NCBI GenBank assembly: GCA_964016885.1
Contig: OZ024741.1
Coordinates: forward strand, 380,742,001-380,806,000
Source of the DNA: Eledone cirrhosa
Lineage: Eukaryota
Length of the DNA: 64,000 bases
Direction of reading: 5' to 3'
Part shown: one piece after another, positions 1 to 64,000 of the stretch
How positions within the stretch are numbered: the stretch's first letter is position 1
Layout: each line of letters starts with the position of its first letter
The notes under the pieces: model-generated
Told to the model about the DNA's origin: nothing
The model's input: only the letters and a program-made list of their open reading frames with translations
Databases searched by the model: none
Position numbers and translations under genes: made by a program

Positions 1-580
1 CGCATTGTTTTCTAAAAATAATTTTGCAAAATAGGAAATTTAGAAAAAAAAGTAAGGTTAAGAGATTAAGGGAATCGAAATTTAACAAAAAAAGGAAATA
101 ATATTATATAAATAATTAAATATAGATATGTAATAAAACGAATGAAGAAATAAAATATAATTATAAAAATTTTCAAATTTACCCCCTCCCCAACTCAGGA
201 AAAAAATAAAATAAAAGAGTTTCCTCTATTCGAACACAGATGTCATAGAAATATTTTTATGAAATGGTGTTTTAGAGAAGAAAAATCAATTGTTAGGACG
301 AATGATCATAAATGTACATTTTTCAATGTGTAATTGGAAGAATGAGGAATAAATATTTTTAGAAAATGGAAATCAGGCGTTTTAATGATTGCAATATTTT
401 CAGACTTAAAGGACGGAGAGTTTATTTTAGCTTCAAATAATATAAGTGAGCTTATTTAATAAAAAAAAAAAATTAACTATAATTTTGATGATGATTTTAA
501 TGTCCAATTCATTTTCAGATTTTATATTGTATATTGAAATTCAGCTGTATGTAAGCCAAGACACACACATGCATACATAC

Positions 581-584
<4 letters not shown>

Positions 585-659
<75 letters not shown>

Positions 660-962
660 GAGTGCGATTATGTGTACATGGAAATTTGCTTAAAACTATG
701 TTATATATATGCTGAAATGTCTCTACACTTACACAAATGTTCACAAATGCCTATTTACATATGGTCATACTCACACATGAATAGATAGCTTTGAGAAAAT
801 TAATGCTACAAATGGATAGACATTCCTGTGTGCAATTTAAATATATATGAATATATCATCATCATCTTCATTTAACATCTGCATTTCATACTCAATGTGT
901 ATATAAACATATAAACACAAACACAAAGACTCACATACATACACATACACATCATATATGTG

Positions 963-1016
<54 letters not shown>

Positions 1017-1099
1017 TAATGAGGGAGAGAGAGAGAGAAAGAGAGATAGAGACAGAGAGATGGAGACAGAGATAGAGAGATAATGAGAGAGAGAGATGG

Positions 1100-1150
<51 letters not shown>
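585..1150. repeat. (TA)n and (GA)n microsatellites
   Basis: (TA)n ~585-660 and imperfect (GA)n ~968-1150; they explain the IY/SL/RE ORFs in the track. Confidence 0.95.
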
Positions 1151-1156
<6 letters not shown>

Positions 1157-2026
1157 GAATTATGTTGCAGTATATTTGTATCAGTGTATTCTCTTTTACA
1201 TATATGTAATCTATAGAATATATACATGCACATCCATATATATATATATAATGTCCAATTTTCCAATACTTTGATTTTGCCAACTTTCTTGGTGCCAAAC
1301 CAGTCTCAGGCAGTCATCTGAGGATGACTTTTCCAAGCTAAAACAAATTCTATATTTGTAAGATTTATTCAGATAAAAGAATTCAAAATTAAGTGTGGGT
1401 TAATGTGCCATGTAGCATTTAGGCATGACCTTTATAATCTGAGCTCAAATCCCAGAAGGGTCACATTTGCTTATTATTTGTCTGTGGTCAATAAAATAAT
1501 GTACAATTCAATTTAGTTGACTATACCTGCCACCAGAATATGTGTTTTTGTACCTGTTAGAAATCAATAATTCATTCAAAAAGAATTATGGCTGGATAAC
1601 CACAGAAATATTGGCAGGAGCAGAAAATGAAATTCCGTGAAGATTTTAATTTTGGACATATATGCAAGATGCAAAGATAAGATTGTAGCATCACTTGTGT
1701 CTCTAAATATATATAACCTTGAACCTCAGTTCATGAACTTAATTTGTTGCTGAAGGCAGTTCGTCATCCAAAATGTTTGTAAACCGAAACTATTTTCCCA
1801 TGCAAAATTTTGTGAGAGAAATGCAGAGAGAGAGACTGTGTGAAAGACACATAGATATCACCATAGTAATTAACTACACAGCAAGTGACACTTTCCCACC
1901 AATAATGGCTTGCATGTTCATGACTTGAGACATCGTTTGTAAACTGAGAGGCGTTATGTTGGAAAAGATTGTTTGTGAGTCAATTTATTCATGATGTGAG
2001 GCATTTGGGAACCATATATATATAAA

Positions 2027-2062
<36 letters not shown>

Positions 2063-2734
2063 ACATTTAGTCTTGATTTCTCCAGAATACCATTCCACTT
2101 TTGTCACAATTTTTCATTTTATCTCATCTGTTCCTTCCCTTAGATTGTTCTAAAGAACCCTCACCCCACCCCAAAAAAGGACACAAATCCTCCATGCTTC
2201 CTTTCACCGACACCTGCACCCCTCCTCTCACTTCATATACGATTATAAGTTCAAGGAAGTTTATATAGGGCCCTATCATTCGTTCATACATCAAATGTAA
2301 TATAAACTCTAGCTTTTTCTTTCCAACTAGGTCCATCAAACACATTACTTTTCAGGTCAAACAACTTATTTCGTCCATACTACATGTTTCCTTCTCTTTC
2401 GTCATCTCCCATTCCACTCCCTTTGACCTCCTCACTCCACCATAGCCACATAGACAAATCAAAACACTGCTGCACAAATATATTTCAACTGTTAACTCAA
2501 TATCTATCACATTAAACACTGTTATTTCTAATATAGTTTTTATGGGCCTAATGTTGTTCTGTATGGCAAATGGATTACAAAGTTGGAGCATTTTTAAAGA
2601 TGTATTTGAACCCACCACCTCCACCAGGTGACCACGCAAATGCTCTTCTTTATTTCAGACATGGAAAACTAACTTCATCTTTCACACCCCCTCCAAATTT
2701 TTACTTTCTTCCTCCCACTCTTCTGGATAGAAAT

Positions 2735-3110
2735 TCGAGCTGGCACCATCAGTGTAGGCATGAAGAAAGAAAGATCTGGAGAGATTGTAGAGATGCTTGA
2801 ATGAAAGAAAATTGATTGTGTGCTGTGTACAAGAGACTAGATGGAGGAGAATGTCAGCTAGAATTTTTGTGAGCAAAAAACGATGCTACAAATGTTTTCT
2901 GGTTAGGACATGACAATGGACTGGGTGGAGTAGGGATTTTGGTAACAGAAAAATGTCTAGACAATGTAATTACTGTAAATAGAGAGAACAACATAATCAT
3001 TAAACATAGACTTGCACTAAATAGAGTAATTGTGACAATCATATCTGCTCATCAATCTGGACATGTTCTATGAGTCCCTAATGCTAACTTCCACCCGTAT
3101 AAACGATAGT
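2735..3110 (+). mobile_element. Decayed RTE LINE fragment (APE endonuclease N-terminus)
   Basis: Translates SGEIVEMLE*K..CCVQETRWR..GGVGIL, aligning by eye to the start of the RTE ORF at 52560-52950. Confidence 0.8.
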
Positions 3111-3114
3111 ATTG

Positions 3115-4130
3115 GTGCCACCTCCCTCCCATGAACAGCTTGACTCCTTTCCTTGTTTTCAGGATTTTCATCCTGCCCTCAATTTCACCATCTGTGACTT
3201 CAACTCTTCAGCCCAATTTCCTGACATCACTGTCTATCGACTACACACATCATACATTTTCTACCTCCATCTTCTATAATAAGCCCACAGATTTCCACTC
3301 CTAACTCATCTTTACCTTCTCCCATCCCACCAACACCAAACCCTACTCCCACTCCTCCATCTTCATCAGCTCTGTAGCCAGGACCACAATTTTGAGATTC
3401 AGTCCCAACTCATGGCGTCCTGCTACATCCAGCATTAATATCCTCTACCCTGATCCAAGATTCCCTCACCCCTGCTAGTGAAACCGAACGTAACGCTGCC
3501 CTTTCACCCCACCACCACCCTCCCAATACCTGCCTTCCTTTACCCCTCACCTACCACCCCATCACCTTACCTCTCATATCCTCCTATGCTTCTGCCCACT
3601 CTCTCCTGATCCCATTACTTCTCGCTTTTTCCCAAACACACCCATTACCGCCTCTAAGTGTGCCTGTAATCTCCACAACCTCCTGGTATGCAGTTCATTC
3701 CCTTCCTCTCCTAAGACACCACCTGGCTCCCGTCCCGGTTCTCGTAACTCCTGTAACACTTGTGCTTTCATTTCTGACCTCACCATTCTCATAGGACTAA
3801 TAGTTCCTTCTGTAACTGCCACTCAATCACCTGTATAACCACCCTATGCCCTCCAGTCTTATCTTTGTGGATCGATATTCATTGGACGAACAGGCCACCA
3901 TCGGGTGGACCATTTTGCTGAACACTTCAGAGTCATATGACTCAACATGGATACCCCTATTGCTCATCATTTCTGTTCCCCAGGCCACTCCACCCTACAT
4001 GTCTCAGTTCTTAGTGTCATATATATGGCACTATGCAGTATACAGAAGACTCGCCTTCACATATGCATGAGCTGAGGCATATATCTAGTATGCAACACCT
4101 TCCCTACTATCACCCCTCCTGTACACCTCC
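3115..4130 (+). pseudogene. Decayed Penelope-like element C-terminus (RT thumb + GIY-YIG), probably Neptune-type
   Basis: Frameshifted motifs KPTDFHS, PLPLTYHP, NLHNLLV, SCNTC, GRTG..DHFAEH, PIAHHF; C-rich sense strand. Confidence 0.65.
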
Positions 4131-4249
4131 CTTGCTGTATTCATCCCACCCTATACCTACCTCCTCAATTCCCCAGACATCTTCTCCACCCAAGTCCTCA
4201 ACCCACACCATAAAGTCGTCTCCCTGCATCCACAATAAAAGGGCGTATT

Positions 4250-4521
4250 CCACACTATAACGTGGCTGTTTAGGTGTCACAACAAAAGCGCCCAGTCCAC
4301 ACTGAAAAGTGGCCATGTAGGTATTAGGAATCATGTCTAAAGCACCCAGCACATATTGTTAATGTGGTTGGCATTAGGAAGGGCATCCAGCTGTAGAAAC
4401 AAAGACAAAATCAGTTCTGTGTGAGCGAATCACAGACATTCGACCTGGATCTCTCACAACAGGCAGCCTGTTCTATCCATGTTAGCGTAGAAAATGGTTG
4501 TTAAATGATGATGATGATGAT
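4250..4521 (+). mobile_element. RTE 3' UTR with (GAT)n tail
   Basis: Contains aggaagggcatccagctgtagaaa and the ccatgttagcgtagaa...(gat)n end shared with the long RTE copies. Confidence 0.85.
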
Positions 4522-4771
4522 ATTTTTATATATATCAATAAAAGACCTGAAGTTATATTCAGTTGATTCAGGTTTATTAAAATCTGTTATCACTGAGGAC
4601 CATCAGTTATGATATCCTGACTTCTTCAGGCAGCAAAATATATAAAAACAATGAAAGTTCCTAAAAGAACCTTTAAGTTTGGAAAAGTCCTGCAACGTTT
4701 TCGAGAAAGATTGTCTTTTCTTGATACAGAGGGCCGGCTGGATATGAGGTGTTGATTCTTCAATGGCTGGC

Positions 4772-4799
<28 letters not shown>

Positions 4800-4805
<6 letters not shown>

Positions 4806-5078
4806 TTTTCTCACTCACATCTCACCCATGTCGGATGGTCTGTATCTCTCGCCCATGAATTCACCAAGCTTAAGCTTACAGATTTCATGTGCTTGTCTCT
4901 TCCTATCTTTCCGTTGCCATACCATCGTTGTTTGTTTACATGTCTCGCTCGTTTCACCCTATTTTACTTGTCCCAATAACTTTATTTGTTATTGCTCACG
5001 CCAACTAGAGGTATATGATTTTTAAAGCGATGAAATACCAATGAAAGTTGGAAGATCACTGATGAAGGACAAATTTTA

Positions 5079-5121
<43 letters not shown>

Positions 5122-5375
5122 ATGTCATTACAACAGCAGAGGTCCAACGAACCTTTGATTCCAGAGTTGGGCCAGAGTGATACAGATCGAACCGTGAGCT
5201 GATCAATAGTGAACCATGCATCAATAATCGTAATGAAGGCTTAACAATACATCTTTGTATTATTATATTATTATATTACACTCTGTCTAGCTCTACACCT
5301 CACCACTGACTTGAACCTAAACATCGAGTGCTCACCTGGGTGAACCTACATTAACTCTGCGTTACACTCCCTGGA
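4800..5375 (+). mobile_element. Probable non-coding PLE terminal repeat
   Basis: Bounded by (TA)n; GATCA-CTGATGA at ~5054-5065 with TGATC downstream; GAGTGCT ~42 nt before the 3' end. Confidence 0.4.
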
Positions 5376-5393
5376 TATATATATATATATATT

Positions 5394-5793
5394 GTATTAA
5401 CAATTGTTTCATTGATCAGGTGAGTCTAAAGGCCACTAATCACTCGAAGTTGCGTCACTCGACCTTAAATACATGATGATGATGATTTGATCAGAGGTAA
5501 ACACTCTATGTAAGGTCCAGTGACGCAACATTGAGTGATTAGCAGCCTTTAGACTCACCTGATCAATGAAACAATTGTTAATACTAGAAATAAAAGCCTT
5601 TTTGTACAGTCGACCATGTTATTTTTCAATCTTTCACTATTATTACTCCAAGAATAACCTGCATAGGAATTATAGCGAACTCGCTACCTATCTATGGAAG
5701 CTTCTTGTTGAGTCAAACAAATCCGTACATTAAAACTATCCTCAATATGGAGTACTCCCAACCTCCCAACCTATAACGATAACTTGTTGTCCC
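5394..5793 (+). mobile_element. PLE fold-back unit: inverted repeat 5394-5467/5511-5584 plus tail
   Basis: ~74-bp imperfect inverted arms, degenerate hammerhead, GAGTACT at 5750, (TA)n flanks. Confidence 0.6.
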
Positions 5794-6564
5794 ATATATA
5801 TATATATTAATTATATACTCAGATAAATATGTGGATAGAAAACAGAAAGAGAAAAAACAAATTAGTGGGTGCAGAAACATTCATTATAATCTGTTTTACT
5901 TTGTCCTTTCTAGAACTTTCTCCTTAATTTTTCTTTGTGGGCGGGGGAGGGGGGGGGGGGGGTATCTTATTTTCCCAACATAATCTCTCAGAATCTTTTA
6001 ATTTCTGAGTTTCAACTAGTTTAAATCTGCCTTGATGAAATCCAAAGACAGAAATACCAGGTATCTGTAGAAAGTCATTTTAACTCATTTGATACCGACA
6101 CTGTCAAAACAGATTCTAGTTCTATGAAACAAATTCACACATTTTAATGCCATCTTAATTGAAATTAACATATTTCAACATTATTTCATATAAGAACAAT
6201 ATCTTAATTTATTATCTTACTAATGTAATAATTAATAATTTTCTTAAATTATATTAATTAATTAATTAATTGAAATAGAGTGTGATTCATTAAAAGTATG
6301 GTCCCAAAGAGATTGATCTTAATAAACAAATTGAATTTTACTATTTCTGTTTCTAAAAGTCAACAAGAAATATGGATTCTTTTTGTTTTTCTGTGATGGC
6401 TGTTATTATAGAGACAACTTTCTCTCTCCTCTGAAAATGTTTATGAATGAACCAATATAAGTCAACAATTTATTCAGATAAAATGAAAGACTTTGTGATA
6501 TTTAGTTATATATGTTTATGTCTTGTGTTTTAAACTCATGATGATCTATTATAATTTAATTCGC

Positions 6565-6778
6565 AGGGATTGCCAGGAAATCCCAGTAGAAGGAAACCTT
6601 AGTAGAGATAAGCCGAGAAAGATATGGGCAGAGGTGGTGAGAGCTGATTGCAAATAAATGAGACTCACAGAGAAGATGATGAAGGAACACAATGACTGGA
6701 GAGATGCTGTGCTGAAAAAGACTAATCCAATCAATGCAAGCATAGAATAACGAATGTAAAAACGATGATGATGATGAT
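6565..6778 (+). mobile_element. Old RTE 3' fragment
   Basis: G..SRDKPRKIWAEVV-like C-terminal motif and (GAT)n tail. Confidence 0.65.
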
Positions 6779-8284
6779 CTGAGATGCTTTATAGGAATTT
6801 TAAATCAACCATAGTAGAGTGGTTTATTCAAAATCACCTAGATTTGGTTCTACTGCATAGCATCTAGGGCATGTGTCCTCTGGGTAATCTAACCCTTGTG
6901 AGTGAAATTTGGGAAGCAGAAATTGTTTGGAGGCCTGTGAAATGGATTGTAACAGCAATTCAGAGGGCCAGTCATGTTACATATATATGCTTAATCTTCC
7001 TGAGATATAGGTTAAGAGTAATTATATCTGTGAAATACATTACCTCTTACATGTTAATTTAACTGTTCCATTGATTTAATAACTTGGACACTCATTTTCA
7101 AAACTATTGGCAGAGCATTTTATTCCATGTCAAACCATATACAAGTATTTTATAGATACCTGGAGGATGAAAGACAAAAGTGATTTGGCAATATTCTAAA
7201 ACAGACTATAAAAACCTATAACTAATTAACATAGTTATTATGTCCAATTCATTAACAATTCTGCTAATCCAACTTATGTTTTCATTTATCAAGAGTAAAA
7301 TGAAAAGTACCAATACCATGCTAGGGGTCAGTTTAATCTGCTTTATTTAAAGAAACAGAAGGAACAGAAAAGGTTGAATGCCAGATTAGGTGGCTTGTAG
7401 TATTTATTTGTCTGTTCTGAGATCAAATCTTTCTAGAACATTACTGGGATTTACATATTTTTGAAAGCAATAAAACTGGTTAAATAAAACTTGGGAGCAG
7501 TAATTTCTGGAATCAATAAAACTTGGTTAAATCAATTGTACATATCCCATAAAAGAAGTGGAGTGTTAGCCAACAAGACAATTTATATTGCTAGAAATAG
7601 CAGCCAATTCATCATTAAACCAAACTTTAACATCTTCAAAACAAATCAAATAAAAATATAAAAGAAATTGAATAACATGGTTAATATACTATTAGGTACA
7701 CTACTTGAAAATATGATGGAATGGTCATAAGTAGAGCATAAAGTCTTCTTGAACAGAGCTAAATTGTCACTCAACAACAACTACAACATGAGCCACAAAT
7801 AGGGGTTAAAGCAGCAGAAATCAATATTTATTCAAACAATGTTATTAGAGAATATTTACTTTTACAATCATTTTCAAAAATTCTTCCAAATCAATAGATT
7901 TAATTTGCGTGTAAAACAAATAATTCTACAATCCAGGTAGTGCAGCATCCAAACATAATTTCATTTAAAAAGAAAATCAAGATTCAAAAAACCTAGCATT
8001 GATTTATTCTAAGACATTTCTGTAACTGGTTTAAATTCTGTATATATCCTTTGAGAAAGAAACTTGAATGGTAGTATCCCATTACAATTTAGCAACCACT
8101 TGAAAGTGAATCTTTAACAAAAATTGGTTGTATCTATAGTACATACATATAAATACTACACACACACACATACATATATATGTATTGATAGTTATCTTTA
8201 ATACAAAAGGGTTACTAGCGCTAATTACTAACTGTGCATGTGGCTTAAATTGTGCATCTGCACATACATATGCTAAGATGGCCA

Positions 8285-8321
<37 letters not shown>

Positions 8322-8322
<1 letters not shown>

Positions 8323-8958
8323 GCATTTGTGAGTGAATAATAATAATATTATTGATATTCGATTGGTTTGCAAGCAAAAACATTCATAACGCCATGCGTT
8401 CTAGACAACTAGCATCATCCGCTTGTTCCAGCAGTAGCAGAGAGAAATAATCTACATTTCTCTCAGAGTTATTGCCCTTTATCAAGATTGTGTATCTCTC
8501 CTGTTTCTGCTACACACTAGAACTCTTGAGAATAAAATGTATTCTCTGAAGTATACCTTCACTGAATAGCCCTAATTTGCATACAAAGCAATTTTACGGC
8601 TGTAATAAGAGATTTGTTCGTTCTAACATAGGGGATACATAAATGCATTCGTGAGTGAGTAATTATAATATTATAATAATATTATTGATATTCGATTGGT
8701 TTGCAAGCAAACAGCCTCATAAGGGGCAATAACCCTGAAACAATCATAGATTGTTTTACTGTCTGCTACTGCTGGAACAAAAGGATGACATTAGTCATCT
8801 AGAATAGGTGACATGAGGGTGTTTGCTTGCAAATGAATCAAATAGTAATAATTGTTTCTACTTTAGGCACAAGGCCAGAAAATTACCCAGTGCATTACTG
8901 ATACTTTTATTTTATCGACCCCCCAGCTAAAGAAAATACAACACACACACACACACAT

Positions 8959-8996
<38 letters not shown>

Positions 8997-9283
8997 AAAA
9001 TTTGTTTCTGCTCTAACATAGCAGATATGTAAATGTATTTGTGAATGAATAATAATTGTTTCTACTTTAGGCACAAGGCCAGCAATTACCCAGTGCATTA
9101 CTGGTGCTTTATTTTATCGACCCTGTAAGGATAAAAGGCAAAGTCAACCTCGGCGGGATTTGAACTCAGATCGTAAAGGGACGTAACTATGCTGGAAAGC
9201 ATGGCGTCCGACCCTCTACCGATACTGCCATTATCAAATAGTAATAATGTTATCATTATATCATTATTATTCACTCACAAATG
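8322..9283. mobile_element. MITE-like element(s) with inverted termini, interrupted by a SINE
   Basis: catttgtgagtgaataataat at 8324 (similar at 8646) vs attattattcactcacaaatg at 9263-9283; 8360-8480 recurs inverted at 8720-8850. Confidence 0.55.
8853..9232 (-). mobile_element. tRNA-derived SINE interrupted by an inverted duplication
   Basis: 16-bp TSD atcaaatagtaataat at 8837-8852 and 9233-9248; A/B boxes on the minus strand. Confidence 0.85.
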
Positions 9284-9466
9284 GTGGTGGATTGGCAGTA
9301 TCGGTAGAGGATCGGACGCCATGTTTTCCAGCATAGTTACGTCCCTTTACGATCTGAGTTCAAATCCCGCCGAGGTTGACTTTGCCTTTTATCCTTACAG
9401 GGTCGATAAAATAAAGCACCAGTAATGCACTGGGTAATTGCTGGCCTTGTGCCTAAAGTAGAAACA
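9284..9466 (+). mobile_element. tRNA-derived SINE (Meta/MESC-like central domain)
   Basis: A box TGGCAGTATCGG, B box GAGTTCAAATCC, central gactttgcctt..atcctt..gggtcgataaaataaag.acc; ~20-bp TSD attattattca(c/t)tcacaaat. Confidence 0.9.
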
Positions 9467-9529
9467 ATTATTATTCATTCACAAATACATTTACATATCT
9501 GCTATGTTAGAGCAGAAACAAATTTTGTT

Positions 9530-9560
<31 letters not shown>

Positions 9561-9879
9561 ATGTGTGTGTGTGTGTGTTGTATTTTCTTTAGCTGGAAAA
9601 CAAAGAGACAATTGATGTATGTTAGTTGTGGTTAATCATTTGAGCATATATTTTCTAATATGGTTCAGTTTAATTAAAAAAATGTTTCATTCTAATCACC
9701 ACCACCATCACCAGGAACTACTATCACTGCTTGCTATAAGGGTTCTCTCCCTCACAGTGAAAGGCACATTGTATAATGTGTGTAAATGCAATGCTACATG
9801 GTTGTAAAACATAGTTTAATGGATGGGGAACTCATACATTAGAAAATAATGAGGTTAGCATAGTTTGATTGATGTATAA

Positions 9880-10645
9880 TTGTAGTATACATGAACAACA
9901 AAGTCTGAATGAGCTGAAAGTTAAACTGGATGTAAGAGGTATTGTTTGCAGTTTGCAGGAGAGGAGACAGTGATGTTATGGACATGTGATGCATATGAAG
10001 GATCAGAGTTACATAAAGAATTGCAGAGTGCTTCAAGCCAAAGGGATCTTTGAAGAGGAAGGCTTTGGAAAACATAGGACGATGATGTAGTGGTTGAACT
10101 CCTACATCTGAATCTCACAAATGATATGACTCAGATTTGAGAAAACTGGTGATATTCTATAATAAAGAGAACTCACTTTCCCATGCAAGTGGAATGAAGC
10201 AGCACAAAGAGGATAGGAAACCCCATACTACCCTTAACCATAACATTATATACGTGGTTGGGGGAAAAGAAACTCCCTATTGAAAATTGCTTATAACTTT
10301 TCATCTCATGTAACCACTTGGGACAACATCAATGATCTTATATTCATGCAAGATGGGGCCCCTTCTCATTTTGCATGCACTGTCTGTGATTGGCTTGATG
10401 CCCAGGATGTTGTCTAAGTCATCGAGGTCCATATCAATGGCCAGCAAGAAGCCCTGATGTAATGACGTGATTTTTTTCCTGTGGGTGGGCAAAGGAAAAC
10501 CAAAAACTTTGACTCAATTAGAGGAACACATTAATAATGTCCTGACAAACATAACACCTGAGTTCCTGATGAAGTCAGTTGAGAATATAACCAGGTGATT
10601 ACAACAACGGATGTGCAATGCTGATGCCTATGTAGAATATTGACA
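9880..10645 (+). pseudogene. Decayed Tc1/mariner-superfamily transposase (possibly DD41D-like)
   Basis: MQDGAPSHF..V.DWL from 10346; WPARSPD at 10438-10458; C-terminal KPKTLTQLEEHI. Confidence 0.7.
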
Positions 10646-10681
10646 ATGTACAGTACTTCTATCATTATATGGTTAAAAAAA

Positions 10682-10869
10682 GGGCGGTGGATTGGCAATA
10701 TCATTAGAGTGTCGGACACCATGCTGCTTTGACGCATAGAGTTACGGCCCTTGCCATTCTAAGTTCAAATCCCGCCGAGGTTAACTTTGCCTTTCATCCT
10801 TACGGGGTCAATAAAATAAAGTACCAGTAATGCTCTGGATAATTGCTGGCTGTGCCAAAAGTAGAAAAA
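10682..10869 (+). mobile_element. tRNA-derived SINE, same family
   Basis: Full-length match to the 9284 copy; TSD ttatatggtt(a/c)aaaa on both sides. Confidence 0.9.
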
Positions 10870-11218
10870 TTATATGGTTCAAAATAAAACATGCTTAATG
10901 AAAATTGACCAATAATTATTAAAGTTATTAACAATTTTAAAAAAGGATTTTATTTCTACCCAATCTGTATATATCATCATGATCATATATATACGATTGG
11001 AAGGTTGGTAAAATCGAAGTTGTGATGGTCGGCCAAACTCTGTGGTAGAACAAAAATTTGGATTTGCATGAAGCACTCCATAAGAATGTATCGATAAATT
11101 GATAGGTTACATCTTAGAGGCATAAACATGTTAGATAGGATGACAAATTGAAAACTGTGGTTAAAGGGACAAAGCCAGAGAACCCACCACAACAACGAAA
11201 ATACAATCAGGTTAAATA

Positions 11219-11275
<57 letters not shown>

Positions 11276-11280
11276 CAAGA

Positions 11281-11720
11281 AGACCCAAGAAGACCTGGCA
11301 TGAGGTGATAAAGGCCAACCTTACCCAATCAGGTAATCAAGAGCAATGACACACGACCGTGACCTCTGGCGTCACGCAGTAATACAGAAGACACAACCCC
11401 TCACAGGAACAAGCCGAAGCTGAAGCATATAGACAATATGCCCCACACCCTCCCACTGCAAAGTGGTCGTGGAGGAGCCACGGCAAAAAAGCACCCAGCC
11501 CACACTGTAAAGTGGACGTGTAGGCGCACGGAAAAAAGCACCCAGCACTCACTGTAAATGAGGTTGGTGTTAGGAAGGGCATCCAGCTGTATAAATCAAG
11601 CGAGAATCAGTTCCTGTATGAGCAAGACAAAGTCAGTCGACTGGACACTGCTCACAACACGACAACCCGTCTAACCCAGGCTAGCGTGGAAGAACGGACG
11701 TAAAACGATGATGATGATGA

Positions 11721-11724
<4 letters not shown>
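11281..11724 (+). mobile_element. RTE 3' end, 5'-truncated
   Basis: RPKKTW motif, 3' UTR modules, (GAT)n tail; inserted in (TA)n. Confidence 0.9.
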
Positions 11725-11771
<47 letters not shown>

Positions 11772-13048
11772 CATGTGTGTGTATGCATGTGTGTGTATGC
11801 GTGTGTGTGTGCGTCTGTGTGTGTGTATGTGTGTATGCATGTATATATATGAGAAAATGAGAGATGCTTTTCCCTTTTACTGGTTGTAGGGTTATAGTTA
11901 TTTGTTTGAATACACGTGATGCTGCGATAGGAGTATATTTATGAATGACCTCATGTCTTTCTTACTGCAAATAACAGAAGTATGGAACCTGTTTACCAAC
12001 CAAACATGTATAGGAACACAAACTGATATCCAGCCCAGGTATAAAGCAAGATTATGACTGCACTAATATTTGAAATCAATAGTCTACAAAAGCCATTGCA
12101 CTTCTGTTCATATTTTAAAACTAAATACTAAAACTACTGCAAATAAATAATGTAAATTTGATACCTCACAAGAGACAGTGTTATTTAGTGGTGTAGTTGC
12201 TCACTGAAATATGTTTATTCTTCCTACAACACCTTGTATTTCCCCAAAAGATGTATATATATGTCTTTCGTTATAAATGTTCAACTACAACAGTTAATAT
12301 TTTGCTTCAAGTCTCAGTCTTAGTTGTACAAAGGTCATGAAAATGAGAATGCAGCTGTTTCTTACACCTGTTTTAAACTATTTAAACTATTTTGCCAGCT
12401 AAACAAAAACATTGAATTTATTTAATAACAAACGATCCTACTATTACACTGGTAAGGAAGTAGAAGTTGTCTGTGTCTAGCTAAAGGCTTGAAATGAAAT
12501 TCCGCTTGTTGTTGTATTTGTTTGTATCATCACTCCACTACTATTGCTGCTATACTCAATTGATGTTAACATATATTTAACTCTTTCAAACCCATTTATG
12601 TAAAGAGGTAATATGTAGATATGTCTTACTACTCTAAACCGTGAAAGTGGTCAGCTATTTCACTATCTGCCATTGCTAAGCTGAAATTCTCTATCAGCAA
12701 TATAACTAGACCATCTTTTCTTATGGGATTAGTTTGCAGGTTTAACCTACAGCTACTAAAAACCCTTTAAGATTAGTGAAGACACCACAGTTAACAGCTA
12801 CAAAAACAAAAACATGGTCAAATATGGTATACTTGAGGACTAACATTCTGGGATATTAGGAATGCCTGTATTCATTAATACAATGACTAATGGATGGGCA
12901 TAATATAATTGGTAAAAGCATGGATGATGGGTGAGTTGGAAGTGCATGAGAGGAAGTAGACCAAGAACAGTTAACTATAAGAAGTGGAGGACACTATGAA
13001 GTATTGGTAGAGATATAGATAGATACAGAATGAGAGGGAGAAGGAGAG

Positions 13049-13089
<41 letters not shown>

Positions 13090-13679
13090 TGCATGCAAGG
13101 TGTTACATTTGTGGTGGTAAACATTAGAATAGTTCAAGAGATAATTAACCTTTTTGATACCAAACCTTCTAAAACTGCTGCTGGTTCTATGTTCAGAACT
13201 GTCTGCCTTAAACATTATCATAATTATCATCATTATCACCATTATCACTATTTAATATCTATTTTCCTTGTGTACATGGGTTAGATTGGCTGTCACATTC
13301 TGAGGCTTAACCAATTGTATAACCACCTGACCACCACTTTTATGGGTGGGACTGGGTGCTTTTTTGTCATGGTACCAGCATAATAACTTTACAGGGTAGA
13401 CAGGGTGCAATTTATTGTGCTTCCAGCATAGCTTCATGCTTATCTAAAAACATTCCATCTTATTCATGTAAGAATCTTTTTTAATTATGTTCTAAACACT
13501 AGCCTAATAATGAATCTCACCAAAGCTTTTCATTCTTCAAAAAGAGTATTTGAAAATCATAGACACTGGTTTACATTAGAAATAGGGTAATGAAAGTGAT
13601 CTACTTTGGGATGGTATACATTTTTATTGAAAAAGTACCTCTGGAAATAGGGACTTCATGATTCAGAAAATAGATTACA

Positions 13680-13968
13680 GATATGGAGTCATGATTAAAA
13701 TATTATTGAAGAGGTGGGATTAAAATAACAACATTATCAAAGATGTGGGTTTCGACATTAGAACATTATTGAAGATGTGATATCAACATTAAAACAATGT
13801 TGAATATGCCATGTCAACATTAAAGCATTATTGAAGATATGGTATCAACATTAAAACATTGTTTAAGATGTCATATCAACATTAGAACATTATTGAAGAT
13901 GTGGTGTCAATATCAAAACATTATTTAAGATGTCTGGGCAGTGTAAGAACAGTATTAAAGATGTAGTG
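13680..13968. repeat. ~31-bp minisatellite, ~9 diverged copies
   Basis: Unit approximately aacattattgaagatgtggtatcaacattaa. Confidence 0.85.
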
Positions 13969-14052
13969 TAAATAGGTCATTATAATAAAGTTTCATTTGT
14001 TAACCTTAAGATTGGTTTCTTTACTTCTTTCTTTATTTATTTTTAACTTTAA

Positions 14053-14262
14053 CCCTTTACCATTTAAACCAGCCATATCTGGCCAGAATTATCTCATCTC
14101 TTTCTGTTTAAACTGGCTATAACTGGCCACTCATACTGATGTTAAGGTATTATTCTCAAAATAAATAACATCAAAATCTCATAGATTCAATATTATGTGT
14201 GATATTATGTAAGGTAAAGCTTTTACTGCAAAAATACAATAGTATATGTAAATGCTAAAGGG
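14053..14262. mobile_element. piggyBac-like MITE
   Basis: TTAA|CCCTTTA(c)CATTTA...TAAATGCTAAAGGG|TTAA; second copy at 17519-17719. Confidence 0.75.
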
Positions 14263-17200
14263 TTAAAATAGAACAGTTTTGTGATAGAGCACCAAAGCAG
14301 TCACTTAACCTGCTAGAAATATCAGCCAAATTCCTTCCAAATCACATCATATTAAAACATTAGATAATGTAGTACTACTATATGAGTGTCTGAATAAAAG
14401 ATAGGATGGTCATGACTGGAATTCCTTTGATCAGAAGCATGCTTGATTAAATGTGTGGTTAAATAACAGCACTTCAGTGAATAGTTTCACTGTTTTCATA
14501 TGGAACTGCCTGAAACCATCCTGTACCTATGATGCAAAACTGCCCATTTTAAAACTTTCCATTATAAATTTATTTTATACATTTTTGTTGAGTAATGATT
14601 TAAATATCAGCTAACTAATGAAACTATTAATAATTTTATTAAATCTTTTAAAATTTTATTACAATGTTTGGTTATTTTCAAAATTTATTGAAACACATTG
14701 GCAGTGTATTTCATTAAAAATATATTAATGAAAGGACTAATATTAGCAATACATTTTAGCTGTAGTGTCAGAATTATTAGCGTGTGAATCACAATGCCTT
14801 TTGAGTTCAAATTCTGCTAAGGCCAACTCTACTTTTCAGCCATTTGACTACAGTAAAATGAAGTAACAATCCTGAGAAGTGGAATGACAACTTATCGGAT
14901 AAAATTTTCTGTCTATTTGCATCTGAATTTTCTTATGATAACCCTAATGCCAAGCTTTGCCTACCTTCATATTTCCTGTCAACAAAATTGCTGGCATGAA
15001 TAGCAAAGATTTTCTGCTTGACAACTGCTGGTCTTCAATAAAAAAAAAAAGCCCTAACCAGCCCTATGCTTTATGAAAGGAAATTTCTAAGTGCAAATAC
15101 ATAGCCAAACATAAATTTCAGATCCGAAATAAAGTCAATATTAGCACAGTATATTAAAATTGGAGGTCAAGATTAGGATTTAATATAGGTGTTAGAGGTT
15201 AATAAATATGCAACTAACTGAAGCTATGGAAAATAAACATGAAAAGAGTTCTTTGCTGCTTGGAGGTGACCATTATGTTAGTTCAGTGAAGCAGCTAAGA
15301 CTTTCACATCAGGATATTATTATTGCGCAGCTGAATTATCTATAATGTATGTCAAATGATAGAAAAATAAATATTTGGTAATATTCCAAAGAGACGTTAT
15401 TATAACAATTTGTAATAGAGTTCTCTTTTTTTAATCTTTTTTTTCTTTTCTATGAAAATATATTTAACATAAGATAAATACAGACAAAAGTGTTGTTTTC
15501 TCTTTAGAATTGACAAACCCACATACACACATATATTATATCTTTATCTTCATTTATGGAGGTTGTCCTAATACTGTGGTATTTGTGGTGATATAGTAGA
15601 AATGTTTGGCTTATTTATGTGAAATACATTGGTGCAATTTGTGAATAAGTTAGTGGCATTGAAATACAAAGCAAAAGCTAATAGTATTTTGGATGATCTC
15701 CATAATTTCTATCATGATGAATAATGTTCTTGAGACTTTCCTTAGGCCCTTTACACATTCTGCTATCATTATCTTAACTATCAGTATTTATCAGATAACC
15801 TAGGGAAAATAACTATTCTGTCATTTACAGTGAATCATTCTGACAATCTAGTATTTGAGTTTGGAATAAGTATTCAGGGTTATGCTGCACTGGCTTTATT
15901 GTACAAGTGATAAACCTTTCTCTATTTATTAAAATGCCATTTAGTCTTCTTCAAAATCTATTGATTGCAGGATCTAGAGTCTTTTATTATACACCAAGGA
16001 GTAGAAAGTATAGAGCAAATTTATTGTTGGAGCAGTATATAATTGGTTGTTATTATTGTTATTGTAGTGTTTCAGCCCGAGGCCATCTCTGATCCAGCTG
16101 ACCTAAAATCAAAGATATTTGACCTGTGAGAATTCCATCCTTTTATATTGTCATATATCTAATGTGTATTCTTTTAAAGACAATAGGATGCATGGCATGA
16201 GAAATATTTGACTGTTGTTTCGAACAATTGTGTGAGTATGTATAGGTCCATATTAACTACAGGATATCACTAGGAATTCTTGTATTAATCCCAGAATGTC
16301 TGCTTTAGCAACATCTGAACATAGAACATAAAACGATAAAACAACTTAAACTGTAACTCTGTTTAATTCCAACACAGGGCCATGGCTGCCTTTGGCAGAG
16401 CTCAATCTGATGTAAGCATTCAGACTAGGTCTAAGATTTGAGGACACTATCCCCTCATCTTTATGACAATGCCATGGGCACTGCTTTTTTTCTCTAACTA
16501 AATAAATAAACCAAAACAAAAAGCAAATACATTTAACCTAACACTGCACCTATTGTCTGAACTCACCACCATATTGCAATATAGAGGGGTGTTTTATAGA
16601 AAGCCCATGTCTATAAGAGATAGATATACTTCATTGTCTCACTCAATATATGAATATATTACATTAACCCTTCCTTCAATGTATTTCTAAGTAATGCAAG
16701 GCATTTTTCCTGGTCCCACTTTGCTCATAGTATCATATAATGGGATAGATCACAAGGCCGTGTGGTTGCAATGCAAATATTCTAACCACAAGGCCAAGCC
16801 TTTATATTAAAATATCCTTTCTTTCTTGCACAAAGACATTTAACAAGGCCAATTTTAAAATTATAGCAAATTAGTGAATGAAAGAATTTTGATAGTTTCC
16901 ACAGAACAATCTAAAGTTTTGTTTATAATGCTCCCAAAATATCTTTATGTAAAAGGTCAAAGAATTACAGACTCAAATTTGAATGCTGCACTATAATTTA
17001 CTTTGAAGAATGTAAATTTATTTTTACATCTTATAATAGCAAATAACTTCCAATTTATATTGAAATATTTTGGAGATCAATGAAAATAGTTAAAGCTCTT
17101 TTAATTTTAACAGAAAATTATTTCTATTGTGTTCTGTATCTATTTTCTAATAATTGTTTATTCTTTCCTGCCAGTAAGATTCAATAAGAAAAGTTCTCCC

Positions 17201-17518
17201 AACTCCGAACGACATTGCCATTATTATTTCAGTATTTTATTTCCATACAGTTCCTTTTCTACATATTGCCAATTTGGAAGCATGAATTTGTGTCAGTCAC
17301 TATGTATAAATTCTACATAGAAACCAAATTTGGTATTCTTAATTAACATATGCTTGATATTGCAGATGTCTGAATAAGTAACCAAGGAAGAAGTTACTGG
17401 TTCGTACTGTATCTCTGGTTATGTGTTGTGTCCATAGCCTAGAAACTTTATTCATAAATAACTTAATCTACCAAAGTGAAAATTCATGCTCTTAGATAGT
17501 AATAATTAATTGCCCTAA

Positions 17519-17719
17519 CCCTTTAGCATTTAAACCGGCAATATCCAGCCAGAATTCTTCCACTTCTTTCTGTTAAAACTGTTTGTAGCTCAACTCTCAT
17601 ACTGATGTTAAGGTATTGTTCTCAAGATAGATTCAATATTATGTGAGATAATTATGTAATATGAAGCCTTTACCACAAAAATACAATAATATATATAGAG
17701 TAATGTAAATGCTAAAGTG
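17519..17719. mobile_element. piggyBac-like MITE, second copy
   Basis: Colinear with 14053-14262; termini slightly decayed. Confidence 0.7.
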
Positions 17720-18393
17720 CTAAAAAGTAGCTGTAGCAGAGCCATTAAATTGGCATGTGGTGTAACACAAACAAGCATGAAAACAAAGGTAAAATGGTGA
17801 AGATGAGGATGATGACAATACTATATTCAACTTTTACCATAGTAATAATTTAGTGAGAGATGAGCACATCAAAGCTGGGCTTATAAAAGGGGTACTGCAC
17901 CAGGAGGATGAATATCTCAAGTTTATAAAAAACATTAAAAACAAAAAAAAATTAAAAAATCAACTTTCGTGAATTATAATAGGAGCTAACTCACAACCGA
18001 TCAGGATTCAAAAGCTGACTTGTACCAACTTACAAATTTCTCTTAAGTTTTCTGCCTCTAAGATAATTTAATGAAAATAATCTATGAAGCTGCAGTTGAG
18101 GAAGACTTGTGCGGAGGTGGTGAAAGTGGATTTCAAATCATGGAACTTTACATAGGAGAAAACAAAAAAATGCGAGTAGTGGAGGTAGAGTGCTCTGGAG
18201 AAAAAAACTTTCCAACTCATACAAAAATAGAACAGTAAATGTAAAAAGTATGATGATAATGATGATGATGATTAAAACCCTTTCAAGTAATATGAAGAAG
18301 ATCTTATAGAGGGGTTTGATAAATTCAGTTTACATGAGAAGAGGAATAATGTAGCACATTCTGTGTCTTCATCTAGAGTGAAGGATATATATA

Positions 18394-19659
18394 CAGGGTG
18401 CGGACAATATTTGTTCGCAAGATTACTGTCTAGTAAAAATTAACACACTAGTTTTAATTTTTAAGATATATTTATCAAACTTGGGTCAGTTTGTCTTCAT
18501 GACTTGTTCTTTCGATCTCACTTGATAAACCCGCCATTGGCTTTGATGACGGCCTCAAGGCGGCCTCGGAACTGGCTACAGGCCTTCGTCACTGTTCCCC
18601 AACTTAGGCCTCTAACGGCACTTGTGATCCTGGCCTTCAGATCGTCTTTTGTATTGCAGCTAGATCTGTTGGTGTCTCGTTCCACTGCGCCACACACAAA
18701 GAAGTCGAGGGGGTTGCAGTCAGGTGAAGTGTGGTCGACGAAGTTCTCTGACAGCCAGGCTTGGGTCTTTCGGCTGGTATGGCAGGGCGCTGAGTCTTGT
18801 TGCCACACGTACGGCCTACCTGCAGGGCTTTACTACCTCACTCAGAACGTGGATGTAGCCATCGGTGTTCAACTTGAGGCCCTCAGGGAAGAAGTGAGGT
18901 GTCATGACGTCACCTTGACTGCTGACGACACCTAAGACCAATGTTGTCGCAGGAAACTTTGTCTGCATGACTCTGGGCAGGTCTTTGGATGAGACAGCGA
19001 GCCACCTGTTGTTCTGGGAGTTGATCTTCTGGTCTTGGCAGAAGTTTTTCTCGTTGGAGAAAAACCACAGCATGTCTGGCTCCAGTAGGTGTTTCAACTT
19101 GTTGATCATCTTCTTTGCGTGCTTTAGTCGCTTTTATTGCATCGCCTTAGACAGAAATTGTCCTTTCCTCATCTTGTATGAAACGTAGCGAATGTCTTCA
19201 TGTACCACCAGCCTAATGAGCTTTTCATCCACGCCTTTCTCCCTTGCAATGGCATGCATCGACTTGCTAGGTTCATTGTTGATGATATCCTGAACTTCAG
19301 CGACGAACTCAGGCGTTCTGAAGGCATCAGATCGTCGATCATGTGTTTTCCTCTCTGATGTTGCTTCGTCATCGAATCCTGAATCTTCCAATTCCTTTCT
19401 GACCTTTTCCACCATTCTCATGCTGACACTGAGAAAGTCTGAAATTTCCTTGTTTGTCCTCCCGGCGCGGATTCCAAGAAGAACTCCGTGTCTCTTCCAC
19501 AAATTTGGAGGTTCAAAATTATTCATAATCAATTATTCTGAAAATAAATAATGGAAATATAGTCACTGTTTTTATGAAGACAAGGGTGACAACAGAAGAA
19601 AAAAAAATTTGCATTAAATTAGCAGTTGAAAATTGCGAACAAATATCGTCCACACCCTG
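18394..19659 (-). mobile_element. maT (DD37D-type) Tc1/mariner transposon, complete ends, inactive transposase
   Basis: 27-bp TIRs CAGGGTG(C/T)GGAC(A/G)ATATTTGTTCGCAA with 2 mismatches; TA flanks; ORF pieces 19532-19134 (HTH), 19109-18816 (FSNEK), 18808-18518 (QQDSAP.H, SPDCNPLD). Confidence 0.93.
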
Positions 19660-19701
<42 letters not shown>

Positions 19702-20140
19702 AATAAAAGGAACCACATGGGTTAACAAATTAATTGAGCAATATATAGTGGTATGATATAATCTCCAGCAAGGTCTAGCTTATGAATGTATTAAGGCAAG
19801 CAATTTGGCAGAGGCATTAGAACATCTGAAAGAAGGGTTTATGTTATTCATCCAAGCTCTCTGCTCTCTGTCTTTAAATCCTGCTGTGATTAAACTTTGA
19901 CTTTCATCATTTTGAGGTAAAAAAAAAAGGTACCAATCCTGTGCTGGGGTTGGTTCTTCCTCTGCATCTTTTTCTTGCCTCATCTCTCTCACTATCTCCC
20001 TCTTTCCTTTGAAGAAAACTGGTGTTGAGACCTGGAGAGGGGATGAGTTCTGCCAGGTTTTAAAAAATGACCAAGATACAATGTGAGTCACTATTGCACC
20101 CCTTTGACTCCATCAGGAGTTATCGATTCATGCATACCTA

Positions 20141-20141
20141 T

Positions 20142-20190
<49 letters not shown>

Positions 20191-20225
20191 CAGCAGTAGT
20201 AGTAGTAATAGCAGTGGTGGTTGTG

Positions 20226-20276
<51 letters not shown>

Positions 20277-20330
20277 TTGGTGCTGGTGGTGACAGCAGCG
20301 TTTGTGGTGGTGGTAGTAGTAGTAGTAATA
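20141..20330. repeat. (TAG)n microsatellite
   Basis: Imperfect trinucleotide run; source of the poly-V and poly-Y ORFs. Confidence 0.95.
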
Positions 20331-20641
20331 GGTTTTACATGTATGCAAATTGTTCCGTATATTTCACATGAGACAAGTACTAAAGTGTAAGAATTCGGGT
20401 CCCCTAAATCAGTGTCTGTAAGTTTTCAATTGTCGGTTGAAGCCATTTAGTGCTCTTTAAAAACAACAACTAATGATCATAATTTTCATATCACATTTCT
20501 ACAAATTTGTGTCCTTCAACCATAAATATGCATTCAAGAAACAGTTTTATTTTATAAAATATACTTACTATGTATACATTTGTTAGATAGATATCTATAC
20601 ATGTGTGCTGTAATAGTAATTTGATTATTATACATATGCAA

Positions 20642-20860
20642 GGGCAGTGGATTAGCAGTGTTAATAGAGCACCAGACACCATGCTTTGGAGTATAGAGTT
20701 ATGGCCCTTTATGGACTGAATTCAAATCCCACCAAGGTTAGCATTGCCTTTCATCCTTATGAGGTCGATAAATTAAGGCAACAGTAATGCACAGGGGTTG
20801 ATATAATAGACTTTCTCCTCTCCCCAAATTGTTGGCCCTGTGCCTATAGTAAAAATCATA
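20642..20860 (+). mobile_element. tRNA-derived SINE, older and longer variant
   Basis: Same head and central domain; extra ggggttgat...ctcctctcccc segment also seen at 50245-50280. Confidence 0.8.
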
Positions 20861-21276
20861 TTGTTTTCAACCATAAACATATTTCAAGTACCACATGTTT
20901 TAAAACAAATATAACATTAATACATATATCTCATACATTCATCTGCCGTTATCTCATTGTCTAACAAAAGTACATTCATTAGAAATTCCTAATCAGGTTC
21001 ATATAATCTCATATGATTCTCATAAGATTTTCTACCATAAATATATTTCAAGAAACACTTTTTAAGAACAAATGTATCATGTATTTATATATCTAATATT
21101 TACATATGTGGGCATATCTTTGTGTTATAAAATATATAATAGAAACATATAATAGATACATATAATAGAGAAAATTTTAACTTAATATATACCTAAACCC
21201 TTTCTTATCATATGTCTCATGAAAGACAGCTTGTGGTTTTTAATTAATTCAAAAACTAATCAAGAATTTGTAGGAA

Positions 21277-21762
21277 AAGGGTGCAGAGCACTAGAAGTCA
21301 ATGGAAACCGCGGAGTGGGGAGACCCAAGAAGACCTGGGATGAGGTGATAAAAGCCGACCTTACCCAATTACACCTCTCAAAGGCGATGACACATGACCG
21401 TGACCTCTGGCGTCACGCAATAATACAAAGTACTCGACCTCCCATGGGTACAAGCTGCAGTATATAGACAATATGCCCCCACACCCTCCCACTGCAAAAT
21501 GGTCGTGGAGGTGCCACGGCAAAAAAGCACCCAGCCCACACTGTAAAGTGGACGTGAAGGCGCCACGGAAAAAAGCACCCAGCACTCACTGTAAATGAGG
21601 TTGGTGTTAGGAAGGGCATCCAGCTGTAGAAATCAAGCCAAAATCAGTTCCTGTATGAGCAAGGCATGGTCAGCCGACCAGACACTGCCCACAACAGGAC
21701 AACCCATCTAACCCATGCTAGCATGGAAGGACAGACGTAAAATGGTGACGATGATGATGATC
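21277..21762 (+). mobile_element. RTE 3' end
   Basis: CRALEVNGNRGVGRPKKTWDEVIKAD, 3' UTR, (GAT)n tail. Confidence 0.92.
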
Positions 21763-21996
21763 ATCATCATTTTAAAATAAACTGCTTTGTATTATAAAAC
21801 CAAGGCTGGTTTCAACGGGTTGGGTGTCATATGAGTTAAGAAATTTATATTTTGAAAACAAATATATACATACACATGATAAATGTTTTATGCATATTAT
21901 ATACAAATGTGGGTTGTAAAATATGATAAATGTTTTATACATATTATATACAAATGTGGGTTGTAAAAGATATATTAGTACCCTCATATAATTTAA

Positions 21997-22235
21997 CCCT
22001 TTAAATACCAACCAAGCCATAACCGGCTCTGGTTCTATGAAATAAAACCACCCATTGTAAAGGATTCCAAATTTAAATTAAAATCGTCCAACATATTTTT
22101 GTTATATAAGCACTTTACATTAATTTCTTATCGTGGTAATAAAATGATTAATGATTTTAGTAAATCCCTCAAAATGTTTCCTTAATTACTTGAAATGGAG
22201 TGTATTTCATTAGAAATGAGGTGTTCATGAAAGGG
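21997..22235. mobile_element. piggyBac-like MITE, second family
   Basis: TTAA|CCCTTT...AAAGGG|TTAA; a decayed relative lies at ~6082-6318. Confidence 0.6.
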
Positions 22236-22999
22236 TTAAGGAAATTGCTAATTACATACAAATAATAGAGAAAATTAAGAAAATATCCATAGATATTTAT
22301 GTGAAGAGAAAGTACTGAGTATATTTTGCTTTAACTTCTTACATATGATCTTGCAACTGTGTGATCATTAGCATTTAGCTTCATTAGAAGAGGGTGTGGT
22401 TTCTACTACGAGGACTAAATTAAATCTAGCATCACAAATACCTATTTCATACAGAATACAAAATTAATTTCTATGCATTTATATTACTATTTTATCCATG
22501 TACATGAGTTAAGTATTTAGATATCTCATTAGGAAAAGTATGTAACATATTAATGATCCCTTATATAAAGAAATTTACTCTGTTAATATTTTGAGTTGCA
22601 GGAGACTTGAAGACTATATTTTAGAATTAATGTATCTGGAGAATAATAACCCAGCGCAGCTCATTTTTTTTCTGAATAGAAAGATTTAAATTCAGGCAAT
22701 CTGGTGGCTAAATTAGTTGTGAACCATGTAGTACTGTCATGGATCTTAGACAGAATAAGGTACTCATACACACATGTATAGATTAATTAGCTAGCAGGAT
22801 ATATAGAGTGCTTAATACATTGTTTTATAAAGTTCCTTTATGCTGTATCAAATGCACATGCAAGTTAGGTATTAAATACACATGTGAGAATATAGATACA
22901 TGAAATGTATCTATGTTCACAGACAATACATTTCCAGTTTTGTCCAAGCATCCACTCTTCAGAAAAGCAGAAAAAATGTGGTAGGCTAACAATTCTAAT

Positions 23000-25130
23000 T
23001 TTCTCTAGTTAAAAGGAATGCAGCTTTTCCTCTCGTTGACTCAAGTATCCTGAATCATCCACATAATTGGACCCATATCTCCACCTGACATTTATGCACT
23101 ATATGTAGCCTCCAAGTCAAACATTATCTCTGTCATGAGGTATTTCCTTGTTAGTAGTAGCAGAGGTGCTGATGGTCATCGACCTGATCACCTCAAGAGC
23201 TTGATGTCTTCCCCCACTGCTGAGGCCAGGAACCACCCTCTGAGTGTAATTGCAACACTCACTAACAGGTTCATTCAGGATGCCCTGGAACCCTATAGTC
23301 AAATCTTCTTATTTTAAACCAGTGTGAATTCTCTTATGAAGAAAGATGATGACATATACCCTATTGCTGTGGCCAACACCATTCTTCAGATGGGTGGCTG
23401 TCAAATTTATCTTGCCTCTAAACTGGATGAGGAACTAAGCCAGGTGCAAATAGGCAATGTTGTAGCTGGTGGTCGTGATAGGGCTGCCCATGCTAAGGCT
23501 TTTTGCAATGCAAGATAGATTCTAGGCATCCCATCATTAATTTTGTTAATAGAGAAGCATTTAACACGCTATGCCACATGCTTGAATCTTGCTTCATGTG
23601 TGCCATGTCTCTCTAATTATTGGCCTATGGGTTACTGAGTATGATTTTTGCTGTGTATAATATCATTTCATCCCCCATTAATGTCCAACAGTTTGACCCC
23701 ACAAGGCCACTCTTCTTCACACTTGGGGTAGACAATATTACACATAGCACCATTCAACATGTGACACCTGGATTATACAAAGATAAGCAAGTCATGATGT
23801 CCATTCAGTAGTTCCTGCTCTGGAGAGGATAAACCTTGAGATCGCCCTGTTTAAATTGGAGGTCATGGAAACAAATTATGACATAGAGGACTTTAAGGCC
23901 CCTATCATGGATGCGAGATCGATACTCCAGCAGATGCAGGTGAACCTAAATGAAGGTGTTCTCATCTTTGGGTCACTAATCGTACAACCTGTCATCCAAT
24001 CTACTCTTATTCCAAGCTTCATCTTCTCAAAACATGTATAAGATGACTGTGCCTTATTGATGCGCATCGTGCTCTATTCCTGCTGAGAAAATGCTTTGTT
24101 ATTCTAAAGATTTGTATATCTTTCACAGCACCCCTTGTTACAGCCAGGAATCTTATTTCACAGATCTTGATGACACCATCGATATCAGTGGTGGCTGATC
24201 TGTGATTTTGATTTGCATTCACATTGCCAGCATTTCTTTTGAAGTTGACCTCCTGCTGAGCCCTCATTAACAATGATCTTCACAATACAATGGAGCCTGT
24301 TATGATAAGATAACTAAGGGAGATCTATGTGACTTGAAGCCAAAACGGCCTCCATTCTGAGGATGTCAAATCTCTCTGAAACAAATGGTACATAATTCAG
24401 ATCAACAAAGCTTTGGACAGCATTGTGTTCCATTTACTTGACCAGAACCCTCTGACATGTTTCCACTCTGCTCCTCAACCCCATACCAGTGCCTAACTAA
24501 ACAGCATATCCTTGCTGTCAACTAGTACTCAGCTGGACAGCAACTATTTTTGCATTAGAATTTCCCTGAGACTCAGCCTACAGATCTGCAAGCAATATAA
24601 ATGCCACTGTGAATTTATGGTGGACACTTTCAGCTTTCATCCACTGTTATGCAATCTCAGAACCAATCACTTCTCACACCATGTTGCTTTCAGCAAGATT
24701 ATCAAACATGGCTTAGACACTGTTGGCTTTCCTTCACAGTTTGAACCAGTGGAGTTAGATTGGGAGGATAGCAAAAGATCTGATGGAATCACTATCTTCC
24801 CATTCTAAGGGGGGAAACCTCTCATTTGGGATGCACCAGCAGCAACAACAATGTGAATTCAGAAACAGACCCAAGTTTCCTTAAGATCACAAACTGTAAC
24901 AGTATTGGTTACTTTCCAATAGGCATTTTGTTGAACCTATAATGGTGGAGACTTCTTGCATTCTGGGTTCTTGAACTAGCTTCCTACTAGCTGCTATCAA
25001 GGGATAGATTTGGCCACCCAAAGGAGTAAACTCTTTGAGCTGGTATGGCTATTTCAACATCCTCTGAAGTAATGTTTTATCTGCAAGGATCATGAGGTAG
25101 CATGCATATGAGATTCTGAATGCCAGAGAG
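23000..25130 (+). pseudogene. Decayed CRE-clade-like non-LTR retrotransposon (RT + restriction-like endonuclease)
   Basis: Ordered motifs GADGHRPDHLK, PIAVANT, Q.G..GG.D.A.HA, VQQ.DP..PL.F, CHC..H.L.C..H, EP..L...KRSDG.T..P..GKPL.WD. Confidence 0.75.
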
Positions 25131-25297
25131 TGTTTTTCCACATTGTTCAGGCATATATCATTGTGGTTGTCATGGTGATTGTCTGTGTAAATATTCTGGT
25201 TGGAATTATCTATAACATCTTGACAGGTTGGACTAAATGTCTTTTCAGGAAAACCAAACTAACAAACATTTCAACAAAATCATGCTAACAAGCTGTT

Positions 25298-25298
25298 T

Positions 25299-25362
<64 letters not shown>

Positions 25363-25390
25363 GCTGCTACTGCTGCTGTTGCTGCTGCTG

Positions 25391-25432
<42 letters not shown>
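25298..25432. repeat. (CTA)n/(CTG)n microsatellite
   Basis: Visible trinucleotide run. Confidence 0.95.
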
Positions 25433-25570
25433 TACACATAAAAATCAACAATGAACAGTACTAGAGAAGAAGATAATACAACTATAAATTATATTAGTTT
25501 AATGGTTAAAAGAAGTATTAAAAATGGTAACAGTTTAGATATTAGTTCTACATTGAGGAAAGAAAAAAGG

Positions 25571-25603
<33 letters not shown>

Positions 25604-26310
25604 CCGTTTTACGTCCGTTCTTCCATGCTAGCATGGGTTAGACTGTAAAAAGCAAACTGAAAAAGAGAGAAATAAGATGAGTGTGGTTCTCTTGATTTAT
25701 GATGACTTAAATGCCCCTAGTACTTATTATAACAAGTCTAACAGGATGAATAACAAATTTGATTTGATGCAGGTTGGACTTGAAGTCAGAACAACATAAT
25801 TAAATGGAGCAAGGCATTTTGTCTTAACTCTGCACTGTTTCTATGATTCTATAATTTGATGCAATAATTTTGATATTCACACAGTTTCTTCTAATAATTC
25901 ATGAGGTTCAGCAGTTAGAATAAATCATTTAAATTTCCATAGCTTGAAAGACCACATACTTTTTGCACATATTATAGTTACATGAAAATGATCTTTATTT
26001 TTTCATCTCATTGTCAATAAAGTTATCTGATTAGTTATATTTATTATCTTATTCTTCAATCCAAAGAATAGTATTTTTTATGAAATTCACTCAGGTCATA
26101 TAAAAATCCAAAAATATGATCTCTTTAGTGATGCAAATAATAAAAGATTTATTCAAATGTTGAATCATAAAGCTCATGGTTATATTTAGTATAGTGACCA
26201 ATGATGGAGATATCAACAAAGAGATGTCAGTTTGACCATCACAGAATGCTATACTATTGATTGTTTTTCATATGAATATATACATATGTATGTATGTGTG
26301 TGTATGTATG

Positions 26311-26562
26311 TCAGGTCACCCGTGAATGCTACTGGTAACAAGTAACCCAGTACAACCTGTCACATGGTCGGGTTGTCGGCGAATAAACCGTTTACTAGTT
26401 TACTTGGTGAGGAGGGTGATTTAGGACAACCTGCAGAACAAAAAACAAAACCTGACAAAGGGCGGAAGAACTCATAAGAGTCAACGGCCATCCAAATATG
26501 TGTAAAGATGTCTAAACCCATGTTAGCGTGGAAGATAGACGTTAAACGATGATGATGATGAT
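26311..26562 (+). mobile_element. Non-coding element ending in an RTE-type 3' tail
   Basis: Unique body followed by ctaaacccatgttagcgtggaagatagacgttaaac(gat)n. Confidence 0.55.
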
Positions 26563-27259
26563 ATATATACATCTGTATATATGTGTTCATAAACATAAAC
26601 ACTTAGCTCTGTAACACTGAGGTATGAATTTCGATGTTAAAATTTTACTCATATCTGTACAGGGTTTCATCCTTACAGGGTCGATAAAATAAAGTACCAG
26701 TAATGTACTGGGTAATTACTGGCCTTGTGCCAAAAGTAGAAACAATTATTAAATTCTTTATTTCTTTAAAAGCCTCTGAACAGCCCCATTGGGCGTAACA
26801 TGTGTAAGAGATTCTTATAAATGTATTTTAACGGCTTGCTTCTCTTTCATCAACTTCTTTGATTGTGTATATATGTATATACATGTATACATGTGTATGT
26901 ATATGCACGGGGACAGACATAATCGGGCTGGATACCCGATAGCATGGCTAAACCACTGGGAGTGAAGGACCCCTAGCCTTTGTCAGGGCATTCTTCCAGG
27001 AGAAGGCAGTTCAGGAAACTGGTATAACTCTGACATAAAACCTGCGTCTCAATAGTTACCGATGATGTTCATCTTTTTTTCTTTTCGGGTTATAGCTGCT
27101 GTTGCTTAGAGAGTGGGGTTAGCTCAGTGCATAGTTTTTCCTCACTTTAAAAAAAATCTTCATGATACCGTTAATTGATAATAATTAATAATGTTATATC
27201 ATGCAATGGCCATATTCGATAACGAGGGGACAGCCATCATATATTCAAGCATTATATTC

Positions 27260-27493
27260 CATGACAAAAACAAAGCACCCAGTCCACCATATAAAGTGGT
27301 CATACTCTCACATACTGAAAAAGCACCCAGTTCACACTGTAGGTTAATTGGCATTAGGAAGGGCATACCACTGTAGAAACTAAGCCAAAATACAGATCCA
27401 TAAGAGGAAGACATGGTCTCCTGAAGTGACTTTTTTCATAACGTGACAACCCATCTAAACCATGCAGGCATGGAAATATAGACATTAAACGCC

Positions 27494-27525
<32 letters not shown>
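27260..27525 (+). mobile_element. RTE-type 3' UTR
   Basis: aaaagcacccag modules, aggaagggcat, (GAT)n tail. Confidence 0.8.
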
Positions 27526-27526
<1 letters not shown>

Positions 27527-28764
27527 ATATATATATATATATATATTTATCTATTTTGCGTAATATATATGTGTATATATATACTAAACGGCTTACATAT
27601 ATATATGTGTGTGTGTGTAATATATGTGTACGTGAAAAATGAACAAGGAAAAACAACACATTACAATGATGATATATATTAGTTGAACACTTGATATAAT
27701 AGGAAAAAAATCTTTTTTTCATTTTTGTTGTTAGTCAATCATCAGAAGATAGAATGGGAGATAGAAGAAATAAAAAGATAGATGAGAGTAAGAAAATGTA
27801 TAATTTAAAATGTTTCACATGGGCAAAGCAAGTGTGTGTTTAGTCAGGTATTTTAGACAAGTGTGGCTCAGAATGTGTCTTAGATATGTATGTATGGTCT
27901 CTGAAGCAAGTTGTAGGGGTGCTGTATTGCACACACATGCTGTATTGCATATACAAGTATACACCCAAATGGATGCTATTCTTAGGTGGTACAGAGAAAG
28001 GAATGCATTGGCTCATGCTTGCATATCACCAAGAACCATGTCATGGGTATTGTTGTATGAGATACCACAAGGCATCACATACAATGCAGTGACAGTACAA
28101 GAGAAAACCACTGAACTCCAAAGAATAAGTGACTGAGTATGTGAAATATGCATCTATATATAATATATATATTATACACGCATATGTATACACAGACACA
28201 CGCAAACACACACGCACACACACACACATATATATATATATTTCATCACCATTTTACATCCATTTTTCCCTGCTTGCAGGGTAGGATGGTTTCTCTTTAA
28301 CACTGCTTCTCTGCATGAGTCACAGTCGTCATCTCTGGGAGCTTCAGCAATATGAGGTCAGCTCTCCCCACCTCCGTCCATGTTTTCAGTGGTCTTCCTC
28401 TACTGCGTCATCCTTTCACTGGGACTACTTGGCACTTCTTAACCCAATGGCCATCATCCATGCGCATCACTATATATATATAGAATAGAAAACGAAAAAT
28501 CAGTGATGCATCACTGATTTTTCGTTTTCTATTTTATCATACTCTGCATACTTTGCCTTCTATCCTTTCGAGGTCGATAAGAAAAAGAACCAGTCTAGTA
28601 CTGGGGCTGATTTTTGCTCGCTCTGGAAGAAATCTACTATACTCAGGCCTGGAGAAGGCTGGACTCTGCCAGGCTTAAAATGCCCAAGAAATGCCATATA
28701 TCAATACGGCGATCCTGCAACTCTATCAGGAGTTATGGGACCATAACATACCATATAAAATATA

Positions 28765-29140
28765 AATAAGAATGTTATTGGAAAAATTATACTTCACCCC
28801 CAAAATTATACTTCACCAAAAAACTATATTTATTCCCGAAAGAGATATGACCTCCAATAATTTGAAATATTGGTAAATTTTTTTCTTATATTTAGCTAAA
28901 GGAAATTTCGATATTTCAGTGACAAAATTCACCACAGACATTTTTTTCTCTTTGAGGAGAATGAATATGAGTTTATAGCCATATATCTAAATTTATAGAT
29001 GGACATGAATATAGGAAGAAATTTTACTAACATTTCAAATGACTGGAGGTCATATCTCATTTGAAACATATGTTAGGGAATAAATATGTTTTTTGATGAA
29101 AGAAATATAGTTTTTCCATTAATACCCACGTTTATAACCT
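28765..29140. mobile_element. Fold-back MITE with long imperfect inverted repeats
   Basis: For example gagatatgacctcca (28842) vs tggaggtcatatctc (29045), and tatttattccc vs gggaataaata. Confidence 0.65.
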
Positions 29141-29547
29141 GCATTTATAAGTATAACTACTCTTCCTCTTCCACGTTAATATTTTTCTTCTTCAAACCTT
29201 TATATATTATATAAATGCATTGAGCCATTCCTTTTTCTTAAAGGAATTCGCAATTACATACTTTAATTTTAATTCTCTACTTTCCTTTGAGAATTGTCAA
29301 TATAGTTCTACCTTTGATATATAATATATATATATATATAACATCATCATCATCATCAATATTTTACGTCCGTTCTTCCACACACATGATTTTCCTGTGT
29401 ATACTCTCCTCTCCTTACGTTATTTCTGTTTGATTTTCCCTCCCCCGTCTCTGTCTACCTTCGCACTCACCCCTTCGTACCCCCCCCCCCCCCCGCATCA
29501 CACACCTCCCTTCTCATTCCTCCCTCTGCTTTCACACCACGCCCACT

Positions 29548-30552
29548 ATGCCCCGCCTGAGATCCTTTCTCCACCAATTCCACACACGCCTCAAACTTTT
29601 CCTCACCCCCCTCCTCCCACTCTGCTATCTCCCCTCGACCCTCCAACTCTCCTACCTTCTCTTCGCCAAAACCCGGCACCCCAGCCACATCCATTTCCTC
29701 AGCCACTGCCTCCACCTCCACCTCATCCCCCTCGGCTTCCGACTACACTTGCACACCTCCTCCTCCATCCAACGTATCCTCACCCGATCCTCGCGCCTCC
29801 TAATGCGCAAATCCCTCCGCTCTTCCCGCTCCATCATCCACAAACTTGACTACCAACTGACCCCCACCCTCCTCCGCATGCCACCCCTCCTCGCCCACTC
29901 CACCCTCCTCTTCATCCAAAAGCTCAACCACGACCTCTTCTCCTTCCTCACCTCCACCAAAGCCCTTAAGCTACACTCACTCCTCCTCCCCCATCCCCCA
30001 TCCCTTCCCTATGACCCCCACACCCATCCCACCCACACCCACCACTATCCACCCCACACCCCTACCCAATATTCACCCCCACCTCAACCCTCACCCCACC
30101 CTCCCCACTCACATTCACACACCCAAACCCCACCACTTGTTGTCACCAATCTCCCTGACCTCCCCGTCTCCGAACCTGAGCGCTCACTCCTCAGTAGAGG
30201 CCTTCGCTTCATACCCCATACTCCGCACAGAGACGAGTTCCGCACCCGAACAGACGTCGAGCGATTCGTGCGACGCACGAAACTACAGGCACATTTTCAT
30301 CAAACGCCACCGGCTCCGAACGCCCCAGACCCGTTTCTCGCCCTGGGCCGACGATAATCGTCTTGGACGCCAGCCTCAAGGCAATTTAGCACCCTGGGCG
30401 CGTTCGTCGCCGCCTGCCGTAGCGCAGTAAATCGCTTCGACTTCCGCCACCGGTCCAAACGGCATAACATCTCACGGGGCGAACTCCTAGCTCTCCACTC
30501 CCTCCCTAGCCGAGATGACATCGTCATCAAACCGGCGGACAAGGGCGCCGTC
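29548..30552 (+). pseudogene. PLE ORF N-terminus (Neptune-like), one in-frame stop
   Basis: LSRGLRFIP, DVERFVRR.KL.AHF; after the stop at 30355 the frame continues WTP...NISRGE..AL....DDIVIKPADKG. Confidence 0.85.
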
Positions 30553-31630
30553 CGTGTAACTTATGCTCAGAGGAAACATTACAAATGCTGTTTACGAAGG
30601 ATCAACTCCTAAACAAAAAAGACGAACTGGTAACTGCATGCAAACAGAGATTGCGTAAGACTTACGTCAAACCCCCTAATGATCCGGGTGGGTATAAAAG
30701 GGCTGAAACACCCACTTGCCGAATAAGATAAGACAAACCCCAGCTTACATAGGTAGATATACCTCTTTTCTTTTCCTCTATGTTTTCTTCTTCCCTTCGT
30801 CTCCTCCTATCACTTCCTTCCACCACCGATCTTCTTCCTCGTTCTTTTTTTTCTCCCTTTCGGGCCTCTGTAGCCTCAGTATTCCCACCCCAGTAACTTA
30901 AAGAAAGCATTTGCCGAATACACTATACTAACTAATCATAGCAGCTGTGTTAGACCCCAGAGATTTTGTATTACATTTTACTACCCAATTCTACAATTTC
31001 AATAATTCTTATTTAGTATCTTCTATTCTCAACTCATTTTATAGCATTGGCCGAAAAAGCAACACCAACTAATTATAGCAGCTGTTTTAGACTCTATAGG
31101 TTTTTGTTTTTTATCATTTCTCACTATCCAATTTTATATATTTATATATCTTTCTCTTATTTTTTTTGTCTGCTAATCTCAATTGATTTACCCATTCTAT
31201 AACGTCCCTCCTCTATTTTCTCCAGAAACCTTTTTTCGCCTACCTCCTCTGGCCTACTTTCATACACAATCCTTAGAATTTGCCATATAGATTTCATTTT
31301 CAACGCTTGACAGCCCCACCCACTCCCTCATTGTTCTACAGGCAAGTTCAGCCACCCCCACTTCCCACCCACTGCCATGATAGACTTATTTGTGTTTGAC
31401 CAATCCTCTTGACAACTACAATCTTCCCATATAAGGAAGGGCTCCTTGAAAAGTTCAGCTACTTATTTACCAGACTAAAAATTCTAATTTAGTCCAGAAA
31501 TAGCCGTGCAAACGGCTTGAGCTCTGCCGTCGGGGTCATACTTTTTCCTATTACCCAGTTTACTACCCTAAGCATTGAGTACTCTGGTGCATTATGGTCC
31601 ATCTGGTTCCTTACCACAACTCCTTCGTTA
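30546..31630 (+). mobile_element. Naiad-type PLE 3' end (ORF tail, UTR, terminal repeat, tail)
   Basis: RPCNLCSEE..LLNKKDELVTACK matches 41147-41290; degenerate hammerhead at 31441-31536. Confidence 0.85.
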
Positions 31631-31640
31631 TTTATATACA

Positions 31641-34514
31641 GCTTCTATAGAGTCCATGGAGGCCATGGGTTGGCACAAGAAATGAAGAAGGATTCAGACT
31701 TCTAGAATTCTGCGACGCCAATGACATGTCGATATGTAACACAAACTTCAAAAAAACACGACAACCACCTGATTACCTATAGATCAGGGGAGCATTCTAG
31801 TCAGATAGATTTTATCCTCATCAGAGGACATGACAGATCGACGGTCGTAAACACATAAGCCTTCCCTAGTGAGGTATGTACCTACCAACATAGCTCAGTT
31901 GACAGCGACCTCACAGTCAGAACTAGACGAACCTGGAAACAGAGGCCAACCTGGAGAAGAAAGATCTGGAAGCTGAAAGACCCCTCAGCCAGTAACAGAT
32001 TTAAAGATATTTTACTCAACGGCTACGACAGTAAAGAAGAACAGATAGAGACATTCAATGTAGAAGAGAACTGGGAGTTCCTAAAACATAACTTACTAGA
32101 GGCGACGGATGAGATCTGTGGCTGGAACAAGACTACAGGTACGAGGAGAGTGACTTGGTGGTGGAACAGTAAGGTAGATGAGGCAGTTAAGGCCAAGAGA
32201 CAGGCAGGGAAAGAATGGAAGTACGGGGGAAGCAGGGTACATTACGTAGAGACCAGGAGGGAAGCTAGGCGACAAGTATACTTAGCTAGGAGGGAAGCAG
32301 AGGATAGAAAATTCAAGCATATTTTTGCAACGTGAGGACCAGAAACAGGAGATGTTCAAGATTGCGAGGCAGTGTGTCAGAGAGAATTGTGATGTCATTG
32401 GAGAAGTGTATCTGGAATGATAAAGGTGAGCTTGCCCTCACAAGTGCTGAGAAGAAAGATACCTGGAAGAGCCATTATGATAGATTACTAAATGATGAGA
32501 ATGCACGGGAAGAAGAGACTCTACCCCAAGTAGACCCTATAGAGGGGCCGGCAGTACAAGTCAGCAGCAGCGTAGTAAGTAAGGCAATCAAAGATATGAA
32601 GACGGGGAAGCCAACCGGTCCATCGCGTATAGCTGCCGAGATGCTGAAGGTATCTGGGTCGGTTGGTCACTCTATAACCACACGTATTGTTAACCAGGTA
32701 TAACTAGAAGGTGTCATACCAAAGGATTGGTGCAGTAGCATCATTGTCAACTGCTACAATGGTAAAAGTGATGCACTAGATAGAGGAAACTATAGAGGCA
32801 TAAAGTTGATGGACCAGGTCATGAAAGTAATAGAAAGAGTTATAGCACAGTTGATTAGGGACCGGGTAAAACTAGATGAGATGCAATTTAGGTTTGTGCC
32901 AGGAAGAGGCACCACTAATGCCCTCTTCCTTGTGAGGCAGTTACAGGAAAAGTACCTAGCTAAAAGTAAGCCACTCTACCTGGCATCCGTCGATCTCGAG
33001 AAAGCCTTTGACAGAGTTCCCTGTGCTATAATCTGGTGGGCGCTTAGAAAACTAGGAGTAGATGAATGGCTTGTGAAAGCTGTACAAGTCAGCAGTCAGC
33101 AAAGTTAGGATTTGCAATGAGTATAGCGAGGAATTTAGCGTACAGGTTGGTGTCCACCAGGGCTCTGTTCTTAGCCCTCTCCTGTTCATCATAGTCCTGC
33201 AGGCAATAACGGAGGAGTTTAAGACCGGATGCCCATGGGAACTCCTGTATGCAGATGACCTCGCACTTATAGCTGAATCTATGGTAGAACTAGAGAATAA
33301 ATTCCAAACTTGGAAGCAGGGACTAGAAAGAAAGGATCTCAAAGTCAACTTGACAAAGACAAAGACTAAGGTCCTTGTAAGTAGACGAGAAAACAGAACC
33401 CAGATCCCCTCAGGGCAATGGCCTTGCTCAGTATGTAGGAAAGGTGTAGGTAGGAACTCCATTCTCTGCCCCAAATGCAAACAATGGGTACACAAGAGAT
33501 TTAGCGGGATCTCAGGAAGCTTAACTAAGAATGAAGGCTTCACATATAGCAGCTGTGCTGGGACAGCAAGCAGCAAACAGCCACAGTAAACAAGTACCAC
33601 TAATCTCTGGGAGGGCTGTGTAGAAACAGTAGACAGCTTTTGCCACCTAGGTGACTTAGCAGCGGAGGTGGGTGTTCAGAAAGTACAATAACTAGGGTAA
33701 CAACGGGATGGAAAACGTTCAGGGAGCTACAGCCACTGCTAGCTGCAAAAGGCTTTTCCCTCTAAATGAAAGGCAGACTGTATGATGCGTGTATCCGAAC
33801 ATCAATGTTATATGGTAGTGAGACCTGGGCGCTGAAGGTGGAAGACTTGCGTAGATTAGAAACAAACGAAGCCTGCATGCTCCGATGGATGTGTAATAGT
33901 AATATACGCAAACGGCAAAGCATAAATGAATTGAGAGAGAGACTGAGCATCAGAGGAATCAAATACTGTGTGCAGGAGAGACAGTTGCGTTGGTATGGAC
34001 ATGTGATGCGTATGAAGGATGTCAGCTGCATAAAAAGGTGCAGTGCACTAGAAGTCAATGGAAACCGCGGAGTGGGGAGACCCAAGAAAACCTGGGATGA
34101 GGTGATAAAAGCCGACTTTACACAATTACACCTCTCAAATGACACACGACCCTGACCTCTGGCGTCATGCAGTAATACAGAAGACCCCCCCCCCCATGGG
34201 TACAAGCCAAAGCTGAAGCATATAGACAATATGCCCCCACACCCTCCCACTGCAAATTGGTCGTAGAGGTGCCACGGCAAAAAAAGCACCCAGCCCACAC
34301 TGTAAAGTGGACATGTAGGCACCACGGTAAAACAACACCCAGCACCCACTGTAAATGAGGTTGATGTTAGGTAGGGCATCCAGCTGCAGAAATCAAGCCA
34401 GAATCAGTTCCCGTATGATCAAGACAAGGTCAGCCGACCGAACACTGCCCACAACAGGACAACCCGTCTAACCTATGCTAGCGTGGAAGAACGGACGTAA
34501 AACGGTGATGATGA

Positions 34515-34518
<4 letters not shown>
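31641..34518 (+). mobile_element. RTE LINE, 5'-truncated, many stops and frameshifts
   Basis: Colinear with 53010-55894; DLEKAFD, GVHQGS, YADD, (GAT)n tail. Confidence 0.95.
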
Positions 34519-34554
<36 letters not shown>

Positions 34555-34556
<2 letters not shown>

Positions 34557-35362
34557 AAAAAATAAAATTTCATTTCTCACTCTTAGTTCGGCTGATACTT
34601 AAATATAAGTATGTATACGTACATACATATATGTATACAGACGTACAGTAGTATGTATATACATACATATATATATACCAGATAGAAAAATGCGTACAGC
34701 AAAAAAAAGTAATATTGTTGGAATATAAACCTTTAAAAATACAGGACAAGAAACTAAAATAAAACTTTAAAAGAATAGGACAAGAAACTAAGATAAAACT
34801 TTAAAAGAATAGGACAAGAAACTAAGATAAAACTTTAAAAAATTGGACAAGAAGTAAAAAAAATTAACTCATTTACCTATACTTTCGCAAACTATTGATA
34901 GATTGGTACAAAAAATAGCTTTGATAATAAACATAAATTTTTAACGAAGTATTTAAAAAGCATTTTAGCAGTGAAAAGTGAAGTAATGTTTCACACTGAC
35001 GCAAGTAGGGCCGTTCAGAAATGACGTAGTCAATTAGGAGGAGGGGATTCGGCGATTTGACTATATTTGACTAACGTAATCACAATCACAAGAGTTCCGC
35101 CGAAAAAAATTCGTCATTTCTAGATTACCTCCCCTAGCGTCACGCTTACTACTCACTCACTTGAACACAAGATTTATCAGCAAACTTTGATTATAAACTT
35201 TTTCCCGCTGGACCAAATTTATAGATTTTTAAGCCAAAAGATGCGTAATGATGTACTGTTCATGCTCATATAAGTTTTATCTCAGTTAAATAAAGTAGAG
35301 CCGCGCTGTACTGTCGAAAACACGACCACAACAATATTACTAAACGGACTACCGTCCGTTTA

Positions 35363-35450
<88 letters not shown>

Positions 35451-35803
35451 ACGTATGGGTTTACCGAACATTTATTATAATGTTCTGTTTGTTTGTAAAC
35501 AAACATCTCGAATTAAGCCATACAGTGTTCGGCAACCATCATTGCCCTTTTGTTCAACACTGACAAAAGAACGATGAACTAGTTTCTAGCTTATTGGTTG
35601 TCATCAGCACAGTATACCTTTCTGTCAATCGATTGAACGTTTGAAAGTATATACTTTCCTTATGCATATTAACGGCATATAATAAATGTTCGGTAAACCC
35701 AAACGTACATGTATATATATGTATGTATATACATACATACTACTGTACGTCTGTATACTACTGTACGTCTGTATACATATATGTATGTACGTATACATAC
35801 ATA

Positions 35804-35805
<2 letters not shown>
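34555..35805 (-). mobile_element. Older copy of the 38.8-39.8 kb hammerhead repeat, split by an insertion
   Basis: 34555-34675 and 35450-35677 match 39415-39775 in reverse; a short inverted arm follows; degenerate hammerhead at 35571-35613 (-). Confidence 0.75.
34678..35364. mobile_element. Unclassified insertion with 34-bp tandem repeats and a terminal hairpin
   Basis: Splits another repeat at (TA)n; ggacaag recurs at 34744, 34778, 34812, 34845; hairpin ctaaacggac-tacc-gtccgtttag at 35340-35363. Confidence 0.55.
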
Positions 35806-35888
<83 letters not shown>

Positions 35889-36538
35889 TTATATATATTT
35901 GCATTAGTGATCACATATATTAAAAGAAAATATATATGTGTAACATCTTTCAGTAGTGATTCAAAGTACTGCATTAACCAGCAATCCTATTGTATGGCTA
36001 TTTAAATATTTCTATATACATTTCTCCATACAGCTTTGTTACACTCGATTAAGTGGTATACTTCTAAATATTACAATCATCGAAAGATTCCAAATCTTAC
36101 ATTTTCCCATTAAATACTTCCCTCATTCTATTTTCAATCTATATTAACTTGAATATGTTTAAAGTACTTAGAGTTGTATTATATCCTATTAATTTCACAA
36201 TTCAAATACGTTTAGTACTCTCTTGAACCTTCAAGCAGAATAAGCTATAAACTTTACTTAGTTTATGTATGGATAGATAAATGGATGGAAGTATATATAT
36301 ATATATGGAAGTATGTATATATATAGATGTGTGTGTGTATATATATATATATATAAATATATATATAAATATTAGGGTAAATATTGATGCAATTCAACTC
36401 AAGCACTCAACGTACTTTTTCCACATAGGAGTGACGGAGTAAATATCGAATAAGGAAAAGCGAAGTAGTTTCAGATGTTCAAGTCCTTTAATAACAATGC
36501 TGTGATATATATCTGAAACTACTTCGCTTTTCCTTATT

Positions 36539-36573
<35 letters not shown>

Positions 36574-36810
36574 CGTTATTCCGGGTTGAATCGGAGGTAA
36601 CCACAGTAAATAAGGTACTCAATACATAGCAGAGTATAACAGTTTTAATATAGATGAGATACTACAGGACAAGAACTGTTTCATTCTTTAGAAATCATCA
36701 GGAATCGCTGATGATTTCTAAATCATATTTTAAAACAGCACAATTTGTTACATAAGTACGTTACATTAAAAGCCATCATCATCTAATACAGTAGGTATAA
36801 CATCGCTTAA

Positions 36811-36879
<69 letters not shown>

Positions 36880-36908
36880 TATATATAGATAGATATATAT
36901 ATAGATGA

Positions 36909-36957
36909 GATTCTACAGAACTAGAACTGTTTCATTCTTTAGAAATCATCAGGAATC
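36909..36957 (-). ncRNA. Type I hammerhead ribozyme motif
   Basis: gattc CTGATGA t-ttct-aa-agaa-t GAAA cag-ttctagtt-ctg TA gaatc; a second copy at 36658-36706 (-). Confidence 0.75.
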
Positions 36958-37007
36958 GCTGATGATTTCTAAAGAATGAAACAGTTCTAGTTCTGTAGAA
37001 TCTCATC

Positions 37008-37083
<76 letters not shown>

Positions 37084-37283
37084 TATATATATGTCTGTAT
37101 GTGTGTTTAAGCGATGTTATACCTACTGTATTAGATGATGATGGCTTTTAATGTAATGCACTTATGTAACAAATTGTGCTGTTTTAAAATATGTATTTAG
37201 TGCACAGAAACATTCCCATATGAATATATATTTCTCTGTACCAATCTATATTCATATTTTATATATATATTTATATATATATA

Positions 37284-37754
37284 TGTAGCGACGTGGTTAG
37301 TCAGTCTAGTCACTACTTCTGATCAGATCCGAGAATAGCCCTTAGAAGGACTGGTATCGAATACGGTCTGATCGGATCTGAAGATAGCCCTTAAAAGAAC
37401 TGTTGAGGATGGACAGACGAAAGCACAAGTTGAAAGGACGAAGCAAGGCGAGATGTAAATTCGATCAGCTATTTATTTTCACATGAAGCGACGATACGAG
37501 GTACAAGGCGTGTGTGAGTGACAAAGCGTGGCAGAGGCGTGGAACAACGATACGCGAGTTGACTCTGCCAAATGTCGACTGGCGAAGTGTTTGGAACCAC
37601 TCTATTTATACAGAAATAATCGTTTGATGTTTAGCCGCTGTGTAGGCGTTTATTCTGGTAGCTTTTGAGGGTTCCTTTGTTTCACGTTGATGTAGCTAGC
37701 TAACAGGTAGATGGCGCAGTATATTTCACAGATGTTATTTCCGGTGGCTGTACA
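37284..37754 (-). mobile_element. Probable solo LTR
   Basis: 471 bp, TG...CA termini; minus-strand TATAAATA (~37610) then AATAAA (~37487); inside (TA)n; internal ~36-bp direct repeat. Confidence 0.6.
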
Positions 37755-37893
37755 TATATATATATATATATGTCTTTATTGACTTATATCGAGACAGACA
37801 AATTGTATTCACTTTAATTAGTTTATTTCATTAATAGCTAACTTTGTCTGTTGCAATATAAACACATTTCGTGTTTATCATATATTTTAAATG

Positions 37894-37951
<58 letters not shown>

Positions 37952-37989
37952 TGCATATATATATATATATTATATATATATATATATAT

Positions 37990-38424
37990 AACGAAGGAAA
38001 TGTGGTAAGGAACCAGGTGGACCATTTATTCGCTTTTTATCACTCTCAGTATTTTTTTTTTTCATATATATATATTTTTACCCTTCATTGTTCTACTTAC
38101 CGTTTCGACTTCCTCCCCCTCCGCCTCCCTAGTATCTTCTTTGACCTCATCCCCAGCTGTAGCCAGCACTACCAACGCATGATTGGGTCTACTCCACCCC
38201 CTCCCCTTTTTCTCCTACTGGCAGGTTTAACCACCCTCTCCCCCACTAATTTGCCATCACAGAATTACTACTAACTTGTGACCAATCCTTGTGACAATCA
38301 CTTTGACCATATATGGAATTACCCCTTGAGAAGCTCGGCTATTTATATACCAGGATAAATTTTCATTTAGTCCAGAATTAGCCGTCGAAACGGCTTGAGC
38401 TCAGCCGTCGGGGTCTTACTGGTT

Positions 38425-38428
<4 letters not shown>
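37990..38428 (+). mobile_element. Naiad terminal repeat preceded by a short inverted tail
   Basis: Matches 42180-42548; 37990-38025 is the reverse complement of the tail at 31593-31630. Confidence 0.85.
38321..38414 (+). ncRNA. Hammerhead ribozyme motif, U3-A8 variant
   Basis: acccc TTGAGAA g..cggcta[insert]tagccgtc GAAA cggc-ttgagctca-gccg TC ggggt. Confidence 0.7.
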
Positions 38429-38472
<44 letters not shown>

Positions 38473-38504
38473 TATATATATATTATATATATATATATAT
38501 ACAT

Positions 38505-38536
<32 letters not shown>

Positions 38537-38753
38537 CATCAACATAATCATCATCATCATCATCATCATCAATACCATCATCTCTGTTTAACGTCCATTT
38601 GCCATGATAGCATTGGAAAGACGAGTTGTCCCATTGTGAAATGAGCTTGCTTATACAGAACTGAATTTGGTTTGGTTTCTATGGCTGGGTGGTCTTTTTA
38701 ATGCCAACCACATTTACAGTGTGGGCTGGAGAGGTTGGTGGAGAAGGCGTGTG

Positions 38754-38827
<74 letters not shown>

Positions 38828-38833
<6 letters not shown>

Positions 38834-39778
38834 TATGTACACGTACATACATGTATGTATACAGACGTACAGTAGTATGTATATATATATACATACATGC
38901 ACACATATATATATGTACGTATGGATTCACCGAACATTTATTATAATGCTCGGTGTGTTTGTAAACAAACATCCCGTATAAAGCCGTAGTGTCTAGCAAC
39001 CATCGTTGCTCGTTTGTTCAACACTGACAAAGGAGCGCTGTACTAGTTTCAAGCTTATTAGCTATCGTCAGCAACGTATACCTTCCTGTCAGATTGTTGA
39101 ACGTATATACTTACCTTATGCATATTAACGGCTGAGTAGCCCAATTTGCATATCGAGTGGGTTAATCGGCCGGGTGCACCGATAATAAATGTTCGGTGAA
39201 TCGATACGTACATATATATGTGTGCATGTATGTATATATATATATACATACTACTGTACGTCTGTATACATATATGTATGTACGTGTACATACTTATATT
39301 AAGTAACAGTCGTACTAAATGTGGGATAGAGAAATTTCGTTTCATTTTTTCCGTTTATCGTTTTCGGTGCACCCGGCCGATTAACCCACTCGGTATGCAA
39401 ATTGGGCTACTCAGCCGTTAATATGCATAAGGTAAGTATATACGTTCAACAATCTGGCAGGAAGGTATACGTTGCTGACGATAGCTAATAAGTTTGAAAC
39501 TAGTACAGCGTTCCTTTGTCAGTGTTGAACAAACGAGCAACGATGGTTGCTAGACACTACGGCTGAAAACGGGATGTTTTTTTTTACAAACACACCGAGC
39601 ATTATAATAAATGTTCGGTGAATCCACACGTACATATATATATGTGTACATGTATGTATATATATAGACATACTACTGTACGTCTGTATACATATATGTA
39701 TGTACGTATACATACTTATATTTAAGTAACAGCCGTACTAAGAGTGGGAAATGAAATTTCGTTTCATTTTTTCCGTTT
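38828..39778. mobile_element. Non-coding PLE-type unit: inverted, partial tandem and full copy
   Basis: 38828-39182 is the reverse complement of ~39364-39720; 39183-39358 duplicates the 3' part. Confidence 0.8.
39469..39511 (+). ncRNA. Minimal type I hammerhead ribozyme motif
   Basis: acgttg CTGACGA t-agct-aata-agtt-t GAAA c-ta-g TA cagcgt; mirror copy at 39035-39077 (-). Confidence 0.8.
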
Positions 39779-39840
39779 ATATATATATATATATAAATAT
39801 ATATATATATTTATATATACATAAATATATACATACATAC

Positions 39841-39920
<80 letters not shown>

Positions 39921-39922
<2 letters not shown>

Positions 39923-42544
39923 CGAAGGAAATGTGGTAAGGAACCAGGTGGACCATAACGCACCAAAGTATTCAATACTTAGGGTAGTAGAGTGGGTAAT
40001 AGGAACTAGTAGGACCCCGACGGCTGAGCTCAAGCCGTTTCGACGGCTATTTCTGGACTAAATGAAGATTTTTATCCTGGTATTTGAATAGCCGAGCTTC
40101 TCAGGGGGTAATTCCATATATGGTAAAAGTGATTATCACAAGGATTGGTCAACTCACCGATATGTTTCCTGCATTCGGCGGTGGAGTGTACCGTGATGAT
40201 AGGCTCCTTACCCTTAAAGGGTACGACCCCAGTAGTACAGACCGGGTCCGTAAACAATTAATCAGCTTCTCCTGCGACTGGCGATTTTAAATAACCCTAC
40301 AAACGTCCCTGACCCGAGTAAACTTCCTGGACGTTACCCTTGACCTCGATAATGATCTGTACTACCCATACAGGAAACCCAATGACAACCTGCACTACTT
40401 CCACCGCCGGTCAAATCATCCTAGGAACATCACCAATAACCTGGTTAAAAACATCTCCCTCCGCATATCTCGTTTGTCCGCTAATGAGCAGATATTCGAG
40501 AAACATGCGCCTTATTACAATCAGGCCCTCAAGCGGAGTGGCTTCCGGGAGGAAATATCCTACTGTCCAGCTTCCATTAGCGGAACCAGCAGACGACACC
40601 GCCGCTCACGCAATGTAACATGGTTCAATCCTCCTCGCAACACCGATGTGACATACTCCTATCGGGAAAATCTTCTTTAGGCTCATCGAAAAACACTCCC
40701 CTCTACGACACCGCTACCACAACATAATCAACAAAAATACCATCAAACTCTCCTACAGCACCACACCAAACTTTGCACAAAACACCGTCTCCTCTAACAA
40801 CAAAAATCTCAACCCCTATGGAAGAAATAACCTAAATTGCAGTGGAGAGCCGACCAGGAGGTGCAACTGTCCTGATGGATCCATTTTCCCCCTCGACAAC
40901 AGATGCAGAGATCGTAATGTGATCTACCAGTGCAACGTGAGGACGGACACCTCCAACAAAGCTTATATAGGATTATCCGCATGTGACTTCAAGACCCGGC
41001 TATACCAACACTGACATACTTTCCGAAACCCGGCCCGGCTTCACGCCACCACACTTTCGGGCCACATCTGGGACCGCAAAGATAACAATATTACCTATGA
41101 TCTCACTTGGAGCTTACTGTCCAGAGCCAAATCTCACACGGGAGGACGCCGTCCGTAAAATTTATGCTCGGAGGAAACTTTACAAATGCTATTTTCGACG
41201 GACCAACTCCTAAAAAGAAAGACGAACTGGTAACTGCATGCAAACACAGATTACGTAGGACTTACTTCTCCCTCAAACCCCATAATGACCCGGGAGAGGG
41301 GGGGTAGACAAGGGCTGTAACACCCCACTTGCCGACTTTGTAATGGGTAACCCCTGCTTGCAAAGGTAGACGTAAGATCTTCCTTTATATCTTTTTATCG
41401 TTTCCTCTATATTTCCTTCTTCCCCCCATCCCTTCCTAGTCCTTCCACCCCAGTCCTCCTTCTTTGTCGTCGTCCTTTTCACTTTCTCGCCCACCCGAGG
41501 CAGCCCCTCGGTCCTTTGTAGCCTCAGGTCTTTGTACCCCCATCCCCTATTCTATGATAGAATTGGCCGACTCCGCTTTTTAAAGCAGATGTGATAGACC
41601 CCAGATACTTGCTTTCTTATCCGATGGCTGCCCCATTTCCGTGCTTTCTACATTTCTTAGTGGTATCTCTGCTTTAATTTCTCGTATATCAGTATTTTTT
41701 TTGGGGGGGGGGGATTCTGAATTAATTTTCCGTATCAAATTTTTCATATACTTCGTACGAGCATTTATGTAGTTTGCACTAGAATTTTTGTATCGTAGCG
41801 GCACCCTTAGAGATAGTATTAGTATTCATTTTCGGGATTCTGAATTATTATTTCGTATTAGTTTACTTTTTGCACTGGGTGGTTGCTGGCCTTGTGCCTA
41901 GGGTAGAAACAATTATTTCGTATTAGTTTCGGGACTCTGAATTATTATTTCGTGGTAGTTTCTTTAGTATTTTGGCCCCCCACTTGTTGACCTGTCACCG
42001 TAAGATATACTCGGTTGATTACTACTAACTCTTAAAATGGTCTCACTACAATTCCGTCCCACCTAGTAAACTTTTCTATAGTTTAGCAGTAACAGTGAGA
42101 GACTTGATGACTGTGGGTAGGGAATAGTAACCAGAATTTGTTTTTTTTTATATTTTTAACATTCTTGGTATTCTTCTATATATTTACTCCATATTGATTT
42201 ACTTATTGTTTCGACTTCCTCCCCCTCCCCCTCCCTAGTATACTTGCTTGACCTCCTGCTCTGCTGTAGTTGGCACTATCAACGCACGACTGGGTTTCTT
42301 CCACTCCCTCTCCCTCTTTCTTCTACTGGCAGGTTCAGCTACCCCTTCCTTCCACAAATTGCCATGATAGAATTATGTGTCTCAACAACAAACTTTTGAC
42401 CAATCCTTGTGACAATCACTTTTACCATATATGGAATTACCCCCTGAGAAGGTCGGCTATTCATATACCAGGATAAAAATGTTCATTTAGTCTAGAATTA
42501 GCCGTCGAAACGGCTTGAGCTCAGCCGTCGGGGTCCTACTAGTT

Positions 42545-42548
<4 letters not shown>
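39921..42548 (+). mobile_element. 5'-truncated Naiad-type PLE with an inverted terminal repeat at its 5' end
   Basis: Inverted repeat 39921-40152; ORF remnant 40153-41290 with GVYRDD, NFLDVTL, PYRKPN, SNHP, WFNPP, SYS..PN, CNC..PL..C, VIYQC..AYIG (GIY-YIG), NLC..E; hammerheads at 40014-40109 (-) and 42439-42534 (+); (TA)n flanks. Confidence 0.9.
41865..41912 (+). mobile_element. SINE 3' stub inside the Naiad UTR
   Basis: tgcactgggt..ttgctggccttgtgccta..gtagaaaca flanked by duplicated attatttcgtattagttt. Confidence 0.7.
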
Positions 42549-42581
<33 letters not shown>

Positions 42582-42662
42582 CTCTCTATACATACACACA
42601 CACATATAAGGATCTCCCCTTACATTGAGAACTCTCATGTTTAGTGGTGTCGCTGCAATCTA

Positions 42663-42730
<68 letters not shown>

Positions 42731-43309
42731 CATGCATACATACATAGATAAATATTTTCTCCATAAAGTTTCCATAATACGTGAGTGGTAATGATAGGCA
42801 GTATAATACAATTTATAAATAATTTATTGTTAGCATATGGCATAGCTATTATAGTTACTTAGAAATATATCTATGATTTTTATTTTTATTTCCACCATAT
42901 TTATTTTGAAATGTTGAAATACTTGCTTATTTGCCTTGATTGTTCTCTTGAAAATTATTGCTTAGGGTTTGATTCATGACAATCAAATATAACATTATCA
43001 CTTCATAATCAAATTCTCATGACAAGTACATTTGAATTCTTATGAATTCATTAATAGTTTAAGATCGTATTGTTTTTTTTTCCCCGCTCTGGAAAAGTCT
43101 ATTATTATATAACAGCACAATTGCAAATGTTTCTATCGAGATAAAATAGATTGAAAGCAGGTTTTTACTTTGCAGTATGCTAAATATTTTCAAGGTGTAA
43201 TAGATTTAATTTTGAATTCTGAAATAGAAAAAAATAAATGATAACATATCTTACATTTCTTTATAACTATTATATCTATTGTTTCCTGCATGTATCATCA
43301 GGATCTTGA

Positions 43310-44243
43310 TCATCATAATCATTATCATCATATTCATCATCACTGTTCTATGTTTGCATTAGTTGGATGGGTCAGCGTAGCATCTCTATACTTCTTATGT
43401 TCCTTCACCACCTTCATTCAGGTTTTCCTCTACTATAGCTTCCCTTCACTTGAATTGCTTGGCATTTCTTCACTCAACAATCATCATCCAAATGACAATA
43501 CCATTGCTGTTTTCACTCTATGATACCTCTTATATCTAGTTTCTCTCTCAGTTCATCCATGCTTTGTCATCTTTATGCATTAACATTGCATATCCATTGA
43601 ATCATTGTTGCTTCATTTTTCTCCAGTCTTTGTATATCCTCTGTATCCACTGCCCGTGTCTCCCTACCATGCAGCATCGCACAACCTTTTGTTGTCAACA
43701 GAGGTAGTAGCTCCTTAAACCTCTTCTATCTTGTTCATATTCAAGCTACTATGTTTCCAAAGTACCCTCCTCTACTGCTAATTATATCACCTAGGTAGCA
43801 GAAGCTATCAACCAATTCTATGGGTCCTTTGTGGGATTGGAAAAGGTTTATATCAGTGGCACTCTTACTATCAACAGACCGTGAACATCTAAAACATGCA
43901 ATATCTTCCTTTCCTGTTAATCTGCCTGCTATCCTACTACATCTCTTTAGTACCCAAGATTTGCATTGTGTACATCATACACAGATTATGCCCACTACTT
44001 TTCTACATATTGAGCAAGGCCACTCCCCTGGTGGAATCAGGGCCCTATCTTTGTTCCTACTTATTAAAACTTTGCTTTTAGCTAAGTTTACTCTTAGTTC
44101 ATTTGATTCTAAGTTCTGTTTTCACAGTCAAAATTTATTCTCTAGTTCTTCCATAGATTCAGCTGTAAGAACCAGATCATTGACATACAGAAGTTCTCAT
44201 GGACAATCAGTCTTAATCTCCTCTGTTATGGCCTGAAGGACTA
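43310..44243 (-). mobile_element. Older RTE subfamily, 3' part
   Basis: Minus strand gives LQAITEE, ELLY..DL, WPCSICRK..CV.C..W...C, FCYLGD. Confidence 0.8.
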
Positions 44244-46230
44244 TCATCATCACCATTTTACATCCTTTCTTCCACGCTAGCATGGGTTAGACAGGTTGTC
44301 CTGTTGTGGGCAATACCAGGTCAGGTGACCACGTCTTGCTTATACAGAACTAATTTTGGCTTGCTTTCTACAGCCGGATGCCCTTCCTAACACTAACCTC
44401 ATTTACAGTGAGTACTCGGGGCTTTTTTACTGTGGCACCTACATGACCTCTTTACAGTGTGGACTGAGTGCTTTTTTGTTGTGACACCTACACGACCATT
44501 TTACAGTGGGAGGGGTGGGAGGCATACTGTTGATACACTTCAGCTTTGGCTTGTACCCATGGAAAGTTCTTGGTCCTGTCTCATCACCTTTGAGAGGTGC
44601 AACTGGGTAAGGTCAGCTTTTATTACCTCATGCCAGGTCTTCTAGCCCCCCCCCCCACTCCAAGGCGTTCAATCGACTTTAAGTGCTCTGCACCTTTTTG
44701 TACAGCTGTCATACTTCATATGCATCACATGTCCATACCAATGTAATCTCCTCTCCTGCACACTGCATTTTACTCCTCTTATGCTTAATCTTTCTCTCAA
44801 TTCGTTCATGCTTTGCTGTTCACTTATATTACTATTACACATCCAGCGGAGCATGCAAGCTTTGTTTCTTTGTAATCTACACAAGACTTCTGCATACAAT
44901 ACCCAGGTCTCACTATCATGTAACATTGCTGTTCATTTGCATGCATCATACTGTCTGCCTTTCATTTTGAGGGGAAAGCCTTTTGCAGCTAGCAGTAGTA
45001 GTAGCTCCCAGAACTTCTTCCATCCTGTTCTTACCCTGGTTACTGTACTTTCAGCTCTGCTAATAATTCAGTCACCTAGGTAGCAGCAGCTGTCTATGTT
45101 TCTACAGAGCCCTCCCAGAATTTGGTAGCGCTTGTTTCCTGTGGCCGTTTGCTGCTTACTGTCCCACTACATCTCTTGTGTACCCATAGTTTGCATTTGA
45201 GGAAGAGGAACAGAAATGGGTTAAGAAGTGAAAATTCATGCAGTTGTACCTTTACCATGAGTTCCATATTAAACTCTCTGCCTATTCTCACTTTACTGAC
45301 AACTCCTCTGTACAAGGCTTGCACCACTCTCACAAGCCAATGTACCTAGGTTATTTAATGACCACTAGATGGTAGATTGTGGTAATCTCTCCAAAACCAT
45401 CTCAAGATCAACAAAAGCTAGATACAGTGGCGTACTCTTATCTAAGAACTTCTCTTGTAGTTGTCTGACACAAAGAGGGCATCTGTGGTGCTTTCCCTGG
45501 CATACAACCAAACTGCATCTCATCTAATTTGACTCTTTCCCTAATCATTTGTGCTAGAAGTCTTTCTGTCTCATTCATAACTTTTATTCCCTTGTAGTTA
45601 CTCCCTTCTAGGGCATCCCTGTTGTATTTGTAGCAATTACAGATTATACTGATGCACCCGTCATTGGGTATGACTGTCCATAATGGTCTATTGAAGATCC
45701 AGGTGACTAGTTTAAAACCTACTACCCCAGACACTTTCAGCATCTTAGTGACTATCTCAGATAGTCCAGTGGCTTTACCATTTTCCATCTCATTGATTGC
45801 TTCTTTGACCCTATAGCACTGAAGATCAATAGCTGATCCCTCTGTTGGGTCAGATAGGAGTTGTTTTCCTTCCCTCCATTCCATCTCCACATCCTTATAG
45901 TAGAATTTCAAGGCCACTTTCTTTTGAGCATCACTGAAGTTAAGTGCACCTGTATCATTTCAAACATACTTTTCTGCAACAATATCCTGATTCACTGAGA
46001 CACTGTCATGCAAAGCAGAATACTTTATGTCTGATTTTCAAGTCACAGGACATCAGAATGCCTGCTTCTTTCAGCCTCTTTAATGTTAATGCTACGCATA
46101 CCTTTTGTCTAACCTCTCCTTTAGCTAACCGCTTCTGGTCTCAGCTGGCTACATTTTTCCAGTCTTTCCATACTGGCCTCTTGGATTTAATGTACTATTC
46201 ACTGTACTATTCAACCACCAGATCATTCTC
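44244..46230 (-). mobile_element. RTE LINE, decayed and internally deleted
   Basis: LDEMQFG, HDSETW, ERRLHWYGHV; 3' UTR and (CAT)n at the left end. Confidence 0.9.
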
Positions 46231-48732
46231 TGTCAGCCTTATGTATAGATATATATATATATATATACATATATATATAGATATAGATATATATCAAAAT
46301 ATATTATTCTGATACAGTTACACCATAAAAACTTCAATCCCAATTTTCAGAATATCATTTACACAATAATATTCATATTTAGTAAAACAAAGCATAGTAA
46401 GTAAAAATACATTTAAAGGCAAACTCAATTTTACTTACATTATAATTAGTAAATTCAATTATATTGCTTACACTGCTGATTCTCACAACAAGGAAAAAAG
46501 TATTAATTACAATAATTAAAATGGTTAATCAGTAAATTAAGACTATTTATCCCCACCAGTAAGCTTGATTTAAAGATAAATAAGCTTACACAAAGGAATT
46601 TGAATGAATTTAATTGCGTTAGTATGAAAGCTACATAGATGAGTAACTTCACCATTCAAAATCTCACATGGTTTAATAAAAAAAAAACCCACAAGTCTTT
46701 TTGCTTACTATGCTTTATTTTAGTATATACAAATATTTTTATACCTCAATTATATTGTGTATATATATGTATATATATGTATGTATGTATTGTTAGCATA
46801 ACTAAGTCAGCATTAAACATAAGAGGGATGTATATAAAAGCATATATTACTTGTTCATTTACAATAAACATATGTGAGCTTTACTATCAAAGAAAAAATA
46901 TCATTTCATTAGGAAAAAGTTATTTTTCTCTCTTTTGCTCTGTGAACATGTCACAGATATCTCAATAACAGCCGAAAATGCCAGATAGGGCTCTTTCAAG
47001 ATTTGTTAAACATCTGTCAGTTACTCAACTGGTACTGAGATGCAAACTAGACTAGAGTCTATATTTTGCATGATGAACATTTGCTGGATATGCTCATTTT
47101 CATATAGTAAATAGAAAACAACAGCTGAAAATGCCCATTTACATATAGTATGAACTTGACTATGATTAATTGGCAGTAGCAGTAACACAGCATTAAGAGT
47201 AATAGAAGGGTATATGAACGTATGTATTGAAGTTCTCTTTACCCATATGTATCAGGCAAAAATATCCCTTACCCTACAGATATTCCTGCTTCAACATTTT
47301 TCTGGGGATATTTTTGTCAAATAAAAATTTAAATTACAAATTCTGTAGTTAGACGTATGCTAAAATTAATCCCTACTCATTATGGCCATTGGTCTGGACA
47401 AGAGTAAATAATATCGGAACAATGTTTCAGTTGCTTGATCAATGGACAAGATTACTCATGGAATTATTGTGTAAATAACTGAGCATGTACTCTTAACCTA
47501 TATCTCAGGGAGATTTAGAATGACACCATAGATGACAAGGTTGTTGACCCTTTTAATTATAAGCACAGTCCACCTGATGAGCTTCCAAGCAGTCTCATCT
47601 ATCCAACATCATTGAAAAAGCTTGAGTTAATCCATGACCATTTTAAATAACTGTTGCCCAAGGTACCTTATGACTGCAAAGTGAACCTCTTAATTATTTG
47701 ACCCTGTTGTGTCTACAATATTACACAATCAAAAATAATTATTTTACTTTAAATGAAACATAGAAGCCAAAGTGGGAGCCTCTATTCATTTGCTTACCTT
47801 GGTAGAAACTGTGGACAAATCTCCTTGAATTACACTTGATTGTCTTAGGCAAAGGAAGGGCATGTCAGATATTGCAGTGCTTATACACTATAACACTATA
47901 TTAAAAAGTGAGATGGTCATGGCTGGAATGTCTTTGATCAAAAGTCTGCTAGATCAGAGCTGACATGGGGCTAAATGCCACCACCACCACCAACAACAAC
48001 AGCAACAAAAACAACAAATATAACATAGAAATACTTTCACTAGTGATCATCTCTTGAAATATTTAGACCAAATATTTGTTGTGATCTTCAAATAAAATAT
48101 CTCCTTTCAAATACTTAATGGATATTGGTTTAGTTAATCCTGTTTATGAACAAAACCTATATACACACACTTTTAAGAGAAATCTCATATCACTGATTGA
48201 AAAACGTAATGCAATTATAAAGGAAAGTCTGGAAATGTTGTTTAACCCAAGGTCAACCCTAATTGAGCAAGCATATGATCAAAGCAGTGATGGAAATAGG
48301 AGGAAGCAGGAATATACAGAGTTATGATGTTCCCCCACTTTTCCGTTTTCATGGGGAGGAGTAGCTTCTACTCCACCTTTAGGCTCACTGATCTTAATTT
48401 CTATAACTTCTCGGCCTCACAGACATAATTTCTAAAATCCATCACTTGTTCAAAGATATTCCAACTTTGTCTACTCCATCTCTTTCATAAATCTGGAAAT
48501 ATACTGCTTAATATATGCTTTCATTTTAGGATGGTACTGTGTGATTTCATGTGGATTTGGCTACTATGTATAGCTGGGTAAGCAATCATATACAGGCAAC
48601 TTTGCAAATGAATAATTTTCAGTTTGTACTTTGTATATCTTTCCTTTAGATAGAGTAATCATGTTTACTCTCATGGTGAAATTTCAGCCCCACTGAGTGG
48701 GATTCAGAATGAAATTGAAAATATGATAGATA

Positions 48733-48835
48733 TAATTGTTTCTACATTTGGCACAAGGCCAGCAATTACCCAGTACATTACTGGTACTTTATTTTATATT
48801 TCCGTAAGAATGAAAGGCAAAGTTAACCTCGGTGG
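48733..48835 (-). mobile_element. tRNA-SINE 3' half
   Basis: Matches the 9284 family in reverse. Confidence 0.85.
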
Positions 48836-49249
48836 AGATATAATGATGGTAAAATTTTTGCTGGTCTGTCACTTACTTGAAGTACATTGTCAACATTGTG
48901 TTTGTGAATTTGTTTTTTATATGGGAGGATGCCATGTCAACACTGTGTACTAACACAACACACTTATTAATTATACAATATGCTGCACATCGCTATAATA
49001 GTAAATTGCACTTTTTCTCAATATTAGATTACAACAATTAGGACTTGGTCATTAAGCATTAAATGCCATGCGCGTGGACAGCGAGCAATATTGGCAATAA
49101 GATGATAAAACGTTGGTAAAAAAACAATAATGTTTGACTTATCACATCTCACTTTTCTCCCTCTTCAGAGCTTAGCTTCTCTCACAACAGCATGATAACA
49201 TTTTTGTCTAGTATGTGCGTGTATGTTGTTGGGCCTCAATCATTTCTGC

Positions 49250-50010
49250 TAACAAGTGCTCCTATTCATTCAACTAATGGAAATGCATGCTTGTGAAATT
49301 GACGTTTAAGTGGCTGAGCATTCTAAAGGTAAGTGCATTCTTAATGTAATTCTCAGGGAGTTTTAGCTTGATAGAATATGAGTCTAGGCTTGCCCTTTGA
49401 ATTACAGGCACAACTCATTTATGTCAGGTGAGTGGCCTGGAGTTTCATGAAATAAAGTGCCTTGCTTAAGGACACAATGTGCTGCCAGTCAAGGATTGAA
49501 CTCAGAACCTTATAATTATGAGCTGAACAGCAAAACTACAAAGCCATACATGAAGGCGTGTGGCTCAACGGTTAGGTGCTGAGCTCATGATCAGCGGGCC
49601 ATGAGTGAGTTCAATTTCCGAAATAACTTCAGTAATTCTCTCCAAATTCTTAAATCATTAATTCAGATAGTGTATTTCATTAGAAATATATTAATGAAAG
49701 TATTAAATAGATTTCATTTTTTCAACAATCTGACATTATAATGTCAATGTAATCATTTACATAGTCTTACATCTATGCCCATGACCTTTGCAGGACTATC
49801 TACACTGATGAGAGGATGTTTTAATTATTGTCTAATCCACTGTTATCTCTTAAGGTACATGACTTAGAAGTTAGAGCATCAAGCTTACGATAATGAGTTT
49901 GTGGGTTTGATTCCAAAATCAGGTGATGCATTGTGTCATTGAGCAAGACACTATTTCATGCCACCCTAGTTTACTCAACTGTAGAAATGATTTGCAATGT
50001 CAGTGGTGCC
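49250..50010. mobile_element. Cluster of older CORE-like tRNA SINEs
   Basis: tgtgtc(a/c)tt(g/a)agcaag(a/g)cact motif on - (~49456) and + (~49933); tRNA-like heads at 49555 and 49855. Confidence 0.55.
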
Positions 50011-50213
50011 AGAATCAGTACCCGTCCCACCCTTGCAAGCAGGGAAAAGCGGACGTAAAATGAAATGATGATGAATGATGATATCTGATGGAGTGTCTGC
50101 AATGGTTGTTAGATACTGAAGTTTCTTTTTTGTCTTAAAACTTGAACTTTCACATTCTATTTTAACAGTTAGCTGTGTGGTTCACTTGCAACATTTACTG
50201 GTAAAATATAATA

Positions 50214-50412
50214 ATGGTTTCTTATATAGGCACAAGGCCAGTAATTTGGGGGGAGGGGAAAGTCGATTAAATCGACCCCAGTGCGTGACTGGTACTTTAT
50301 TTTATCGACCCCATAAGGATGAAAGGCAAAGTTAACCTCGGCGGGATTTGAGCTCAGATCATAAAGAGCCATAACTCTATGCTGCAAAGCATGGTGTCCA
50401 ACCCTCTACCGG
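50214..50412 (-). mobile_element. tRNA-derived SINE
   Basis: 16-bp TSD ctggtaaaatataata at 50198 and 50413. Confidence 0.9.
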
Positions 50413-50429
50413 CTGGTAAAATATAATAT

Positions 50430-50983
50430 TGTCAGCCTTAGTGATGTACTGAAGTTAGTTATTAAAACTGTTGAACAAGCTAAAATTGAATGCTTTGCCT
50501 TAACGAATTTTCCATTTTCTGAGCCTTGACAATGTTGATGGCTATGTCAAGCTTCTGTACCACACAGAAGTAAAATGGTTGTCAAAAGACAACTGCGTTT
50601 TCCGTTTTGTTAAACTGTTTCATACAATGATAATTTTTTTTCAAAAACACTCCACTAACAACTTCTCTGACTGCTTCAAAATGCTTAACGTTACCATAAA
50701 GTAACCTTTACCACATGATTAAATTATATCCTTTATAATTGAATTTAATAAAATGGAGTTTTAAATGGTCAAGTTTGCTTTCATTTATTCTTTAATATGG
50801 TGTTGGCAGTAGCAGTCACATACATTAGCATTATTTGTTACACCACTTTAGGTTTTTTTACATCATAAAAAATCATTTAACATAATGGTACAAAATAATT
50901 TTGGTATGCTTTTGAATATCTACCATACAGTTGGGTTTTCCATGTGAAAGTGGGTGATCATGCAAAAAAGTTGGAAAGCCCTG
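50430..50983 (+). pseudogene. hAT (Charlie/Buster-like) remnant
   Basis: LLYHTEVKWLS at 50552; right end ...aaagttggaaagccctg resembles a CAGGG-type TIR. Confidence 0.65.
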
Positions 50984-51053
50984 ATATATATATATAGCAA
51001 CATCATCATTTAAAATCTATTTTCACTGCTAGCAAGGGTTGTATATCTATCTA

Positions 51054-51092
<39 letters not shown>

Positions 51093-51294
51093 TCATCATC
51101 ATCATCATCATCATCGTTTAACATCCATTTTCCACGCTAGCATGGGTCTGGACGGGAATTGTTACACTTGAGGCAAGATTGGTTGTCTTGCTCAGGACTG
51201 TCTGGCGGGTTTTCTTCCTAACACCAACCACGTTTACAGTGTGGACTGGGAGGTTTTTAACATGTTATCTACACAGCCTGTTACCTACACGGCC

Positions 51295-51325
<31 letters not shown>

Positions 51326-51414
51326 ATGTAGGAGGTGAGTTTTATTGTAGTACAATAAAGCAATGCAGATATCGGATAAGAAGCACTCTACAGTTTGTAG
51401 GACTGGAGTATGCG

Positions 51415-51753
51415 TAATATAAGATCAAAAGATGGTTAAAGGAGTTCCATGTATTTTATTATGCGCATTTCAAAAACAAACATCATCATGCAATAATATT
51501 TGTGTTTTCATCAGATAAAACAGGAGAACATGATATGAAGGCTAAAAAACACTTGTGGATAGTGCAGTTTTAAATCAACACTTTTCATATGTTGATTTAA
51601 AACTGCACTATCCACAAGTGTTTTTTAGCCTTCATATCATGTTCTCCTGTTTTATCTGATGAAAACACAAATATTATTGCATGATGATGTTTGTTTTTGA
51701 AATGCGCATAATAAAATACATGGAACTCCTTTAACCATCTTTTGATCTTATAT

Positions 51754-51755
<2 letters not shown>
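51415..51755. repeat. Perfect 166-bp inverted repeat with 9-nt spacer (PLE fold-back)
   Basis: 51415-51580 is the reverse complement of 51590-51755; the left arm has an extra tail 51327-51414. Confidence 0.92.
51650..51716 (+). ncRNA. Type I hammerhead ribozyme motif
   Basis: ttttat CTGATGA [long stem II] GAAA t-gcgc-a TA ataaaa; mirror copy at 51454-51520 (-). Confidence 0.82.
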
Positions 51756-51798
<43 letters not shown>

Positions 51799-51893
51799 GT
51801 AGAACACTGGAAGGTAATATCCATAGTGGTAGAGCACTCAGTTCATGGGACGAGTTAGGTAGAAGTGGTTACACAACAGTTAGTTCACCATAC

Positions 51894-51976
51894 CAAGAAC
51901 AATTGTTTCACCTTAGCGGATCCTCAGCTCGTAAATTACAAGCTGAGGATCCGCTAAGGTGAAACAATTGTTCTCG
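51894..51976. ncRNA. Back-to-back minimal hammerhead motifs (51894-51931 -, 51939-51976 +)
   Basis: c(g/a)ag CTGAGGA t-cc-gctaa-gg-t GAAA c-aatt-g TT ct(c/t)g inside 75-bp inverted arms 51860-51934/51936-52010. Confidence 0.72.
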
Positions 51977-52005
51977 GTACAGTGAACTAACTGCTGTGTA
52001 ACCAC

Positions 52006-52057
<52 letters not shown>

Positions 52058-52426
52058 TCTCCTCCTCTCTCTTACACTATTATTTGTGTTGTTTTATTTA
52101 TCAGTTCGCTTTCTCTTCAAAGTCACCTACTCCTATCTGTCTATTTTGCCATCACATGCTACAGGCCATGATTTGGCTACCTACCTCACATTATCCCTCA
52201 CACCACCATAGCCTATTCAACTAATCAAACCTCAGCATGCCACCCCCCACCCACTACCAACCCCAACAAACCCTGCCATTTCTACTACTACCTACCTCTC
52301 TCCTCCCCCATCCCAGCCCAACACACCCTGCGATTATTACCACCACCACTGTTCTTCTAGCCCTGAATTTTCCTACCGTTATGTATGGATGAGCTGAGAA
52401 TAAATGGAGCAACTCTGAATTAATAA

Positions 52427-55400
52427 ATGAAAATGAATATGAATCCGCGAGCTACTAAGCACCCATGTGAAGCTTCAATTCAGAGACAGGAAGCACACGC
52501 ACACCCCTGCAAAAATCGACCCTTCCCCACGAATGTTAAAAAATGCCCAAAACTCCGAGTTGGTACCATCAATGTAAGCACAATGAAAGGAAGAGCAGGA
52601 GAAATCGTAGAGATGCTAGAGTGAAAGGAAATTTATGTATGCTGTGTGCAAGAGACTAGCTGGAGAGGTGAGTCTGCTAGAGTCCTTGTAGGAAAAAGTC
52701 AATGCTACAAATTTTTCTTGGTGGGAAATGACGATGGGATGGGTGGTGTAGGTATACTACTAGCTGACAAGTGGGTAGATAAAGTAATCTCAGTGTACAG
52801 GGTAAATGCAAGAATCATTAAACTCAGACTTGTCCTGAATAAATCAATTACCACAATAATATCAGCTTACGCACCCCAATCGAGGTTGCCAGACGAACTT
52901 AAGGATAGGTTTTACGAGTCCATAATGCACACTACTGCTCTAACAAACAACAATGACTTTCTAATCATTGCAGGAGATTTTAACGGACACATAGGTAAAC
53001 ACTGTGATGGCTTCAATAGAGTCCATGGAGGCCATGGGGTTGGCACAAGAAATGAAGAAGGATTCAGACTTCTAGAATTCTGCGACGCCTATGACATGTC
53101 GATATGTAACACAAACTTCAAAAAACCCAACAACCACCTGATCACCTATAGATCAGGGGAGCATTCTAGTCAGATAGATTTTATCCTCATCAGAGGACAT
53201 GACAGATGGACGGTCATAAACACAAAAGCCTTCCCTAGTGAGGAATGTACCTCCCAACATAGTTTAGTTGTCAGCGACCTCACAGTCAGAACTAGACGAA
53301 CCTGGAAACAGAGGCCAACCTGGAGAAGAAAGATCTGGAAGCTGAAAGACCCCTCAGCCAGTAACAGATTTAAAGATATTTTACTCAACGCCTACGACAG
53401 TAAAGAAGAACAGATAGAGACATTCAATGTAGAAGAGCACTGGGAGTTCCTAAAAAATAACTTACTAGAGGCGACAGATGAGATCTGTGGCTGGAGTAAG
53501 ACCACAAGCAGGAGGAGGAGAGTGACTTGGTGGTGGAACAATAAGGTAGATGAGGCAGTTAAGGCCAAGAGACAGACATGGAAAGAATAGAAGAACGGGG
53601 GAAGCAGGGTACATTACATAGAGACCAAGAGGGAAGCTAGGCGACAAGTATACTTAGCTAGGAGGGAAGCAGAGGATAGAAAATTCAAGCATCTTTTGCA
53701 ACGTGAGGACCAGAAACAGGAGATGTTCAAGATAGCAAGGCAGTGTGTCAGAGAGAATTGTGAGGTCATTGGAGAGAAGAGAAATGTATCCAGAATGATA
53801 AAAGTGAGCTTGCCCTCACAAGTGCTGAGAAGAAAGCTGCATGGAAGAGCCATTATGATAGATTACTAAATGAGGAGAATGCATGGGAAGAAGAGACCCT
53901 ACCCCAAGTAGACCCTATAGAGGAGCCAGCAGTACAAGTCAGCAGCAGCGTAGTAAGTAAGGTAATCAAAGATATGAAAATGGGGAAGGCAACCGGTCCA
54001 TCGGCTGAAGGCATCTGGGTCTGTAGGTCACAGAATAACCACACGTATTGTTAACCAGGTAATACTAGAAGGTGTCATACCAAAAGATTGGTGCAGTTGC
54101 ATCATTGTCAACTGCTACAAAGGTAAAGGTGATGCACTAGATAGAGGAAACTATAGAGGTATAAAGCTGATGGACCAGGTCATGAAAGTAGCAGAAAGAG
54201 TTATAGCACAGTTGATTAGGGACCGGGTAAAAACTAGATGAGATGCAATTTGGGTTTGTACCAGGAAGAGGCACCACTGATGCCCTCATCCTTGTGAGGC
54301 AGTTACAGGAAAAGTACCTAGCTAAAAGTAAGCCACTCTACCTGGCATTTATCGATCTCAAGAAGGCCTTTGACCGAGTTCCACGTGCTATAATCTGGTG
54401 GGCTCTTAGAAAACTAGGAGTAGATGAATGGCTTGTGAAAGCTGTACAAGCCATGTATAGGGGAGCAGTCAGCAAAGTTAGGATTAGCAATGAGTATAGC
54501 GAGGAATTTAGCGTACAGGTTGGTGTCCACCAGGGCTCTGTTTTTAGCCCTCTCCTGTTCATCATAGTCCTGCAGGCAATAACGGAGAAGTTTAAGACCA
54601 GATGCCCATTGGAACTTCTGTATGCAGATGACCTCGCACTTATAGCTGAATCTATGGTAGAACTAGAGAAGAAATTCCAAACTTGGAAGCAGGGACTAGA
54701 AAGAAAGGGTGTCAAAGTCAACCTGACAAAGACTAAGGTCCTTGTAAGTAGATGAGAAACAGAACCCAGATCCCCTCAGGGAAATGGCCTTGCTCAGTAT
54801 GTAGGAAAAGTGTAGGTAAGAGCTCCATTCTCTGCCCCAAATGCAAACAATGGGTACACAAGAGATGTAGCAGGATCTCAGGAAGCTTAATTAAGAATGT
54901 AGGCTTCACATGTAACAGCTGTGCTGGGGCAGCAAGCAGCAAACAGCCACAGGAAACAAGTACCACCAATCTCTGGGAGGGATCTGTAGAAACAGTAGAC
55001 AGCTTCTGCTACCTAGGTGACCAAATTAACAGCGGAGGTGGGTGTTCAGAAAGTACAATAACTAGGGTAAGAACAGGATGGAAGAAGTTCGGGGAACTAC
55101 TGACACTGCTAGGTGCAAAAGGCTTCTCCCTCAAAATGAAAGGCAGACTGTATGATGCGTGTATACGAACAGTGATGTTACATGGTAGTGAGACCTGGGC
55201 GCTGAAGGTGGAAGACTTACGTAGATTAGAATCAAACGAAGCCTGCATGCTCCGATGGATGTGTAATAGTAATATATGCAAACGGCAAAGTATAAATGAA
55301 TTGAGAGAGAGACTGAGCATAAGAGGTATCAAATGCTGTGTGCAGGAGAGGCGGTTGCATTGGTATGGACATGTGATGCATATGAAGTATGACAGCTGCA

Positions 55401-55894
55401 TAAAAAGGTGCAGAGCATTAGAAGTTAATAGTAACCGCAGAGTGGGGGAGACCCAAGAAGACCTGGGATAAGGTGATAAAAGTCGACCTTACCCAATTAC
55501 ACCTCTCAAAGGCGATGACACACGACCATGACCTCTGGTGTCACGCAGTAATACAGAGTACCCGACCTCCCATGGGTACAAGCTGAAGCATATAGACAAT
55601 ATACCCCACACCCGCCCACTGCAAAGTGGTCGTGGAGGTGCCACGGCAAAAAAGCACGCAGCCCACACTGTAAAGTGGACGTGAAGGCGCCACGGAAAAA
55701 AGCACCCAGCACTCACTGTAAATGAGGTTGGTGTTAAGAAGGGCATCCAGCTGTAGAAATCAAGCCTAAATCAGTTCCTGTATGAGCAAGGCATGGTCAG
55801 CCGACCAGACACTGCCCACAACAGGACAACCTGTCTAACCCATGCTAGCATGGATGAACTGACGTAAAACGGTAATGATGACGATGATGATGAT
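52427..55894 (+). mobile_element. Near full-length RTE LINE (APE-RT-PHD), disabled
   Basis: APE motifs GTINV, QET, SAYAPQ, GDFNGH, SQIDF, H; RT motifs DLKKAFD, GVHQGS, YADD; 3' hairpin ccatgctagcatgg and (GAT)n; several stops and frameshifts. Confidence 0.97.
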
Positions 55895-55967
55895 ATGTGT
55901 GTGTGTGTCTTCTGTCTTGCTGTCTCTTCTCTCTCTCTGTCTGTCCGTCTATGCTTCCATCTCTCTC

Positions 55968-56003
<36 letters not shown>

Positions 56004-56302
56004 TATATATAGAGAGAGAGATATGATATATATATATATATCATCATCATCATCATCCTCGTTTAACGTCCACCTTCCAAGCTAACATGGGATAGACGGG
56101 AGTTGTCCCACTTGAGGCAAGGTTGGTCGGGCGACCATGTTTCACTCATATAGGCCTATCTGGCAGGTTTTCTACGGCTGGATGCCCTTCCTAACAACAA
56201 CAACATTTACAGTGTGGAACTGGGAACTTTTTACCGTGCTACCCACACGGCCACATTACAGCGTGGACCGTGTGTTTTTTTTCTCGTGACACCTACTCGA
56301 TC

Positions 56303-56341
<39 letters not shown>

Positions 56342-56344
56342 ATC

Positions 56345-58748
56345 AATCAAGGCCAAAAGGCAGTCTTGGATAGTATGACGGGATGGGGGAAGTAGAGAAT
56401 ACTATCAAGTGGCCAGGAGGGAAGCTAGGAGACAAGTGTACTTCGCAAGAAGGGAAACAGAGGAAAGAAAGTTCAAGCATGTTCTACAATGCGAGGACCA
56501 AAAACGTGAGGTGTTCAGGATTGCTAGGCAATGTGTCAAGGAAAACCGTGATATTGTCGGGGAGAAATGTGTCCTTAATGATGAGGGTGTACTTGCCATC
56601 ACTGACGCTGATAAGAAGGTAGCTTGGAAGTGTCACTACGAAAGGCTACTAAATGAGGAGAATAAATTTGAGAAAGACAGTCTCCCCCACATCGATCCAA
56701 TAGAGGGACCAGCAGTGCAAGTTGAAGGTAGTATAATAAGTAAGGTGATCAAAGATATGAAGACAGGCAAGGCGGCTGGGCCTTCGGAAATAGTTGCTGA
56801 AATGCTGAAAGCATCTGGAACGGTGGGACACACTATGGACAACCGGATAGTAAACCAAGTCATAAAGAATGGGGTTGTTCCGAAGGACTGGCATAGCAGC
56901 ATCATCATTAACTGCTGCAAGGGTAAAGGAGATGCCCTAGATAGGGGAAACTATAGACGCATTAAATGAATTGACCAGGTCATGAAGGTCACAGAAAATG
57001 TAATAGCGCAGCTAATCAGAGAGCAAATTGATCTAGATGAAATGAAGTTCGGGTTTGTGTCAGGTAAAAGTACCACAGACGCTCTTTTCATTGTACGACA
57101 ACTACAGGAGAAGTACCTAGCTAAAATAAACCCCTATACTTAACTTTTGTTGACTTGGAGAGAGCCTTTGACAGAATCCCACGCCCCATTATCTGGTGGG
57201 CTCTCAGAAAACTAAGTGTTGACGAATGGCTTGTGAGAGCTATAAAAGACATGTATAAAGAAACAGTCAGCAAGGTTAGAATTAACAATGAATATAGTGA
57301 AGAGTTTAGCGTAAAAGTTGGTGTTCATCTGGGCTCCGTCCTTAGCCCCCTCCTATTTATTATTGCCCTTCAGGCTATAACAGAGGAGTCCAAGACCGGC
57401 TGCCAACGGGAACTCCTATACGCAGATGATCTAACGCTCATAGCTCAATCAATGGCTGAACTGGAGAAGAAAATTCCTAACATGGAAGCATGGCCTAGAA
57501 TCAAAAGGCCTTAAAATTAACATGTCTAAGACCAAAGTTCTAGTTTGTAGGAAGGAAAATAGGGCACTGGTCCCATCTGGGAAATGACCATGCTCAGTGT
57601 GTAGGAAAGGAGTAGGCAGAAACTCCATTTTATGTCCCAAATGCAAAGTATGGGTGCATAAAAGATGTAGTGGGATCACAGGTAAGCTAACTAAGAATAT
57701 AGATTTTATATGTGGCCGGTGCTCAGGTGCAATAAGTAGCAGCAAGTGCCCACAGAATACTAGCTCATTCCATTGCACAGATGGTTCTATAGAAATAGTG
57801 GACACCTTCCGTTACCTGGGTGACAAAATCAGCAGTGGTGGAGGTTGCTCTGAAAGTACAGTAGCTAGAGTCAGAACGGGATGGAACAAGTTCAGAGAGC
57901 TTATACCACTATTGGCCGCTAAAGGTTTCTCTCTAAAAATGAAAAGCAGGCTGTATGATGCCTGCATATGAACAGCAATGTTACATGGCAGTGAGACTTG
58001 GGCATTGTGTGTAGAAGATATACGCAAACTGGAGAGGAACAAAGCTTGCATGCTCCGTTGGATGTGTAATAGTAATACGTGAACAGCAAAGCATAAATGA
58101 ACTAAGGGAGAAATTAGGAATAACAGGGATCAGATGTTGTTTACTCGAGAGAAGACTACGTTGGTATGGTCATGTGATGCGCATGAAAGAAGACAGCTGT
58201 ATAAAATAGTGCAGGGCTATAAAAATAGACGGTAGCCACGGAGTAGGCAGATCCATAAAAACCTGGGATGACTTGATAAATTCTGACCCCACACATTTAC
58301 ACCTCTCCAAGACAATGTCACTGGATCGTGATCTTTGGCACTACACAGTAATACAGAAGACCCGCCTTGCCTAAGTACAGTCAGTAGGCACCTCTTAACA
58401 AATTACACCCCCGTCCCACTACCCCCACCCCATCCACACCACCCCTTTCGATGTAAAGTTATGTTGGTACCACAACATCCAGTCCGAAATAAATGAGGTC
58501 GTGTAGGTGTCACGACAAAAAAACACACAGTCCACGCTGTAATGTGACCGTGTAGGTAACACGGTAAAAACCTCCCAGTACACACTGTAAACGTGGTTGG
58601 TGTTAGGAAGGGCATCCAGCTGTAGAAAACCCGCCAGACAATATACGAGCAAGACAACCAATCTTGCCTCAAGTGGGAAATTTTACGTCCAAACCCATGC
58701 AAGCGTGGAAGATGGACGTTAAACGATGATGATGATGATGATGATGAT
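56345..58748 (+). mobile_element. RTE LINE, diverged sister subfamily, 5'-truncated
   Basis: Colinear protein motifs including YADD and the Cys/His finger; (GAT)n tail. Confidence 0.95.
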
Positions 58749-60236
58749 ATATATTTTGTTGGATCAGGCTCTTATCATCTGATGGAATCATAGGGGTATC
58801 ATGCTGACACATGACACATCTTGTCCATTTTTAACTTGGGAGAGCCTATTTCTTTCCAGCTTGGAACATAGCTGATTTTTTCCAGAGAGAGAAAGAGAGA
58901 CTGGTACTTTATTTATCAACCTCAAAAGGATGAGAGGCAAAGTGGACCTCAGCAGGATCTGAACTCGTGGTATTGTGCACTAAGCCAAAATAAATACCAT
59001 ATCATTTTTAATGACACCCTAATCATTCTGCTAATTCACACACACACACACACACAGATATATATATGTGTGTGTGAGTGTATGTATATATGTTTGTATG
59101 TATATACATTGCCAATTTAGATGCACGTGAACTATGATAGAGATATATAAAGAAAATTAGCAGTTATTTGTTGAAAAATAAGCTTCTATTTGCAGACATG
59201 TAGCAATTATAGGAAAGAAACATTGAATTTGACATTTTGCTGTGCATGAAGAATCAGAAGAAGTTTTATGTATCAAAAGTATAAAAGAAAAAATATATTT
59301 AAAGTGAAGACAGAAAATAACGAAATGCATTAAAAAAAATATTCAGAATGACTCAGTGAGAAAACCTATAAAGTGTTCTACAACGTCCTAATAGGTAGGT
59401 TCTTTTGAAATGTCAAAAGCCATCTATTCATTTTTATCAATAGAATCAGTTGGACGCAAAAGACAAATGAGTCAGATTTGCTATTTTTAAGTTATCACAA
59501 AGTTACAATTATAAAAAATACTTTCAATATGTTCATACACACTCACATACACACACCCACACACCACACATACACAGGCACACACAAATATAAACATTAA
59601 TTGAGATATAGATATTTATGAAAAGATAAGACTTCAAGCATAGCCTTAAGAAATATTTATGGATGAACAATATATGCCAATCAGAAATGAAAATAGAATT
59701 AGTAATAACAATGAACTCAAATACCAAAAGCTCTAAAGAACTAAATCAAGAAAAATGGATTTACATAATATATCAATGCCCAATACCTAATGCTGTTGTC
59801 AATTCTTAATTTCTGCTTGTTTTGATGAATGATCGTATCAAGTAAAATTACCCTTATTGAATATCTATATCTCTAAGTTAATGATAACACAATTAAATCC
59901 TATTAATGATTCTACAACAGCTAATGGAATCACTAATATATAATACCCAATGTGTGTTGGTTTGTTGTTAGTTGGTTTTATAGCATGCTTGACAAAATAT
60001 AGAAAAGAGGAAGAAAGTAATCAAGACAGAAAGAGAGAATTAACATATGGGTTAAAGGAGGAGTATACATAGAGAGCAGAGTGGCAGGCAATGAGTGAGG
60101 GAGATAGAAAGGCAAAGGAATGCTATACAGATCCATGCACACATACACAAATAATTGTTATCTGCTTATAACTTTGTAGGTATAACATTTTTTTTCACAC
60201 TTCTTTATTCTTATTGACTAATAGAATATACAGGAA

Positions 60237-62190
60237 GTGCTTGAATTTGGACAGTGCATAGCAACCAATCCTGACAGTAAGATGTTCTGGAAATATGTTC
60301 ATTCAAAGCAGAGACCTCACTCTCCACTTGGTCCTCTTCGCAATCCCCACACAAGCTATATCACTGACGATCCCAAAGAATGCGCAGAACTCATTGCTGA
60401 GTGGTATGGAAGCATTTTTACTGTTGAAAACCAAAATGTACCATCTCCACCATCTCTAACATCAAATTCCATAACAACTATGGAATTTACACCTGCAATG
60501 TTGCGACACCACCTTAAGAATAAGTGCAACTATGCCTCCCCTGGTCTTGATGGTGTTACATACCTGCTTCTCAAATGTGTGTGTGTGTGGGGGGGGGGGG
60601 GGGGGTACTTCCTTTTGCACCAGCTTTCTTTCTTCTTTCAATACTGTCTCAACAATGGTGCTACTCCGGAGCAGTGGAAAACTGCCAGTGTCATTCCCCT
60701 GTTCAAAAAGTGCGACCGCACGTCACCTGTCAACTATCGTCCAGTCAGTCTTACTAGCTGTATTGCCAAACTGATGGAATCCTGTGTCAGAGAAACACTT
60801 TGGAACTTCTGGAACTCTCACAGCCTCATCCGGCCCTTGCAGTTTGGATTTATCCCTAACTCCAGCTGCTGTGATCAGCTTATCAAGTTCCTTGAAGACA
60901 TTACCCGAATCACTGAGAGCGGCTCATGGGTGGATGTTGTTTACCTTGACTTTGCTAAGGCTTTTAATTCTGTGCCACACAAAAGACTTATGGCGAAACT
61001 CTCTGCAATGGGTGTGAGGGATGATCTTTTTAACTGGTTGAAATCCTTCATTCTCAGCCGAAAAGAGGTAGTCACGGTTCTAGGACAGCATTTTTCACCA
61101 TATGAGATGTCATATGGTGTACCACAGGGATCTGTTCTTGGTCCCCTTTTGTTTGTGGCATATATTAATGACATAGATGCGAACTTAAACAATGCCACGG
61201 TACTTAAATATGCAGATGACATCAAGCTGTACCTTGAAATCAAAAGGACTGATCCTGAAATCTACAACTATTTCCTACAATCAGACCTGGACACAATGCA
61301 GCAATGGGTCACAGACTGGCAACTGAAGCTGGCTGTGGAAAAGTGTACCGTCATGCATTTTGGGAGGAAAAATCCAGCGTCCACATACTCCCTCCACAAC
61401 ACTGATATCAAGAAGTCCTCTTGTGAACGTGACCTGGGCATTACTGTCAGCAGCAATTTGCGTTGGACAAAGCATTGGACAAAGTCTCTAAGATTGTCAA
61501 GAAGGCCGAGGGTGTCTTGGCATCACTCAGCAAGACCTTTGTTAGCCGTTCTCCAGCTATCTATTTAAAGCTGTATACAGCTATGGTACGACCACACTTG
61601 GAATTCGCATCATCAGTCTGGAGCCCCTATCTTGCTCAGAACATTGACCTCCTGGAAACTGTTCAGAGATGTGCAACCAAGCGCATACTCTCCATCAGAC
61701 ACCTACCATATTCTGAACGCCTTGCTTGCCTGGGTATGGATTCATTGAAGCTCCGACATCTGGCAATGGACTTGGTAAACACCCACAAAGTTATTAACCA
61801 TCTCGCCAACAACAACTCTGAGCACCTTTTTGATCTCCATGTGTCTAACACATGGGGACATGCCTACAAAATCAGAAAACAGCACAGCTCCCATGACTTT
61901 CGGAAACATTTTTTTTCCGTTTAGAGTTGCTGAAGCATGGAACAAACTGCCTGCGTCAGTTGTTAGCTGCCGAGACACTGCATCCTTTAAAACCCTTATG
62001 CTTCCCGAAATTCGCCAAAACTACACCTGATGTACCCCTTCCATACACATGCACAGATGTGTATATCATGTCTCATGCACTGTTCATTTTCCTGACGTTT
62101 GGACATTACCCTATGTACTATACATACACTTTTTGATGAATTGTAGTGCACCTGAGCACTGTACACAATATTTTCATTATTATTATTATT
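60237..62190 (+). mobile_element. CR1-group LINE, 5'-truncated RT
   Basis: 443-aa ORF with NYRPVSLTS, YLDFAKAF, GVPQGSVLGP, YADD, ERDLG; then VRPHLEF, WNKLP; (ATT)n tail. Confidence 0.92.
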
Positions 62191-62332
62191 ATATATGAAA
62201 ATATATATTTCATTTTCTCAATTTATTTTCCTTACTTCTCAAATTACTGTTTCCTTTAATAGTATATTTATAAAGCTTGAATATAAGCAATATTATGACT
62301 GATTTTAGATACGTGCAAGTATAGTGAATATA

Positions 62333-62524
62333 TGAGGGTCAGTTAAAAGTTAATAGGCTGACTATGAAGGAATGACACAAGACCTGTGAAATCTTGCATG
62401 CATTAATTTCAAATCTTCTTAGTAATAACTGCATTGTTTCTTTCCAGGGACTATGTTGGAAAATAAACCTCATTATTCCATGAGAGTATATTGGTCAGAC
62501 TATGAAATTTTCAGCCAACCCGCA
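62333..62524. mobile_element. Mariner-derived MITE
   Basis: ~30-bp imperfect TIRs, TA flanks; second copy at 63188-63357. Confidence 0.7.
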
Positions 62525-62767
62525 TAACTATTTTTCATTTATTAATTTCATCATCATCATCATCATCATTATCGTTTAACATCTATCTTCCATGCTGGCA
62601 TGGGTAGGATGGGTTGACACTTAGGGAGAGAATCAGGTCAGAAGTTCATATTTAGCTCACCTGGGACAGGAATTTGCAGACGTAGGTAATAGGGGAGGGG
62701 AGAAGGTAGAGGAAGGTGTTGCCTGCCCCTGTTTCATACAGTGGTAAATGCATGCTTCCAGTATTAT

Positions 62768-62864
62768 GGTTGACTTTGCCTTTCATCCTTACGGGGTCGA
62801 TAAAATAAAGTACCAGTAATGCACTGGGTAATTGCTGGCCTTGTGCCTAACGTAGAAACAATTA
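62768..62864 (+). mobile_element. tRNA-SINE 3' half
   Basis: Near-identical to the family consensus seen at 9284 and 63641. Confidence 0.88.
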
Positions 62865-63187
62865 TTTGTCATCTGAGAAGTGACCCTTTAGTTTTCTTGC
62901 ATTATACAAATAAAATCCTATAGAGGACATTTCATCATTAATATCTCCATGAAAGGACATGAAATTTCTTTTACTATTTTCAGTCGGTAGACTCAAGGCC
63001 ATAAAGGAGCATCATCTTGAACATTTTTAGTTGATCATAATGACCCTAGTAATTATTTGTATAGTTTTGTACTTTTTCTACCAAGCATTATATCTCAAAC
63101 CACTAAATCAAATGACAAAAACAATTAGCAACATAAATACAGATACAGGGATGTACACACATACACATTGAGAAACATTTACACATA

Positions 63188-63357
63188 CAAGGTTCAGCTG
63201 AAAAGTTCCTAGGCCGACCAAGATACTCTCAAGGAAAAACCACAAGTTTTAATTTTCAACATAGTCTCTGGAAAGGTTGAAATTATTGCCTGCAAGATAT
63301 CACAGCTTTGGCATCACTCCTTTACAGCTAGCCTATGAACTTTTCAGCTTACACTCG
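63188..63357. mobile_element. Mariner-derived MITE, second copy
   Basis: TA|caaggttcagctgaaaagttc...gaacttttcagcttacactcg|TA. Confidence 0.7.
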
Positions 63358-63402
63358 TAAATATGTAAATATATATGTGTGTGTGAGAGAGAGAGAGGGA
63401 GG

Positions 63403-63470
<68 letters not shown>

Positions 63471-63640
63471 GTATGCATGTTGGGTATCTGTGCAGTTTTT
63501 GACTTCGAAATTTCACTCACAAAGCATTAGTGAACTTGGGGCTAAAATGGAAAACAAATTGCCCAAGCTACTTCACCAGGGTACTGAATCTGAAGCCTCA
63601 TGTTTGTAAAGTGAAATTCCTAACCACACAGACAAATAAT

Positions 63641-63818
63641 TGTTTCTATTTTAGGCACAAGGCCAGCAATTACCAGTACATTACTGGTACTTTATTTTAT
63701 CGACACCGTAAGGATGAAAGGCAAAGTTAACCTCGGCGGGATTTGAACTCAGATCATAAAGGGACGTAACTCTATGCTTCAAAGCATGGTGTCCGACTCT
63801 CTACCGATACTGCCAATC
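63641..63818 (-). mobile_element. tRNA-derived SINE
   Basis: 14-bp TSD cacagacaaataat at 63627 and 63819. Confidence 0.9.
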
Positions 63819-64000
63819 CACAGACAAATAATGTTGAATTGAGAGGAATTCTTCTCCAGGAGGTATATTTTGAATTAAAATATATATTCAATTCTCAAAT
63901 TTAATCATTCCAATCCAGATGACTAAAATGATAGTTGATCATCATCATCATCATTTAATGTTCACTTTTCCTTCCAGATAATAGTCGAGAAAATCAGGTA

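What the first reader, a model, noticed from the sequence alone, without database searches (positions are those of the whole stretch)
5326..51839. GAGTRCY motif at a fixed distance from the 3' terminus of unrelated hammerhead-bearing elements
Seen: on the element strand GAGTGCT/GAGTACT/GAGTACC lies ~30-55 nt before the junction with the microsatellite at 5326, 5750, 31577 (+) and 36402, 36614, 51382, 51833 (-), and is degenerate at 39967. The tails otherwise look unrelated. The 39.7-kb family lacks a clean match. Inference: a shared cis signal for PLE RT recognition or 3'-end formation that lets non-coding units be mobilised. I cannot confirm whether it is already described.
Basis: partly seen in the sequence, partly recalled or inferred. 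Interest (0 to 1): 0.72.

Follow-up and report, generated by a model that had tools for sequence, protein, structure and literature searches.

The report
Twin hairpins mark Penelope retroelement ends
The short motif is one side of a small predicted hairpin that Hydra-type Penelope jumping genes carry twice just before their gene; inserted copies mostly stop 5-9 letters before one hairpin or the other, so the pair likely tells the element's reverse transcriptase where to start copying, and at least one non-coding parasite keeps both hairpins.

Summary
The motif is real. In 1.2 Mb of evenly sampled genome, GAGTRCY lies 30-69 nt before (TA)n 73 times against about 8 expected.

It is the 3' strand of a bulged hairpin, RCTC-Y…R-TN-GAGY-RCY. 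Its distance to the 3' end varies by family (31-73 nt), so it is not fixed.

The elements are mostly Hydra-clade Penelope-like retrotransposons. Full-length copies carry two hairpins between the hammerhead and the ATG. The short insertion end lies 5-9 nt 5' of hairpin 1, the long end 6-8 nt 5' of hairpin 2. The one-sided 'tail' is the interval between them. Of 41 inverted insertions, 34 pair a long with a short end.

The same layout occurs in metagenome Hydra-type loci and in published sea-cucumber and coral consensus sequences. A 1.3-kb non-coding unit keeps both hairpins. Neptune-type and 39.7-kb hammerhead families lack the motif.

Best reading (0.6, inferred): the hairpins position internal reverse-transcription starts. 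The main rival is endonuclease cutting beside a DNA hairpin. Six literature searches found no description. This scan has noted the same hairpin pair repeatedly on other DNA.

The parts
5280..5332 (+). Hairpin 1 of a short hammerhead family (ACTC arm 5280-5283, TC bulge, GAGTGCT 5326-5332); long end at 5374. No ORF was found in 20 relatives examined.
5481..5579 (+). Hammerhead remnant with long stem II and damaged 5' core box (5750 family); the family lies downstream of a Hydra-type endonuclease in L139
5645..5716 (+). Boundary hairpin of the 5750 family (ACTC...TT-GAGT, followed by CAA instead of RCY); the family's short end lies 8-9 nt 5' of it
   Evidence: 5 short ends in relatives
5735..5756 (+).
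31444..31531 (+). Hammerhead of family 1 (damaged core in this copy)
31557..31583 (+). Hairpin 1 of family 1; the 5' arm is mutated in this copy, while relatives have ACTC
36402..36440 (-). Hairpin 1 of a non-coding ~1.3-kb tandem hammerhead unit; inverted short-ended arm ends near 36540
36614..36635 (-). Hairpin 1 of family 2, which reads through into a Hydra-type ORF in L403
36668..36701 (-). Minimal hammerhead of family 2 (further copies at 36919-36952 - and 36959-36992 +)
39967..39993 (-). Hairpin 1 of family 1 with GAATACT variant, in the long-ended inverted arm (about 39922-40150)
40019..40104 (-). Hammerhead of the inverted arm (family 1)
40151..41300 (+). 5'-truncated, interrupted Hydra-type RT (YRDD) and C-terminal GIY-YIG endonuclease
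42444..42546 (+). Hammerhead and short end of the direct arm; it stops 8 nt before the position of hairpin 1
51382..51409 (-). Hairpin 1 of a family linked to a Hydra-type endonuclease (L102); hammerheads at 51460-51514 (-) and 51656-51710 (+), short end near 51753
51833..51855 (-). Hairpin 1 of family 4 (1-nt bulge; Hydra ORF in L120 and L302); hammerheads at 51898-51927 (-) and 51943-51972 (+), short end at 52008
38832..39777 (.). Counter-example: 39.7-kb family, a ~420-nt non-coding tandem hammerhead unit with a one-sided ~62-nt tail but no RCTC/GAGY hairpin (hammerheads at 39041-39071 -, 39475-39505 +)

Best explanation
GAGTRCY is the 3' strand of a small predicted bulged hairpin that Hydra-clade Penelope-like elements carry twice between the hammerhead and the start codon; insertion ends lie 5-9 nt 5' of one copy or the other, and the hairpins likely position the element's reverse transcriptase at two internal start sites on its RNA. 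Shown: (1) the consensus RCTC-Y-(4-70 nt)-R-TN-GAGY-RCY with compensatory pairs; (2) two copies in full-length elements; (3) the short end 5' of copy 1 and the long end 5' of copy 2, usually at a TA/AT dinucleotide; (4) inverted insertions mostly pair one long with one short end; (5) a non-coding unit keeps both copies. Inferred: the RT-endonuclease binds a hairpin on a tandem or read-through transcript; the endonuclease nicks (TA)n; the nicked 3' end anneals to the TA just 5' of the hairpin and primes cDNA synthesis there. Two starts, one per target strand and one per hairpin, would give head-to-head arms, with the interval between the hairpins appearing as the one-sided tail. Any RNA that keeps the hairpins would be mobilised in trans.
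For: Bulge of exactly 2 nt: descriptor counts for bulge 0-4 are 40, 25, 122, 41, 65; the other control counts are 15-40, except RTY at bulge 2 (79); shuffles give 28-36. Selection on primary sequence alone: the first inner pair forms in 28 of 49 clusters in the 2-nt register against 10-19 in the other five; metagenome subset 12 of 17 against 1-7. Outer pair G-C 26, A-T 7, G-T 2 of 35 clusters; first bulge base T in 40 of 43. Two copies before the ATG: L105 family (23 of 29 printed loci with both copies, most others 5'-truncated), family 1 (L291-L301) and family 4 (L302), the non-coding unit (L397), metagenome loci L218, L221, L224, L234, L239, L240, and published Hydra-1_Ajap, which begins with both copies (read by eye). 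End offsets: 150 of 197 matched own-genome junctions lie 5-9 nt 5' of a hairpin, after removing 31 rows caused by one chimeric locus; 79 of the 150 are the two ends of family 1. In the unbiased sample plus window, 41 of 80 long-ended copies had an inverted arm: 34 ended 0-16 nt 5' of hairpin 1 (25 at 7-9 nt), 2 further 5', and 5 reached into or past the hairpin. In window 39922-42546 the short-ended arm (2.4 kb) is longer than the long-ended arm (0.23 kb), so neither arm is a fold-back copy of the other. Precedent: the Anolis element PAc starts reverse transcription at two internal sites that match the tail ends (PMC11167929).
Against: No binding or RT assay was run. The hairpins are weak: z-scores are between -1.4 and 0 for 6 of 8 window sites, and in many metagenome copies only one inner pair forms. 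The folding strand is unresolved: internal G-U against A-C is 5 to 1 per cluster (p=0.22), and the antisense strand folds more stably in 20 of 35 clusters against 12. Some families deviate: decayed copy 1 and a long end about 20 nt from copy 2 in the L113 family; GAGT-CAA plus an extra hairpin in the 5750 family; 1-nt bulge in family 4; TTA instead of RCY in L093. Other two-ended hammerhead families have no such hairpin. In PAc the start sites lie inside an AC-rich stem-loop within the ORF, a different geometry.
Confidence: 0.6

Rival explanations
1. The hairpins act as single-stranded DNA signals. The element's GIY-YIG endonuclease binds them in an integration intermediate and cuts 5-9 nt upstream, trimming the ends.
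For: The bacterial GIY-YIG nuclease SsnA binds an ssDNA hairpin and cuts a few nucleotides upstream of it (PMC11893778, passages), the same geometry as here. Craig et al. ascribe the tail to endonuclease-mediated resolution. The Penelope tail was required for endonuclease cleavage in earlier work, as cited in PMC11167929. The end sites are TA-rich like the target. The strand test does not favour RNA clearly.
Against: SsnA does not act on RNA, and no Penelope endonuclease is shown to be ssDNA-specific. Hairpin 2 is absent from long-ended insertions, so sequence beyond the primer site would have to be made and then removed. No peak of 5' junctions at the short-end site (1 of 102 within 10 nt in the unbiased set). 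In PAc the ends coincide with RT starts in vitro.
Confidence: 0.2
2. The motif is a double-stranded DNA or 5'-UTR regulatory element (internal promoter, autoregulatory binding site or translation signal), and the ends fall beside it only because TA-rich priming sites happen to lie there.
For: Both copies lie in the 5' UTR, 20-70 nt before the ATG, where Penelope has its internal promoter. GAGYRCTC is a degenerate palindrome, and all four YR combinations occur.
Against: The spacer between the arms varies from 8 to about 70-85 nt and pairs internally, which suits a folded single strand. The 5-9 nt offset holds across unrelated flanks and for both copies. A unit whose ORF is gone keeps both copies.
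Confidence: 0.12
3. The motif is inherited similarity among related tails, without a current function.
For: The carriers are related Hydra-clade elements (about 37-50% protein identity between most families), and young families inflate the hit counts.
Against: The flanks do not align between families while the motif and its register persist, with compensatory changes, in this genome, in metagenome loci and in published coral and sea-cucumber elements.
Confidence: 0.04

Closest known systems
Hydra clade of C-terminal-endonuclease Penelope-like elements (Craig et al. 2021, PMC8557442; seen: passages, section 11, supplement parts 1, 2, 52, 53 and a motif search)
   Same: RT plus C-terminal GIY-YIG with CxCX5C linker, DKT motif, hammerhead at the 3' end, (TA)n insertion, inverted 5'-truncated arm and one-sided tail. 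Their own consensus sequences hold the hairpin (Hydra-2_Amil, Hydra-2_Ajap, two copies at the 5' start of Hydra-1_Ajap, variants in Hydra-1_Crog).
   Different: The text seen does not mention the hairpin ('stem-loop' has 0 occurrences in the main text). Tails here are about 60-160 nt, not 30-40. The family 1 unit is about 3.5 kb, not under 3 kb.
Internal RT initiation of the Poseidon element PAc, Anolis carolinensis (Frangieh et al. 2024, PMC11167929; parts 1-2 of 4 read)
   Same: Two internal start sites bound the tail; AT-rich target; a stem-loop is involved.
   Different: PAc starts inside an AC-rich stem-loop 111-118 nt into the ORF. Here each end lies 5-9 nt upstream of its own copy of a repeated hairpin in the 5' UTR, conserved across phyla.
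Non-LTR retrozymes as non-autonomous Penelope derivatives (bioRxiv 10.64898/2026.07.22.740005, parts 1-3 of 5 read; PMC4209133, parts 1-2 of 4 read)
   Same: Non-coding tandem units with type I hammerheads, thought to be mobilised by Penelope proteins; the 36408 and 39.7-kb families fit this.
   Different: No cis signal for mobilisation is named in the parts read; the 36408 unit points to one.
SsnA and its hairpin motif (PMC11893778, passages)
   Same: GIY-YIG enzyme; hairpin with sequence-specific flanks; event a few nucleotides upstream.
   Different: Bacterial, stand-alone, ssDNA-specific; no sequence similarity was tested.
RT-recognition RNA structures: R2 3' UTR, LINE/SINE 3' stem-loops, hepatitis B epsilon, telomerase template boundary element (recalled, not from a call)
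   Same: A structured RNA element recruits the RT and fixes where copying starts.
   Different: Those are single elements at or near a template end or boundary; here a repeated pair defines two starts.

Membership tests
Hydra-clade PLE | Single ORF with RT and C-terminal GIY-YIG endonuclease | tested here: met
   Open frames of 784 and 722 codons with YRDD and YIG/YVG in that order (L293, L302). Pfam gave no hit for L302, so the assignment rests on motifs.
Hydra-clade PLE | CxCX5C linker | tested here: met
   Present in L293, L302 and L053; last Cys changed in L205 and in the window copy
Hydra-clade PLE | DKT and RWK motifs | tested here: met
   DKT in L293, L302, L205; DKA in L093; RWR in three proteins and RWK in L105
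Hydra-clade PLE | No CCHH motif; CxxC and CxH near the C-terminus | tested here: met
   CxLC..E and CKH in L293 and L053; absence of CCHH judged by eye
Hydra-clade PLE | Hammerhead at the 3' end and (TA)n insertion | tested here: met
   Descriptor: 161 hits in 1.26 Mb, 137 with (TA)n downstream, 2 hits in 0.3 Mb shuffled. Self-cleavage was not tested.
Hydra-clade PLE | Length generally under 3 kb | tested here: not met
   Family 1 tandem period is about 3.5 kb (L298). This is a descriptive trait, not a clade definition.
Hydra-clade PLE | Placement in an RT tree with published Hydra proteins | not tested
   No tree was built; published sequences were compared by eye only
PAc-type internal RT initiation | cDNA starts at two internal RNA sites that equal the genomic ends | not testable with these tools
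   Only the genomic two-end pattern is shown
Non-LTR retrozyme (36408 family) | Non-coding tandem unit with type I hammerhead | tested here: met
   ~1.3-kb permuted unit with short ORF remnants only; no RT or endonuclease hit within the unit
Non-LTR retrozyme (36408 family) | Self-cleavage and circular RNA | not testable with these tools
   No assay; no RNA run available
Known Rfam RNA family | Covariance-model hit at gathering threshold | tested here: not met
   None of 80 window hits reaches its gathering score; nearly all are miRNA models on repeats or palindromes

The most novel reading that the evidence does not exclude
Hydra-clade Penelope elements use a tandem pair of identical RNA hairpins as a two-position ruler. 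A dimeric RT-endonuclease binds both and starts two cDNAs, one on each nicked target strand, 6-8 nt upstream of each hairpin. This one signal explains the one-sided tail, the head-to-head insertions and the trans-mobilisation of non-coding hammerhead units, and it is the Penelope counterpart of telomerase's template-boundary element.
Probability: 0.4. Interest if true: 0.8.

Novelty: new variant of a known kind. Interest (0 to 1): 0.62.

Why it matters
How Penelope-like elements, the sister group of telomerase RTs, choose their start sites and why they leave a one-sided tail is an open question. One in vitro study shows internal initiation, without a conserved signal. A ~20-70-nt motif that is conserved across phyla and predicts both ends to within a few bases makes the question directly testable with hairpin deletion, spacing and swap mutants. 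This genome holds many copies with long intact frames to test. The motif also offers a way to assign non-coding hammerhead repeats to their mobilising element, to fix consensus boundaries, and possibly a minimal RNA handle for (TA)n-directed insertion.

Tried and rejected
1. Rfam scan: no family at threshold.
2. 'Fixed distance to the 3' end': rejected, 31-73 nt by family.
3. The motif as part of the hammerhead: rejected, it lies about 40-140 nt past the cleavage site.
4. A Neptune-type family appeared to carry the hairpin (13 junctions at offset 8). This traced to one chimeric locus, L033; the other relatives printed have a different upstream sequence. 31 rows were removed.
5. Short end as a transcription start or 5' cut site: no peak of 5' junctions (1 of 102 unbiased and 3 of 152 targeted within 10 nt).
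6. Snap-back synthesis as the general source of the two arms: excluded for 39922-42546 by arm lengths; not excluded for the small palindromes.
7. RNA versus DNA strand by wobble pairs and folding energy: inconclusive.
8. My first reading of a GAGTAGT near the end of Hydra-1_Amil as the motif was wrong; that consensus stops at the short end.
9. Naiad and Chlamys consensus sequences: six 9-mer variants gave 3 matches, all inside long internal sequence, against 4 at Hydra ends. This test is weak because line breaks split words and few variants were tried.
10. A genome search with the 39.7-kb tail returned nothing, which shows nothing.
11. No RNA holder listed.
12. No protein-complex or structure prediction was run.
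Full report
Observation. All seven matches are in the window at the stated places, and 39967 is a one-base variant. The window lies in a 3.0-Gb genome of 1,796 contigs. For a chance test I fetched 120 stretches of 10 kb at even positions and oriented 1,327 flanks toward (TA)n runs. GAGTRCY counts per 10-nt bin from the junction were 0, 2, 3, 10, 39, 11, 13, 6, 4, 1, 7, 2 against 1.97 expected; shuffled words were flat. After single-linkage clustering the contrast is 78 hits in 17 clusters against 0-14 hits in 0-14 clusters. Family-level support therefore comes from about ten multi-copy families with unalignable flanks, not from the cluster count alone. The distance to the junction is tight within a family but differs among families: 31, 37, 40, 42, 45, 54, about 60 and 73 nt.

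What the motif is. Most true instances have RCTC 8-70 nt upstream. The consensus is RCTC-Y…R-TN-GAGY-RCY: a 4-bp stem, a 2-nt 3' bulge, a further stem of one or more pairs, and an unpaired RCY. A structural descriptor gave 122 hits with a 2-nt bulge against 25-65 for other bulge sizes and 28-36 in shuffles. With instances chosen by primary sequence only, chance matches included, the first inner pair formed in 28 of 49 clusters in the 2-nt register and in 10-19 in the other registers. The outer pair switches between A-T and G-C (7 and 26 of 35), so GAGCACT and GAGCGCT belong to the same motif. The fold is weak on its own, and the strand test is inconclusive.

Which elements. Window 39922-42546 is a 5'-truncated RT plus C-terminal GIY-YIG with 3' UTR, hammerhead and an inverted arm. 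Full-length relatives show CxCX5C, DKT, YRDD and C-terminal CxxC/CxH, the features Craig et al. give for the Hydra clade. The families at 31577/39967, 51839, 51388, 5750 and 36620 link to Hydra-type coding sequence. The 36408 family is a ~1.3-kb non-coding tandem unit with only short ORF remnants. For the 5326 family no ORF or read-through copy was found in the 20 of 30 fetched loci that matched the motif pattern; shared sequence stops near the hammerhead start. A Neptune-type family and the 39.7-kb non-coding unit have hammerheads and two ends but no motif.

Two copies, two ends. Upstream of intact ORFs the order is hammerhead, hairpin 1, hairpin 2, ATG. This holds for the L105 family, family 1 and family 4, L093 with a variant trinucleotide and the non-coding unit; in L403 copy 2 is decayed. 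In family 1 the short end is 8 nt before hairpin 1 and the long end 6 nt before hairpin 2; in family 4, 6 and about 7-8 nt; in the L105 family, 8 (some 14-16) and 6 nt; in the non-coding unit the long end is 6 nt before hairpin 2. Matching all junction flanks to read-through copies gave 228 own-genome rows. 31 came from one chimeric locus and were dropped. Of the remaining 197, 150 lie 5-9 nt 5' of a hairpin. This locus set is enriched for family 1 (79 of the 150). A further 100 junctions matched only within or after a hairpin, where no read-through copy with a next hairpin was at hand. The template after the junction starts with TA or AT in 163 of 230 rows, counted before the drop. In the unbiased sample plus window, 41 of 80 long-ended copies had a detectable inverted arm; 34 of these ended at the short site.

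Outside this genome. An RT alignment fetched 80 loci from metagenome contigs at 34-55% identity (hosts unknown). Of 25 hammerhead-flank groups, 11 have at least one hairpin and 5 have two. Of the other 14, five stop at (TA)n or a contig end within 60 nt, about three show variants by eye, and the rest show none. In several loci the second copy is followed 20-25 nt later by an ATG and the Hydra N-terminus. Of the six Hydra consensus sequences in the supplement of Craig et al., read by eye, Hydra-2_Amil and Hydra-2_Ajap end with the hairpin, Hydra-1_Ajap begins with two copies, Hydra-1_Crog has variants at both ends, and Hydra-1_Amil and Hydra-1_Obim stop short without a clear copy.

Mechanism. 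The positional rule, the covariation and the retention in a non-coding unit are shown. I infer that the element protein binds a hairpin on read-through RNA and that a nicked (TA)n end primes cDNA at the TA just upstream of it; two hairpins give two starts and hence head-to-head arms with one tail (0.6). This agrees with PAc, where the tail ends are RT starts and a dimer was predicted. The main rival is cutting by the GIY-YIG domain beside an ssDNA hairpin, for which SsnA is a precedent and which matches the resolution idea in Craig et al. (0.2). A promoter or translation role is less likely (0.12).

Novelty. The elements, hammerheads, (TA)n targeting, tails and non-autonomous derivatives are known. 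Six searches of the held library listed no paper whose title or abstract start describes this hairpin pair, and the texts I read or searched do not mention it. Subscription papers, Repbase reports and several supplements were not seen. This scan has recorded the same reading on other pieces of this genome and on other genomes. Those are unchecked AI notes, seen after my reading was formed, and are not counted as support. Verdict: a real, apparently undescribed cis element of a known clade; new variant of a known kind; interest 0.62.

Noticed in passing
window 38832-39777, 35437-35770; L051:4883-6327: The 39.7-kb family is a ~420-nt non-coding tandem hammerhead unit. Its tail, like that of another family (L051, L146), ends in a GAAA-rich/TTTC-rich palindrome instead of the Hydra hairpin, possibly the signal of a different Penelope clade.
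   Followed up: partly
L033:4050-4440: A Neptune-type element end is fused to another family's tail exactly 8 nt 5' of its hairpin, that is, at the short-end site. It is a one-off chimera.
   Followed up: partly
L311-L340: An abundant family (2,213 first-look candidates) carries the hairpin but shows no canonical hammerhead core or ORF in at least 450 nt of shared upstream sequence.
   Followed up: partly
window 29434-31630: Composite: the N-terminal part of a different Penelope-like ORF is joined to the C-terminal end, 3' UTR and tail of a Hydra element.
   Followed up: no
window 36919-36992, 51533-51637, 51898-51972: Small palindromic insertions invert at or just before the hammerhead 5' core box; most copies of the 5326 family also begin there.
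   Followed up: partly
L221, L224, L227, L235 (20-40 nt after the hammerhead cleavage site): A third, unbulged ACTC/GAGT hairpin precedes hairpin 1 in several metagenome elements, hinting at an older triplication.
   Followed up: no
L151-L180; table: A Hydra family with many open frames of about 830 codons and identical scores, apparently young; its hairpin 1 is decayed and its hammerhead has a very long stem II.
   Followed up: partly
window 40019-40104, 42444-42529: Family 1 hammerheads read CTGAGAAG or TTGAGAAG rather than CTGANGA, with a ~55-nt stem II, so standard descriptors and Rfam miss them.
   Followed up: no
window 11454-11558, 21490-21595, 44396-44508, 55617-55722: An abundant, apparently unrelated repeat with 47-49-nt tandem units holds GAGTGCT/GGGTGCT matches away from (TA)n; these are background matches.
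   Followed up: no
L135:1-10000: Very long low-complexity tandem repeat with an open frame of over 2,600 codons (Val/Thr/Ile-rich, or Asn/Ser-rich on the other strand).
   Followed up: no
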